Positions 1-64,000 of a stretch of 64,000 nucleotides of DNA are shown here, piece by piece; positions within the stretch are counted from its first letter, which is position 1, and every line of letters begins with the position of its first letter. The notes beneath the pieces were generated by a model. The model was given only the letters and a program-made list of their open reading frames with translations, searched no databases and was not told where the DNA came from. The stretch is from Macrostomum lignano (lineage: Eukaryota), in NCBI GenBank assembly GCA_002269645.1, contig NIVC01001312.1:54301-118300 (forward strand), read 5' to 3'. A program made the position numbers and the translations under genes.

Positions 1-1
1 C

Positions 2-190
2 GTCTGGACAAACTACGACGCCTGCTCGTCGGGTCGCTCGACCGAGGCCGATTCTGTCAACTTGGAGGGCGCCGGCGGTTGCTTCATCATTGCACTCAGC
101 CTGTACGGTCTGGGACTGCTGATCCTGCTGGTCGAGCTCTGCTGGACCAAGCTGGCGAAGAAGCAGCCGCTGGACTGTCGAATCTATTGA
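2..190 (+). CDS. Terminal exon (partial) of iGluR/IR-like paralogue 1: end of S2, M4 helix and short C-tail
   Basis: Frame from nt 2 reads VWTNYDACSSGRSTEADSVNLEGAGGCFIIALSLYGLGLLILLVELCWTKLAKKQPLDCRIY* (TGA 188-190). It aligns residue for residue with exon 12 of the three downstream paralogues. The rest of the gene lies upstream of the window. Confidence 0.9.
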   Translation, partial: VWTNYDACSSGRSTEADSVNLEGAGGCFIIALSLYGLGLLILLVELCWTKLAKKQPLDCRIY

Positions 191-1289
191 ATCTCAGAGG
201 ATTCAAGTTGATTGATTTCGCAGAACTGGGTCGTTCGCAGATTACTGACCAATCATTAGCTGCAGACAACTGGTAACTGTCAGCGGTTGTTTACAGCAAA
301 CGGTTGGAACTTAAAGTTTATCGTCAACACCACTGCAAGCAAGCACGGGGCCTACAAAACTATTTCCAGCACTGTCTATGATAAAAGGGTCGATTCAACG
401 CAAAATTGCAACGATTCCCTTACGCAATCTTTCACTGCAATCTTTCACTGAAAGTATTGCGGCTGATACACAAAAGTACAGTGCAAAATTTACAAACTAT
501 AGTTTTAGAACATAGCATATCAATAAATTCTTTTCTACTATTTCTTTTCAATATATTAGAATCGCTATGAAATTCTACACGCATAGCAAGTTTTCCACAC
601 AATTTCTTAAAGTTTTTTAAAAAGTACTAAGCATCGCATTGCACAAAATTATCCAAAAATGCGTTTTTATTTACTTTTGCACTTCTCAGTTTCAATTAAA
701 ATTAATTTTAGGCTTAACCTGGCATTAAAAATAACGAATTCCCTCAAACCGCATGAACTATCAGACTCAGCCTTTGTACAGTATCGTTTAATATCGAGTG
801 TCTGTGCTTTAAAGCACTCATGGGCGAGGTTGAAAACATAAGAAAATCATAACAAACGTGTACCACCAACTGTGCTTTACAACGATGAGCAATTATAGCT
901 AAGCTTTCATTTGATTTTAGCTCATGGATAATCATAATCTACTGCTCATCGTTAAGCCTACGTGCATGAAATTTGCTAGTAAATGCGAACCTTTTACTAA
1001 AATACTTTCACTACTACTGCATGTGTCCGGCTCTCGCAAGTCAGGACCGCTGTGCACCCTGTGTGAGCGTGTGTTTGAATGCGTGCTTGGCTTCGCTCTC
1101 TCAACCAGCAAATTGCCGAGACTCGAGCTCGCGACTCAGCCAGCAAAGCCGCAGCTAGCGCTGTCAATCACCACATCCAAGGCGAAGACGCTCGCCACTC
1201 TGCCGAGTCCCAGCTTCAGTCTCCGGCTATGTCTGTGGGCGAGACCGGCACTTGGTCACCGCCTCTGTCCGGCGAGGGACAGCAGATCT

Positions 1290-1863
1290 GCCTCCCAGAG
1301 TGTCAGTTGCTAGGCCAGCCTCCCAGATCCCCAGTTGCTGGGCCAGCCTCCCAGATCCTCAGTTGCTAGGCCAGCCTCCCAGATCCCCAGTTGCTGGGCC
1401 AGCCTCCCAGATCCTCAGTTGCTAGGCCAGCCTCCCAGATCCCCAGTTGCTGGGCCAGCCTCCCAGATCCCCAGTTGCTGGACAAGCCTCCCAGATCCTC
1501 AGTTGCTGGGCCAGCCTCCCAGATCCTCAGTTGCTGGGCCAGCCTCCCAGATCCCCAGTTGCTGGACAAGCCTCCCAGATTCCCAGTTGCTGGGCCAGCC
1601 TCCCAGATCCCCAGTTGCTGGACAAGCCTCCCAGATCCTCAGTTGCTGGGCCAGCCTCCCAGATCCTCAGTTGCTGGACCAGCCTCCCAGATCCTCAGTT
1701 GCTGGGCCAGCCTCCCAGATCCCCAGTTGCTGGGCCAGCCTCCCAGATCCTCAGTTGCTGGGCCAGCCTCCCAGATCCTCAGTTGCTGGACAAGCCTCCC
1801 AGATCCCCAGTTGCTGGGCCAGCCTCCTGGATCCCCAGTTGCTGGGCCAGCCTCCCAGATCCC
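1290..1863. repeat. 28-bp minisatellite (CAGTTGCTGGGCCAGCCTCCCAGATCCY), about 20 copies
   Basis: Direct tandem repeat visible in sequence; it explains the overlapping repetitive ORFs at 1335-2105. Confidence 0.95.
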
Positions 1864-1970
1864 TAGCTTCATCAGTCAGCACTGAACCCCGCAGGCAGCA
1901 GCAGCATTCGCACAGTGATGGCTTGAACGCATCGGCGGTGCACCAGCCCCACCACCACCCTGCCCCACCA

Positions 1971-2252
1971 TCTACCATACCAATCTGGCTATCTACCATA
2001 CCAATCTGTCTATCTACCATACCAATCTGCCTATCTACCATACCAATCTGCCTATCTACCATACCAATCTGTCTATTTACCATACCAATCTGTCTATTCT
2101 ACTAGACTAATCTGCCTATCTACCATGCCAATCTGTCTATTCTACTAGACTAATCTCCCTATTGACCATACCAATCTGTCTATTCTACTAGACTAATCTC
2201 CCTATTTACCATACCAATCTGTCTATTCTACTAGACTAATCTGCCTATCTAC
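1971..2252. repeat. 21/22-bp minisatellite (TCTACCATACCAATCTGTCTA and TTCTACTAGACTAATCTGCCTA variants)
   Basis: Six 21-mers followed by alternating 22/21-mer variants. Confidence 0.9.
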
Positions 2253-3044
2253 TAGGGGCCAAAAGAGAATGGAATAAAAATTATTTAATAAACTACATGT
2301 AGCTCCTTGACATCTCAGTCTTAACATCTCAGAAATTCTCCCGCAAGCCTTGATGACACTGTGAAAATGGATGCAGTGCTACTGACTTAGTCACAAAATA
2401 GAAATTTTAACACATGTTTTCTTTAAAGTCACTACAAAGTTAAATTCCTCCTACAAGAAGTGTTCCGCTCAAAGGACAAAAGAGGCTCAGAAAAAGTGTG
2501 GGACAAAGATTAGGAACGAACCATGTCACACATTTTGCTAAATTTTTTTACTGTAAGACTGTGGAAGTATTGAACGTTCTTTTAGAATAGTTATTCGATT
2601 AGAGCCTCATCTTTAAACTTTGTTGAGTTTGTGGTTTTAGGACAGTGTGTGGTAGGCCACTGCAAGCAGTGAGCTTCGCTCTTCATTAAGGCCATTGGAG
2701 ACAAACGGTAGTAGCACTGTGTTCGTGTGCATGTTTACTGAGGTCATGGTGACACTAGGCCGACAGGAAAGAATGTCTCAATACTCCACACGGTTAAAGA
2801 GAAAAAAAATCAATGCATAGCAACGTTAATTGGGCTCAGGTTTTTTAAAAACAAATCAAAAGTTTCCGATAATGCGGAGCCACAAACCGTTAAATCCATC
2901 GGAAGAAAACTGACCCATTGAAAATTAAAACTTAATTTGAGACTGGACGAAGCAAGAGACTTTAATTGTCTTCTATGCAGAAATACGAGTAAACTAATTA
3001 ACTAAGGTTACACATTTAATTTAATAGCACAAGTTGTAGCTGTG

Positions 3045-3467
<423 letters not shown>

Positions 3468-3798
3468 TGTACAGTTTGAAAATCTTAATGCATCAAAATG
3501 AATTTACGCTGACGAATTAAAAATCTAGCCCTGGGTGCCTTTAACGAGAACAAATTTTCCCTATCAAATTACAAATCGGTTTAATCCTAATGGAGCTTGA
3601 ATCGATTAAGATTCTCAAAGCTAAGGCAAAGTGACCGAAAAAACCACTTCAATAGTGGAAGCAAAGAAACCACGGCGCTTGGTTGAAAACTCAATAATGG
3701 CAAATCGACGATTCCTAACAAAAGCACACTGATGACAACTATTTAAGAAAATTAACTGACTTTGAAAAAGCAATTTTCTACTTCAGAGAAATCTAAAA

Positions 3799-6700
3799 AT
3801 GTACAGGTATATTTCACTCATTTTAAGCTCATTGCTATTTGGCTCCAGTGCGCTGGACTTCAAGATAGGCGTGATCACGGAGGCCGGGAACTTGAACAGC
3901 TCGCTCATCGACGTCGCCTTCGCCAGACGGGTCAACTACAACTGGAGAGTGCTGCAGGGCCACACACTCTCATATGTGCATGTCAATGTGAGCTCGTGCA
4001 GCTCACACCAGGCTGTCAGGACTGGTGAGTTGAAGCATTTGCTACGCGACTCAATCGCTGCTCTGCTCAACCTGCTCAATCAATGCACACAATTGAAGCA
4101 TGAATTGCACGAATGCAAGTGTGAGTGCGAGCTGTGAGACTGTGCATGTGTCTGTGTGTCTCGCTCCGCAGTGTGCTCGGAGAGCGGCCTGTCAGGTCTG
4201 ATTGGCGTCGGCAGCTGCTCTCTGCTGGATGAAGTGAGCTCACTGAGCAAGTCTCTGCAGCTGCCGCTGATCGCCCTGCCGACTGGACTGTGCGACTCTG
4301 CTCGGCTGAGCAAAGGTAACAGATCGACGTATGGCATTTTTGCATTTCTAATTATCTATCTTTATCCGGTTTCGACATGAAATCACGCGGAAATTGCAGA
4401 CATGACCATCGTTGGCAGCCACAGCTCGGAAAACATCGTCGGTGCAGCTGCTTCAATCGTTAACTCGGATTTCATAGTTAGCAGTGTGGGAATTTTCTAC
4501 GATGGTCTCCAGAGTGAGTGATGTGGTTAAAGGAAAATGTGACGTTTGCATTTTTGTTTTATAACTAGACATATCTTATTTAATCAAAACACAATTAGTA
4601 CTGGTAAATGTACTCCCATCATGATTCAAGTCTGCATTTGGTCACTGCAGGCACAACTGTGGTGCAGAACCTGCAGTCCAGCCTCTCCTCTGTCGGTGTG
4701 AGTAGTCTCACATTCCGAGTGGACGACACTGTCAACGCTTCTGTTACTCCTGACCTGGTGCACCACCTCAAGCGGCTGGTCAAGAAGAAAGTGTTCAAGC
4801 TGCTGCTGTTCGCCTCTCCTCGCAATGCTCTCAGTGTGCTCAGGCTCGCCAGGGAAGCTGCAGTGATGCAGCAGAACTACTTCTGGCTCGTGCTCGACAC
4901 CGGACTGTCCAAGGCCGATGTGCTCAGCGTGACGCCGACGAACGCGAACGTCGCTCTGCTGAGAGGCAGCGTGTTCACCGAGTGCACAGCAGCAGTGATG
5001 GATGTGTTTCCTCAGTGCCAGACGGACTGGCTTCGGGTGAGCGTTTCATGTGTGCTGCTTGATGGCTGCAGGGATTCATCATGCAGCTCCGCACGTGTGC
5101 AATGCATGCCTCTGTCGCACTCGATCTCGCACTCGATCGTCGCATTTGCATTCGACAGACTCTGGACGCTCGCTTCGTAGACGCCGTAGAAGCCATGGCC
5201 AAGGCGCTCAACGACTCGCTGCTGGATCCGGGATTCTCTCCCGGCAACGCCTCGTGTGCGCCACTGCGCCACTGGACATCGGGCTCGACTGTGTTCAACA
5301 GACTCATGAGTGTGAGTGAGCTCACTAGCTAGCAAGCATTGACAAGCATTATTAGTTTCGAGCTGGTCTCTTCCCAATCCTACTCGATGTGCAGATCAGC
5401 GACTATGACACTCAGCGAGGCCTGATCTCGTTCAACAGCTCGACCAGACACTTCAGCTCGCAACGAGTCGAAGTGGTCGCGTCCTACAATGAGCTGTGGT
5501 CGTCTCCGGTCTCGATGCTGAGGTCAGCTCAGTTCGATGCATTGAGCGGAGCTCTGAGCAAGCTGTTCCGCTACAAGGGAGTCAGCTTGGCATTCCCCAA
5601 CACCTTCATGGGGTTCAAGAACCAGACTATTATTATTTGTGCTCCTGAGGTATGTATGGCATGAGAACTGATTTGAATGTGTTTGAACTTTCTAACTACA
5701 AATTACATTCATCTCTGCATTGACTACTTCAGAGTGCTCCAATGACTGTGTTTTAGCAGAAGTTTGCAAACAAGACTGTTGTAATGAGTGGAATGGTTTT
5801 AGATTTGCTTCAGGTTTTATCAAAAAAGCTTGAGTTCAAGTAAGTTTGTGTTGACCTCGTTTGCCGTTTATATTGAATCGTACAAGTAGGAGTCCAAAGG
5901 CATCAGCATTGATTTTTAGGTTCATTACAAAGGACTCCCACGATGGAAACTGGGGCTCTCCTCAAAGCGACTCAGTGTATTTCACTGGATGTGTTGGGGA
6001 GCTCCAACGAGGCGTAAGTAGAATGATGTTTTTATTAAAGGCTAATCGATTCTAAGAAGCTTTTCGCAACGTTTTTAGGAAGCAGCAGTTGCAGCGGGTC
6101 CTTTCACAAAGACTACCATTCGTGACTCTGTCGTGGACTTTTCAGCACCACTTTTCGAAGAGTCCAATGCAATTCTAATCCCGAGACCGCCGCCAGAGTC
6201 AAAACTCTGGAACGTGTTTGCACCGTTTTCAATTGGAATCTGGATGATGATAGTTGCCGCCATGCTGGTGGCAGCATTTGTCACTTGGATAATAGCCTAC
6301 TTTTCGCCGTTCACGGCTTACACTTTGAATCTGGATTACGCAATCGCTGACGAGATCTGGCTGCAGGAGTACCTGTGGAGCATCATTGGCAGCTTTATGC
6401 AGCAAGGCCAGGACTTTTATCCATTCTGCATGTCCTCGAGAACTGTTCTGGCCTTCTGGTGGTTGTTTACAGTCATAATCTATGCTTCGTATACAGGTGA
6501 GACCTGGGGTTCCATAGTATTAGCTCAGTATTAGTATTGGTTTTTGCATGCTAAGTGGGACATTTTTCAAGCAATCTGAGACTGAATAGCAAAAACACTA
6601 TTGTCTATGGCCACCCCTCGCTGCAGCCCAGCTTTTTGGGCGCGCCTTGCAAGTAAATTGAGACATTTTTTCAAGCTAAGTGAGAACCATATTGAAAACA

Positions 6701-8597
6701 AAGGGGTGGTTTTACGAAATTACAAAATGATGTACTGTCGGAAACTATATATTTAGAAAAGGATACGCAGGAACACAACCAAACAAGCGGTACAAAAATT
6801 GTTGATAATGTTATAAGCGTTCAAATAAAGGGTTGCATGTTGATACACTGAGCAAACTTTCGAGTGCAGTGGAGCTCCCAGCCTGCGATCTTGTGCGGAG
6901 CAATGACATGCAGCGATTCTCTTCCAAGCCGATCCATCAGCATGTATCGCCAATCATCTCGTGTCATGCCTGGTGGGCAAACGTTTTCCTCAGCCACGAT
7001 TGCGGGCTCTACAAGGCGACGCTTAATCTCATTCTTAAGAGCGCTGTGCGCCATCTCCACGGGATTCAAAAACGGCGAGTACGCCGGGAAAATTTGCAGA
7101 CGAATGAGATCCTCAAACTGCTCAGGTATCTCAATCCCTTGGTGAAAATTTGGACCATCGAAAATGAGACTTTGTTTTCAATATGGTTCTCACTAAGCTT
7201 TAAAAAATTTCTCACTTTGCTTGCAAGGCGATCCCAAAAAGCTGGGCTGCAGCGAGGGGTGGCCATAGACAATAGTGTTTTTGCTATTCAGTCTCAGATT
7301 GCTTGAAAAATGTCTCACTTAGCATGCAAAAACCAATATTAGTCCATGGCTCTACACGTGTACTTGCTACACTGTAAATGGAAGTTGTAGAATATGTTAC
7401 AGTAAGCAGACTCTCTATAGCTTTTAATTTTTGCTTCCAGGTGATCTGACTGCGCACCTGACTGTAACGGTGACAGACTATCCAATCAAGACCCTTCAGG
7501 ACCTGGTGTCGCAGACAGCTATTAAGCCCTACGTTTCTGTTGGAACTAATCTGCACACTTTGCTGACTCAGTCGAACTCTGGAATTTACAAACAGATGGC
7601 CGACATGATGGTTGAGATTGGTCCGTACGAAGAATGCCCATCGTTTGTAAGTCCACTAAACGCTTGTTTATTAAATGCCAGAATATTTCCCAGCTTTTTT
7701 CAAATCACGAGTACACTGAATGATTTGATGCGTATTTTTTGTAACTTGGATTTTTCCTCATGTGTTGACAGCCTCGGAAAGCTGATGAAGGCTGCATGAA
7801 CGATTATTCATTTCTTCTGGCAATCGCAATGAAAAATTGTTCTGAATACTATGTGGCCGATGAGCTGTTCAACACGGCGACTTTGGCTTTCATGTTTCCG
7901 GAGGACGCATACTATGCGGATTCGTTTAATTTTCAGTGAGCAATTTTACTTAAAATTTATGACACGGGCTACTTTTCCTGCAGTACTGCTTCAAAATGCG
8001 CAAGATTTATTTTACTGAAGTAAAAACTTTCTATCAGAAAGGTGATGCAAACTTAGACACTGGAGTAGAGATCTAGACTTCATGTAAAGTGTTTTTCAGT
8101 GTTCTAGATCTGGCTTGAATTCCTAGTAGGAGAATGGTTTGATAAAATTGATATTTGGTTTTAAACTAAAAAACAATAGCTATTTGCAGTAGGTTATGAG
8201 CACCCTTACGTTGACATAAAATCCTAGTATTTATATATCCCTTTAATCTGCTAGAGCCCAAAGCAGAGACCTAGATGAGATGTCTTGAAGTTCCTAAGAT
8301 TAAAATAGCCTGACCTGCAGTTGGTTTGTCCACAGCTAAATTGGTTCAACGTAATTCAGATTGCAGAAGCTGCACGAGTCGGGTCAAATACAGCGCTGGT
8401 TCGAGTTCTATTGGTCCAGCGACACAGTTTGCACCGTTGGAAAATCAGCCGAAGCCGATGCTATTAACCTGGAAGGCGTAGGTGGCTGCTTCATCATCGC
8501 CCTGAGTCTGTTCGTGGCTGGACTTCTCATTTTGACGATTGAACTGATCTGGACTAATCTGGCCAAAAAGCAACCCCTTGACTGCCTGATTTACTGA
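3799..8597 (+). pseudogene. iGluR/IR-like paralogue 2: 12 exons, 834 aa if read through, one in-frame TAG at 5754-5756
   Basis: Exons 3799-4024, 4172-4315, 4400-4513, 4651-5036, 5159-5311, 5395-5649, 5733-5839, 5920-6013, 6079-6496, 7441-7646, 7772-7935, 8360-8597. All introns are GT-AG with consistent phases. The product has a signal peptide, an ATD, S1 (DGNWG, GELQRG, GPFTKTTIRDSVVDFS), M1, a pore loop (GSFMQQG), M3 (SYTGDLTAHL), S2 and M4. The TAG aligns with CAG (Gln) in paralogue 3. Confidence 0.88.
6537..7336 (-). mobile_element. Internally deleted IS630-Tc1-mariner transposon in intron 9 of paralogue 2; 167-bp TIRs, TA flanks
   Basis: 6537-6703 is an inverted repeat of 7170-7336, with TA on both sides. 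The minus strand from 7168 reads LIFDGPNFH...LQIFPAYSPFLNPVEMAHSALK, the D...YSPxLNPxE catalytic end of an ITm transposase. Confidence 0.85.
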
Positions 8598-8759
8598 TGC
8601 AGATCGTGAAAATTCCAGATTGGGCTACGATTTCTACGTGTTAATCAAGGTTGCTCTATTTCTGTGTGATAGAAGGTATTACTATGATACTTTTTAACAG
8701 ATAATGAAACCCTTTCAAATCAAATTACCTAAGACCAGTCACCGGTACTGGAATAACTA

Positions 8760-9410
8760 CACTCAGCAACAGTCAAAACCGCCACCCTACCGAGAGAGGC
8801 GACTTCTCTCTCACCTCACCTCAACTGCAAGTGACGTAACTTGCGCCACGGCGTGGCTAAAGCTGGGTGAGAGTGAATGCAGGAGAGGGCAATCAGGGGA
8901 TGCACTTTACTTAGCAGATTAGATGTTGCCCCATCTGCTTCTTTCACCCCACATTAGACGGAGCAGGTAGCTGGCGCGGTCGGAGTTCGCCTGACAATCC
9001 GCAGCAGACGTCGATTTGCCCTGGCTGTTGAGCCGCGGAGATCATGGCGCTAGCTGCCTATGGCTGCGTACTGAACACTACCAGTCTCTTGGGACTTCGT
9101 TAACAGCGCTCGAATTGTTGAACGTGATCGGCCAAATTGGCGAGCAGCTGCGCTGATGGTTGCACCAGCTTCTAGCATGCCAACAGCGCGCCATCGTTCA
9201 GCGTCTGTCATATGCCTGACCATTTTCACGTGTACAGTGAATTGAATGTTGCACCCCCAACCCCAACCCCAGTCCCTTTTGTACTCTCACCCTGAAATTC
9301 ACTCTCACCCAGCTTTAGCCACGCCGTGGCGCAAGTTACGTCACTTGCTGTTTAGGTGAGAGAGAAGTCGCCTCTCTCGGTGGGGTGGCGGTTTCGACTG
9401 TTGCTGAGTG
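8760..9410 (-). mobile_element. Tc1-family deletion derivative with about 120-bp TIRs and N-terminal HTH remnant
   Basis: CACTCAGCAACAGTC...GGTGAGAGTGAAT at the left end is inverted at about 9298-9410. Minus ORF 9223-9050 reads MVRHMTDAERWRAVGMLEAGATISAAARQFGRSRSTIRALLTKSQETGSV, a typical Tc1 paired-like HTH. The frame continues after an in-frame stop (NRRLLRIVRRTP). Confidence 0.85.
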
Positions 9411-9778
9411 TGGATATATCACTCGCAAGTCAACCAACCAACTCAAACACTCTTTTTCAGTAGAAGAATCTGAGTTTTCTGATTTTATAACAGTAAAACA
9501 ATACATGTAAATTAATGTACTTTAAACATATTTAAAAATTTAGCATCTGCAAAAATCGCATCTGGCTTTCTAATAGCGGATCCATTAAATTAGCATCTTC
9601 ATCCTGTTTTACCTACCCCCCCCAGACAAGCCTTAGACTTGAAATTTTTTGAAAAGGAAATCAGCTTAAGTCTGAGGATTCTATAAAAATTCAAAACACC
9701 CAAAATATAGAGAGCAGGGTTAGCGACCCAGCCCCAGCCAGGCCGATAAACAGTTTGGCTTTCCTCTTGTTCGCTTGT

Positions 9779-9929
9779 GTCTGACTCTGACCTTTCTCCT
9801 TTCTGCTCTCTCATTGGCTGAGCTAGATTGGGCCTGCCCCCTAGGCTGAATTTCGTCCGTCTGACTTTGACCTCTCTCCTTTCTGCTCTCTCATTGGCTG
9901 AGCAAGATTGGGTCTGCCCCCTAGGCTGA
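9779..9929. repeat. 80-bp tandem duplication (about 1.9 copies)
   Basis: CTGACT..CCTTTCTGCTCTCTCATTGGCTGAGC..GATTGGG..CTGCCCCCTAGGCTGA occurs at 9781 and 9861. Confidence 0.85.
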
Positions 9930-10722
9930 GTTTCTTCAATCTCGCCTTCACTTATGTACATCGAGTTCAATGCCTGTACCTTGTTAATTCTTAACCTCAT
10001 ATGCTCCTGAAGCAAAACTCCGGTTGATTGCGATTGATTTGTCTAGTCATCAAAGTATCTGTGAGGCTAGATGCTACATCTCACTGACGTTGCGGAGAAG
10101 TTTTTTCGTAAAAAGTTAAAACAAATCTTGTGTTTCAACATTATAGTGATTGAGTTTTTTATCCCTTCCTCCGTATTAACGGTAATTTGTTGCAGCAGCA
10201 GGTCTCTGCCGATCGTAGCCACGTCACTAAACTGCCTAGCTGGATTGTTTTGAAAAGTTTTCAGTCTCTAACTCGTACTTATTTGTAGTACATTAGAGAA
10301 CATCGCATAGTTTTTGCACTTCAAGAAGAGCTGCTATAAATTGAGAAAGCGCTGACTAGAGCGCAATAACATTTTAACAAACCTCACTACACTACTACAT
10401 TCACTAAAAAAGCTGAAGCGCGTATTGTTTATTTTCTTAGCACTACACAGAAGTACAATTATTAGCTGGTTTCAGTTTCACATTTACAAGTATTTTTCAC
10501 ACCTTCAACATTATTTGCTATTCTATCCTTTTTGTTTTTATATTACTGTAATTTTTCACTGTAACAGTTGCCGATGCAGCCATGCTTTTTGTGTACTGTA
10601 AAACAATTCACTGTTTTCACTTGAATTAAAACACTGCCACATTGAGTTTGATATGACGCTCAGAGTAACCTAGAGACGACCAGATAGTCTGCTGGATTGA
10701 TCTCAGGGTGGCCGAGAATATA

Positions 10723-11007
10723 TACTCAGCAACATTGAAAAGTCGCCACCCAGTGAGCAGCAGTATCTTTCGACCAGCGTCTATCACCTGGCCAACCATT
10801 TTGATATTAAAAAATGCTTGAAAAAACAATGAAAACCGGTCGGAAGCTTCAATCCACCCAATCTTCACCCTCCGCTCTTCCCAATACCTTCTCACCCAGT
10901 TAAACTCTGCGTCACGTAACGCAAGTTGCATCACTCAAAAGTCAATACTTGAGCTAGAATTTACTGCGCACTCTCAAAAGGTGGCGACTTTTTAATGTTG
11001 TTAAGTA
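10723..11007. mobile_element. 285-bp Tc1/mariner-type MITE with TA flanks
   Basis: TA|TACTCAGCAACATTGAAAAGTCGCCACC...GGTGGCGACTTTTTAATGTTGTTAAGTA|TA. The TIR resembles that of the 8760-9410 element. Confidence 0.7.
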
Positions 11008-12106
11008 TAACTGACAGCTTGTTAAAATGACCTCAGAATGGTCGAGAAGCTAACCGTTAATAATAGTGTTAGTCAATCAAACTAATCTTCACTTCTTTCT
11101 ATAAAAAGACGAAGTCTAGTGGCAAGGTTGAGAATTAAGTTGGAACCGTGAATCTTCATACCATAGAAAGCGCTGCCTACATGTATGGTGGAAATCAAAT
11201 GGCAGTACGAGCGTATAATCAAATCAAACAGAAGAGTTTACTGGAGAAGAATAATTTATCTGTCTTTAACACCCGTATAATTTGTTAAAAAGCATTGCTA
11301 TTTCACAATTTACCAGAAATAAACTGCTAAAAAAACTGCCTGAAATACGAGTAATATTGCGCGGCAGACTAATTCAAAGTTGCAAGCATCGAAACTTAAA
11401 AAGCCGGTTTGAAAATAAAGCTCAACGCCGCGAGAACAGCGATCTCAGCTCAAGGCGAGGCCTAAAAATGCACAGAGCACTGCCATCCACCCCAACGTCA
11501 CAGACCCCACCCCCATGGGTGAAGCCAAACAACTCCCAGCCAATCGCAAATGCCGGTTAACCTATGCCAAGCAAGCCGGTGTTACACTTTAGACTATCCG
11601 GGGCTTTTTTGTCTGGCCCGGATATCCGAACGCACTCACGATATCCGCCCGGATACTGCCAAGCAAAAGACTTGCTTTATTTTCTCCTTCCCGGATATCT
11701 TGAGCTGCTTTGCAATGTCCGGGCAACTTTGAGGTGTCTCCCCCGGACATCCTACGGCACTGACTCTGCTATCCGGCCCCGAGATCACAAGAAGGGGAAG
11801 TTGTCTTGGGACATCCGACTGTAGGTTGAAAGGGAGGGGGTCAGTCTGGAGACAAAGGTTTGCTTTAGGACATCCGGCTACTGATATCCGGGGTTAGAAA
11901 TCGCAAAATTTCGAGATTACTTTTCACTAAGTAAAAAATAACTTTTTGATACTTTTTCAATTGGTAAACATCTGCGTCATGCTTATTTAACGCTGTATAT
12001 TTCAATAACAATTTCGCGTTTCACACACTCCAACAAAAATCGAAGCTACGCTCGCACTTCGTCAAACAAAAAGCAGTTTGTTACTCCATTCACCAATCTA
12101 ATTCGA

Positions 12107-13260
12107 TCAATCAAAAACAGGCGATCCGCTGAATGAAGCGTGACGAGCCACAGCCTTCTTCAGATGCTCTCCGTTTACAAATTTTGAAAACACAGCCAGC
12201 TGAAAAGTATTTTTGCCGAGACATTTGATGATTCGGTAGACCCGCTCACTCCACGTCTTCTGTAGCTTTACGCCCTTCCTGTCGTCTCGGCGTGCATTTT
12301 GAAGTCTCACCCGATCTCGAACCTTGAACTTCTCAGCTCGAGTTCGTAAAGCTTCGTGGCGCCTTTTTATTCGCTGTTGGCTCAATTTGATTCTCCGCGC
12401 GATGAATTTTCGGGATGCAGCTCGCTGTTTGTTCTTCTCGATCATCCAACCCCGATTTACAGGTGCCAAATCGGGCTTCAAGGAAGTAGACAGCAGCGCC
12501 ACTGTCTCGTTGCCTAGCAAAGGTTCGAAGCTAAATGCGGCCTGGAATGGTAAAATTCCAGTGACTGAATGTCGTCGGCTACTGTAGGTCAGTTGAATTT
12601 CATTGAGCCTGGTGTCCCAGTCAGTTGGATTATCCGATGAGCGACACTTTCTTAATAGACTGATGCAGTTCTGGTTCAAGCGCTCGGTCCGTCCGTTAGT
12701 CTCTGGGTTATATGCGCTCGTCTTTCAGTTCCACCAGATTCTAGAAGGACGTCAATAATTGAGTTGCGGAACTCCCGTCCCTGATCGCTGAGGATGATGC
12801 GCGGCAAACCGAACAGTGCAAAGAGGTCCTTCAGTTCCTTCGCGATGGGCGCAACTTGGATGTTAGACAGAGCCCGGAACACAGAAAACTTCGTAAATTT
12901 ACAGCACACTGTCAGAATATACGAGTACTTGGATCCTGAATCAGTGGTTGTTGGCATCGTGATGCAGTCGACACAGAGAAACCAAAAAAGCCTGTTCGCA
13001 TTGTCCGGAATTTCAATCGGATGAATTTCGCTTTGCTTGGTTGAAAATTTCTTGTTGACAAATTCGCACTTGGCGCAAGCTTTCACAACGGATTTGGCTA
13101 TTGGCGATACAGGGAATTCAACGTCGCGAAGTATCGCGAAGTACGACGACGTAGAGAGGCTCAATGTGCTCTTTATACCTACGTAACTTCCCTGAATGTG
13201 CAAAGCTTGCATTTTGCTCTTGACTTCTGCGATGTCGTAAAAAACTTTGCGCTTCTCTTC
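12107..13260 (-). mobile_element. Ginger1/Gypsy-type DDE integrase remnant with one frameshift near 12720
   Basis: Zn-finger remnant (LH...CAKC), core LCVDCI and ILSDQGREF, then after the frameshift TSAYNPETNGRTERLN, WD...Y...HSVTG..PF and a GPY/F-like RKGVKLQKTWSERVYRI. No RT or RNase H is adjacent. Confidence 0.85.
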
Positions 13261-13487
13261 AGACCTCTTTCTCTGACTGTCCGCTTTGTTCTTGACTTGA
13301 CAGTACAACGAGCCTTCTTCTCTCCTCTCTCTTCTCTTTTCTACTCTCCTAGCCTAATTCATCTCTCCTCTCCTCTCGTCTCCTCTTTGCTCCTTTATTC
13401 CCTCGCCTCTCCCTTCTCCTATCTCCTTTCTTTCTTTTTATTACCTCTCATCTCCACCTTCTTCCGGACCGCAGTCATGCTCTAGGT

Positions 13488-13930
13488 CAGGGGTCGACAA
13501 ACTTTTTTACCTCAAGGGCCAGATCGAGAACCTGGCGCATGACTGCGGGCCAGAGAAAGGGAGAGAGAAGAGGCTAGTGAATGAAGGAGAAGAGAAGAGA
13601 TAAAATAGAGAGAGGTGGGGAGAGGAGAGACGGGAGGAGAGAGGAGGAAAGGGAGGAAGAAGATAGAGGAAAAGGGGGGAGAAAAGAGAGAGGAGGGAAA
13701 GGAGAGGAGAAGGGAGAGGAAAGGAGAGAACTAGCATTAGAACAGAATTCGAGAGAGGAGAGGAGAGGACAGGAGAGATAAGAAGGGAGGTGAGAGAAGA
13801 AAACTGAGAAGAGACAAACCTTGAGCGGGCCGGATTGCTATTGTGAAGTTTCAAAGGACCCGAGGGCCGGATAGAGAGGCTTTGCGGGCCGCATGTGGCC
13901 CGCGGGCCGGAGGTTGCCGCGCGACCCATG
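13488..13930. mobile_element. hAT (Charlie-like) MITE nested inside a truncated, oppositely oriented copy of the same family (outer copy about 13310-14137)
   Basis: Ends CAGGGGTCGACAAAC and GTTGCCGCGCGACCCATG; GGCCCGCGGGCC motif; purine-rich interior; 8-bp flanks CTCTAGGT / CTCTAGCC (NTCTAGNN-type target). Confidence 0.8.
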
Positions 13931-13937
13931 CTCTAGC

Positions 13938-14137
13938 CTCTAGGTTCTTTATCTGGCCCTTGGGGTAAAACAGTTTGCTGACCCCTGCTCTAGGTTCTTT
14001 ATCTGGCCCTTGGGGTAAAACAGTTTACCGACCCCTGCTCTAGGTTCTCTATCTGGCCCTTGGGGTAAAAAAGTTTGCCGACTCCTGCTCTAGGTTCTTT
14101 ATCTGGCCCTTGGAGTAAAAAAGTTCGCCGACCCCTG
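13938..14137. repeat. 4 x 50-bp tandem array made of the hAT MITE terminus
   Basis: Units 13938-13987, 13988-14037, 14038-14087 and 14088-14137 each begin with CTCTAGGT and end with the TIR GTTTGCCGACCCCTG. Confidence 0.92.
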
Positions 14138-15666
14138 ACATAAGCGAAATGAGCAAGCGTGAAAAAACAGCGCGCCTGTTGGTTGCCGCTGGAACCCCTA
14201 GTAAACAAGGTGCAAGAAAATCCTGTTCTATACGACCTTCGGCACCCTGACAATCGAAATACCTGGAAAAGGACGATCAAAAAAGTGCAATATGCTAGGT
14301 TTTTCGTTAGCTCGCGCCAGTTATATCAATAATTGCGCTGGCCTTTGTACTCTGATACAGACTGTACACTGGTATTAAATTCAAAGCACAAAATAGTTTT
14401 CTCAAACGTGCTGAAAATATGTACGATTTTTGGGCTCAGCTGGAGATATGTGCGCACAGTATTGCTCGAGTAACAAATTGGAAAACTTGCATCGCCCTCC
14501 TCTAAACCCCAGCCCAGTCATTCTCCTCAGTATCAGTCAGTTGATTGCAGTGCGCTTATCAGGTAAATACATGCAACTTGACCAACTTGCCACCCCAATC
14601 TTTATTCACCCCGGACAGTTCAAGACCAAGAATATTTCAAAGCCGATTTTGTTGTGCCATGGATTAATCCAGCGTAGGATATCGCAAAGCGAAAAACATT
14701 TTGCTTTGCGATGTCCCCAGGACAAATTAAGCCCCCCCCCCCGGTGAACGGAGAGCCTAACACCGGCTAGGCAAACCGGTCAATATTGCTGTGAGCGGTC
14801 TATTTAGTAAACTCGTTCATGTCAGTGTAAGACTTTAAACTGGAACCCCAATCCCAGCTCCAGACGAAATCCCTGGGGTAAAGCAGATCAGTGGTAAAAG
14901 CTTATCACTCGCGCCACGACCCCTAGTTCGATTCGATGATCGGCCACATAAACTTGAGGCTTATATGCCATGTCGCTTTGTCCCAATAAATCTCTACTAA
15001 GACCTACATGTACTAAGAATCTGAGGCAAAGTTCAATGCAGAAAAAATCTGCCACTTGGCTAAATATACCGCAAGAAAAAGCGCATTGCGGACAAATCTC
15101 GGCGGGCACTTCGTCTGCGGGAATTTCCAGTGCTCCCGAGAGGGGCATACCTGACGATTAGAACGTAAGGGTCTCTGTAGACCCTGTGTGAGCTTGTGCA
15201 TGAGTGCGTGCCTGCGTACAGTATTGGCTCTCTGGCATCTGCTCAGGAGTCAGTGGAATGAACAGAATTTCCTCATCGCTGGTTGTAAGATGATGTCCAA
15301 AACTTGCATACGAAACCATCCAAACCAAATCCAAAAGGCAAGGCTCACCAACGCTAATAGTGCAAAAAAACTCAAATCAACAAAGCAAAATAGAAACCAT
15401 AAAAATTTGAGATGATTCAAATCAATTGACTTGAAGGCATTTAGACTTTACCACAAAAAGAAAAAATTTTTTTCTGTAAATCTCAAATTTCTTGCACAAT
15501 TGCCAACGACATGAAATCCGAAGCCACGAAACTTGAAACTGAACTGCCAGTGCCAATTAATTTGAAACATAAAACTGCAGAGATTCTTGGTTCTGGCTAT
15601 AAAAACCCAAGGAATTAAATACTTGAGAAGCAGATCTTTGATTATCCTATCTCATTTGCACTCAAC

Positions 15667-18600
15667 ATGAATAACTTATTGATGCTGATTTCTATTCTAT
15701 TTCTTGGCAGCATCTGCCAAAGCTCACATGGACTGATCTTAAAAATAGGCGTCATCATAGAGGCCGGAAACTTGAACGGCTCGCTCATCGACGTCGCCTT
15801 CGCCAGACGGGTCAACTACAACTGGAGAGTGCTGCAGGGCCACACACTTTCATATGTGCATGTCAATGTGAGCTCGTGCAGCTCACACCAGGCTGTCAGG
15901 ACTGGTGAGTTGAAGCATTTGCTACGCGACTCAATCGCTGCTCTGCTCAACCTGCTCAATCAATGCACACAATTGAAGCATGAATTGCACGAATGCAAGT
16001 ATGAGTGCGAGCTGTGAAACTGTGCATGTGTCTGTGTGTCTCGCTCCGCAGTGTGCTCGGAGAGCGGCCTGTCAGGTCTGATTGGCGTCGGCAGCTGCTC
16101 TCTGCTGGATGAAGTGAGCTCACTGAGCAAGTCTCTGCAGCTGCCGCTGATCGCCCTGCCGACTGGACTGTGCGACTCTGCTCGGCTGAGCAAAGGTAAC
16201 TGAGATCGATTTCTGACATCTTTCCATCATTTCTATCTGTATTCGGTTTCGACATGAAATCACGCGGAATTGCAGGCATGACCATCGTGGGCAGCCACAG
16301 CTCAGCAAACATCGTCGCTGCAGCAGCCTCCGTCATCACTTCGGACTCCGTAGCCCGTGATGTGGCTATTCTATACGATAAACAGCAGAGTGAGTGATAT
16401 TTTGACATTGATACAATAATTAGATGCCGTTTTTGAATGCGCTAGCCTCCATGACTTATTTAAGTTATTTAGAAACTTAATGTTAGGATTTTTAAATGCT
16501 ACGTATTGACTCACGCGTGTGCATCCGAATCGCTTCAGGTACAGCAGTGCTGCAGAACCTGCAGTCCAGTCTCTCCTCTGCCGGTGTGAGCAGTCTCACA
16601 TTCCGAGTGGACGACACTGTCAACGCTTCTGTTACTCCTGACCTGGTGCACCACCTCAAGCGGCTGGTCAAGAAGAAAGTGTTCAAGCTGCTGCTGCTCG
16701 CCTCTCCTCGCAATGCTCTCAGTGTGCTCAGGCTCGCCAGGGAAGCTGCAGTGATGCAGCAGAACTACTTCTGGCTCGTGCTCGACACCGGACTGTCCAA
16801 GGCCGATGTGCTCAGCGTGACGCCGGCGAACGCGAACGTCGCTCTGCTGAGAGGCAGCGTGTTCACCGAGTGCACAGCAGCAGTGATGGATGTGTTTCCT
16901 CAGTGCCAGACGGACTGGCTTCGGGTGAGCGTTTCATGTGTGCTGCTTGATGGCTGCAGGGATTCATCATGCAGCTCCGCACGTGTGCAATGCATGCCTC
17001 TGTCGCACTCGATCTCGCACTCGATCGTCGCATTCGCATTCGACAGACTCTGGACGCTCGCTTCGTAGACGCCGTAGAAGCCATGGCCAAGGCGCTCAAT
17101 GACTCGCTGCTGGATCCGGGATTCTCTCCCGGCAACGCCTCGTGTGCGCCTCTGCGCCACTGGACATCGGGCTCGACTGTGCTCAACAGACTCATGAGTG
17201 TGAGTGAGCTCACTAGCTAGCTAGCATTGACAAGCATTATTAGTTTCGAGCTGGTCTCTCCCCAATCCCTACTCGATGTGCAGATCAGCGACTATGACAC
17301 TCAGCGAGGCCTGATCTCGTTCAACAGCTTGACCAGACACTTCAGCTCGCAACGAGTCGAAGTGGTCGCGTCCTACAATGAGCTGTGGTCGTCTCCGGTC
17401 TCGATGCTGAGGTCAGCTCAGTTCGATGCATCGAGCGGAGCTCTGAGCAAGCAGTTTCGCTACAAGGGAGTCAGTTTGGCATTCCCCAACACCTTCATGG
17501 GGTTTAAGAACCAGACCATCATTGTTTGTACACCTGAGGTACTGTTTCTCATTAACGTTTATTTGAGACTATCTTTAGTGCACGTGCGTAGCTACGTTAT
17601 ATGTATACTAAACCGGAAATATATTTTTCAGAGCTCTCCACAGACGGTGTTTCAGCAGATATTTCCAAACAAGACAGTTATTATCAGCGGAATGGTTTCG
17701 GATGTGCTTAGTTTTTTAGCGTGGAAGCTTGAATTTCGGTTGGTGCTTTGTTATCTGTTTAGTTACTATAAAAATCCTAATTTTAATAAGTCCTCTATTT
17801 TTTGTAAGGTTCATCACTAAGGACTCTAACGACGGAAACTGGGGTACTCCTCAGAGTGATTCAATCTACTTTACGGGATGCGTTGGCGAACTACAAAGAG
17901 GAGTGAGTGGGATATAGCTGAATCTGAATGGCCGATTCACGTCAGCTATTGTTTCGCATCTTGCCTTCTTAAATTGCAGGAGGTTTCACTAGCGGCAGGA
18001 CCTTTCACAAAGACTGCCATCCGTGATTCCGTCATCGACTATTCCTCAGATCTGTTTCAAGACGCCAATGCAATTCTGCTGCCAAGACCGCCGCCGAAAT
18101 CGAAGATTTGGAATGTTTTTACTCCGTTTTCGATCGGGATTTGGCTTTTGATATTGTCGTGTGTGTTTCTGACAGCTTTTATCACCTGGCTATTTGCTTT
18201 CTTCTCACCGTTCACGGCTTACAATATGAATCTTGATTACGCAATCGCTGACGAGATCTGGCTGCAGGAGTATCTGTGGAGCATCATCGGCAGCTTTATG
18301 CAGCAAGGCCAGGACTTTTATCCGTTCTGTATGTCCTCGAGAACTGTTCTGGCTTTCTGGTGGATGCTCACCGTCATTATCTATGCTTCGTTTACAGGTG
18401 AAGCTTTGTCATATTTTCTTCTAGTTTGTTTGTTGGCGCTTTAGTATGCATCCAACTGCATTTTAAACCTGCATTTTGCAATTCCAGGTGATCTGACTGC
18501 CCACCTGACTGTGACGGTCATCGACTATCCAATTAAGTCCCTGCAGGATCTGGTGTCGCAGACAGCTATTAAGCCCTACGTATTCACTGGAACAAACCTG

Positions 18601-20240
18601 CATACTTTGCTGGCTCACTCAGAGTCCGGAATTTACAAACAGGTGGCCGACAAGATGATCGAGCTTGGACCCTACGACGACTGCCCATCCAAGGTGAGTA
18701 AATTCGGTTTTGTCTTTGCCATGACCGCTGCTGGCGCCCCCCCACTCCACGAATATGCATCAATCCACGAATACCATTAGGGGCGACGTTGTTATTGGCA
18801 TATTCGTGGAGTGGGGGGGGGCGCCAGCAGCGGTGATATACCGCGCCCCACAATGGCACGACCGAGATAGCACCCCTAAATCACATGCCCGAGATAGCAA
18901 CCCTCAATCACATGATCGAGGTAGCACCCCTCAATTACGTGCCCGAGATAGCATCCCATGCCCGAGATAGCATGCCCGAGATAGCATGCCCGAGATAGCA
19001 TGCCCGAGATAGCATGCCCGAGATAGCATGCCCGAGATAGCATGCCCGAGATAGCATGCCCGAGATAGCATGCCCGAGATAGCATGCCCGAGATAGCATG
19101 CCCGAGATAGCATGCCCGAGATAGCATGCCCGAGATAGCATGCCCGAGATAGCATGCCCGAGATAGCATGCCCGAGATAGCATGCCCGAGATAGCATGCC
19201 CGAGATAGCATGCCCGAGATAGCAGTCCTCAATGGCAAGCCAGAGATATCGCACCCTGCTATGACTTCGCCCTCGCCCCTCGCTGTCAACACTCCGCTGA
19301 ACCCCAAAGATGATCCCTAATAAAAATCCTTGACGACTTGAAGTCTGATCCGCATGAATTACAATTCCGGGCCTAAACTCTTTCCAGCCGGCACAACCCG
19401 ATCAGGCCTGCATAGTTGACTACTCATACTTGCTGGCGATTGCTAGGAAAAATTGCTCCCAGTTCTACCTGGCCGATGAGCTATTTAACACGGCCACTTT
19501 GGCTTACATGTTTCAGGAGGATGCCTACTTTGCCGATTTGTTTAATTTTCAGTAAGTTTCGCTTGGTTTAATTCAGTGATCACTTCAAATTGATAAATTC
19601 ATTTCTAAGATGAAGGTCTTAAGTTTAATATAACACTAAAATTGACTATTGTCTCAACTTCTAAACTTAATAATAGCAAATGAAGCAACTAGGTGTTTTA
19701 TCAAAATTGCACCCACACTGGAGTTCCAGTCGAAGTTCAGCTGTTCCCATCTCTGTAGTGTATGTTTTCTGGACAGATTTGTGAATGCAACTCGAACAAA
19801 ACACATTCTTGCTTCATTCGGAATTCGGAAGTCCAGAAGGTGAAATATTGGAAATTCTGTGCTAAAACAACTGATAAATTCCTAACTCGCTGATGAATTT
19901 GCAGTGAACTTTGCACTATTTGCGAGTGCAGCGTCCTTGCTTTACTTGCCTCTCTCTGTATTAAATATTTCAATAGTAATTTGTTAATTCGTCAACGCAC
20001 AGCATGCAGAAGCTGCATGAGAGCGGCCAGATACAGCGCTGGTTCGATAAGTACTGGTCCAGCGACAACACCTGCAGCGTTGGCGCATCAACCGAGGCGG
20101 CATCCATCAACCTGGAAGGCGCTGGCGGGTGCTTCATCACTAGCCTGATTTTGTACGTTGTGGGACTGCTAATCCTGCTGGTGGAGCTGGCCTGGACTAA
20201 GCTAGCCAAGAGACAGCCACTTGACTGTGTGATCTACTAA
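15667..20240 (+). CDS. iGluR/IR-like paralogue 3: 12 exons, intact, 838 aa
   Basis: Exons 15667-15904, 16052-16195, 16276-16389, 16539-16924, 17047-17199, 17284-17538, 17632-17738, 17809-17902, 17980-18397, 18488-18693, 19388-19551, 20003-20240. Exons 2-12 have the same lengths and phases as paralogue 2, with no internal stop. M3 reads SFTGDLTAHL and the protein ends KRQPLDCVIY*. Confidence 0.92.
18721..18836. repeat. GC-rich inverted repeat (about 35-bp arms, about 40-nt loop) in intron 10 of paralogue 3
   Basis: ACCGCTGCTGGCGCCCCCCACTCCACGAATATGC (18724-18757) pairs with GCATATTCGTGGAGTGGGGGGGGCGCCAGCAGCGGT (18798-18833). Confidence 0.85.
18860..19224. repeat. Degenerate 27-bp units grading into a perfect 14-bp minisatellite (GCCCGAGATAGCAT), about 19 copies
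   Basis: The perfect run spans 18960-19224 and is preceded by three to four longer diverged units with the same CCGAGATAGCA core. Confidence 0.95.
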
Positions 20241-22081
20241 TCAGATTTAAATCGACCGTATCGATTGGTTACAACTTTTTCACCGCGTTGTCTAAAGGCA
20301 CCAGTAGTCATTAGAAGCACAACTAAATGCACCAAGATATCCTCACTAAGTACTTGCTGTTTTCCCTAATTCAAAGGCTGTAGGTGACAAAAATGCAAGA
20401 ACGACGCTCGGATTAAATATAATTCCAGCGATTTTAAAAGTCCAATCACCAAAGCAACACGAACAACAGCAACAAAATTAAATAAGCAAAACTAGTGTCA
20501 CAGGGCGCGCTTCTGGACTTGGTCGCCAACGCAGGCCCACCGAAGCCGGAGGGACCGCACGCCTGTCCTCACCGATAAGGAGCCTGCAGAGTCAGTGCGA
20601 CTCGAAGAACCTAACAATCAGTTCTTTAATTAATCGTGTGGATGCTAAAATGCAGTTGACTGTTTAGGCCCTCTTGAAAGTATAAATTCGGTAAATGACA
20701 GGAAAAACTGTGACTAGGAAATAGTTCTTGTTTTAATTAGTGTCGAAAATTATCTAAGGTCCTAGGTGTCAGATCCTGCTGTACTGAATAATTTCATCAT
20801 TAATTTAAACAAGCACATCCACCTCTATAATTATTAAATATTTGCGAGCACGTAGTTGTACTACAAAAAATAATTATTACAGCTGCTGCTGTCAACATTC
20901 TTTATGTTCTTTATTATTCAATTTCTGTTTCTGTTTTACTAATGACACATAAATGCGTTAGAAAAATGACTGCCTGTAGCATATTTTTAAAAGCAAACCT
21001 ATAGCACCGTTCACAGAAAATATCGAGAAGAGAACACACTTGGCAAGAACTCGAAGACACTAATAAAAGAGTCAATAAAAGCGCTGGTTTTAGGGGACGA
21101 TGTCGCCGAAGGCGTTTCTGCAAGGTGTCCAATCAGCACTCATTCTAATTTATTGGTATTATTTTATCCTTACCCAATGAAACAAAAATGGATTGCCAAG
21201 ATAGCAAGTCACACAGAAGTGTCCGAGTCAAATAAAAAACAAACAAAGTCCCAAAGTAAAAGTATCACGTTGAAATCCAGTCACAAGTTCGACTCTGAAT
21301 CCTAGCTGTGAATAAGGTAAGTCAAGGTACAAAAATGTAAAAGAAATGAATTTATTGCCGTAATTTTGGGTACTCCCTATTGCTCGACGAGCTTCTTAAA
21401 ATTTGACGCTTCTCAATAAAATACCTATAAAGATAAAAGAGCTCTGAGAGTTAGTGATTTTTGTGGAAATCTTTTTCTAAGACATCATTAAAACAAAGCT
21501 GAAAGAACCAGATAATGATTGAATCACATATGACAAGCCCTTTGAAGACTTTGATTTACCAAACTTTAAAGCAACCAATAGCTCTATCGCAAGACGGAAG
21601 CTGTATCCTTGAAAAAACGAGAATATGCTCCATTCAAACAAATATTGATCTTTAAAAAAGACGTAATGACATAGCAAAAGACAAAGGCAAAAAGCAAAAC
21701 AGCCTATGTTAAACAACATACTGGGAAGCATTCCTAGAAATTGTTCTTAGAGCCTAAGTAGTACCATTGCAGTTATGATTTCACCGATTCGACCGGAAAA
21801 ACCATTTCCAAAGAGTAATTATTCATTGATTCACTGTCTTCCTTATTGAAATATATTTCAGCCACGCGTTTATATAAACCCTAACCAGGGTCCGCCATTG
21901 GCTGCAAAAAATCCTTTCTACAAGCGAAAAAGAGCAGATAAAATAATTGCTTTTTTCGACAGTAAAAACTATCAGAGCTTACACGCATTTAAATGACACA
22001 ATGAAAAGTTAAAAGAGCGTAAAAAGACTTAAAATCACTAAAACAAGCTACAACCAGAAGAGCAATACGTCTGAAACACTT

Positions 22082-25000
22082 ATGGCGGCCATCTTTTTTA
22101 TGTGCATATATCTCCTACTAAGCTGCACATCCGGCCTGGACTTCAAGATAGGCGTGATCACGGAGGCCGGAAGCTTGAACGGCTCGCTCATCGACATCGC
22201 CTTCGCCAGACGGGTCAACTACAACTGGAGAGTGCTGCAGGGCCACACACTCTCATATGTGCATGTCAATGTGAGCTCGTGCAGCTCACACCAGGCTGTC
22301 AGGACTGGTGAGTTGAAGCATTTGCTACGCGACTCAATCGCTGCTCTGCTCAACCTGCTCAATCAATGCACACAATTGAAGCATGAATTGCACGAATGCA
22401 AGTGTGAGTGCGAGCTGTGAAACTGTGCATGTGTCTGTGTGTCTCGCTCCGCAGTGTGCTCGGAAAGCGGCCTGTCAGGTCTGATTGGCGTCGGCAGCTG
22501 CTCTCTGCTGGATGAAGTGAGCTCACTGAGCAAGTCTCTGCAGCTGCCGCTGATCGCCCTGCCGACTGGACTGTGCGACTCTGCTCGGCTGAGCAAAGGT
22601 AACTGAGATCGATTTCTGACATCTTGCCACCATTTCTATCTGTATTCGGTTTCGACATGAAATCACGCGGAATTGCAGACATGACCATCGTGGGCAGCCA
22701 CAGCTCAGAAAACATCGTCGCTGCAGCCGCCACCGTCCTTACGTCAGATTCCATAGTTAGCAGTGTGGCAGTTTTCTTCGATAATCTGCAAAGTGAGTGC
22801 TGTGAATAAAGTAAAATCCTAGATAGCTCCAATGTTTGCAGTATATTTACGGATGTTTCTTCTATCAAAGTTCAAAAAGTCAGACATAACTAAAGTCTAT
22901 ACTTGATCACTGTAGGCACAACAGTGCTGCAGAACCTGCAGTCCAGTCTCTCTTCTGCCGGTGTGAGCAGTCTCACATTCCGAGTGGACGACACTGTCAA
23001 CGCTTCTGTTACTCCTGACCTGGTGCACCACCTCAAGCGGCTGGTCAAGAAGAAAGTGTTCAAGCTGCTGCTGTTCGCCTCTCCTCGCAATGCTCTCAGT
23101 GTGCTCAGGCTCGCCAGGGAAGCTGCAGTGATGCAGCAGAACTACTTCTGGCTCGTGCTCGACACCGGACTGTCCAAGGCCGATGTGCTCAGCGTGACGC
23201 CGGCGAACGCGAACGTCGCTCTGCTGAGAGGCAGCGTGTTCACCGAGTGCACAGCAGCAGTGATGGATGTGCTTCCTCATTGCCAGACGGACTGGCTTCG
23301 GGTGAGCGTTTCATGTGTGCTGCTTGATGGCTGCAGGGATTCATCATGCAGCTCCGCACGTGTGCAATGCATGCCACTGTCGCACTCGATCTCGCACTCG
23401 ATCGTCGCATTCGCATTCGACAGACTCTGGACGCTCGCTTCGTAGACGCCGTAGAAGCCATGGCCAAGGCGCTCACTGACTCGCTGCTGGATCCGGGATT
23501 CTCTCCCGGCAACGCCTCGTGTGCGCCACTGCGCCACTGGACATCGGGCTCGACTGTGCTCAACAGACTCATGAGTGTGAGTGAGCTCACTAGCTAGCAA
23601 GCATTGACAAGCATTATTAGTTTCGAGCTGGTCTCTCCCCAATCCCTACTCGATGTGCAGATCAGCGACTATGACACTCAGCGAGGCCTGATCTCGTTCA
23701 ACAGCTTGACCAGACACTTCAGCTCGCAACGAGTCGAAGTGGTCGCGTCCTACAATGAGCTGTGGTCGTCTCCGGTCTCGATGCTAAGGTCGGCTCAGTT
23801 CGATGCATCGAGCGGAGCTCTGAGCAAGCAGTTCCGCTACAAGGGAGTCAGTTTGGCATTCCCCAACACCTTCATGGGGTTCAAGAATGCTACAATTGTT
23901 ATTTGCACTCCTCAGGTAGCGTTGAACGAAAATATATAATGACTGGGTTGATAAAAACAACAATTCAAACGTCTATAGTGAATTTTTATAAATTTTAGAC
24001 TTCTCCAAAGACAGTCTTTATGGAGAAGTTTTTGAACAACACTGTTATTATATCCGGACTGACGCGAGACATTCTTGACATCTTGTCTTCAAGACTAGAT
24101 TTTAAGTGAGTTGTTCACTGAAATTCAGAAATTTAAATAATTATTTGTTCGATCAATTTTGATTGTTTTGTTTAAATGAAGGTTTATTACGAAAGACTCG
24201 GACGATGGAAATTGGGGCGCGCCGCAGGTGGGCTTGAGCTATTTTACTGGCTGTGTAGGAGAGCTTCAGAGAGGAGTGAGTTCGTTTCGCATTTGTGTTG
24301 TTTTGTGGAGAGCTTTGTGGAAACTTTGTGGTCAACAGTTATTATAAATGAAATATAATTGAATATTTGTTGAAACTTCAGATGGTTAACCTTTCTGCTG
24401 GACCATTTACAAAGACCGCCATCCGAGAGTCAGTGGTTGATTTTTCAACCCCTTTATTTCAAGAATCTAACGCCGTGCTGGTGGTAAAACCGGAGCCTCT
24501 TTCAAAAGCGTGGAACATTTTCATGCCATTCAGCTGGGATGTCTGGCTGGCCCTGGTCGGCTTTCTCGCGGTCTGCTCCATGGCAATGTGGCTATTAGCT
24601 TATTTCTGTCCATTCTCTGCCTACAACTTGGGCATGCAGTATGCAGTTGCTGACGAGCTCTGGTTGCAAGAGTACATCTGGAGCGCCATTGGAAGCTTTC
24701 TACAGCAAGGTCAGGACTTCTACCCATTTGCAATGTCGCCAAGAACTGTTATGTCTTTTTGGTGGATGTTTACCGTGATCATCTAAGGAGCATACACCGG
24801 TAGGTCTTTAAAAAACTTCGGCGTTTTTGGTGGTTTTGAGAATTATTTTGTTGAAACGATCGGTCAAAATTCGAAACCCTATTCTTTCTAGAGTGATGAA
24901 AGCTGGGGCGGTATTGAATTTTTAAGGATCAATAGTCAAAAAGCAGTACAATAAATTTTCACAGGCGATCTAACTGCTCACCTTACGGTTACTGTTACTG

Positions 25001-26004
25001 ACTATCCAATCAAGACACTGGCAGATCTAGCGTCACAGAGCCAGATTAAACCAGTAGTGAACGATGGAACCAATCTGTACACCCTGCTCACTGAGGCGCA
25101 GTCTGGTGTGTACACACAGATTGCGGACCAAATGCTTGTCATAGCATCCAACGCCGATTGTCCAAAGAAGGTCTGTTTCACAATATTCTAGATTAAATTT
25201 TTGTTTTTTTGATTTAACTTCATTTGAACAATCGGAAATATTTTTAGCCGCCAGTAAAGAGCGAAGCTTGCATTGCTGACTACACAACCTTGCTAGCCGT
25301 TGCGACGAAAAACTGCAGTCAGTACTACTTAGCTAAAGAGTTATTTAACACGGCGACTGTGGCATTCATGTATCCGAAAGATGCCTACTATGCTGGCCTG
25401 TTCGATTTTCAGTAAGTTGTGTTGGCTACATGCTGACTTTAAGGCAGGTTGTCTCTTGCATTACATAGGAAAAGAGATTATTTGAGTACAAATAAACACA
25501 GCAATGTAATTGGGGCCGATCAACAAACCAGTTGCCTATCTGACCCTCGCACACAATGGTACTCAGCTTCGATTTGTGCCTGCGTTACGAATTTGTGAGG
25601 CTTCCGGTCCACTGCCACCTTGATTTTCGGCAGAGCCAAATGCCCCCCCCCCCCTGCAAATTAAGGCCAGTTCACACATTGGCACTAATAGCTCCACTGG
25701 TCAAATAGTGCTCAAATCAAAGTGGTGTTGGTTCAAGACCCATTTTAAAACGAAATATTCCAGCATGCAGAAACTGCACGAGGCGGGGGTGATGAGGCGT
25801 CTATTTAATATCTACTGGTCCAGCGACCAGGACTGCGGCTCCAGCACATCCACAACGGATGCCGACAACATCGATATGGAAGGCATAGCGGGTTGCCTTG
25901 TTGTCACTGGGTGTCTGTATGCCATCGGGTTGCTAATTCTGGTGCTGGAATTGGCTTGGACTCGACTGTGCAACAAGAGACCGATGGACTGCGTACTGTA
26001 CTAG
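22082..26004 (+). pseudogene. iGluR/IR-like paralogue 4: 12 exons, 835 aa if read through, one in-frame TAA at 24784-24786 in M3
   Basis: Exons 22082-22307, 22455-22598, 22679-22792, 22916-23301, 23424-23576, 23661-23915, 23999-24105, 24182-24275, 24382-24799, 24965-25170, 25248-25411, 25764-26004. All splice sites are canonical. M3 reads WWMFTVII*GAYTGDLTAHL versus WWLFTVIIYASYTGDLTAHL in paralogue 2. The protein ends KRPMDCVLY*. Confidence 0.88.
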
Positions 26005-26178
26005 CCGATTCTGGTTCGGCTTGACTAGACTAAAAAAACTGATTTAAAAACAGTGTACCCCGACAGATTTTATGCCAGTAAAACAAAATACGCTCTCTGC
26101 TACTGCAAAAGCAGACTAATTGGCCTAATGGCACTTAAGCAGCAATCAAGAAGCAGCATTGCTGAAGAATTCATTTCT

Positions 26179-26359
26179 AGGCACTCATTTTAGCGCCACA
26201 GGCACTCATTTTAGCGCCACAGACACTCATTTTAGCACCTCAGGCACTCATTTTAGCACCTCAGGCACTCATTTTAGCACCTCAGGCACTCATTTTAGCG
26301 CCACAGGCACTCATTTTAACGCCACAGGCACTCATTTTAGCGCCACAGGCACTTATTTT
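26179..26359. repeat. 21-bp minisatellite (AGGCACTCATTTTAGCGCCAC), about 8.5 copies
   Basis: Direct tandem repeat 175 bp downstream of the paralogue 4 stop codon. Confidence 0.93.
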
Positions 26360-26399
26360 GTTAATCATTAACAAGTTATTGATTGCCGCAACGAGTCAC

Positions 26400-26498
26400 A
26401 AGGTGGGGTTGGGGGGACAAAGCATTGAAATGTCCCCCATAGCTTTTACTGGGAGACATGTCCCCCCTGTCACTCCCTCCCCGGTGGCGACGCGCCTG
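26400..26498 (-). mobile_element. Single terminus of a probable DNA-transposon-derived MITE
   Basis: Minus strand starts CAGGCGCGTCGCCACCGGGGAGGG and carries GGGGGACATGTC / GGGGGACA motifs typical of small DNA-transposon ends. No partner end was found. Confidence 0.35.
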
Positions 26499-26763
26499 GG
26501 AATGACGTTGGATGTGCTGAATGATCGAGCTTTGAAACTTTAGCGTAGGTTTTTCGTACTCACGATTTAAGACCTAATTTATAGCTTATAAAATTTATTT
26601 GCGAAACACGAGCGTAGTATAGATTGAATAAAATAAACAGATGTCAATGGATCTCTTTAAGTAAGTTTAAAGCTAGTGTGAAAACTTGTTTAACAAGTTA
26701 TCGATTTCGATTTAAAAAAGACACTACTGTAAAAACCTGAAAACAACCTGATTTCAACCAACA

Positions 26764-27308
26764 TTACCTCTCATCGCGGCAGTTACTTGTACTTTTACTG
26801 GGCAGTACGAGCTCGTAATGTTACCAGAGAACTTGACCATCGTTGGCATTGATCGATGACCGTCGAATGACCATCGAAAGTATTGTGGCTGCAGCTGTGT
26901 TGTTGTCAGCTTTGACTCAGTAAATTTATTGACAGTATTCTGCACTTTCCGAGAGAGAGCAAAGAAGTTTAAATTGAAATCAGGGTCGAAGCTACTTCGT
27001 ATACGAACCTTTGTATCCTAGGCTCTGTTTACTACTAAATAAAGATTACATGCAGTTATCAGTATGTTGGAAATGCACGAGACTGGCCTAATGTAGCGGT
27101 TTGTTAATGTATATTCGGCCAGCAATACGAATAATCGGTCTTGTGCAACTTCGCTGAGGCCATCCGATCAACTTAGAGGGCGTCGGTCGGTAGCGGTTCC
27201 GTCTACGTATTCTGCCTGTACGGTCAAGAGGCTGCTAAAGCCGTTGTTTGAGCTCTGCTGTACAAAGCTTGCAAGAATTTGCCGCTGAACTGTCGAATCT
27301 ATTGCTGA
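26764..27308 (+). pseudogene. Decayed fifth iGluR/IR paralogue: exon 2/3 remnants followed by a terminal-exon remnant
   Basis: TTACCTCTCATCGCG (LPLIA, end of exon 2); TTGACCATCGTTGGC...GAAAGTATTGTGGCTGCAGCT (exon 3, LTIVG...ESIVAAA); 27063-27308 reads MLEMHETGLM*RFVNVY...INLEGVG...ELCCTKLARIXPLNCRIYC*, with stops and frameshifts. Confidence 0.75.
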
Positions 27309-28263
27309 AACTAACTTGACTCTTTCAACAGGGGTTGCCAGGTTGATCTAAATGAAAGTTTAACATCTGCACCGCACTAAAATGCGTCTGTTTGAACAAA
27401 ACAGTTTGTTTAAATAATTAGGTTATTTAGAAATATTTGAGTTTTAATAATTAACTTTGAGAGATAAAATAAATAGAACAGTTAACATTTTTCGTATATT
27501 CGATACTGCTCCAGCACCAACACTACTTAACAGCGTATTGGATTTTGCTCATTCTATTGATAATATCATGTCTAACATTTATAATTACAGTTACCAATAT
27601 GATTTAAAAATAATATTGCTGTGCATTCAATGGCAATTATGTACAGTAAGCAAATTAAGTTTTGCCTGCATGAATTAAAAAAGCGCAATTGCATATCTAG
27701 CTGGGACTTTATTCGTCGCGCACAAAGTAAAAAATGACTGGAAAAGAACAGAAAACTTACAATACTGATGCAAAAATGCAACATGCTATACAAAAAAGCG
27801 TAGAAGAGCACCATAAAGGTTTAAAAAACAGCGTTTGTGATTTTTTGCGATTAGTAGTTGGTACACTGAAGTGTTGACTTACATAGCAAGTTCGACTGTT
27901 TTATGTACACAAACACTCGTATGTACATGACTTGGAGTTGGTTGGGCCAATCACAGCAGCTCTCAGTGACTTTGAGTACGGCTGGCAAACGCGCCCATAC
28001 AGCCAATCAGAATTAGGGCAGTGAGCAGTCTGCGACCAACTCCGGTTGCTCGGGTGAACTCAGCTGCGTTGATGAAGTAGCTCTGCAATACATACAACGA
28101 GAGGTAGTGTGGTTGACTTGATTTAATTGTAAGTTACGTCAAGACAACTTTTCCATCTCAATACAGGCCCAGACACAAATTATTTAATGCAGAAAACCTC
28201 ACCTTATCGATCAAGACAACCCCACTTAATTCATCTGGACAAACCCATCCCATCGATCTAGAC

Positions 28264-28565
28264 CAGGGCTCGGCAAACTCCAGCCCGTGAGCCACATGCG
28301 GCCTGCGAAGCCTCTCTATCCGGCCCTCGGGTTCTTTGAAGCTTTACAATAGCAATCCGGCCGGCTCGAGGCTTGTGTCTCTTCTCAGCTCTTTTCTGTC
28401 TTATCTCCTCTCTTATCTCCTCTTCTCTCACTTCTCGTCCTCTATTCTCTTCTGTTCTCTCTACTCTCTTCTCTATTCCCTCTTCTCTCTCTTCCTCTTC
28501 TGGCCCGCAGTCATGCTCTGGATTTTCTATCTTGCCCTGGAGGTAAAAAATTATTCCGACCCCTG
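28264..28565. mobile_element. hAT MITE of the same family as 13488-13930, complete, with 8-bp TSD
   Basis: CAGGGCTCGGCAAAC...ATTCCGACCCCTG flanked by ATCTAGAC / ATCTAGGC. Confidence 0.85.
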
Positions 28566-29129
28566 ATCTAGGCAAAACAACCGCTTTGATCCAAACAGCC
28601 CTAACCCATTGGTTTACATGTAGATACTCCAGTTGTCTGGGAAACCCAATCCCACTGATCTAGACAACCCCACCCTATTGATCAAGACCAATTCATCAAG
28701 ACGACCCTACTCGACCCTACCCCAGTCTACAAGGCATTGTTATGAGTACAAAACTATATTTTAAATCGTTCAACAAGCATAAGATTATAAGCCATCTCAC
28801 CCAGCCTCGAACAATCACAATGGGAGCAATGTGGCAGCAGAGCAGTTCGGAGCAACAACCGACAATGAGCCCCAGAGCCACAGCATTGCACTGCAGCACC
28901 GCCTTGGCAGCCAGTTCAGAGCAGAGAATCAACAGAAACGCTACGCGACATCGGACTGACTCAAAGCCGGTCAGATGATGGTTGAGACAGTGACGTAATT
29001 CGGCTTTACCTGATACTTGAGGCAGGCTCATCTGCGATAGTTCACGGGCGACAGTCGTGATGACTCTGGGAGGCTCAAATGCATTATACTAAAAATGGTC
29101 TGTCGGTATCTATCTAGGTCTAATACGTA

Positions 29130-29462
29130 AAGGGGTCGGCAAACTCGAGCCCGCGAGCCCCATGCGGCCGGCAAAGCCTCTCTATCCGGCCCTCGGGTCC
29201 TGTGCAATTTCACAATAGCAATCCGGTCCACTCAAGGTTTTTGTCTCTTCTCAGCTCTCTTCTCAATAATCTCCTTTCTCTTCGCTTTTCTCTCCTCTCC
29301 TATTCTTTTTATTCTCCTCTATTCTTATCTCCTTTATTCCCTCGCATCACCTTTCTCCTTTCTCTTTTCCCTTTATTACCTCTCCTCCCTCCCTCCTCTG
29401 GACCGCAATCATGCGCTAGGTTATTTATCTGGCTCTGGACGTAAAAATTTTGCCGGCCTCTG
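29130..29462. mobile_element. hAT MITE of the same family, diverged copy
   Basis: AGGGGTCGGCAAAC...GCCTCTCTATCCGGCCCTCGGG...pyrimidine-rich core...TTTGCCGGCCTCTG. Confidence 0.75.
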
Positions 29463-29631
29463 CTATTCAAGTGCAATTTCGTGCGTGTCCACATAGTATC
29501 CGTGTGCATGCTCAGGGGTCAGCAGAATGGACATGTACATGAATAACTGTTTGCCTCTTTGCTGGTTTGCGCAGTTGCCTAAAGCCCCCTACTTGCAAAC
29601 TGAATAACGACAAAGTAACAAAGCGCCATGT

Positions 29632-31036
29632 CTACAGTAGGGCCCGCTCGAGCCCTTCCCTGAACATCCAGCTCAGCCTCACCTCCCGAGCCCTCCTAGC
29701 GGCCGCGCCGCCAGCCCAGGTGGCGCCGAACTCGTCCGCAAATCTGGCCAATTTCCGCGCCAACCATCGAGTCTTGTCAGCGGCAGTGCGACCGCTACTG
29801 ACTTCCGGCTGGGGGCACCTGAGGCAAGTTATAGTTATAGCTTTTACTTATAGCTAGTTTTAGTTATAGCCATATTGGCTTGGATTTGTTCGGTAAATTT
29901 TGTAATTAAACCTTTCCCTTGTCGCCCGGAACAAGTAAAAGTAGTCTTAGCGTGCCTAAATCGAAAAAGAAATTTTAAATGGGGAATGTTACTCTTGCCT
30001 TATATTTGGCTACAGTTCCGTATTTAACTGGTAGTAGTTCCACTGTTTACCTGTATCCGCTCTATAAGAAATTTAGATTGAGTGCCGGGGCCACAATAAA
30101 TACTCAAATGTACATTGTTGACGCTCACTCCAACCCCCAAATACTCAGTTTTGAGTCTAGTCTGTCTTGATGCTAATTTTGAAGCCTAAACGCCCCTCTT
30201 TGTGGCTTAGAAGCAGAGAAGCTAATTTTAGCCGTGTGCTGCGTAGGTGAGGGGGCTTAATAAGAAAATAGTCGTAAATTTGTAAATTCATATCTTTCAC
30301 GACCTTATACTGGCTTCAGTTTATTCCATGGCTCTATAGGCCATGGGGCAGCTGCAAAGAGGCCATGGTTCAATTCAAAATCAAAGGAAAGCTGGTGAGA
30401 CGCCAATTCCCAAAGGGGAGATGCCAAAATAGGCTGAAAAGGAAAGCTGATGACTTAGACAGGAAATCGTGACATCAGTGATAGCAAATGATATCTTTGT
30501 TTTACACATCTAACAAGAAGCCAAAACAAATAGTTTTTTTAATTAATCGTTCATTGGGTGCCTCCCCAGAGGGGGGTTGTTATTGCTAGTCCACGTATAC
30601 TAAAACAAAACTAAATTTTAGCTCACCAGCCATCGCAGTCACAGTTGGCTTGCCGCATCATAAACAACGCCCTCTCTCGCACATCAGCGTTCATACTACT
30701 CAGCCGCTGCAACAGCATCAGTCTTAGGCTAAGCTTAGCTATATCCGCGCTGCGTTTCTCAACAGATCGAACTTGACTGACAGTGCGAGACTGCGGCTGA
30801 CTTGACGGTGTTCGCACGCGCAGCTGGGTCAGATTAAACGCCGAACTCCAAACCGACCCAGCAGTGCCGTCATTGTCATTGGTGACACTGGACATGCTGC
30901 TGTTATTCGCATAGGCGGTGCTGCGCAATCGACGACGCTTGAGTAGTAGGCTGCCTGACTGATTAGCAGGACTCGGCCTGTCGGGTGATACGCGAGCCTG
31001 AGTACTGTCGTTGTTGTTTCCATTTGTTTCAGACAT
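29632..31036 (-). CDS. Two-exon 198-aa orphan protein with a C-terminal BH3 motif (candidate BH3-only protein)
   Basis: Exon 1 is 31036-30627 (ATG, donor TG|GTGAGC) and exon 2 is 29818-29632 (acceptor TGCCTCAG|G, stop TAG). Phase 2 joins them in frame: ...ANCDCDGW/CPQPEVSSGRTAADKTRWLARKLARFADEFGATWAGGAAARRAREVRLSWMFREGLERALL*. Confidence 0.72.
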
Positions 31037-31146
31037 TGCTCCGGTTATGCCTGACTATTTATTGCAAGTCATGCGAGTTGAAAAGATTTCAAGTGTTTTG
31101 AAAGCACAGCTTCTCTAGCTCTCTGCCCTAGACTAGTTCGATCTTA

Positions 31147-31154
31147 TTTATATA
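31147..31154 (-). promoter_or_regulatory. Candidate TATA box of the BH3-motif gene
   Basis: Minus strand TATATAAA lies about 110 nt upstream of the ATG at 31036, with a GC-box-like GGGTGGGCGCGGG about 40 nt further upstream. Confidence 0.35.
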
Positions 31155-31690
31155 CGAGCGTATGTATGCACGTGCTTTGCTAGGAGGAGGGGTGGGCGCG
31201 GGGTTGAGACTTGACTGATGCTATTTTTAGCACTCGAAAACCCAGCCAAGAAGACCTGAGATACGGGATAAGAGTGGGGGTATGATCTAAAAAAAGAACT
31301 AATGTGATCATTTGTTAATTTAGCTCTAGCTGGTTTAAATGTGCGCTCGCACTCGCTAGCTATGCAAGATAGATATGGTGAGCTGAATTGAAAATTATAC
31401 TAGTGACGCGATATTCTCATATGAATGTCGTCAACAAAGCATGACCCTAATGTTCCTATTCGAATAAATACATGTACGTTTCCACTACAGCAGCAGCAGT
31501 GTTGTCTCTCAGTCTGTAAAGAAGCCACTTAAACGGATCAATCAATTGGACATTGCATTACTAACGCAAGTAATAACAAAACTAGTATATATGACAAAAC
31601 AAAATGACAAAACTTTGTCATTTATCATACAAAACTAGTATGACAAACGACAAAACTTAGTAATGACAAAACTACGACTGTATAGAAGAA

Positions 31691-31774
<84 letters not shown>

Positions 31775-31775
31775 G

Positions 31776-31822
<47 letters not shown>

Positions 31823-31837
31823 GTAGATAGATAGATG

Positions 31838-31878
<41 letters not shown>

Positions 31879-31879
31879 G

Positions 31880-31922
<43 letters not shown>

Positions 31923-31966
31923 GTAGATAGATAGATAGATAGATAGGTAGATAGATAAATAGATAA

Positions 31967-32013
<47 letters not shown>

Positions 32014-32074
32014 GATAGATAGGTAGATAGATAGATAGGTAGATAGATAGATAGATAGATAGGTAGATAGATAA

Positions 32075-32156
<82 letters not shown>

Positions 32157-32169
32157 GGATAGATAGATG

Positions 32170-32213
<44 letters not shown>

Positions 32214-32250
32214 TATCCATATATACCTATAGGTAGGTAGGTAGATAGAT
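31691..32250. repeat. (GATA)n microsatellite with GGTA interruptions
   Basis: Visible tetranucleotide run. Confidence 0.98.
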
Positions 32251-32764
32251 GGAAAATCCGCTCTGCATGTCACAACATGCCATGGGTTGGATTTCCCTAT
32301 TTCTTTCCAGGCCCAATAGTCCTCTCAACACCCCTTTAGCCAGACTATTTTTCACCCGCAGACAAAAACAAAGAGTCGAAACAAACAGCTGCCGAGTCCA
32401 AGGCAATAAAAATGTGGACAGAAGACACGCCTGTACAGACAGAGGGTCCGTAATTTGTCTCGGGTGACAAATAGTGCAAAAAGGACCCAGTTAAGCCAAG
32501 CCAAACCGATCTGCGGAACTTGTAAAGTCCGCTCTGCACTTAATTAGATCCGCTACTAAAATGTGGGTCTAGATAGGAAATTTGGAACAGCAAGGTAAAC
32601 AAGCGATAGCAAAATTCAGTCTGTTTTAAAAATTTGTTAAAAAACCATTTGCACAATTTACTTAAATGACAATCTGGACCGAATTAATATCCTGGCCCTG
32701 TGTTATCAAGTTAAAATACACTACGAAAATTAACTTAATCTGAAAAGCTGACTTCTACGAAAGT

Positions 32765-33585
<821 letters not shown>

Positions 33586-34081
33586 CTTGCCTGTAGTAGA
33601 AAAGCTTGTTAACTAGTAGAATCCAACCCGGTGAAAAAATTGTTCAATGTAATTCAAAATGGAATTGGCGGGTCACCCAGTGACTGGACAGTGTTACTTC
33701 ACCGGAAGTGTCACTCCTCACTAGTTGGCCACACCCAGAACGCCCAGTCTAGTCACGCAAAGGAGTCATTTTGAGAAACGTTATGATGTTACTATGCATT
33801 AATATAAATTTTATAAACTATAATTTTTATACCAATAAGGTTTGTAAAGAAAAAATTAATAAGCACATCCTGGCAACGGGCTTTGGCGTGCCGCATTTTT
33901 TAGTGATGAGCTAGCAGCTTAACGCTTAGTTGCTTGTTAAATTACGAATATACATATTATCGCTGTTTGCTTGCACTTACCTAGATCAGATTTCTTTGGC
34001 ACTGGGCCAAAGCTGGTACGACAGTCAGTGAGTGGGTTTTGTATGGGCGTGGTATATCAGAGAGCGGTGAAGCAGCAAATG

Positions 34082-34378
<297 letters not shown>

Positions 34379-34865
34379 CGCTATAACAAGCATAAGTAAG
34401 CACGCAATCAAAGGGCGTGACCGTTAGGTCGAGCTTAGTGAGTAATACGCCGGTTTCAGTGTTAGTTTTCAATTCAGCACAGAATTTAATGAGAGGAAAG
34501 CTGCCCCAGCCAGTCCACTTAGGCGTGGCGAAGTACGGAGGCTCAGGTTTCTAATTCAATGATATGTCTTCGAACGCAATGCATAGAATTGAGGCCTGGA
34601 ACATTGAAATTCTAGTATGTCTGCCTGAGGAGATGAGGAACTATCATTATTTTAAACTTATTCAGTAGACTTGGGGGTCTGGAATCCGAAACGGAAATAC
34701 TTTCGTTGAGCAACAAAATTGTTTGGAACTTCTCTGAAGCTTAGTCACATGTGCTGGCTGCCGCTGTTTTTGATACGCCACATATACTACTGCACCGCTA
34801 TCTGTATGATACAACGGTTTGAATTAATGAAGAGCAAAATAACACTGCGACCTTATGTTTACACC

Positions 34866-35134
34866 CAGATGCTGAGTGGCACTCCTCAGATGCTGAGTGA
34901 CACTCCTCAGATGCTGAGTGGCCACACCTCAGATGCTGAGTGACACTCCTCAGATGCTGAGTAGCACTCCTCAGATACTGAGTAGCACCCCTCAGATACG
35001 GAGTGACACTCCTCAGATACTGAGTAGCACTCCTCAGATACTGAGTGGCCACTCCTCAGATACTGAGTAGCACTCCTCAGATACTGAGTGGCCACTCCTC
35101 AGATACTGAGTAGCACTCCTCAGATACTGAGTGG
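34866..35134. repeat. 20/21-bp minisatellite (CACTCCTCAGATACTGAGTAG) with an internal CTCAG-ATA-CTGAG palindrome, about 13 copies
   Basis: Direct tandem repeat. Confidence 0.93.
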
Positions 35135-36002
35135 CATTATTAAGCCGGTCATCATTGCCAAACTCTAACAATATTACTACCGTATATACATTGGCAATTT
35201 TGAGCGCGCCATATTAATATTGCTAGCATCTAAACCTCGTTAAACGCCCACTACGCGCCTAGTGCCAATAACGATGCTAACTGAGGCATTTGCCATTTCA
35301 CGCTACCTTACCCTAGCCTCCCATGCTTAAATCTGTAGGGTTGCGTTTGGTTTGGGCCGTCGGGGTTGGGGGCTGCTCTATTGGTATATGTACTTGCATC
35401 TCGCTTTCTTCTCTGTGCATGCCCGCTTCCCAGTTGGGTGAGTCACTTTAATCGATCTATCATCGCTGACTATTTAATCGCTCCTAAATTATCTTGCATC
35501 AAAATACGTCGTCGTAAATTTACTCTAAATTATCGCCTCTTACAAATCAATTGATATACATAGATGATTTTGACTCCCAGCATTGTCTCAGAAAAGCTTA
35601 AAAAATTCATAGGCAAAATTTCTGCCCATGCCTGGCTAAAAGCCATCGGCTGTTGTTTGAACGACATGAGTGGAACGGAGTTAGCTATAGACTTGATGGA
35701 TGCTGAAATATTTTATAGATAAATTTATTTCCTGAAATTTTCCTATAACCACTGGAGGTCTGCATTAGGTCTTAACAGTCGAGTTGCATGGGCAATTCAT
35801 TTATCCAATTTACACGAAGGTAGCATGTGCTTTAGTCCGAGGGTGTCTTTTATAAGTTTATCGACTGCAGGTGTTTCTGTCTGAGAAGTAACGACTTTCT
35901 ACTTTTAGTCGTCGGATACTTAAAGTTTTTTTTCTCAGTTCGCTCATCAGCATCTGTTAAACTTCATAACGAATTTATCGCTAAGTAGGGCTTAACCGAC
36001 GT

Positions 36003-36755
36003 TCACTGGAACGGGTCGACGCACTCGCACAGAGTTTTGTTGGCGTAGACTGAGACAGATGCGACATCGTTCACGCCGATGGTTTGTCCGTAAACGCTCG
36101 ACCAGATCCTGGCTTTAGGGCCGTCGCCGTCTGGTTGGCCAGGAGTCCAGATGTTCGCGGCGAAGGTCGTGTTGCAGGCCTCCCAGACCCAGATGGAGTC
36201 ACCAATCCTGTAGCCGCCAATAAAGTAGGCGATGTCGTGATTGAGATGAGTCTTGATCCAGTGAAAGTGGACGGTCTCGTTTAAATCGTTGGCGTCGGCA
36301 GCTTTCACGAGGCCCGGCTGCGAGTTGCACTTGGCCAGGCCGTCATTCCAGTCCGAGGAGTAGAGCAGCTTGTAGACTGACGTGCCGTACTTTTGTCCGT
36401 AGCTGCTGGGACACAACTGCCCGTCGGGCAAGCCATTGTATTTTTTTACGTAGGCGCGCACGGTAGGGCAGGGCCCGATCGTGTTGGCGAAGTTGCTGCA
36501 TCTGTCGAACAAGAACAGCTGGCAGAGTCTGCTTTCCGGCAGAAGCCTGAAGCCCTGGCAACGATCAAAAGCCGAGCAACGAAACGAGCATTCGCGTTCT
36601 CGACCAGGTTTAAGTTCCAGTTCGAGCAGGTGCTCCGGCTCCAGGCAGAGGCGAATGTCTCTCAGGGTGAACTTTGCCGTTTCAAAGCAACTCACCAGGT
36701 TTCTTGCTTTTAAAAGCAACAGTAGCAACAGTAGGGAGTAGTTGATCGGAGGCAT
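36003..36755 (-). CDS. Single-exon secreted protein, 250 aa: signal peptide + PAN/apple domain + C-type lectin domain
   Basis: MPPINYSLLLLLLLLKARNLVSC signal peptide; PAN-type Cys spacing (C...ECSFRCSAFDRCQGF...CQLF); CTLD motifs CPSSY, WNDGLAKC, YFIGG, WVWE, WTPGQPD, VND, LCE; TGA stop. Confidence 0.85.
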   Translation of the reverse strand: MPPINYSLLLLLLLLKARNLVSCFETAKFTLRDIRLCLEPEHLLELELKPGRERECSFRCSAFDRCQGFRLLPESRLCQLFLFDRCSNFANTIGPCPTVRAYVKKYNGLPDGQLCPSSYGQKYGTSVYKLLYSSDWNDGLAKCNSQPGLVKAADANDLNETVHFHWIKTHLNHDIAYFIGGYRIGDSIWVWEACNTTFAANIWTPGQPDGDGPKARIWSSVYGQTIGVNDVASVSVYANKTLCECVDPFQ

Positions 36756-38788
36756 GAGGCTAGGAGCATAGGACAGGACTGTATTGCGACTTGGAGAGCG
36801 CGGAAGCTGTGAAAATTTTGTCAGTATATTTATATCGATTTTTTGGATAGCCAACCGTCTCCAAGAGCAACACGTCCGTGGCAGGCTAGATACATGTAGG
36901 ATTGGTCTGCTCATCCATCGGTATCCCTCGTTGCAAACCGCACATTAGCCAGCAACCTCCCCAGCCTTTCTTCTCAGTCAATGCTCTTCGATCTCTGCAT
37001 CGTCTAACGCTGTTCTTGAGGGCGATAGTAATTTATTGGAATACAAAGAAGATTGGCCGATAAAAAATATCAATGAGTCAGTTGACTTACAGTCCCTGTA
37101 AAGTGACTCGATGTCAGAGACATCCGCTGACGGTTTTCGGCATTTATCGACGCTGTTGGAAAACGGGTATTTTTACATTACACCGATTGTCATGCCGTAG
37201 TCAGAAATCAGAGGCAAGTTGGTTATGCTGAGATTCACGAGTTGTTATACCATCGAGCATCATATATATTTACATTGTAACACGCAAGTGAAGGGACAGG
37301 CAACGTGTCGTGCTAAAACAAGATCTCATTCGTGTGCAACAATCTACAAGAGCTCACGCCGGGCACGCCCTTACACTATGAGTACAGTATTTGTACACTA
37401 AACATGTAGAGTTAGTCAACAGAAACGCATGGATCGTTAGCTCATCAAAAGTGACGCAACACAGCGGCGCCACACCGATGTTTAGCGGAAGCATTGGTGT
37501 AATAATGTAAAAACACATTTGCCAGCAGCGTCCATCGACATCGGGACCGTCAGGCACGTCAGGCGGACGTCGGAATGTTGCACGTGTGTGGGTCGGTGAA
37601 TAAGTCGATTTTATCTATTAATATACAAGGCTAAATTAGTCGATTAGATTACTGGGCCGGAGTAAACGTATGGATAAACTAGCTGAAACGTTAGCGCTGT
37701 ACTGTTTGACTAAATTACACTCATTAAAAACAACTCTTGTTAGCCTCAAATTATCCTACTATAACAAGTAGACACTGGAGCACATAAATAAATAGGAACT
37801 AAGCCATCTAACATTACTATATATAATAGCTTTGGCAAGAGTAAACCTGAAACTCAAATAGCTAATCAGTGCGGTAAACAGTGAGACAGTGCAGCTATGG
37901 GACGGTTCCACAAGTCGAGTGGACCATCCAGACAGAGTCCCGGCAGTTTACTGATGGCACAAATGATAAATCAGCAGTTACAAAGCTCAGTATAAGTACT
38001 GGCGTTTGGACACGGAGCTGGCTGGCTCAAAGCACTCACACCACTTGGCGTCTTCCACCCAGCGATTAATTAGTCTTTGCTCTCATCTCTGCCCCTTACA
38101 TCTCTATCTATCTTCCCCACGCATGCGTAGAAGCGAGAGCAGCACGGGACAAATGTAAGCAAAACTGGCCGTGAAGCGGAGGATTTCCACCGGCAGAGTG
38201 AGGCGCATTAAATTATCCCTCCGCTTCCCCTCTCTGTCGCCATCATGTCCCCCCTCCCCTGTCTCTTGCCTCTCCTACTCAAACGCCAAAAAATTCAGGG
38301 TCAAAGCCAATTGGTGTCGTCCACAGCTTTGCGTCTCTTCCCGGAGGACCGACTAAGGCCCGGCCACCCCAGCAGCTCCCGCGGTGGCACCCAATCAGAA
38401 GAGTGCGCTGGCAGGTTTTCTGGAGTGTCGTCAGTTCAGGACAAGTCCTGGCCTGTGATAGACGAGGAAGAAGCATTTTTAAAAATAGGATGCAGGCAAT
38501 GAGCCGCTGTGCTGCCTTTTTGCCTATTTGTGTTCTTGTACGCTCCCGGAGACTGGAACAGGTGGTTGGCTAATCTGCTAAAGCCTCTAATTAAGCTGTT
38601 TTGTATAACTAATCTCTGCAATGCAAGTTGTAACCTTGCTCTTTACACTTTCACACTTTGCCGTCCACAGTTGCCGATATTAGATCTACAACTTTCAACG
38701 CATTTTTGCTGAGAACTTGTCCAAGAGCCGGTGAGGGGTGAGTCCGTCTGACTAACTTTACGCTTCTCATCTGAATACCACAATATCT

Positions 38789-39066
<278 letters not shown>

Positions 39067-40781
39067 TCTACTGTCTGTGTGTTTACGTGGACTTTTTGGA
39101 AGTTCAGTAGCCTCGTTAGCTGGACCACCCGGTGTAGGTAGACCACTTAGGTGGACCACCAAATAATTTTGTCTCTGGTGGGGTTAAGACGTTGATGAGG
39201 ATCTCACATTAATATCAGGCGGGTCAAGAAAGGCTTAAGCAATTTTGGGATGTCTAGCATGGTTTTTTCCAAAGTTATTTGCATTTCAGTTTAGCTGGAC
39301 CTCCAGCCTGGTCTACCTAAACCGAGCGAGTCTGGTCCACGTAAACCGAAACATTTTAGAAAATTTTTCGAAAATCGTCTGTTTGTGTCTGTTTGTGTCT
39401 GTTTGTGTCTGTTTGTGTATAGCAGTTATTAAGCATAGATTCAATGCAAAACTGATTTTTTTACAGATCATTACCTTACGAACAAAGGGCTATGTTAGCA
39501 TCATATTATGACCGCTACTGGCTTTAAAACAATATGCGTTCAGTTCTTTGACATTCAAGTAGGTACCAGGTTAATTTAAAATTCTGAAACCTCGTATGCG
39601 AAATGAATTTGATTAGCTCAGTAATTTCGGTATCGTACCCTGAGCACAGACTCACAGAGTAAGACACCAACGTAAAGAAATCCAATTCGCGAACCAGATC
39701 AAACGATAAAGACTCCGAGACAAGAAAGATATTTAAGTGAAGCCTAAATAGTATTCTTCAATGACTTCTCAAGAACTCCCAGTGGTCCTTGATAGCCACA
39801 CTGTGTAAATGCGAATTTCTGAGGCTCTACCATTACACAAGAAGAAAATAGCAACTTCATGAATTAAGTGCTTGCCAATTCTATCCTACACACTATGGGA
39901 TATCCTGTTCTATCCTCCTCCAATGTTGGAAGAAGAAGATCCTAAGCTGCAGCCTTTCAAGTGCAAAGTTGAAGATGCAATTTACCTAAGTGAAAAGGAC
40001 AATTCATACACGTACATGCAAAAGATTTGATCAACAGGGCGCAATTAAGAAGGGCCTTTTAGCTAGCGATCGGGTCTCTGACTCTCTAGCAAAAGGTCGA
40101 CTTGATTGCGGTCCCAGTAAAACTAAGAACGCATTAACAGTCAGCCTAACACTCACTGTCTGTTTGGTCCACGTAAACACATGTGCAGGAGTATAGGGTT
40201 GGAACAGACAGACAGACAGACCTCCCTTTCTATAATTGGCTGGTTAACACTTAGGAGGATAGATCCACCCCAACAATGGGACCGACCGCAGCCAATAGGA
40301 AACCCGCAAGCGTTCTGAAGGTAAGACAGTGGAGAGAGGGATATATAATGTCTAAGCGGGTGGTCCACGTAAACCATGGCGTAGTGAGACCAGACACAGA
40401 CAGTTTAAAAGAAAGTACTTATAATCCATACTATACATCTCTAAAGGATTGCAATTGTATAAATTAGAACGGTTTTTTTATACTTATTAGGTCTAATGTT
40501 AATCCTTACTCCAAGTTTCATCCATATATAAATTTATTGTGCCAAAAACTGTAATCTACAACCAAAATATGATGACCCGCAAAAAAGGACGCCAAGCCTA
40601 AAATAAAAACTTAAAATCACCGTCGCAAAAAGCCACTGCGAAATCGAAGAAGCCGCATCGCCTGGTAAAAATCATCAGTCTGCTCGCAAATCCGTCGACA
40701 CCGAGACCAGAAAAGTGAGTTTCGTTTGATGATCTCAAAGTAGCTAGCTGCAAGGCCTGCAACTCAATTGCTGTAGAGAAG

Positions 40782-43700
40782 CTGGTCCACCTAACCTACA
40801 GACACAACTGAAGCAGCTCTCTCAGTCTGTTTGAGGCTTTGGCTCTCAGAAGGTGGTCCACATAACCTACAGACACAACTCGAACAGATTTCTCTGTCTG
40901 TTTAGGGCTCTGGCTCTCAGAGCCGCCGAGAAAGTTTAGTGCAGAAAATGCTTCAGTTTGTTAGAATGCAATCAGAACAGATTCTTAGAAAGTGAGCTAG
41001 TCCAGCATCAAGGCAGAACATCTGGATGTGTAACGAAAGTCTCTTGGAGACTCCTGGCTCAGATTATCGCCTAGAAGTGCTGTGGAGTAGCTGGTCCACC
41101 TAACCTACAGACACAACTCGAACAGATTTCTCTGTCTGTTTAGGGCTCTGGCTCTCAGAGCCGCCGAGAAAGTTTAGTGCAGAAAATGCTTCAGTTTGTT
41201 AGAATGCAATCAGAACAGATTCTTAGAAAGTGAGCTAGTCCAGCATCAAGGCAGAACATCTGGATGTGTAACGAAAGTCTCTTGGAGACTCCTGGCTCAG
41301 ATTATCGCCTAGAAGTGCTGTGGAGTAGCTGGTCCACCTAACCTACAGACACAACTCGAACAGATTTCTCTGTCTGTTTGAGGCTCTGGCTCTCAGAGCC
41401 GCCGAGAAAGTTTAGTGCAGAAAATGCTTCAGTTTGTTAGAATGCAATCAGAACAGATTCTTAGAAAGTGAGCTAGTCCAGCATCAAGGCAGAACATCTG
41501 GATGTGTAACGAGAGGCTCTCGGAGATTCCTGGCTCAGATTATCGCCTAGAAGTGCTGTGGAGTAGCTGGTCCACCTAACCTACAGACACAACTCGAACA
41601 GATTTCTCTGTCTGTTTAGGCTTTGGCTCTCAGAGCCGCCGAGAAAGTTTAGTGCCGAGAATGCTTCAGTTTGTTAGAATGCAATCAGAACAGATTCCTA
41701 GAAAGTGAGCTAGTCCAGCATCAAGGCAGAACATCTGGATGTGTAACGAGAGGCTCTCGGAGATTCCTGGCTCAGATTATCGCCTAGAAGTGCTGTGGAG
41801 TAGCTGGTCCACCTAACCTACAGACACATCTCGAACAGATTTCTCTGTCTGTTTAGGCTCTGGCTCTCAGAGCCGCCGAGAAAGTTTAGTGCAGAAAATG
41901 CTTCAGTTTGTTAGAATGCAATCAGAACAGATTCCTAGAAAGTGAGCTAGTCCAGCATCAAGGCAGAACATCTGGATGTGTAACGAGAGGCTCTCGGAGA
42001 TTCCTGGCTCAGATTATCGCCTAGAAGTGCTGTGGAGTAGCTGGTCCACCTAACCTACAGACACAACTCGAACAGATTTCTCTGTCTGTTTAGGCTCTGG
42101 CTCTCAGAGCCGCCGAGAAAGTTTAGTGCCGAGAATGCTTCAGTTTGTTAGAATGCAATCAGAACAGATTCTTAGAAAGTGAGCTAGTCCAGCATCAAGG
42201 CAGAACATCTGGATGTGTAACGAGAGGCTCTCGGAGATTCCTGGCTCAGATTATCGCCTAGAAGTGCTGTGGAGTAGCTGGTCCACCTAACCTACAGACA
42301 CATCTCGAACAGATTTCTCTGTCTGTTTAGGCTCTGGCTCTCAGAGCCGCCGAGAAAGTTTAGTGCAGAAAATGCTTCAGTTTGTTAGAATGCAATCAGA
42401 ACAGATTCCTAGAAAGTGAGCTAGTCCAGCATCAAGGCAGAACATCTGGATGTGTAACGAGAGGCTCTCGGAGATTCCTGGCTCAGATTATCGCCTAGAA
42501 GTGCTGTGGAGTAGCTGGTCCACCTAACCTACAGACACAACTCGAACAGATTTCTCTGTCTGTTTAGGCTCTGGCTCTCAGAGCCGCCGAGAAAGTTTAG
42601 TGCCGAGAATGCTTCAGTTTGTTAGAATACAATCAGAACAGATTCCTAGAAAGTGAGCTAGTCCAGCATCAAGGCAGAACATCTGGATGTGTAACGAGAG
42701 GCTCTCGGAGATTCCTGGCTCAGATTATCGCCTAGAAGTGCTGTGGAGTAGCTGGTCCACCTAACCTACAGACACAACTCGAACAGATTTCTCTGTCTGT
42801 TTAGGCTCTGGCTCTCAGAGCCGCCGAGAAAGTTTAGTGCAGAAAATGCTTCAGTTTGTTAGAATGCAATCAGAACAGATTCTTAGAAAGTGAGCTAGTC
42901 CAGCATCAAGTCAGAACATCTGGATGCGTAACGAGAGGCTCTCGGAGATTCCTGGCTCAGATTATCGCCTAGAAGTGCTGTGGAGTAGCTGGTCCACCTA
43001 ACCTACAGACACAACTCGAACAGATTTCTCTGTCTGTTTGAGGCTCTGGCTCTCAGAGCCGCCGAGAAAGTTTAGTGCCGAGAATGCTTCAGTTTGTTAG
43101 AATACAATCAGAACAGATTCCTAGAAAGTGAGCTAGTCCAGCATCAAGGCAGAACATCTGGATGTGTAACGAGAGGCTTTTGGAGATTCCTGGCTCAGAT
43201 TATCGTCTAGAAGTGCTGTGGAGTAGCTGGTCCACCTAACCTACAGACACAACTCGAACAGATTTCTCTGTCTGTTTAGGCTCTGGCTCTCAGAGCCGCC
43301 GAGAAAGTTTAGTGCCGAGAATGCTTCAGTTTGTTAGAATGCAATCAGAACAGAATCTTAGAAAGTGAGCTAGTCCAGCATCAAGGCAGAACATCTGGAT
43401 GTGTAACGAGAGGCTCTCGGAGATTCTTGGCTCAGATTATCGCCTAGAAGTGCTGTGGAGTAGCTGGTCCACCTAACCTACAGACACAACTCGAACAGAT
43501 TTCTCTGTCTGTTTGAGGCTCTGGCTCTTAGGTGGTCCACATAACCTACAGACACAACTGAAGCAGCTCTCTCAGTCTGTTTGAGGCTTTGGCTCTCAGA
43601 AGGTGGTCCACATAACCTACAGACACAACTCGAACAGATTTCTCTGTCTGTTTAGGGCTCTGGCTCTCAGAGCCGCCGAGAAAGTTTAGTGCAGAAAATG

Positions 43701-46700
43701 CTTCAGTTTGTTAGAATGCAATCAGAACAGATTCCTAGAAAGTGAGCTAGTCCAGCATCAAGGCAGAACATCTGGATGTGTAACGAAAGTCTCTCGGAGA
43801 TTCCTGGCTCAGATTATCGCCTAGAAGTGCTGTGGAGTAGCTGGTCCACCTAACCTACAGACACAACTCGAACAGATTTCTCTGTCTGTTTGAGTCTCTG
43901 GCTCTCAGAGCCGCCGAGAAAGTTTAGTGCAGAAAATGCTTCAGTTTGTTAGAATGCAATCAGAACAGATTCCTAGAAAGTGAGCTAGTCCAGCATCAAG
44001 GCAGAACATCTGGATGTGTAACGAGAGGCTTTTGGAGATTCCTGGCTCAGATTATCGCCTAGAAGTGCTGTGGAGTAGCTGGTCCACCTAACCTACAGAC
44101 ACAACTCGAACAGATTTCTCTGTCTGTTTGAGGCTCTGGCTCTCAGAGCCGCCGAGAAAGTTTAGTGCCGAGAATGCTTCAGTTTGTTAGAATGCAATCA
44201 GTACAGATTCTTAGAAAGTGAGCTAGTCCAGCATCAAGTCAGAACATCTGGATGCGTAACGAGAGGCTCTCGGAGATTCCTGGCTCAGATTATCGCCTAG
44301 AAGTGCTGTGGAGTAGCTGGTCCACCTAACCTACAGACACAACTCGAACAGATTTCTCTGTCTGTTTGAGGCTCTGGCTCTTAGGTGGTCCACATAACCT
44401 ACAGACACAACTCGAACAGATTTCTCTGTCTGTTTAGGGCTCTGGCTCTCAGAGCCGCCGAGAAAGTTTAGTGCAGAAAATGCTTCAGTTTGTTAGAATG
44501 CAATCAGAACAGATTCCTAGAAAGTGAGCTAGTCCAGCATCAAGGCAGAACATCTGGATGTGTAACGAAAGTCTCTCGTAGATTCCTGGCTCAGATTATC
44601 GCCTAGAAGTGCTGTGGAGTAGCTGGTCCACCTAACCTACAGACACAACTCGAACAGATTTCTCTGTCTGTTTGAGGCTCTGGCTCTCAGAGCCGCCGAG
44701 AAGGTTTAGTGCAGAAAATGCTTCAGTTTGTTAGAATGCAATCAGAACAGATTCCTAGAAAGTGAGCTAGTCCAGCATTAAGGCAGAACATCTGGATGTG
44801 TAACGAGAGGCTCTCGGAGATTCCTGGCTCAGATTATCGTCTAGAAGTGCTGTGGAGTAGCTGGTCCACCTAACCTACAGACACAACTCGAACAGATTTC
44901 TCTGTCTGTTTGAGGCTCTGGCTCTTAGGTGGTCCACATAACCTACAGACACAACTGAAGCAGCTCTCTCAGTCTGTTTGAGGCTTTGGCTCTCAGAAGG
45001 TGGTCCACATAACCTACAGACACAACTCGAACAGATTTCTCTGTCTGTTTAGGGCTCTGGCTCTCAGAGCCGCCGAGAAAGTTTAGTGCAGAAAATGCTT
45101 CAGTTTGTTAGAATGCAATCAGAACAGATTCCTAGAAAGTGAGCTAGTCCAGCATCAAGGCAGAACATCTGGATGTGTAACGAGAGGCTCTCGGAGATTC
45201 CTGGCTCAGATTATCGCCTAGAAGTGCTGTGGAGTAGCTGGTCCACCTAACCTACAGACACAACTCGAACAGATTTCTCTGTCTGTTTAGGCTCTGGCTC
45301 TCAGAGCCGCCGAGAAAGTTTAGTGCCGAGAATGCTTCAGTTTGTTAGAATGCAATCAGTACAGATTCTTAGAAAGTGAGCTAGTCCAGCATCAAGGCAG
45401 AACATCTGGATGTGTAACGAGAGGCTTTTGGAGATTCCTGGCTCAGATTATCGCCTAGAAGTGCTGTGGAGTAGCTGGTCCACCTAACCTACAGACACAA
45501 CTCGAACAGATTTCTCTGTCTGTTTAGGCTCTGGCTCTCAGAGCCGCCGAGAAAGTTTAGTGCCGAGAATGCTTCAGTTTGTTAGAATGCAATCAGAACA
45601 GAATCTTAGAAAGTGAGCTAGTCCAGCATCAAGGCAGAACATCTGGATGTGTAACGAGAGGCTCTCGGAGATTCCTGGCTCAGATTATCGCCTAGAAGTG
45701 CTGTGGAGTAGCTGGTCCACCTAACCTACAGACACAACTCGAACAGATTTCTCTGTCTGTTTGAGGCTCTGGCTCTTAGGTGGTCCACATAACCTACAGA
45801 CACAACTGAAGCAGCTCTCTCAGTCTGTTTGAGGCTTTGGCTCTCAGAAGGTGGTCCACATAACCTACAGACACAACTCGAACAGATTTCTCTGTCTGTT
45901 TAGGGCTCTGGCTCTCAGAGCCGCCGAGAAAGTTTAGTGCAGAAAATGCTTCAGTTTGTTAGAATGCAATCAGAACAGATTCCTAGAAAGTGAGCTAGTC
46001 CAGCATCAAGGCAGAACATCTGGATGTGTAACGAAAGTCTCTCGGAGATTCCTGGCTCAGATTATCGCCTAGAAGTGCTGTGGAGTAGCTGGTCCACCTA
46101 ACCTACAGACACAACTCGAACAGATTTCTCTGTCTGTTTGAGTCTCTGGCTCTCAGAGCCGCCGAGAAAGTTTAGTGCAGAAAATGCTTCAGTTTGTTAG
46201 AATGCAATCAGAACAGATTCCTAGAAAGTGAGCTAGTCCAGCATCAAGGCAGAACATCTGGATGTGTAACGAGAGGCTTTTGGAGATTCCTGGCTCAGAT
46301 TATCGCCTAGAAGTGCTGTGGAGTAGCTGGTCCACCTAACCTACAGACACAACTCGAACAGATTTCTCTGTCTGTTTGAGGCTCTGGCTCTCAGAGCCGC
46401 CGAGAAAGTTTAGTGCCGAGAATGCTTCAGTTTGTTAGAATGCAATCAGTACAGATTCTTAGAAAGTGAGCTAGTCCAGCATCAAGTCAGAACATCTGGA
46501 TGCGTAACGAGAGGCTCTCGGAGATTCCTGGCTCAGATTATCGCCTAGAAGTGCTGTGGAGTAGCTGGTCCACCTAACCTACAGACACAACTCGAACAGA
46601 TTTCTCTGTCTGTTTGAGGCTCTGGCTCTCAGAGCCGCCGAGAAAGTTTAGTGCCGAGAATGCTTCAGTTTGTTAGAATACAATCAGAACAGATTCCTAG

Positions 46701-47230
46701 AAAGTGAGCTAGTCCAGCATCAAGGCAGAACATCTGGATGTGTAACGAGAGGCTTTTGGAGATTCCTGGCTCAGATTATCGCCTAGAAGTGCTGTGGAGT
46801 AGCTGGTCCACCTAACCTACAGACACAACTCGAACAGATTTCTCTGTCTGTTTGAGGCTCTGGCTCTTAGAGCCGCCGAGAAAGTTTAGTGCCGAGAATG
46901 CTTCAGTTTGTTAGAATACAATCAGAACAGATTCCTAGAAAGTGAGCTAGTCCAGCATTAAGGCAGAACATCTGGATGTGTAACGAGAGGCTCTCGGAGA
47001 TTCCTGGCTCAGATTATCGCCTAGAAGTGCTGTGGAGTAGCTGGTCCACCTAACCTACAGACACAACTCGAACAGATTTCTCTGTCTGTTTGAGGCTCTG
47101 GCTCTTAGGTGGTCCACATAACCTACAGACACAACTGAAGCAGCTCTCTCAGTCTGTTTGAGGCTTTTGCTCTCGGAAGGTGGTCCACCTAACCTACAGA
47201 CACAACTGGAACAGATTTCTGTGTCTGTTT
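40782..47230. repeat. Satellite array: about 24 monomers of 237-238 bp interspersed with about 65-bp sub-repeats
   Basis: GAGTAGCTGGTCCACCTAACC recurs at 237-238-bp intervals (the GCTGG start falls at 41090, 41328, 41566, 41803...). The short variant ACAACTGAAGCAGCTCTCTCAG occurs near 40805, 43556, 44954, 45805 and 47134. Confidence 0.98.
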
Positions 47231-48308
47231 GATTGTCAGTTAATTTTATTTTCTACCTTTGTAGGAGCCTGTGGTTGATTTTGTTCGCCTGAGCTCGACG
47301 AGACTGACTGCGTTTCACCGAGATGAAGGTTAAAACGAACTGTAAAAGAAGATTCAAACCACTAATTGACGAGAAATATAGAAAGGTTCATCATAGAGCT
47401 GAGCTGACGAAAGCGGATTCGATGGCTGAGTAAGCTGAAATTCGTGAGAGAGGCAATGACAGATCAATAACAGAAGCGGTCTCGGACCACGGAGGCAGGG
47501 AAGGTCCAGGAGAATATTTCGTAGAAAAAATAAGAAGATTAAGCCATCATCTGCGTGAACGAAAAGATGAAAGTCGGTAAAATGATTGGCTTATCATATG
47601 ATTGCTCACCAACTCATTCAGTATAATAGGACTGGTGTAGTCAAATCAATTTAATTTCAGTTTCAGTAACTTTTGTCGTTATTAAAAATGCCCTTCAACT
47701 TCTTGTAGGCTCGTACTCGGATGACCTTTTTTAACTAATGGAATCTTACGTTTGTTAACATGTATTTGAAGCATACATTTTGACCTAAATTAGTTTTAAT
47801 GAGTTTACAGTTAGTATTTGATATGATTCGGTATTTTTTTTCAAAATGCTTTATTTTCATTCACCTTCTTGTATTCACGCGACGCAACTAACTAATGCGA
47901 TCGTACATTTGTTTAACCCGATTAACCTGATTAGTAATGCTAAATAAATTGGTTTGAATTTGGGATATTTTCATTAAATGACGTCGTAACGCTTTTATCT
48001 GTTCTTTTTGAGAATTTCTGTTTTAATTAGTTCAAAAGAACAGTTTAAAGCAATAAATTTTCTACAACGAAAGAGGTCTAACTAAACCAACTGTTTTTTT
48101 GCGGTCCACCTAACCCGGTCCCCAAAACGTAGTTAGTGAACCACCACAGTTTCCCCGAACTGGCTATTCCGTCAAGTTAACAAAAAGATAACCCTAGCTA
48201 GCCTTTCGCGTTGTCAAAACAGACTCTATTTTTTAACCGGAATTGCGTGGTCCACATAACGCATTAACATAACTCAGGTCCCGCTAAACACACAGACAGT
48301 CGTAAGAG

Positions 48309-48601
<293 letters not shown>

Positions 48602-50825
48602 CTCTGTGGTGTCACTCTGCTTCTTTTCTAGTGTGCTTCTTTCTGTCATAGTTACAGTCTTCCCGCCCTATTGCCTCCTGACTGTCTCTCACTCGTTACA
48701 TCTCTCTACATTTGCTTCCTTCGTTTGTAACTCAGTCAGTTTGTTGCAAGTTTCCCCCAGAAGGTGTGGAGATGGATTCCTGGCCGAGTTCCGTAGTCAT
48801 TTGCTTCCGCTTTCAAAGCTGTATGCTGCCACGAGGCCCAATTAAGTCTACAGAAGTTCCGACACGCAAAGCGCCGATCCAAAAGAGAAAAAACTCTATA
48901 GCAAAAATTCACTATCATCCTTCTCTTTGCCTGGCAATCTGTTGATAGAGCCTACGCTTCTATGTCCAGATTCTAGGTTCGAAATCATTCGCTACATCAT
49001 TACATCCCTCTGTTTTCTTGTCAATTCCTGATGTCTTTCGGACAGATGTGCGTGGATAACGGATTGGGCATAAACACGTCAACGCTGTAGTTTGGCATAG
49101 GGGTCGCCGAGCAGCTTCCCAGAGTTATCCCAAAATTTAGTGGAATTGTCATCGTCTTGCTTACAGAGGCATTCAACAGAAGCAGGTGAGCAGGGGGCCC
49201 CTGTATTGGGACTAGGGGAGAGATATTTATTATTACCCTCAGTTTATTGCGTTCCCCATATTTCCTCTCCCGTTTCATTTACCTCTAAGCTGATTTTGTA
49301 AAAAAATGGGCTAAATCCTGGATGCCCGGTCGCTGTAGTCTCTGTTACGTACAGTATCTCTCTGGGTAAGTTGCTGTGTTTTTGTTCGTGTCTGCAAGGC
49401 CCTAAAAACCGAAACGGTTCGGTTTCGGTTTTCAGGATACGACTAGCTTGAATGTTTGGAGTCGCCGCTTGGCTCTAACGCTCGCCTGTAATTGCCTCTG
49501 ACACAGGCCGTGCTCTCGCCCTCGCCAATCCATGCGTGTCGCCGCTGTCACTTGCCTAACAGACCCTGGCTAGGAGTGAGGCAAGAAATAACACTAGCAA
49601 CCAAAATGGGCTCGCACCTCTCTGCTAACCATGCGGAGCGATCAATACGCTGCGAATGGGTTCTCTAGCCCGCCCCCTTCTCGCCACTAGCTCCCCCTTA
49701 TTAAAGACGTCCAGCAGCCCTCCCCCCCAAAAAGTTGCTGTAAGCTGTTTGCAACGAGATCTGGCTGATCTCAGCTGCCTAGCAGACCCCGATGATAGAT
49801 AAGAGTACATTTCACCGCATCTCTGTATTGGACTTACCTCCCCCCCTGTAATTCCTTTCTAACGATTCCCGTTCCGCCTCTCCCTGCATCGGCTCTGAAC
49901 AAGTCGTTTTTTAATCCTCTGGAGGAAATGATGCTCAAAAAGGGGAAATTTCTGAGGACCAGTCCAATATCATTGCTCGATCTTTATGCTAGAAAGGCCG
50001 GGTCGAAGCTTCCTTTAGTGAAATTTGGTTTTAGCTCAAGCTAGCCCTAGGAACATGAACTTTCAATTTCACTGACTTATGAGATGCTATGGCATACATG
50101 AGCTTATATATCTGAAATTAAAAGGGCCAAACTAGCATGTCAGTAAATTTCAGGCTTATCGAAAAACTATGAAACTAAAATTATTTTTGGCAGATTTTGA
50201 TTCTGTTTATTGACTTGAAGAATTGACTTTGTATCGGCTTTGACCCCATCTGCACCGTCATGTCTGTTTAGCACGCTATTTACTGTTCCTGTATTCACAG
50301 CATATAACATGTCACCAAGGCACAAAATTCAAGATGGAGCGATAAAATTTTATGGAACAAAGAGCAATGATGTCGAATGTCCAATCCGAACTTTTGAGCT
50401 GTTGCAGATCCTGGAGAATAGCAGTTTTTTATGGTTGCAGGGTGGCTTGCTCTGAAAATCATGACCGACTTCCCCCCCCCCAAGATGGTGTACCGACCTT
50501 AGGGCTGAAAAAATCCCACAGCGAACCAACCCGTATGGCCATCTGGGAGGGGCTTATTATTTTTCTCCTGTCGCGATATTAATTTCATCGATTTGTCCGA
50601 GAGTGAGGAGATCGAGGGGGACAGGATCGAGAGGACGTCAAGAAATAATGGAGCTCTGCGGAGACCAGAATGCACAGTTCAGCTCCGTATGCAGCCTGAG
50701 AGCTCACCGGCTTTTTCAGCTTGTTTTTTTTCTCGACAAATTAGGGTGCACTGGTTCTCAAGAAAACTAGCGATTAATGAATCAGTCTGTCTGTCCGTGC
50801 TTTCTAGCACACTAAAACAATATGC

Positions 50826-52490
50826 CCTAGTAGAGACAGTGTACCCATGTGGACACAGTATATCCTAGTGGACACAGTACCGGTATATCCTAATGCACAG
50901 AGTATACCCATGTGGACACAGTATAACCTAGTGGACACAGTACCGGTATATCCTAATGCACAGATTATACCCATGTGGACACAGTATATCCTAGTGGATG
51001 GACACAGTATACCCATGTGGACACCGCATATCCTAGTGGACACAGTATACCCATGTGGACACAGTGTACCCATGTGGACACAGTGTATCCTAGTGGACAC
51101 AGTGTATCCTAGTGGACACAGTATACCCATGTGAACACAGTGTACCCATGTGGACACAGTGTATCCTAGTGGACATAGCATATCCTAGTGGACACAGCAT
51201 ATCCTAGTGGACACAGTATACCCATGTGGACACAGTGTACCCATGTGGACACAGTATACCCATGTGGACACAGTGTACCCATGTGGACACAGTGTATCCT
51301 AGTGGACACAGTGTATCCTAGTGGACACAGTATACCCATGTGGACACAGTGTACCCATGTGGACACAGTGTATCCTAGTGGACATAGCATATCCTAGTGG
51401 ACACAGCATATCCTAGTGGACACAGTATACCCATGTGGACACAGTGTATCCTAGTGGACACCGCATATCCTAGTGGACACAGTGTATCCTAGTGGACACA
51501 GTATACCCATGTGGACACAGTGTAGCCATGTGGACACAGTGTATCCTAGTGGACATAGCATATCCTAGTGGACACAGCATATCCTAGTGGACACAGTATA
51601 CCCATGTGGACACAGTGTATCCTAGTGGACACCGCATATCCTAGTGGACACAGTGTATCCTAGTGGACACAGTATACCCATGTGGACACAGTGTAGCCAT
51701 GTGGACACAGTGTATCCTAGTGGACATAGCATATCCTAGTGGACACAGCATATCCTAGTGGACACAGTATACCCATGTGGACACAGCGTAATCCTAGTGG
51801 ACACCGCATATCCTAGTGGACACAGTGTATCCTAGTGGACACAGTATACCCATGTGGACACAGTGTACCCATGTGGACACAGTGTATCCTAGTGGACATA
51901 GCATATCCTAGTGGACACAGCATATCCTAGTGGACACAGTATACCCATGTGGACACAGTGTAATCCTAGTGGACACCGCATATCCTAGTGGACACAGTAT
52001 ACCCATGTGGACACAGTGTACCCATGTGGACACAGTGTACCCATGTGGACACAGTGTACCCATGTGGACACAGTGTATCCTAGTGGACACAGTGTATCCT
52101 AGTGGACACAGCATATCTTAGTGGACACAGTATACCCATGTGGACACAGTACACTCATGTGAACACAGTATACCCATGTGGACGCAGTATACCCATGTGG
52201 ACACAGCATATCCTAGTGGACACAGCATATCCTAGTGGACGCAGTATACCCATGTGGACACGGCATATCCTAGTGGACACAGTGTACCCATGTGGACACG
52301 GCATATCCTAGTGGACACAGCATATCCTAGTGGATGCAGTATACCCATGTGGACACAGTACACTCATGTGAACACAGTATACCCATGTGGACGCAGTATA
52401 CCCATGTGAACGCAGTATACCCATGTGGACACAGTACACTCATGTGGAACAGTATACCAATGTAGACACAGTACATTCTAATGGACAAAG
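50826..52490. repeat. 19-bp minisatellite (GTGGACACAGTRTACCCAT and GTGGACACAGYRTATCCTA variants), about 85 copies
   Basis: Direct tandem repeat; two further units at about 52879-52915. Confidence 0.97.
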
Positions 52491-55413
52491 TAAATACTGA
52501 TTAGAATTCAAAGCCATTCCCAGCTAAACCTGTCCATCGCCGGGATTTCCAGGCTCTCACAATGTCATCATTCGCGCTGTCGCCAAGAAGCGATCCGTTC
52601 CTGCCCGCTGCATCGTTACCTTCATCAGCCGTTGCGACCAGCGAGGCCAGTTCCTCAGCCTCCGCAGCCGCGACTCGCTCGGTCAGGCAAGCCGCCACTA
52701 ATCCGGCTCTGTCGCACTGCTCGTGCACCACTGACTCAGCCTACTCAAGCTTGTACGGGCCCGGACAAGCAGCCATTGTGAGACACTAGAAGCAACTTTT
52801 GGGTTCTATTGAAGCATTTTTTGTTAAACTTACGAGTATGCGCCTACCTTGAAAATTATAATTTAACTTGTATTCCCTGGTGGACACAGTACACCCTGGT
52901 GGACACAGTATCCCCCAGATCAGCTACTGGTCTATTCTATGTTATCAGTTGCAAAAGAGTTCTTAAAATGGTTGGTCTATTGGCTTGACCCGCCTTTTTC
53001 ATGCTGTCTATAAAACCCCGGAGACTGGATCTGACTCTCTTATCTAAAGCACAGCTACTTTAGCCCTCGGCAGTTGCTCTGCAAAAGATTTACCTGATCT
53101 TTTCACTTCGCTACACGAATGCTCGCGGACTAAGGCAGACGTGATAGCGAGATGGGCCGCCCTTCTGTTTCTCATCTCGCCATCTTTTCGCTAGCGGCTA
53201 TTTGTCCGACTAAGCTCTTGCAAAACACGAATGCTCAACTGTAAATTCTTACCTTTCATCTTCTAGTTAGATTCGCATCAGGGTTGCATTTATCAAACCA
53301 AGCCATTGGGCAACAGGCTTTTCTGTTAGATTTTTTGTGCATTCTTCCCGGGCAACTACGCCAATTATAAAACTTACTGTGTGGCCTCAAACGCACCGGC
53401 TTTCGTCCACCTGTCCACCTGAACATTGCACAGCTTTAGCCACACAAATCAAGTTCAAATTCTGAATCCGTTTAGTAATTCTACATTGTTTAGTCTATTT
53501 AAGTGTGCCAAAGTCAGAGTCTCAGACCAGATAGAAGCTATAATAGTACTAAATTAGCACATCCGATATAAATGCATGTGTGTATTACCTGATCCCACTC
53601 CGGAGGTCATTTCGACTGTCTTACCATTCGAAGGTGAAGAGGAAAGAATAATTGATTTAATTTTTCGAGGTTTCTCACAAATCAACTTGTAGAGAAGGCG
53701 CGCGCGAAAAAAAGCAGAGCCGTTGAAAGTCAATTTCTTGATTTTCTCTAGCTTGGCTTTCAACATCGATCTGAGTTCGCTTCTGAGCGATCGATGCAGC
53801 ACAGATGCTGCCAGTCAGAGTGAAGTGCTTCGAACAATTCTAGCAGGCTGTACCAGTCTCACGACATGCTGAATGTGGATGGCAAACCTTTTCAGCAGAA
53901 CGAGAATCGCTGTGAAATTCTGAGGCCCATATCCTTTACTTCTTTGTCTGCATTTGCGTCTGAGTTTTCTATTCTCCAATATACGGAGGCCGAACTACAC
54001 GTATAGCTGGTTGTTCAGTCTATCGGGAAAATTGACCCAAAAATGCCGATGACACTTCCCCACGAGTCTCAAGTCGCTCACATGCTCCCGCACTCTCTCG
54101 GTCTCTACCTACCAACTCTTCCCTATTTTAGTCTAAAGCTAGGGGAAAACTTATCGAGCCCTGCAGTGATGTCCCCTCGACTTCCTTCTCCACTAGGATA
54201 TAGAAGTATTAGCTGCGGATGAGGCCCGCACGTACACTGCATACTCGTCAATTCGTATGCACCGTGAAGTCGCTGAGTGCAGGCGCTTTTTTTCGACGGC
54301 AGATAACTGAAGATCTGAGCAGCCAGACGGGCACTCTCGCTCTCTCTTTCAAGACCTCTTGGCCTGCGTGAGTACTAGTTAGTGTGCAGTCTGAAAGGTT
54401 CCAGGCATTAGATGGCACTCCCTGAGTACACCCCCTTTTCATCACAACACCTTTATCTGGCGATATTAAATAACCCCAGGGGTTAAGCAGGCCTGAGCTG
54501 CATATTGCTGCTTCTCATTTCCTGCCTATCTACTGAGCTCCATTTTGTTTGCTGCTTGCCGAGCTATCAGAAATCAGATCAAGTTTCTTTGGCCTTCAAG
54601 CATAAAATTTCGTTCTCATTTTAAGAAATTCTCTAGAAAATTTTCTTTAAAATGCTCTAATGAAGAATCCGACTGGAGCATCGACTAAAGATTTGAGCAT
54701 AGGAAACTTTATGAAACTTATTGAGGCATTGATTTGATCTACTCGTAGACTCTCCATGAGCTCAGTGATTTGAAGCGAAAAAAATTCATTTATGCCATTT
54801 CCGCTCCGAACAGAGGACAAAGCCAACTTTGTCTTTCTAATCCATCGAATCCAACCGACATTTCCCCGATGGACGACTAGATTAAAATGATGTCGAAACG
54901 ATGAACTGAAACGAAATTGAAGCAATAGGGAGCATCGCTAAGTCAGAAATAATCTGTTTATTTGTTTGACTTTAGTATAGTTTCAGCCCTAACTGATTTC
55001 ACCCTCTCCGATGAAGATGGCTTTAAGAAGATCTTGGAATTAAACCATCAGATAATCCCTTTAAAGTCTTAAAATACCCTTTCAACCCTTTTGCGACCGT
55101 CTTGACGTCGCAACTTGATTTTGTCTCAAATTTCATGCATTCAGCTCAGGTGGGGGTTCATGTCCTCCGCATGCATGTACACTGCCTGATGAACGGCGAA
55201 GTCAGGGCAGAGAGGGTGCAGCCCCCTTCGTGCTTACCCGTCATGCAAAAACTAACCAGCTAACTGAACCCTTGCCCTCGCCAGCACCACCAGACAATCC
55301 AGCAGCGCAGGTCCATCCGATCAAACGCGGACCAAGCCAGCGCCGACCTGATGCTGCTGCCCCACTGTCGAACGACAAGTTCATTTCGTGGCGCCTACGA
55401 TTTGTCACCGGCC

Positions 55414-55629
55414 ATGTCGGAGACGCCTGAGCTTTCTGGCGCGGCTGTTGTTCCAAGTGCCACCGCAGCCGCCTCCTGCACAGGTGCCGCCTCCATGTGC
55501 TCGAACGCAAACGCTGACAAATCTTCGTCGAGTCGAACTAGCGAACTCGATGGTCGAATCGAGCAGCAACGTGAACAGCTGCTGATGGATAGCGACAACG
55601 AGAACGAAAATGAGGATGAGCACTTCAAC
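55414..55629 (+). CDS. Isolated coding-like exon (72 codons), possibly the first coding exon of the downstream M13-like gene
   Basis: GCCATGT start context, open frame MSETPELSGAAVVP...EQLLMDSDNENENEDEHFN, and a strong phase-0 donor AAC|GTGAGT at 55630. The partner exon is not established. Confidence 0.45.
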
Positions 55630-57889
55630 GTGAGTTTGCGACTATGTCATCCTCTTAAAGCACATTTGTGTACTCGCATAGCAAAACACATTTCGGTCAA
55701 TTTTCAACGATGCACCCGTTATGACAGGTGCACGTAGATGGAAACGTCTACGAGCGTATGAATTAATGTATCACACTTCAATAACCTACACTGGTACGCC
55801 GGCTTCTTGTCAGCTTCAGTGGAGGCGGGCTAGTAAACGAGAAGCATTATTCTTTCCTCTCCTGTCCTCTCAAATACCAAATAATGAAAAAACTATTGGC
55901 ACTTTAGATCCATGTCAGGCACGGAGGAGTGCGCTCTCGATATTCTGACAAGAATTACACTTTATATTGTAGAGTCCAAGAAGCTTATCTAGAGTTGCAC
56001 TTGCATTGGTCCACTTGAGATAGCTTGCAGTGGCTTGTTGAGCCATTCAAATAGCGCGTATTATCGCTGCTTCAGCTGCATGGGGCGGAGGCGCTGTTTT
56101 GCAATCCAAGTGCTTTCTGTATTGCATGACAATTTCAGCCCCCCGTAATGGAGGAAAAGTTGGTGTAGCTTTTAACCCAGAAACAATCCAATGCGGGGCA
56201 GCCCTCACATTACTGTACCTACCGCTTGAGCATTGGCTAGAGGCCTGCGCAATAGGGTCATTAGATAGGAGTCCTGATCCAAACTCTTCAACTCACTGTA
56301 GATTTTATTCCCAAGAAGACAAAATAACCGAAACTGACTGAGGCAACGCTGACTTGGCCAGCCGAAATAAATACATTTAATTCGTTTTTTCAGCTAAGAG
56401 TGTAAACGTTTCTGCAGAGCCATTTGCATGTAAGCTAATAGGTAGAGTTTTGCCCACGTCTCGTCTCTGGTCCTTTGCCAAGTCTCTCGTTTTCTTCTTT
56501 TAGTTGAAATTCAAGATCCCAGTCGCAAGGGAGAAACCAGCTGCGCCAGATCAATGACTAGTGGGGCCAATTAAAATTGATTGATTTTTGCTGGCCCATA
56601 GAAAAAAACGACGGCATATCGTCGAGGGACGCTGAAGTTGTGAATCGTTTATTGTTTGCAGAGAGAAAGGGAGAGAGAGAGAGAGAGGAGGCAGGGAGAA
56701 AAGTGAAAAAGTAAGGGTGAAAGTTCTTAGAGGCTTTGTGTTTGGTGTCTGCTACCAACTATGGCGTCTCCTATTGAGCACCAACAGGGGGGCCGGGGTC
56801 ATTTGTATTCCACAGCTGAAAGGGCGTTCAAACGTGTCGGATGGGAGGGGCGAGGGTACCCAGTGAGAGTCTGGGAGGAGGTTTGCAACCCAATTTTGGG
56901 AGGAGGAGCTGCTCCACCGCCTGACCCCTCAGGCTCCCTCGCTCCGCCCGCTCGCCTTCCCTCGCTTTGGTCAATCGCTCACATTTCTTATGCTAATTGG
57001 AAAGCAGTGCACGATCACTTGCTTGGCCTAGGGACAGGAGGCTGAAGTGGGGTTGTTGCGAGGCTTCTGATCTCCGCAGCCGGCCAAACAGACACGCAGA
57101 AGGCCCTCAAGCTAGGGGACCGGTTTCGACCCCTCCCTACTTTCGGACGGTATCTTAGCATCTAGTGCCGCTCAGGATAGGGAGAGGGGGGCAAAAGAAT
57201 GGTATTGAGGCGTCTGAGACGGAATGATGGCGACAGAGCGTCGGGCGTTGATTGATACGACTGGGGGTGGGACGGGAGTCGAGTGGGATCGAGCTGGAAA
57301 GAGAGTGCAGCAAGTGGCCTCGCGCTCGGAGTCGAAATGCTGGGAACGAACGCCGGTCGAAGCACCAGCGTCAATTGGATTGCTTGCGCCTCTGGCCCCA
57401 AAGCAGCCCAATTAATTAAGGATCTCTCTATCTCTATACGCACTCGTGCGAGACTGCTTTGCTCCGTCTATAGCTCGAATCCATTTTCTATTTCTGCATT
57501 TCACTTTTCACTCGGCTGTATCGGCACGATTTGATCTCACGATGCGTTTTCCCTGACTTTTTGCAATGTTTAATTCGGACTCGAACGCGTTAATTAAATG
57601 TAGAGCTGCTCTTAACAGGAGGCTTACCTTACGGACTAACTTTCTATAGACTGCAATGAAGCAGTCCGAGATTCAAGCATTGCCAGCAGTGACATAAGCG
57701 CGCATACAAACTGATCGAAGGACATTGCCAAGGTTTAGTTTAGTTTAGGTAGTTAGGTACGCGCGGCTGGTATATGGTTATGCGACAGGTTGTTTTATTA
57801 GAGTCAGGGTGTGCACCCTTGCGTACGTTAGGCAACATTGTCACACAACTGGCGATAGACATTACTGTCCATTCCGCTGACCCCCGCAC

Positions 57890-58104
57890 AGGCACACACT
57901 CAAGGAGGAGTGTACAGCGGCTCTAACCTTATTTATCGTTAAACACCATAGGCACCAGGAGTTGACCCTCAAGGACTTTAACTGCACGAGCAGACCCAAA
58001 CCGAGATTTAAATTTAGCACCAATTATAATGTGACCGCACTTGGAATCAAGCCTGGACCGCTGGAACATCAGAGCGCCGCGCTAGACGACTAGGCTACGG
58101 CCCC
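57890..58104 (-). mobile_element. tRNA-derived SINE (degenerate pol III head)
   Basis: Minus strand GGCCGTAGCCTAGTCGTCTAGCGC...CTCTGATGTTCCAGCGGTCCAGGCTTGATTCCAAGTGCGGTCA. It has an A-box-like TAGCCTAGTCG, a degenerate B box GGCTTGATTCC, and GGCCGTA/TGCGGTC can pair as an acceptor stem. The anticodon arm is broken and an unrelated body of about 140 nt follows. Confidence 0.55.
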
Positions 58105-60612
58105 CCAAGTAGCCGGTTCAAAGAGAGCTTCTCGATTTTTCAACTCTTAACTGTTTGGTCCTGAATGTTTATAATTAATATTGCATAGATTTTAGAAAAA
58201 AATCCTTTGAACAAATCGTTTACCCCCAGCAAATGAAAATTTCCAACAGATCCATCGGAGTCGAGCAGACTTGACGCGCTTATCGAGCTCCTCATTTTGA
58301 GTTGCAACATCATTTTTGAAAAAAAAATAATGGGAGCATCTGGAAAATTTAAAAGCCCATTGTGTACAAAATCTCATTTTTCAGCTGGAAATATCTAATG
58401 TCCATTGAACAGAGTGGAATCTAGCCGCTTTTATTTTGACTGGCAGGTCTTCCCCAAGGCTGATTTGCTGTGACAGTGGACCATTGAGTTTGAGCTTTCA
58501 GTTTGAATAATATCAACCAGAGACGGGGAACGGTGGCTGCAGCCGAAATCCGTGCTCAGGGTATTGCAGGGATTTCACTCTTCAGATTGAAACTGCAGTG
58601 CATCGGCCTGCAGCGTCCTTGAACTGGAGCGGACACGTCCCCGGGGCCCCTGCTCATCTCTCAAATTTATGGTCTGATTAGCCCTTATCCGCGGCTCTAA
58701 TCCGCACCTCCGTAGGTCGGTCGGCCCGTCAGAATTATCATCATCATTAGCCTGCTTTAGCTCTGTTGCAAGTCAGCATTTTCTACTAGTTTTAGCTAAT
58801 CACGCCGTTCCACTGTCTTACCTTCTCAATATTTCGCCCGCTGCATTTCGACCTCTTCAAGCCTGCGGCTTAAGGACTCTTCATTGGATAGACCGAATGC
58901 ATATATTTTGAGAACGAATTCGCAACCGTCATTTACTCTCTTTTCATCGACCCCTATCGCAGGTGTTTGACAGTACAGAAAGGCTGTCAGCCACCAGTAC
59001 CCTGTATTCAACAGTACGTCGGGCCCGTATTTCTCGTGCTCAGGAGATTTACTCCCAGGTAATATTAGATCGCATCTACCGATAATTATGCACGAGATAC
59101 GCGTGTTGGACGCCGATGCTCTTCAAAAGCTCAGCTGCACACTTTTTTTAACTACGAAGTATTTTGCTTGCTAATCAGGCTAATTCTCACCGCCATAAAA
59201 TGAAGCCAATGTTTACGTAATAATCCGGCTTGCGCAAAAATTTCCATAGCATTTTTACATCGGTTGTTCCATTTGGTGCCTCATTTCATGGCGGTTTGAA
59301 TGAAACGTTATTTGTAAAATTATCTGTATTTGAAGTTTTGCCTGCGTTGCATTGGCAAAACGCACTTACGGCTTCATTGGCACCTGCACACTGCAACAGT
59401 CTATCAGTCTGTAGAACTAGCAATACTGTCCTCTATACCAGGAAGTTCCTAGCACATCTATACACTCTGCATACTGGAATGTACTGCCATTTACTGACGT
59501 CAAATTGCACGACTTTTTACACCAAGAAGAAAAGCACACTGCAACAATCAACTAAAGCATGTTCTGCCTGACGCAAGAGCGCAGTGTCAAAGCATGATTT
59601 GAGACCTGTTTGGTAGTTCCAATATGACTGCCACGTGCTTTACTGGTTTTTAAGCGCGAGTTTCTATTCTAGCTTGGCTCTTCTAGCTCATCAGGCGTCC
59701 CCCCGCTCACTCTCGCTTTGTAGGCACAGTAGAGACTTCTCAGCGACAGGCTACCATCATCTGGCTTCTCTTGTTGAGAAAGACCGATTCAATAGTCTGG
59801 TTAAATATTCATTGGCCCAGTCAGCAATGGCCCTGGCAGCTTTAAAATGCTTTCCCCTCCTTCCACAGCCTAAAGTGGAGGTAGGACATCGGCTCAACAT
59901 CCCTGATGGGAGCCCACAATCCCAACTCCCAAGTAGAAAAAATTTAGCAAAAATTAGTGGGGAAAAAGCAGCAAAGTTGTAGTGCAGCAAGTCAGTCAGC
60001 TTTTTCCTATGGGCATTCATTCATTCTACCTGACTGACAAACATTATCTTACGGACGAAAGAGTCCCAGTCTCAACTCCAGCTAGACCAAAATGGCTCAG
60101 CTGAAGTGCTCTGTCACAGTCAACCCAAGCTGTCATTCCATTTTCCATGTTTTCTTTGTCTTAACAGTTTTCTGTCTCTCTCACTTCTTCATTTGCTCTC
60201 GTTTATTCGCGACGTTTTTTCTACCTAACCTTGCCTCGAGTCTTCTTCATTTAGTCCATCTTCAGGAACCCTTTTCTATCCAAAGAGCTATTTGGCTACA
60301 GTGATCGTTTTCGGAAGAAACATTATGATTTTTTGGTTTCAAAGCATTTTGAGGCAATGAAACTCGATCTTATGCAACAAATTTTATTATCAATTTTGAG
60401 ATGAACATCCGCCTTCTTCACCTGGGAATTTCCCAGTCCCACAGCCGGGCCTGCGCACCGACCTTAGTGATCCAGAACCAGGCTAGAGGCTCGCCCTACG
60501 CATTCACCGACAAAGCTCGCTGCCGGTCCAGGCACCGCTGTCACTGCCACGGCAACAGTCTACAGCCGCTGCCGCTGCCCCGCCGCCTCAAGAGACAGTC
60601 CAACCCGAGCCG

Positions 60613-62791
60613 ATGTTTGAGCTAATGCAGCAGCAGCAGGGGGCGCCAGTCTTGCAGAATCACATTGACGAAGATGACGATAATTTTGGTGGCTGGCCGT
60701 TTCATCCGCAGATGAGGATGCACAGCCTTCAGCGCGAGTACCGAGGGCAGAGTTTCCCACGCCGGTTGCCGCCGGGCCAGCAGTGCTGGGAATGGGAACC
60801 TATGAGCCAGGGACAAGCGAATCCCCTGACTGGTCTGGGAGCTTCAATGCCGAACGAACTAGCCGCGGCCACGGCTTCGACCATTAGACTGGAGAGACGA
60901 CGTCAGGACGACGCATGCGTTCGACAAAATCGCCGACGGCGGCCGGAGAGAAGCAGCAACGGCACTGCGCGTCGTCGCAAAGGCTGTTGCTGTCCACTGC
61001 TATTGATGAGCCTCTGCCTCTGCGCCGTGTCCCTTACTTTGCTGACCGTTGGCGGAGTCTTTCTGGGACTTCACCTTCGCAGCCAAGCGCACTCTGCGTT
61101 CTTAGCCGCTGGGCCAACCGAATCTGACGCAACGGCTACTCCAGCTCTCGTTGAAGCGGCAGGATCGTCTTCGCGGGTGCCACCAACAATGCCTGCGACA
61201 GCCGTTTCAACAACGGCGCCTTCGCCAACGCTGGATCCAGTCGAAACGGAACTCTCAGAAATTCTACGTCAGTTGGATCGTCGGCTTATCGGACTAGTGA
61301 ACAATCACACGCACCCGTGCGAAGATTTCTACAGCTACGCATGCGGACACTTTGATCGCTATGCAAGTGAGACGCTCCACTGGCCGATGGCACTGACAAG
61401 CCGGCAGCAACAATACAATCGTCCCACGAACATCATCGAGCTAACGTCAGCCTTGATAGCCCAGACTGTGCGTCGTCGATTAAACGGTGATTTTGACGGT
61501 CTAGGAGCCGTTCAAGCTGAACAGCTTCTGTCAACGGAGGGCCAACAGCTGACTGGCGCATTTCGCCGCTGCCAAATTCGACTGGAGGTTGGCGTCGAGA
61601 ACAGTGACGACCTGTGCGTCGCGTCGTTGCAAGTGGCCGCGCCAGAGTCGGTGAAGTCGTTGCTTCGGTATCGCAGTTTCAACGCCACTGGTGTTCATGC
61701 TGTCCTAGTGAAATTGTTCAACTCGTAAGTTTGGCTTGAGGAACTGGGCGCAGAATAGTACAAAGTACACATTTTATACGAGCTTAGAATAGTTCAAGGG
61801 CATAGCACAGATGTACGCATGTGCACATTCAGTCACATACGTAGATGAATTTGAGTCCGAATGGAACAACGATGTCTTTCTATGAAAAAGGCTTCTTTTT
61901 AGTTCGTAATTTTTTTCCAAGCTGACTGCAATTACAAGCTGACTTTACAATTTCACTCACCAACCCTACGGCTTCACAGGGCACGCAACGAGCTGACGAG
62001 ACGAGTGCAAGACGCGCAGAAAATCAGCCTCACACGCGTCAGTCGATGGCTAACCGCCTTGACCGTATTCACCCCATGATTGACTCATCAGGCAATGCCG
62101 ATCTGAGCGTGCTGCGACACGAATTTCAAAGCAGCAGGCATTTAAACAGGCGCCTAGAACAGCTGTACCTGCAGATGTCTGACCAAGCCGACAAGCCATG
62201 CCAGCCAGAGCCGTGCAAGGAACTCCGCGAGTCTTTCTCAGCCTGCGTTTGCCTCACGAACAGCAGCGACCTCTGGCTGCCGTTCAGTTCAATCAATCCA
62301 CCGCTGTTTCACCTTGCCTACCCAGAGGAGCTGATGTACTCCTACTTGGGCGCCTCCGTAGCGGAAGTTCTGTACTGGAGCATCTCCCCGAAGCACCGTA
62401 AGGACTTATTTTCGTCAGCAAGTGAGCACCTGCTCACAAAGTCATTCGAGTGCTTTGCAAAACAGCTGCCTGGTGACAAGCCAAACACGAAACTAATTGA
62501 AACGCTCGTTGCTAAGCACGTGTCGCTGTCCGTGTCTCTGGTACTATTCGACGAAGTCTTGGAGTCGACAGTTTTTTAAGTGGCGGTCCCGAGGTTGACA
62601 AACGACTGCGTCTGTTCTTCCTGAACTGGGCCCAGACGCAGTGCTCGACTGACGCAAGTCAATCAGCGGACAGCCGTCTGCTGCTCAACGCGGCGCTCCA
62701 GCGCCAGACGGAATTTGCCAGGGTGTTCCAGTGTCCGCAAGGCTCCAGGCATCACTGGACGGCAGCTCCGGTGCCGTGCCACTATCCCTAG
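60613..62791 (+). CDS. Neprilysin/ECE (peptidase M13)-like type II membrane protein, predicted non-catalytic, with reading-frame breaks
   Basis: Exon 60613-61724: cytosolic N-terminus, TM helix about 60994-61077, Ser/Thr/Pro stalk, PCEDFYSYACG at 61315-61347, donor TC|GTAAGT. Exon from about 61980: LWLPFSSINPPLF...LMYSYLGASVAEVLY. After a -1 shift at 62571-62579 the frame reads LFFLNWAQTQC...TEFARVFQCPQGS...C, with TAG at 62789-62791. Confidence 0.78.
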
Positions 62792-64000
62792 CCTTTTTAA
62801 CCTCTGGATTTGTTTGGAATTTATATTTTTCACAAGCTGAAGAAATCGAGGCCCTTTAGTCTTGAAAACTTTCCTCTCCGTGCCCAGTAATAACGACCGT
62901 ATCTTTTGTAAGATTTGTTCTTTTTCTCATATACCATCTAGTCCGATTGCAAATGCAGTATGAATGCGTTTGTACCGTAACAAAAATGGGTTATTGCGCT
63001 TCCTGGTAGGTCACCCGATTTCCACTCGCACAATAATAATTTATGCATGCGCTCATCCAGCTCTAACATTGACGGACATTCAGTTACGCATCGCAAAGTC
63101 ATCATTCATCAGAGTGTGTCAACTTTTTATCGTTATATATTTTTGAAATAAATTCGGCCTCGAAAACATTGGGAGTCCGAAAATTCAATTTTCTCGCAGA
63201 ACTGAACTTTTGCGATCTTCACGATCATTAAGATCATTTAAGCCTATCTATCCCTTTAGGCTGAAAAATGCAGTTTTTTGGCGTTAACTGACAAAGTGGT
63301 TAAAAGTGGTTAAAATTTTATTGTGGTGCCATTAGCCGAAACCTGTTATTACCCATCGACAACAATGGGCCATTTCTAGCATTTACCGCAATTTTCACTT
63401 TGGGCTGAATTGTCATTCACTCATAAATCACTCAAATATTTTCAAGCAAAAATTCTAAAGGTGTGCCTTTCAAACACTTTTTGGCAATAAGCTGAATGTT
63501 TTAACAAAGAGCTTTAACACGTTTTTGAAAGTGGCGGCTACTGCAGCTAATGCAAGGTGTGACGCAAAGCAACTGCCGACATGGCTTCTAAAATTCTTCG
63601 ATTTCAGAAAGATATTGTATAGAATATACCAAATGACATTTTCTGGTAAAATTCCAATGATAAAATGCCGCTTTTAATCCTGAAACAGTAGCACATGTAC
63701 TTTAAATGTCAGGGGTTGCTAATCAGTTTGGCTAGCGAATTCGCTGTTGGTTAAGCTGAGTTAACTGAGGTTAGCACGCAAGTTAAGAGGCTTTGCATCA
63801 CCCTTTTTTAGATTAGGTTTGGTTTGGATTAGGATTAGAGTAAGGGTTAGGGTAAGGTTTAGTCAATTGTTATAGAATCCCTGGTTTGCTCAATGACCAA
63901 TGATTCAGTTGGTTTTGTTATTTGAAGCAGCCATCAGCAGCCCTTAGACATGCAGAGAGGTAGAAAATACAATCGCCATAGCAAGCGGTTACCCTTAAAG

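What the first reader, a model, noticed from the sequence alone, without database searches (positions are those of the whole stretch)
3853..23915. Domain-restricted concerted evolution: ATD exons and their introns homogenised, ligand-binding domains diversified
Seen: two blocks are almost identical across paralogues 2, 3 and 4, including introns 1, 4 and 5. Block A is about 3853-4320 / 15740-16200 / 22135-22602; I count 3 differences over about 420 bp between copies 2 and 3. Block B is about 4651-5640 / 16539-17530 / 22916-23900. In the same genes the signal peptides, exon 3, intron 3, introns 6-11 and the S1/S2/M1/M4 exons are strongly diverged or unalignable. Established: the iGluR ATD drives subunit assembly and the S1S2 domain sets ligand specificity. 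Inference: repeated gene conversion keeps a common assembly module while the ligand pockets diverge. This would give a family of co-assembling subunits with variable specificity, resembling a constant-plus-variable receptor design.
Basis: partly seen in the sequence, partly recalled or inferred. Interest (0 to 1): 0.7.

Follow-up and report, generated by a model that had tools for sequence, protein, structure and literature searches.

The report
Gene conversion homogenises flatworm glutamate-receptor N-terminal domains
Three neighbouring glutamate-receptor-type ion channel genes of the flatworm Macrostomum lignano carry almost identical DNA (introns included) for their outer N-terminal domain while the rest of each gene is anciently diverged. 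This is a clear new example of the well-known process of domain-restricted gene conversion.

Summary
The window holds three complete 12-exon iGluR genes in tandem (c2 3799-8597, c3 15667-20240, c4 22082-26004). It also holds the last exon of a fourth gene and a decayed exon of a fifth. The best protein matches are from Macrostomum lignano. Two blocks (c2 3853-4320 and 4651-5621) are 96-100% identical in all three genes. They include introns 1, 4 and 5. Signal peptides, intron 3, introns 6-11 and exons 7-12 are 59-83% identical or unalignable. Synonymous divergence is 0.03-0.07 in the blocks and 0.9 to saturated in exons 7-12.

Repeated non-allelic gene conversion is the best explanation. Tree topology changes between segments, block edges are graded, and the blocks are GC-enriched. 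At least eight paralogues share the ATD at 96-100% protein identity, while their ligand-binding and channel parts are 55-75% identical. A second subfamily on another scaffold shows the same pattern, ending at the same codon.

The functional reading (a shared assembly module with variable ligand pockets) is untested. Domain-restricted conversion is already known from protocadherins and RHD/RHCE.

The parts
2..190 (+). Terminal (M4) exon and stop codon of paralogue 1. The rest of this gene lies upstream of the window.
   Evidence: tblastn with P0003 and translation. UniRef model P0007 joins copy 1 to the c2 first exon.
3799..8597 (+). Paralogue 2 (c2), a 12-exon iGluR gene. Exons: 3799-4024, 4172-4315, 4400-4513, 4651-5036, 5159-5311, 5395-5649, 5733-5839, 5920-6013, 6079-6496, 7441-7646, 7772-7935, 8360-8597.
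   Evidence: Hand-built model with all splice sites GT-AG. The 3' part is 99% identical to M. lignano UniRef fragment P0003. Pfam hits to ANF_receptor and Lig_chan.
15667..20240 (+). Paralogue 3 (c3), a 12-exon iGluR gene with an intact 838-aa reading frame. Exons: 15667-15904, 16052-16195, 16276-16389, 16539-16924, 17047-17199, 17284-17538, 17632-17738, 17809-17902, 17980-18397, 18488-18693, 19388-19551, 20003-20240.
   Evidence: Gene model. Full-length alignment to GluK2 structures, E 4e-40.
22082..26004 (+). Paralogue 4 (c4), a 12-exon iGluR gene. Exons: 22082-22307, 22455-22598, 22679-22792, 22916-23301, 23424-23576, 23661-23915, 23999-24105, 24182-24275, 24382-24799, 24965-25170, 25248-25411, 25764-26004.
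   Evidence: Gene model.
3853..4320 (+). Homogenised block A in c2: mature part of exon 1, intron 1, exon 2. It starts at the predicted signal-peptide boundary.
15733..16200 (+). Homogenised block A in c3. Near-identity starts about 45 bp further in, at ~15778. c3-c4 identity continues through intron 2 to ~16290.
22136..22602 (+). Homogenised block A in c4.
4651..5621 (+). Homogenised block B in c2: exon 4, intron 4, exon 5, intron 5 and exon 6 up to the codons for '...FMGFKN'.
16539..17510 (+). Homogenised block B in c3.
22916..23887 (+). Homogenised block B in c4.
4316..4650 (+). Less-homogenised gap between the blocks in c2 (intron 2, exon 3, intron 3). The homologous stretches are 16196-16538 in c3 and 22599-22915 in c4. 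Exon 3 occurs in discrete types shared between paralogues.
5754..5756 (+). In-frame TAG in c2 exon 7 (start of S1), where c3 has CAG. The AG at 5755-5756 could serve as an alternative acceptor that keeps the frame but deletes 8 codons.
24784..24786 (+). In-frame TAA in c4 exon 9, in M3 just before the SYTG.DLTAHLTV motif. c2 and c3 have a Tyr codon here.
27060..27310 (+). Decayed relic of an iGluR terminal exon, with stops and frameshifts. It is probably the remnant of a fifth array member.
   Evidence: Nucleotide similarity to the copy 1 terminal exon and three-frame translation.

Best explanation
The window carries part of a tandem array of Macrostomum lignano ionotropic glutamate receptor genes whose duplications are old. 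Exons 7-12 have saturated or near-saturated synonymous divergence, and their introns are unalignable.

The DNA that encodes the amino-terminal domain has been overwritten repeatedly, and recently, by non-allelic (interlocus) gene conversion between array members. This stretch runs from just after the signal peptide to the codon before the first strand of S1, and includes the introns in between. Conversion here means double-strand-break repair that copies a few hundred to ~1500 bp from a paralogue.

Tracts cannot extend into flanks that have lost homology: different 5' flanks and signal peptides on one side, diverged LBD exons and introns on the other. Any tracts that homogenise the ligand-binding domain are probably also removed by selection. 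The result is an almost identical ATD on otherwise different subunits.

Shown: the sequence pattern, its DNA-level nature, its recurrence and its family-wide extent.

Inferred: the repair mechanism, the cause of the fixed boundaries, and any functional consequence such as a shared ATD dimerisation surface that would permit co-assembly.
For: 1. Both blocks are bounded on both sides by diverged paralogous sequence inside otherwise collinear genes with identical exon lengths.

2. Introns 1, 4 and 5 are 97.6-99.3% identical, while introns 3 and 6-11 are unalignable. dS is 0.025-0.066 in block exons and 0.93 to saturated in exons 7-12. Fisher P is 2e-58 or lower.

3. Topology changes along the gene. 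It is (c2,c3) in exons 7-12, (c2,c4) in exon 3, and (c3,c4) in intron 2 and block B.

4. Differences become denser towards each block edge, and different pairs have different end points, as expected for many tracts with variable ends.

5. GC footprint: GC3 is 0.72-0.74 in homogenised exons against 0.54-0.60 in exons 7-12. GC is 0.51 in introns 1, 4 and 5 against 0.35-0.44 in the other introns. This fits long-term GC-biased conversion.

6. UniRef proteins, which I take to derive from a different M. lignano assembly, show at least 8 paralogues with distinct signal peptides and distinct LBDs. Their ATD core is 96-100% identical and their LBD/TMD 55-75% identical. The P0024 subfamily is equally distant in LBD (54-62%) but only 49-57% identical in ATD.

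7. A c2-like copy in that assembly (P0017) differs from the window's c2 at 16 residues, and 13 of them are the c4 state.

8. The NCBI scaffold NIVC01000067.1 (L002) carries three genes of the P0024 subfamily. Copy B is 97.5-98.6% identical to copies A and C over 1.5 kb of ATD DNA, and 48-78% beyond. The break falls at the same homologous codon, after '...GFKN'.
Against: - No read-level data were available, so some inflation of identity by assembly polishing cannot be excluded.
- No sister-species sequences were available. The classical test (paralogues closer than orthologues in the converted segment only) could not be run.
- A Sawyer-type run test on the three CDSs alone was uninformative, because all three copies are homogenised together.
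- The GC enrichment has no unconverted ATD as a control.
- c2 and c4 carry premature stops. Homogenisation in them cannot be maintained by selection on those genes themselves, which argues for a mechanical process more than an adaptive one.
Confidence: 0.85

Rival explanations
1. Adaptive 'constant module' version. Selection actively favours conversion-maintained identity of the ATD because it is the assembly interface. Many subunits with different ligand pockets can then co-assemble. Selection against conversion in the LBD sets the 3' boundary.
For: - The 3' boundary falls at the same codon, the ATD/S1 junction, in two subfamilies.
- The 5' boundary falls at the signal-peptide end in c2 and c4.
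- ATD dimerisation is a key step controlling iGluR assembly (PMC5665649).
- Selection-limited, domain-specific conversion is the accepted model for protocadherins and for RHCE/RHD (PMC3966226).
- dN/dS in the blocks is 0.27-0.51, so some constraint remains.
Against: - There are no expression, assembly or ligand data.
- c2 and c4 have premature stops yet are equally homogenised.
- Exons 7-12 show purifying, not diversifying, selection on average.
- Homology-limited conversion alone can produce stable boundaries.
- The 5' boundary in the second subfamily is different: it lies in the last ~35 bp of exon 1.
Confidence: 0.3
2. One-off event. A single recent segmental replacement, or a burst of unequal crossovers, pasted one ATD cassette onto old genes, and nothing has happened since.
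For: Block divergence is low and fairly even (about 1-3%). In block A the singleton differences are spread equally over the three copies.
Against: - At least eight genes plus a second subfamily cannot be converted by one event.
- Different pairs have different tract ends, and intron 2 is shared only by c3 and c4.
- Exon 3 has intermediate dS and shuffled types.
- c2-like copies differ by c4-type variants.
- The GC footprint needs many rounds of conversion.
Confidence: 0.07
3. Assembly or polishing artefact. Collapsed or mis-polished paralogous reads made the ATD regions look identical.
For: From general knowledge, M. lignano is repeat-rich and a hidden polyploid, and its assemblies are long-read based with polishing. 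No reads could be inspected here.
Against: - Copy-specific singletons persist inside the blocks.
- The flanks are far too diverged for reads of several kb to mismap.
- The same near-identical ATD on different LBDs appears in UniRef models from another assembly, and in an independent NCBI scaffold for a second subfamily.
- Polishing could at most raise identity from about 95% to 99%. It could not create identity from the ~50% protein identity expected without homogenisation.
Confidence: 0.05
4. Extreme purifying selection on the ATD protein alone, without any DNA exchange.
For: The ATD protein is 96-100% identical among paralogues.
Against: - Introns 1, 4 and 5 and synonymous sites are as identical as replacement sites.
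- The ATD is the less conserved domain in the comparison with the P0024 subfamily: 49-57% identity against 54-62% for the LBD.
Confidence: 0.01

Closest known systems
Ectodomain-specific gene conversion in clustered protocadherin variable exons (Noonan et al. 2004, as summarised in Ohta 2010, PMC3966226)
   Same: Tandem paralogous receptor units in which one extracellular domain is homogenised by conversion while the neighbouring domains stay diverse. Trees of the homogenised domain have very short branches. The accepted interpretation is conversion opposed by selection elsewhere.
   Different: In the protocadherin case each variable unit is a single large exon spliced to shared constant exons. 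Here each gene is complete, with 12 exons, and carries its own ATD exons. Introns are homogenised too. The protein family, phylum and domain involved are all different.
RHD/RHCE and similar two-locus cases where selection excludes one exon from conversion (Innan 2003, cited in PMC3966226)
   Same: A mosaic of converted and unconverted segments within paralogues, with the unconverted part thought to carry the functional difference.
   Different: Those cases involve two genes of recent origin. Here at least eight old paralogues are involved, and the converted part is a whole domain.
Vertebrate AMPA/kainate receptor ATDs as assembly determinants (e.g. PMC5665649)
   Same: The same domain architecture (ATD-S1-M1-M3-S2-M4). 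The closest solved structures are GluK2 and GluK1.
   Different: Vertebrate subunits have diverged ATDs whose different affinities sort subunits into heteromers. Here the ATDs are nearly identical. Sequence similarity to GluK2 is low (E 4e-40 over the full length), and the M3 motif reads SYTGDLTAHLTV.
Tandem arrays of arthropod variant ionotropic receptors (IRs) and other chemoreceptor arrays with occasional gene conversion
   Same: Lineage-specific tandem expansion of iGluR-related genes. Conversion is noted sporadically in chemoreceptor arrays (papers listed, not read in detail).
   Different: From general knowledge, most IRs lack an ATD. I found no report of ATD-restricted homogenisation (one search returned no paper).

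Membership tests
Ionotropic glutamate receptor (AMPA/kainate/delta-like architecture) | N-terminal LIVBP-type ATD (Pfam ANF_receptor) | tested here: met
   PF01094 hit at E 9e-11 on spliced ATD exons. PF01094 is precomputed on P0006, P0007 and P0008.
Ionotropic glutamate receptor (AMPA/kainate/delta-like architecture) | S1/S2 ligand-binding domain, with the conserved S1 Arg and S2 acidic residue | tested here: met
   PF10613 is precomputed on full-length relatives. The HMMER alignment to GluK2 places the R of 'AIRDSVIDYS' on the R of GluK2 'YVREKVIDFS', and the D of 'IVDYS' on the E of GluK2 'LMEST'. This rests on alignment only.
Ionotropic glutamate receptor (AMPA/kainate/delta-like architecture) | Pore-forming TMD (Pfam Lig_chan) with an M3 SYTANLAAF-type motif | tested here: met
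   PF00060 hit at E 2e-26. The motif is a variant, SYTGDLTAHLTV, and the pore loop reads MQQGQDFYP.
Ionotropic glutamate receptor (AMPA/kainate/delta-like architecture) | Uninterrupted reading frame | tested here: inconclusive
   c3 is intact at 838 aa. c2 has a TAG at 5754-5756 and c4 a TAA at 24784-24786. Whether these are real null alleles, pseudogenes or base errors could not be checked. No c4 counterpart exists in the protein database.
Interlocus (non-allelic) gene conversion / concerted evolution | Discrete high-identity tracts flanked on both sides by diverged paralogous sequence | tested here: met
Interlocus (non-allelic) gene conversion / concerted evolution | Homogenisation of silent sites and introns as well as replacement sites | tested here: met
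   Introns 1, 4 and 5 are 97.6-99.3% identical. dS is 0.025-0.066 in the blocks against 0.93 or more elsewhere.
Interlocus (non-allelic) gene conversion / concerted evolution | Conflicting relationships between adjacent segments | tested here: met
   Topology is (c2,c3) in exons 7-12, (c2,c4) in exon 3, and (c3,c4) in intron 2 and block B. Exon-3 types are shared across unrelated LBDs. P0017 differs from c2 by c4-type variants.
Interlocus (non-allelic) gene conversion / concerted evolution | In the converted segment only, paralogues within a species are closer than orthologues between species | not testable with these tools
   No sister-species Macrostomum sequence could be retrieved. The collections searchable by DNA are prokaryotic, viral or metagenomic.
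Interlocus (non-allelic) gene conversion / concerted evolution | Significant fragment test (GENECONV/Sawyer type) | tested here: inconclusive
   The run test on three CDSs had no power, because all copies are co-homogenised. Heterogeneity of divergence is overwhelming by Fisher test.
Constant-plus-variable receptor loci (clustered protocadherin, Ig/TCR, UGT1 type) | Many variable units joined by splicing or rearrangement to one shared constant exon set | tested here: not met
   Each of c2, c3 and c4 has its own complete set of ATD exons with its own start codon and signal peptide. The resemblance is in sequence pattern only.

The most novel reading that the evidence does not exclude
M. lignano maintains at least two 'constant' ATD classes. 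Class I sits on at least 8 genes. Class II sits on the P0024-type genes. Each class is kept near-identical by conversion on a set of otherwise old and different ligand-binding/channel modules. The tract end is fixed at the same ATD/S1 codon in both classes because selection, or a site-specific recombination feature, defines it. This would be a germline-encoded modular receptor repertoire in which identical ATDs allow free heteromerisation of subunits with different ligand pockets. It would be an iGluR counterpart of the protocadherin logic.
Probability: 0.2. Interest if true: 0.7.

Novelty: new member of a known kind. Interest (0 to 1): 0.5.

Why it matters
The case is unusually clean and multi-copy. 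A whole protein domain, the one that governs subunit assembly in vertebrate iGluRs, is kept at 96-100% identity across at least eight otherwise ancient paralogues. The boundaries match the domain borders, and the pattern repeats in a second subfamily.

If the ATDs really mediate promiscuous co-assembly, this would be a natural experiment in modular receptor evolution, in a genetically tractable flatworm.

There are also practical consequences:
- Phylogenies or orthology calls for flatworm iGluRs built on full-length proteins will be misleading.
- Short-read mapping, RNAi or in-situ probes, and CRISPR guides aimed at the 5' 1.8 kb will hit the whole family.

Tried and rejected
- The repeat finder on the whole window was swamped by satellites. 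I replaced it with self-BLAST.
- A Sawyer/GENECONV-style longest-run permutation test on the three CDSs gave weak or no signal (P 0.006-0.54). The converted region has almost no polymorphic sites when all copies are homogenised together. It needs an unconverted outgroup at DNA level, so I used heterogeneity tests and dS instead.
- Exact-sequence look-ups in public contigs found nothing. These covered copy-specific ORFs spanning intron 3, exon 4 and intron 4 (c3, c2), a neighbouring ORF and P0006. No independent DNA of this very array could therefore be obtained.
- A search for a c4 LBD counterpart, to cross-check its stop codon, found only paralogues of 64% identity or less.
- I first thought the S2 acidic ligand-binding residue was replaced by Ala. 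The HMMER alignment to GluK2 shows a conserved Asp instead, so I dropped the idea of a non-amino-acid ligand.
- A transposon or cassette-capture origin of the blocks is rejected. The blocks sit in frame in genes with identical exon lengths and intron phases, and they have no terminal repeats.
- I did not attempt structure prediction of the ATD to map exon 3. The permitted alignment is shallow and nearly invariant, and the tools give no interface analysis.

Full report
**What is in the window**

The window is eukaryotic DNA. Its best protein matches are all Macrostomum lignano UniRef and NCBI entries. One fragment (P0003) is 99% identical to the 3' end of copy 2.

Self-BLAST and tblastn show three complete iGluR-type genes on the + strand. 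There is also the terminal exon of a fourth gene at the window start, and a decayed terminal exon at about 27060-27310.

I built gene models by hand. Each gene has 12 exons, exons 2-11 have identical lengths in the three genes, and every intron is GT-AG. Pfam finds ANF_receptor (the ATD) and Lig_chan. The whole c3 protein aligns end to end with GluK2 and GluK1 structures at E 4e-40. The S1 arginine and the S2 acidic residue are conserved, and the M3 motif is the variant SYTGDLTAHLTV.

**The observation**

A three-way alignment shows two blocks of 96-100% identity: c2 3853-4320 and 4651-~5621, with the homologous stretches in c3 and c4. The 5' flanks are unalignable, the signal peptides are diverged, and a less similar gap lies between the blocks. 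After the codons for '...FMGFKN' similarity drops abruptly to 35-83%.

Per feature, the values are:

| Feature | Identity |
|---|---|
| Intron 1 | 98.6-99.3% |
| Exon 2 | 99.3-100% |
| Exon 4 | 97.7-98.4% |
| Intron 4 | 98.4-99.2% |
| Exon 5 | 98.0-98.7% |
| Intron 5 | 97.6-98.8% |
| Exon 6 | 94.1-95.7% (differences concentrated in its last 27 bp) |
| Exon 3 | 73-83% |
| Intron 3 | 41-65% |
| Exons 7-12 | 59-83% |
| Introns 6-11 | essentially unalignable |

Three refinements apply. Block B ends near 5621. Intron 2 is homogenised between c3 and c4 only. Exon 3 is intermediate rather than strongly diverged.

**It is a DNA-level process**

Nei-Gojobori dS is 0.025-0.066 in block exons. In exons 7-12 it is 0.93 for c2-c3 and saturated against c4. 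dN/dS in exons 7-12 is 0.08-0.16, so these parts are old and were under purifying selection. The contrast in differences per site has Fisher P between 2e-58 and 2e-106.

Identity of introns and synonymous sites rules out protein-level constraint as the cause. Divergence on both sides of the blocks rules out a simple recent duplication.

**It is repeated, not a single event**

- Relationships change along the gene. c2 and c3 are sisters in exons 7-12. c2 and c4 are closest in exon 3. c3 and c4 are closest in intron 2 and block B (13 c2-specific sites against 7 and 5).
- Differences become denser towards each block edge, and the left edge of block A differs between pairs.
- Exon 3 occurs in a few discrete types that are shared by paralogues with unrelated signal peptides and LBDs.
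- A c2-like protein (P0017) has the same signal peptide but differs from the window's c2 at 16 residues. I take it to come from a different M. lignano assembly. Thirteen of those residues are the c4 state.
- The blocks are GC-enriched. GC3 is 0.72-0.74 against 0.54-0.60. Intron GC is 0.51 against 0.35-0.44. Whole-block GC is 0.55-0.57 against 0.40-0.47. This is the footprint expected from long-term GC-biased conversion, although no unconverted ATD was available as a control.

**Extent in the genome**

UniRef models reveal at least eight paralogues. They are c1-c4 plus four others, with signal peptides starting MAEAMAIILG.., MTTSKTVKE.., MKQHLSTK.. and ..LIRLDLRVGV...

Their ATD cores are 96-100% identical at the protein level, and their LBD/TMD parts 55-75%. 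The P0024/P0009 subfamily is no more distant in LBD/TMD (54-62%) but only 49-57% identical in ATD. Without homogenisation, the class I ATDs should therefore be about half identical.

**A second, independent case**

The NCBI scaffold NIVC01000067.1 (locus L002) holds three genes of the P0024 subfamily. Copy B is 97.5-98.6% identical to copies A (inverted) and C over about 1.5 kb of ATD-coding DNA, introns included. Beyond that it falls to 48-78%.

The break lies after '...FPNTFLGFKN', the same homologous codon as in the window. The 5' end of that tract is different: it lies in the last ~35 bp of exon 1, and copy B lacks the rest of exon 1. A second short island of 94-98% identity covers M2-M3 in L002. 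The c2-c3 pair in the window also has reduced dS there.

**Mechanism**

The best-supported explanation is recurrent non-allelic gene conversion among tandem, and at least once inverted, paralogues. It is confined to the region that still has enough homology.

Whether the boundaries are set only by loss of homology or also by selection against homogenising the LBD is open. The shared 3' boundary at the ATD/S1 junction in two subfamilies favours a role for selection, as accepted for protocadherin ectodomains and RHCE/RHD (PMC3966226). The equal homogenisation of two copies with premature stops favours a mechanical process.

**Function**

[quoted passage not shown] Identical ATDs could therefore permit co-assembly. 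Nothing here tests expression, assembly or ligand specificity.

In this sequence c2 has a TAG at 5754-5756. It might be bypassed by an alternative acceptor at 5757, at the cost of 8 codons. c4 has a TAA in M3 at 24784-24786. Only c3 is intact. Because dN/dS in these lineages is low, the stops must be recent, allelic, or errors.

**Artefact**

Collapse or over-polishing cannot create this pattern from the ~50% protein identity expected without homogenisation. Copy-specific singletons persist in the blocks, and the pattern recurs in another assembly's gene models and on another scaffold. Read-level confirmation is still missing.

**Novelty**

I found no paper describing ATD-restricted conversion in iGluRs, or gene conversion in M. 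lignano receptor genes. The phenomenon itself is a known kind. This is a new, clean and multi-copy member of it.

Noticed in passing
window 5754-5756 and 24784-24786: In-frame stop codons in c2 (TAG, exon 7) and c4 (TAA, exon 9, M3). Only c3 has an intact frame. The AG of the c2 TAG could act as an alternative acceptor.
   Followed up: partly
window 6532-6703 and 7170-7341: A 172-bp inverted repeat (94.8% identity) inside the 944-bp intron 9 of c2. The same intron is 90 bp in c3 and 165 bp in c4. It looks like a foldback or MITE-type insertion.
   Followed up: no
window 18853-19248: A 14-bp / ~56-bp tandem repeat (CATGCCCGAGATAG and variants) that inflates intron 10 of c3 to 694 bp.
   Followed up: no
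window ~27060-27310: A relic of an iGluR terminal exon with stops and frameshifts, 1 kb downstream of c4. It is probably the remnant of a lost fifth array member.
   Followed up: partly
window 12107-13308 (- strand): Two adjoining ORFs between c2 and c3. One has a sub-threshold integrase-core (rve) match (E 1.6e-6, below the gathering score). It is probably a decayed retroelement. Nearby repeats at 13313-14142 recur in inverted orientation at 28265-29462.
   Followed up: partly
window 40780-47155: A 237/238-bp satellite array of about 26 units. It has two sequence variants about 82% alike, arranged in blocks, plus inserted 68-71-bp sub-repeats that give 306- and 377-bp units.
   Followed up: no
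window 1290-1863; 1970-2252; 3044-3465; 31691-33584; 34082-34378; 34861-35136; 38786-39082; 48309-48607; 50826-52492: Many micro- and minisatellites: a 28-bp repeat, a 21/43-bp repeat at 1970-2252, GTTA, ATAG, TGTCTGTC and TCTG runs, a separate 21/43-bp repeat at 34861-35136, and a 19-bp minisatellite with 87 copies. They make up a large share of the non-genic DNA.
   Followed up: no
window 36003-36914 (-), 60613-61728 (+), 62046-62579 (+): Long ORFs with no Pfam match. By eye only, the first has a C-type-lectin-like 'QPD' stretch and the second a 'CEDFYSYACGHF' motif reminiscent of M13 peptidase N-termini. Neither was confirmed.
   Followed up: partly
L002 12221-12420 and window c2 ~6313-6500 / c3 ~18214-18400: A second short island of high identity or low dS over the M2-M3 pore region, seen in both subfamilies. 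It may be an additional conversion tract outside the ATD.
   Followed up: partly
L002 9988-10040: Copy B of the second subfamily lacks most of exon 1. Homology to copies A and C starts 35 bp before the exon-1 donor, and its S1 has an aberrant 'SEREFHIGFG' stretch. It is probably a 5'-truncated pseudogene that is nevertheless homogenised.
   Followed up: partly

What the first reader, a model, noticed from the sequence alone, without database searches (positions are those of the whole stretch)
29632..31036. Hidden two-exon gene encoding a candidate new BH3-only (Bim-like) apoptosis regulator
Seen: the 137-aa minus ORF at 31036 ends at a strong donor (TG|GTGAGC, 30626). It splices in phase 2 onto a 187-bp exon at 29818 that the ORF track misses. 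That exon reads W-L-A-R-K-L-A-R-F-A-D-E-F-G-A-T-W (W to F at 29766-29728). Established: the BH3 consensus is h-x-x-x-L-x-x-h-(G/A)-D-x-h, and Bim reads WIAQELRRIGDEFNAYY, so the match here extends beyond the core to the flanking Trp and the C-terminal aromatic. The rest of the protein is Ser/Asn/Pro/Arg-rich and looks disordered. It has no BH1/BH2 (no NWGR), and the BH3 sits near the C-terminus followed by a short amphipathic tail, as in BH3-only proteins. There is also a KRRRLR basic patch and a CDCDGWC cysteine cluster at the exon junction. Inference: BH3-only genes escape homology searches and few are known outside vertebrates, so this may be an undescribed initiator of the Bcl-2 pathway in this lineage.
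Basis: partly seen in the sequence, partly recalled or inferred. Interest (0 to 1): 0.82.

Follow-up and report, generated by a model that had tools for sequence, protein, structure and literature searches.

The report
Cryptic Bcl-2-family gene, not BH3-only
The flatworm gene and its Bim-like BH3 motif are real and already annotated as a hypothetical protein, but the fully spliced transcript adds two exons that look like the rest of a very divergent Bcl-2-family protein, so it is probably an unrecognised member of that cell-death family rather than a new BH3-only protein.

Summary
The window is Macrostomum lignano genome (contig NIVC01001312.1). Its 198-aa product is identical to GenBank PAA69557.1, a "hypothetical protein" from an RNA-seq-derived annotation, so the gene is not hidden.

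The BH3-like motif WLARKLARFADEFGATW is present. A 12-residue BH3 pattern is expected 0.025 times per window. Bim BH3 peptides are the best single-stretch matches in the PDB, though not significant (E about 0.4).

The same locus also encodes a four-exon, 298-aa isoform identical to UniProt A0A1I8J054. Its extra 116 residues align co-linearly with the Bcl-2 core from the BH1 arginine to the C-terminal membrane anchor. No composition-matched shuffle out of 2000 reached its score.

Intron 3 lies exactly after the TGG codon of the aligned BH2 tryptophan. This is the hallmark BH2-splitting intron of Bcl-2 genes.

Against this, Pfam finds no Bcl-2 domain, NWGR is absent, AlphaFold models are low-confidence, and I found no orthologue.

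My best reading (about 0.62) is a cryptic, divergent Bcl-2-family gene with BH3, BH2 and a tail anchor but a degenerate BH1. The 198-aa form would be a BH3-only-like splice variant, as with BCL-G. Function is untested.

The parts
31147..31152 (-). TATAAA, candidate TATA box 116 nt upstream of the start codon
   Evidence: Pattern scan and sequence reading. Function is inferred only.
30627..31036 (-). Coding exon 1 (aa 1-136 plus 2 nt). It holds the Ser/Asn/Arg/Thr-rich, coil-predicted N-terminus with KRRRLR (30940-30923), then predicted helices covering about aa 85-130 (alpha1-like).
   Evidence: The ORF and the donor CTG|GTGAGC. Identical to the annotated proteins P0001 and P0004. AF2 secondary structure is low-confidence.
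29819..30626 (-). Intron 1 (808 nt, GT-AG, phase 2)
29683..29818 (-). Coding exon 2 of the fully spliced (298-aa) isoform, aa 137-182. It carries the BH3 motif.
   Evidence: Acceptor CCTCAG|GTG and donor GAG|GTGAGG. The translation equals P0001.
29716..29766 (-). BH3 motif W155-LARKLARFADEFGAT-W171. h1-h4 are L156, L160, F163 and F167, with the small residue and Asp at A164-D165.
   Evidence: The 12-residue pattern is seen once against 0.025 expected. Bim BH3 peptides are the best single-stretch PDB matches. hhalign aligns it to the BAK BH3.
29632..29682 (-). Read-through of the exon-2 donor into intron 2.
29032..29682 (-). Intron 2 (651 nt, GT-AG, phase 0). It contains three AATAAA signals (29377-29372, 29338-29333, 29313-29308) that could end the short transcript, and one copy of a dispersed repeat (29131-29279).
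28801..29031 (-). Coding exon 3 (aa 183-259). It holds predicted alpha4, a BH1 remnant SVRCR (R211 at 28947-28945), the hydrophobic alpha5-alpha6-like hairpin, and BH2-like ...VRGW. The exon ends exactly after the TGG of W259 (28803-28801).
   Evidence: Splice sites. hhalign P = 0.004-0.02. hmmsearch gave 10.0 and 7.3 bits with 0 of 2000 shuffles as high. It is the top-scoring of 773 window ORFs against the Bcl-2 HMM.
28083..28800 (-). [quoted passage not shown] It contains the second copy of the dispersed repeat (28265-28413).
   Evidence: Donor GGC TGG|GTGAGA. The same arrangement, GGC TGG|GTGAGT, was verified in a primate BAK gene. Literature: PMC7527217 and PMC8998228. Repeat.
27963..28082 (-). 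Coding exon 4 (aa 260-298 plus stop): SYFINAAEF... followed by the C-terminal hydrophobic segment RLLTALILIGCMGAFA (28031-27984) and then SRTQSH. This looks like a tail anchor.
   Evidence: It aligns to the family's TM region in hmmsearch.
27708..27713 (-). AATAAA poly(A) signal about 250 nt after the stop codon of the long isoform

Best explanation
The locus is one of at least three nearly identical copies of a Macrostomum lignano gene. [quoted passage not shown]

Proposed layout of the long form:
- a disordered N-terminal extension (aa 1-~90);
- an alpha1-like helix;
- a canonical BH3 helix (aa 155-171);
- a degenerate BH1 in which only the arginine survives (SVRCR in place of NWGR);
- a hydrophobic alpha5/alpha6-like hairpin;
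- a BH2-like RGW split by the family's hallmark intron;
- a C-terminal tail anchor.

That form keeps the N-terminus, alpha1 and BH3 but loses BH1, BH2 and the anchor. It is a BH3-only-like isoform, comparable to BCL-GS versus BCL-GL or BCL-XS versus BCL-XL.

Inferred mechanism, not shown:
- The long form sits in the mitochondrial outer membrane or ER through its tail anchor. It takes part in Bcl-2-type BH3/groove interactions that control outer-membrane permeabilisation in flatworm cells.
- The short form would expose its BH3 constitutively and act as a ligand for pro-survival Bcl-2 proteins.
- Whether the long form is pro- or anti-apoptotic cannot be told. Loss of the NWGR Trp and Gly argues weakly against a classical pro-survival groove.

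Shown here: the gene models, the motif, the profile similarity, the intron position and the hydropathy. Inferred: the fold, the localisation, the binding and any role in cell death.
For: 1. Gene models. The window encodes both isoforms with canonical GT-AG sites. The products are identical to deposited proteins, and the annotation is RNA-seq-derived.

2. BH3. The 12-residue pattern is seen once against 0.025 expected per window. Bim BH3 peptides are the best single-stretch PDB matches.

3. Profile similarity downstream of BH3.
- hhalign of the flatworm alignment against six human Bcl-2-family proteins aligns aa 210-288 to BAK 126-198, P = 0.004.
- With aa 85-298 the alignment is co-linear from alpha1 through BH3, BH1 and BH2 (aa 103-265 to BAK 34-183). 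Shuffles reached this score in 3 of 300 (full) and 8 of 300 (block) trials.
- Exons 3-4 alone, which are independent of the BH3 motif, score 20.1. Only 2 of 400 and 3 of 400 shuffles reached that.
- hmmsearch --max gives 10.0 bits with the 6-sequence HMM and 7.3 bits with a 90-sequence HMM. In each case 0 of 2000 composition- or block-matched shuffles were as high, and the reversed sequence scored about -1.
- All methods give the same register: R211 to the BH1 Arg, and W259 to the BH2 Trp.
- The offsets are consistent with the BH3 register: L160 to L78 gives 82, and C210 to G126 gives 84.

4. Intron 3 falls exactly after the TGG of W259, in phase 0. [quoted passage not shown] I verified it directly in a Saimiri BAK gene (GGC TGG|GTGAGT). 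The chance that one of three introns hits that position is about 3 in 897.

5. Hydropathy. The N-terminus is hydrophilic, aa 210-262 are hydrophobic, there is a dip, and then a C-terminal 16-residue hydrophobic segment flanked by Arg-Arg and SRTQSH.

6. In an unbiased scan of all 773 stop-to-stop ORFs of the window with the Bcl-2 HMM, the exon-3 ORF ranks first.

7. Hint only. In two Foldseek searches with low-confidence models, 8 of 31 and 12 of 49 weak hits are Bcl-2-family chains. BOK was rank 2 in one and BCL-XL rank 1 in the other.

8. Flatworms are reported to have Bak and Bcl-2 homologues, and cytochrome c release and apoptosis have been linked to them (PMC8998228; PMC11463336).
Against: - Pfam PF00452 does not match at E up to 10. 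The absolute profile scores (7-10 bits; hhalign probability 2-8%) would not survive a database-wide search.
- The most conserved family signature, NWGR, is absent, and GGW is RGW.
- phmmer of aa 91-298 against the PDB finds no Bcl-2 protein.
- Both AlphaFold2 single-sequence models are low-confidence (pLDDT 41.7 and 44.5). All Foldseek hits have E > 1 and TM-scores of 0.1-0.3.
- No orthologue outside M. lignano was found, so conservation of the key residues could not be tested. The exhaustive HMMER scan used only the 198-aa isoform, so the C-terminal core was never searched exhaustively.
- The paralogues are 97-99% identical, introns included. Purifying selection on exons 3-4 is therefore not demonstrable: exon versus intron substitutions were 10/897 against 45/2126 (Fisher P = 0.07).
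- Shuffles are an imperfect null for natural amphipathic or hydrophobic helices.
- The other two introns do not coincide with BAK introns.
- The presence of Bcl-2 partners in M. lignano itself was not verified.
Confidence: 0.62

Rival explanations
1. The gene is a genuine BH3-only protein. The functional product is an intrinsically disordered protein with a Bim-like BH3. It binds pro-survival Bcl-2 proteins and initiates apoptosis. The C-terminal exons of the long isoform provide only a membrane anchor, as in Bik, Hrk or Bim, and their resemblance to the Bcl-2 core is fortuitous.
For: - The BH3 motif is canonical and closest to Bim peptides.
- The 198-aa model is the deposited model at this exact locus.
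- Three AATAAA signals lie 255-320 nt downstream of its stop codon, inside intron 2.
- There is no Pfam Bcl-2 domain and no NWGR.
- The N-terminus is disordered.
- Potential BH3-only proteins are reported in schistosome genomes, so the class is reported in flatworms (PMC8998228).
Against: - The residues between BH3 and the anchor match the Bcl-2 BH1-alpha5-alpha6-BH2 segment in the correct register. This exceeds all 2000 shuffles in each of two hmmsearch tests and nearly all in hhalign.
- The exon boundary after the aligned Trp codon is the family's hallmark intron.
- About 95 residues of predicted helices lie between BH3 and the anchor, with spacing like BAK. This is not what a simple tail-anchored BH3-only protein looks like.
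- Two of the three annotated GenBank loci carry the four-exon model.
Confidence: 0.2
2. The BH3-like motif and the weak Bcl-2-like similarity are both chance features of a lineage-specific orphan protein. That protein, possibly a small membrane protein, would have nothing to do with Bcl-2-regulated cell death.
For: - BH3 is a short, degenerate linear motif. The 7-residue core occurs at chance frequency. By my own rough scaling, a few chance 12-residue matches are expected in a whole proteome.
- No database method gives a significant hit.
- Hydrophobic helices give spurious weak profile hits, for example DUF2568 at E = 0.024.
- The structure models are uninformative.
- There is no orthologue and no functional data.
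Against: It requires four independent coincidences in one gene: a full 12-13-residue BH3; a co-linear core match with empirical P < 0.001; an intron exactly after the aligned BH2 Trp codon (about 0.3-1%); and a C-terminal tail anchor at the family's usual distance.
Confidence: 0.15
3. Exons 3-4 are not translated in vivo. They would be spliced 3'-UTR exons, or a transcript-assembly artefact in a repeat-rich region. The long ORF would then be an accident.
For: - Exon 3 lies between two copies of a dispersed repeat.
- The exon-3 region is open in several frames.
- Exons 3-4 are unusually Cys-rich (9 Cys in 116 aa).
- Selection on them cannot be shown.
Against: - All three introns have canonical GT-AG sites, and the frame stays open through two junctions to a stop followed by AATAAA about 250 nt later.
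- The same four-exon ORF is intact in three loci. The only exonic indel is a 3-nt in-frame one, whereas the introns carry many indels.
- The Bcl-2-core similarity and the BH2 intron would be unexplained.
Confidence: 0.03

Closest known systems
Multi-motif Bcl-2-family proteins (BAK/BAX/BOK, BCL-2/BCL-XL/MCL-1; Pfam PF00452)
   Same: - The order BH3, then the BH1 position, then the alpha5/alpha6 hydrophobic hairpin, then BH2, then a C-terminal TM anchor.
- Spacing like BAK: BH3 Leu to BH1 Arg is 51 residues against 49, and BH1 Arg to BH2 Trp is 48 against 50.
- An intron exactly after the BH2 Trp codon, in phase 0.
- A last exon of 39 aa encoding the anchor, against 34 aa in the Saimiri BAK gene.
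   Different: - No Pfam hit.
- NWGR is replaced by SVRCR, and GGW by RGW.
- There is a long disordered N-terminal extension.
- The core helices are Cys-rich.
- Similarity is detectable only by a targeted profile test.
- Whether it is pro- or anti-apoptotic is unknown.
BCL-G (BCL2L14) and BFK (BCL2L15), the atypical BH3+BH2 members
   Same: The long isoform has BH3 and BH2 without a recognisable BH1. A shorter isoform with a different C-terminus retains BH3 and lacks BH2, as with BCL-GS versus BCL-GL (PMC10244440).
   Different: - I detected no sequence homology to them.
- The flatworm protein has a C-terminal hydrophobic anchor; from my own recollection, not checked here, BCL-G lacks one.
- BCL-G's role in apoptosis is itself disputed.
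Bim (BCL2L11) BH3
   Same: W-h-A-x-x-L-x-R-h-[GA]-D-E-F-x-A-x-aromatic. That is 8 of 17 identical residues and several conservative ones. Bim peptides are the best single-stretch PDB matches.
   Different: - The similarity is confined to 19 residues (E about 0.4).
- There is no Pfam hit of any kind at E up to 10, so no Bim-family domain.
- The same D-E-F...aromatic continuation also occurs in the BH3 region of BCL-XL and BCL-2 (the sequences used), so it is not specific to BH3-only proteins.
Schistosome BH3-only protein sjC and the schistosome Bcl-2 pathway (Lee et al. 2011, as cited in PMC8998228)
   Same: The same phylum. It shows that BH3-dependent, tripartite Bcl-2 regulation has been described in flatworms.
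   Different: The exhaustive HMMER scan with the 198-aa isoform found no schistosome or other flatworm relative. The sjC sequence and the original paper were not available to me, so I made no direct comparison.

Membership tests
BH3-only proteins (functional class) | A BH3 motif fitting h1-[GAS]-x-x-h2(L)-x-x-h3-[GAS]-D-z-h4 | tested here: met
   L156-A-R-K-L160-A-R-F163-A164-D165-E-F167. The pattern is seen once against 0.025 expected per window.
BH3-only proteins (functional class) | No other BH motifs and no Bcl-2 fold outside the BH3 | tested here: inconclusive
   This holds for the 198-aa isoform. The 298-aa isoform of the same gene has a BH1-Arg/alpha5/alpha6/BH2-like segment with the BH2 intron and a tail anchor.
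BH3-only proteins (functional class) | Binds the groove of pro-survival Bcl-2 proteins and kills in a BH3-dependent way | not testable with these tools
   This needs binding and cell-death assays. Complex modelling was not possible with the tools here, and the M. lignano partner proteins were not retrieved (one search returned mammalian proteins only).
Bim orthologue | Homology to Bim outside the BH3 (a Bim-specific Pfam domain) | tested here: not met
   No Pfam family of any kind matched at E up to 10. The PDB match is limited to 19 residues.
Multi-motif Bcl-2 family (PF00452) | A match to Pfam PF00452 above the gathering score | tested here: not met
   No PF00452 hit at E up to 10 for the 298-aa protein or its C-terminal parts. 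The six human controls score 94-116 bits.
Multi-motif Bcl-2 family (PF00452) | BH1 signature NWGR | tested here: not met
   The aligned segment is S-V-R-C-R. Only the Arg (R211) is retained.
Multi-motif Bcl-2 family (PF00452) | BH2 signature with the conserved GGW | tested here: inconclusive
   R-G-W259 aligns to G-G-W in all profile alignments, followed by S-Y-F-I (compare D-T-F-V in BCL-XL). One Gly is lost.
Multi-motif Bcl-2 family (PF00452) | The BH2-splitting intron immediately after the Trp TGG codon | tested here: met
   Exon 3 ends GGC TGG|GTGAGA, in phase 0. The same is seen in Saimiri BAK. The feature is described in PMC7527217 and PMC8998228.
Multi-motif Bcl-2 family (PF00452) | A C-terminal hydrophobic tail anchor encoded by the last exon | tested here: met
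   RLLTALILIGCMGAFA followed by SRTQSH, in exon 4. Hydropathy peak at aa 277-292. Membrane insertion itself was not tested.
Multi-motif Bcl-2 family (PF00452) | Statistically supported, co-linear similarity to the family profile | tested here: inconclusive
   Targeted tests are positive: hmmsearch 10.0 and 7.3 bits with 0 of 2000 shuffles each, and hhalign P = 0.004-0.02. However, hhalign probability is only 2-8%, and the scores are below any database-wide threshold.
Multi-motif Bcl-2 family (PF00452) | The eight- to nine-helix Bcl-2 bundle fold | tested here: inconclusive
   AF2 predicts nine helices after the disordered N-terminus, but at pLDDT 42-45. Foldseek hits to BOK, BCL-XL, BAX and MCL-1 all have E > 1 and TM < 0.3.

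The most novel reading that the evidence does not exclude
One flatworm gene would encode two things, switched by use or non-use of the donor right after the BH3 exon. One is a tail-anchored, highly divergent Bcl-2-fold protein that sequence databases cannot recognise. The other is a soluble BH3-only-like killer. That would be a living example of the proposed origin of BH3-only proteins from multi-motif ancestors by loss of downstream exons. It would also add a hidden member to a flatworm Bcl-2 repertoire currently described as very limited.
Probability: 0.25. Interest if true: 0.7.

Novelty: new member of a known kind. Interest (0 to 1): 0.45.

Why it matters
Flatworm Bcl-2 networks are described as very limited, with one Bak and a few Bcl-2-like genes (PMC11463336). 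BH3-only proteins outside vertebrates and nematodes are hard to find (PMC8998228).

If this reading is right, homology-based surveys miss at least one Bcl-2-family gene in Macrostomum lignano, present in three or more near-identical copies. That gene would also produce a BH3-only-like isoform.

M. lignano has transgenesis and RNAi and is used to study stem cells, regeneration and the germline. The prediction can therefore be tested directly, and it could expose a new regulator of cell turnover in a regenerating animal.

It also gives a practical recipe for finding cryptic family members: a BH3 motif, plus the intron after the BH2 Trp codon, plus a tail anchor. If the reading is wrong, the finding is just one more chance BH3-like motif in an orphan protein.

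Tried and rejected
- Pfam scans of the short isoform, the long isoform and sub-regions found nothing relevant. The only hits were weak and spurious (DUF2568, Imm35).
- The word-indexed protein search and the exhaustive HMMER scan of 1.84 billion representatives, both with the 198-aa isoform, found only M. lignano copies. There was one spurious bacterial repeat protein.
- The word-indexed search with the C-terminal 123 aa returned nothing, not even the protein itself, so it is uninformative.
- My last protein search, with a Bcl-2 profile, was meant to recover flatworm Bcl-2 proteins. It listed only mammalian BAK, BOK and MCL-1. M. lignano partner proteins therefore remain unverified.
- The metagenome contig scan found no relatives.
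- dN/dS between the three genomic copies has no power, because the copies are 97-99% identical, introns included.
- AlphaFold2 without an alignment was run twice, and both models are low-confidence. Foldseek on them gave no significant match.
- I did not feed AlphaFold an alignment seeded with Bcl-2 proteins, because that would be circular.
- phmmer of aa 91-298 against the PDB gave only chance carboxylesterase hits.
- Lee et al. 2011 (schistosome sjC) is not held in the library, so I made no direct comparison with the known flatworm BH3-only protein.
- No paper mentions the gene identifiers.
- I rejected the idea that the other two introns are also conserved with BAK. They are 15-21 residues off.
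- I rejected the CDCDGWC cluster as a constrained feature, because it varies between paralogues.
Full report
**Origin of the window and status of the gene**

The predicted 198-aa product has one database relative cluster, all from Macrostomum lignano. Locus L001 is contig NIVC01001312.1 of assembly GCA_002269645.1 and is 100% identical to the window over 13.4 kb.

GenBank models of this assembly were built from RNA-seq transcript assemblies with TransDecoder ORFs (PMC5730564).

**The motif**

WLARKLARFADEFGATW lies at 29766-29716.

- The short BH3 core is as common as chance: 7 observed against 8.4 expected per window.
- The full 12-residue pattern occurs only here, against 0.025 expected.
- The Bim-like 13-residue pattern occurred in 0 of 200 simulated windows.

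A 40-residue query against all PDB sequences returns Bim BH3 peptides as the best single-stretch matches, at a non-significant E of 0.4-0.9. Pfam finds nothing. By my own rough scaling to a proteome, a few chance 12-residue matches are expected, so the motif alone is only suggestive.

Other deposited models of the same gene are 297-299 aa: UniProt A0A1I8J054, and PAA72952.1 and PAA63232.1 from two paralogous loci.

In the window, the donor GAG|GTGAGG at 29683 joins exon 29031-28801, which joins exon 28082-27963. All sites are GT-AG. The product is identical to A0A1I8J054. An AATAAA follows the stop by about 250 nt.

Three AATAAA signals inside intron 2 could terminate such a short transcript. 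Both isoforms contain the BH3.

**Nature of the extra 116 residues**

*Overall shape.* They are hydrophobic and predicted helical. They end in RLLTALILIGCMGAFA-SRTQSH, which looks like a tail anchor.

I validated them with Pfam (94-116 bits to PF00452), and BAK was 100% identical to a database protein.

*hhalign.*
- The flatworm alignment aligns aa 210-288 to BAK 126-198 with P = 0.004.
- With aa 85-298 as query the alignment runs co-linearly from alpha1 through BH3, BH1 and BH2. Shuffles reached its score in 3 of 300 (full) and 8 of 300 (block) trials.
- Exons 3-4 alone, which are independent of the BH3 motif that drew attention to the locus, score 20.1. Only 2 of 400 and 3 of 400 shuffles reach that.

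*hmmsearch --max.*
- The 6-sequence profile gives 10.0 bits and a 90-sequence profile gives 7.3 bits.
- No shuffle out of 2000 reached the real score in either test. The reversed sequence scored about -1.

*Register.* It is the same every time: R211 falls on the BH1 arginine and W259 on the BH2 tryptophan. The spacings closely match BAK's.

*Unbiased scan.* Among all 773 stop-to-stop ORFs of the window, the exon-3 ORF is the best match to the Bcl-2 profile.

**Gene structure**

Exon 3 ends exactly after the TGG of W259 (GGC TGG|GTGAGA, phase 0).

[quoted passage not shown] It also describes an exon ending at the GGW tryptophan, with the TM region on the next exon (PMC8998228).

I confirmed this directly on a Saimiri BAK gene, where the exon ends GGC TGG|GTGAGT and the last exon encodes VAAL...TM. 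The protein alignments know nothing about introns, so this line of evidence is independent. The chance of one of three introns hitting that position is about 0.3%. The other two introns do not coincide with BAK introns.

**Evidence against**

- PF00452 does not match.
- NWGR is replaced by SVRCR, and GGW by RGW.
- phmmer against the PDB finds no Bcl-2 protein.
- Both AlphaFold2 single-sequence models are low-confidence (pLDDT 41.7 and 44.5).
- Foldseek gives no significant hit. Bcl-2-family chains are conspicuously frequent among the weak hits (8 of 31 and 12 of 49; BOK rank 2, BCL-XL rank 1). I count this only as a hint, since those proteins are over-represented in the PDB and the hits may be seeded by the BH3 itself.
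- No orthologue was found. The exhaustive scan used only the short isoform.
- The three genomic copies are too similar to reveal selection.
- I could not retrieve M. lignano's own Bcl-2 or Bak proteins. The existence of the pathway in this species is inferred from other flatworms.

**Interpretation**

The most economical reading is a cryptic, highly divergent Bcl-2-family gene. It has BH3, a degenerate BH1, a BH2 with its hallmark intron, and a tail anchor.

The closest analogues in architecture are BCL-G and BFK. There the long isoform has BH3 and BH2 without BH1, and a short splice isoform keeps only the BH3 (PMC10244440). I put this reading at about 0.62.

The alternatives:
- A true tail-anchored BH3-only protein: about 0.2.
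- Chance motifs in an unrelated orphan: about 0.15.
- Non-translated 3' exons: a few per cent.

Whether the long form promotes or prevents death cannot be decided. Loss of the NWGR Trp and Gly argues weakly against a classical pro-survival groove.

**Novelty and score**

No database or paper assigns this gene to any family. If the reading holds, it is a new, very divergent member of a known family, not a new kind of system.

It is of moderate interest to the cell-death and flatworm fields, and it is directly testable in a transgenic model. The evidence is entirely computational, and each individual score is weak. I score interest at 0.45.

Noticed in passing
window 4608-6534, 16496-18444, 22903-24786 (+ strand): Three tandem, closely related gene copies. 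Their ORFs match the ligand-gated ion channel domain (Pfam PF00060, E from 1e-11 to 3e-16), so they look like ionotropic glutamate-receptor-like genes. The upstream 180-190-aa ORFs of the three copies are nearly identical to one another.
   Followed up: partly
window 12107-13308 (- strand): A remnant of a retroelement. One ORF has an integrase core domain (rve, E = 1.6e-6, just below the Pfam cut-off).
   Followed up: partly
window 28265-28413 and 29131-29279; also ORFs at 13507-13929: A dispersed repeat, with two copies 84% identical over 149 nt. The copies sit in introns 3 and 2 and flank exon 3 of the gene. ORFs with similar translations (…IAIVKL[QH]RTRGPDREA…) occur at both copies. A similar serine/leucine-rich ORF, on the opposite strand to the copy at 29202-29444, occurs near 13.5 kb.
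   Followed up: partly
window 1335-2105, 18876-19307, 31635-32273, 32767-33347, 38643-39162, 48384-48845: Long simple or tandem repeat arrays that read as repetitive ORFs (SIYL, SVCL, TDRQ, PRSSVAGPASQI and similar). One array starts only about 600 nt upstream of the gene's start codon. This fits the reported 15% simple and tandem repeat content of this genome (PMC5730564).
   Followed up: no
paralogous loci L002 (NIVC01001050.1) and L003 (NIVC01001862.1): The whole gene, introns included, is present in at least three copies that are 97-99% identical. This fits the hidden polyploidy and assembly redundancy of the DV1 line. One copy has C134W in the 'CDCDGWC' cluster and R147L just upstream of the BH3. 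The BH3, R211, W259 and the anchor are identical in all copies.
   Followed up: yes
UniRef entry A0A1I8J172 (P0005): One N-terminally truncated copy of the protein is named 'DUF4476 domain-containing protein' in UniRef. The current Pfam scan of the near-identical full-length protein gave no such hit at E up to 10, so the name looks like a stale or marginal automatic annotation.
   Followed up: partly
tool behaviour: The word-indexed protein search with the C-terminal 123 aa of the long isoform returned no hit at E up to 10. The database nevertheless contains that exact sequence inside P0001. Negative results of that search for hydrophobic queries should not be trusted.
   Followed up: no
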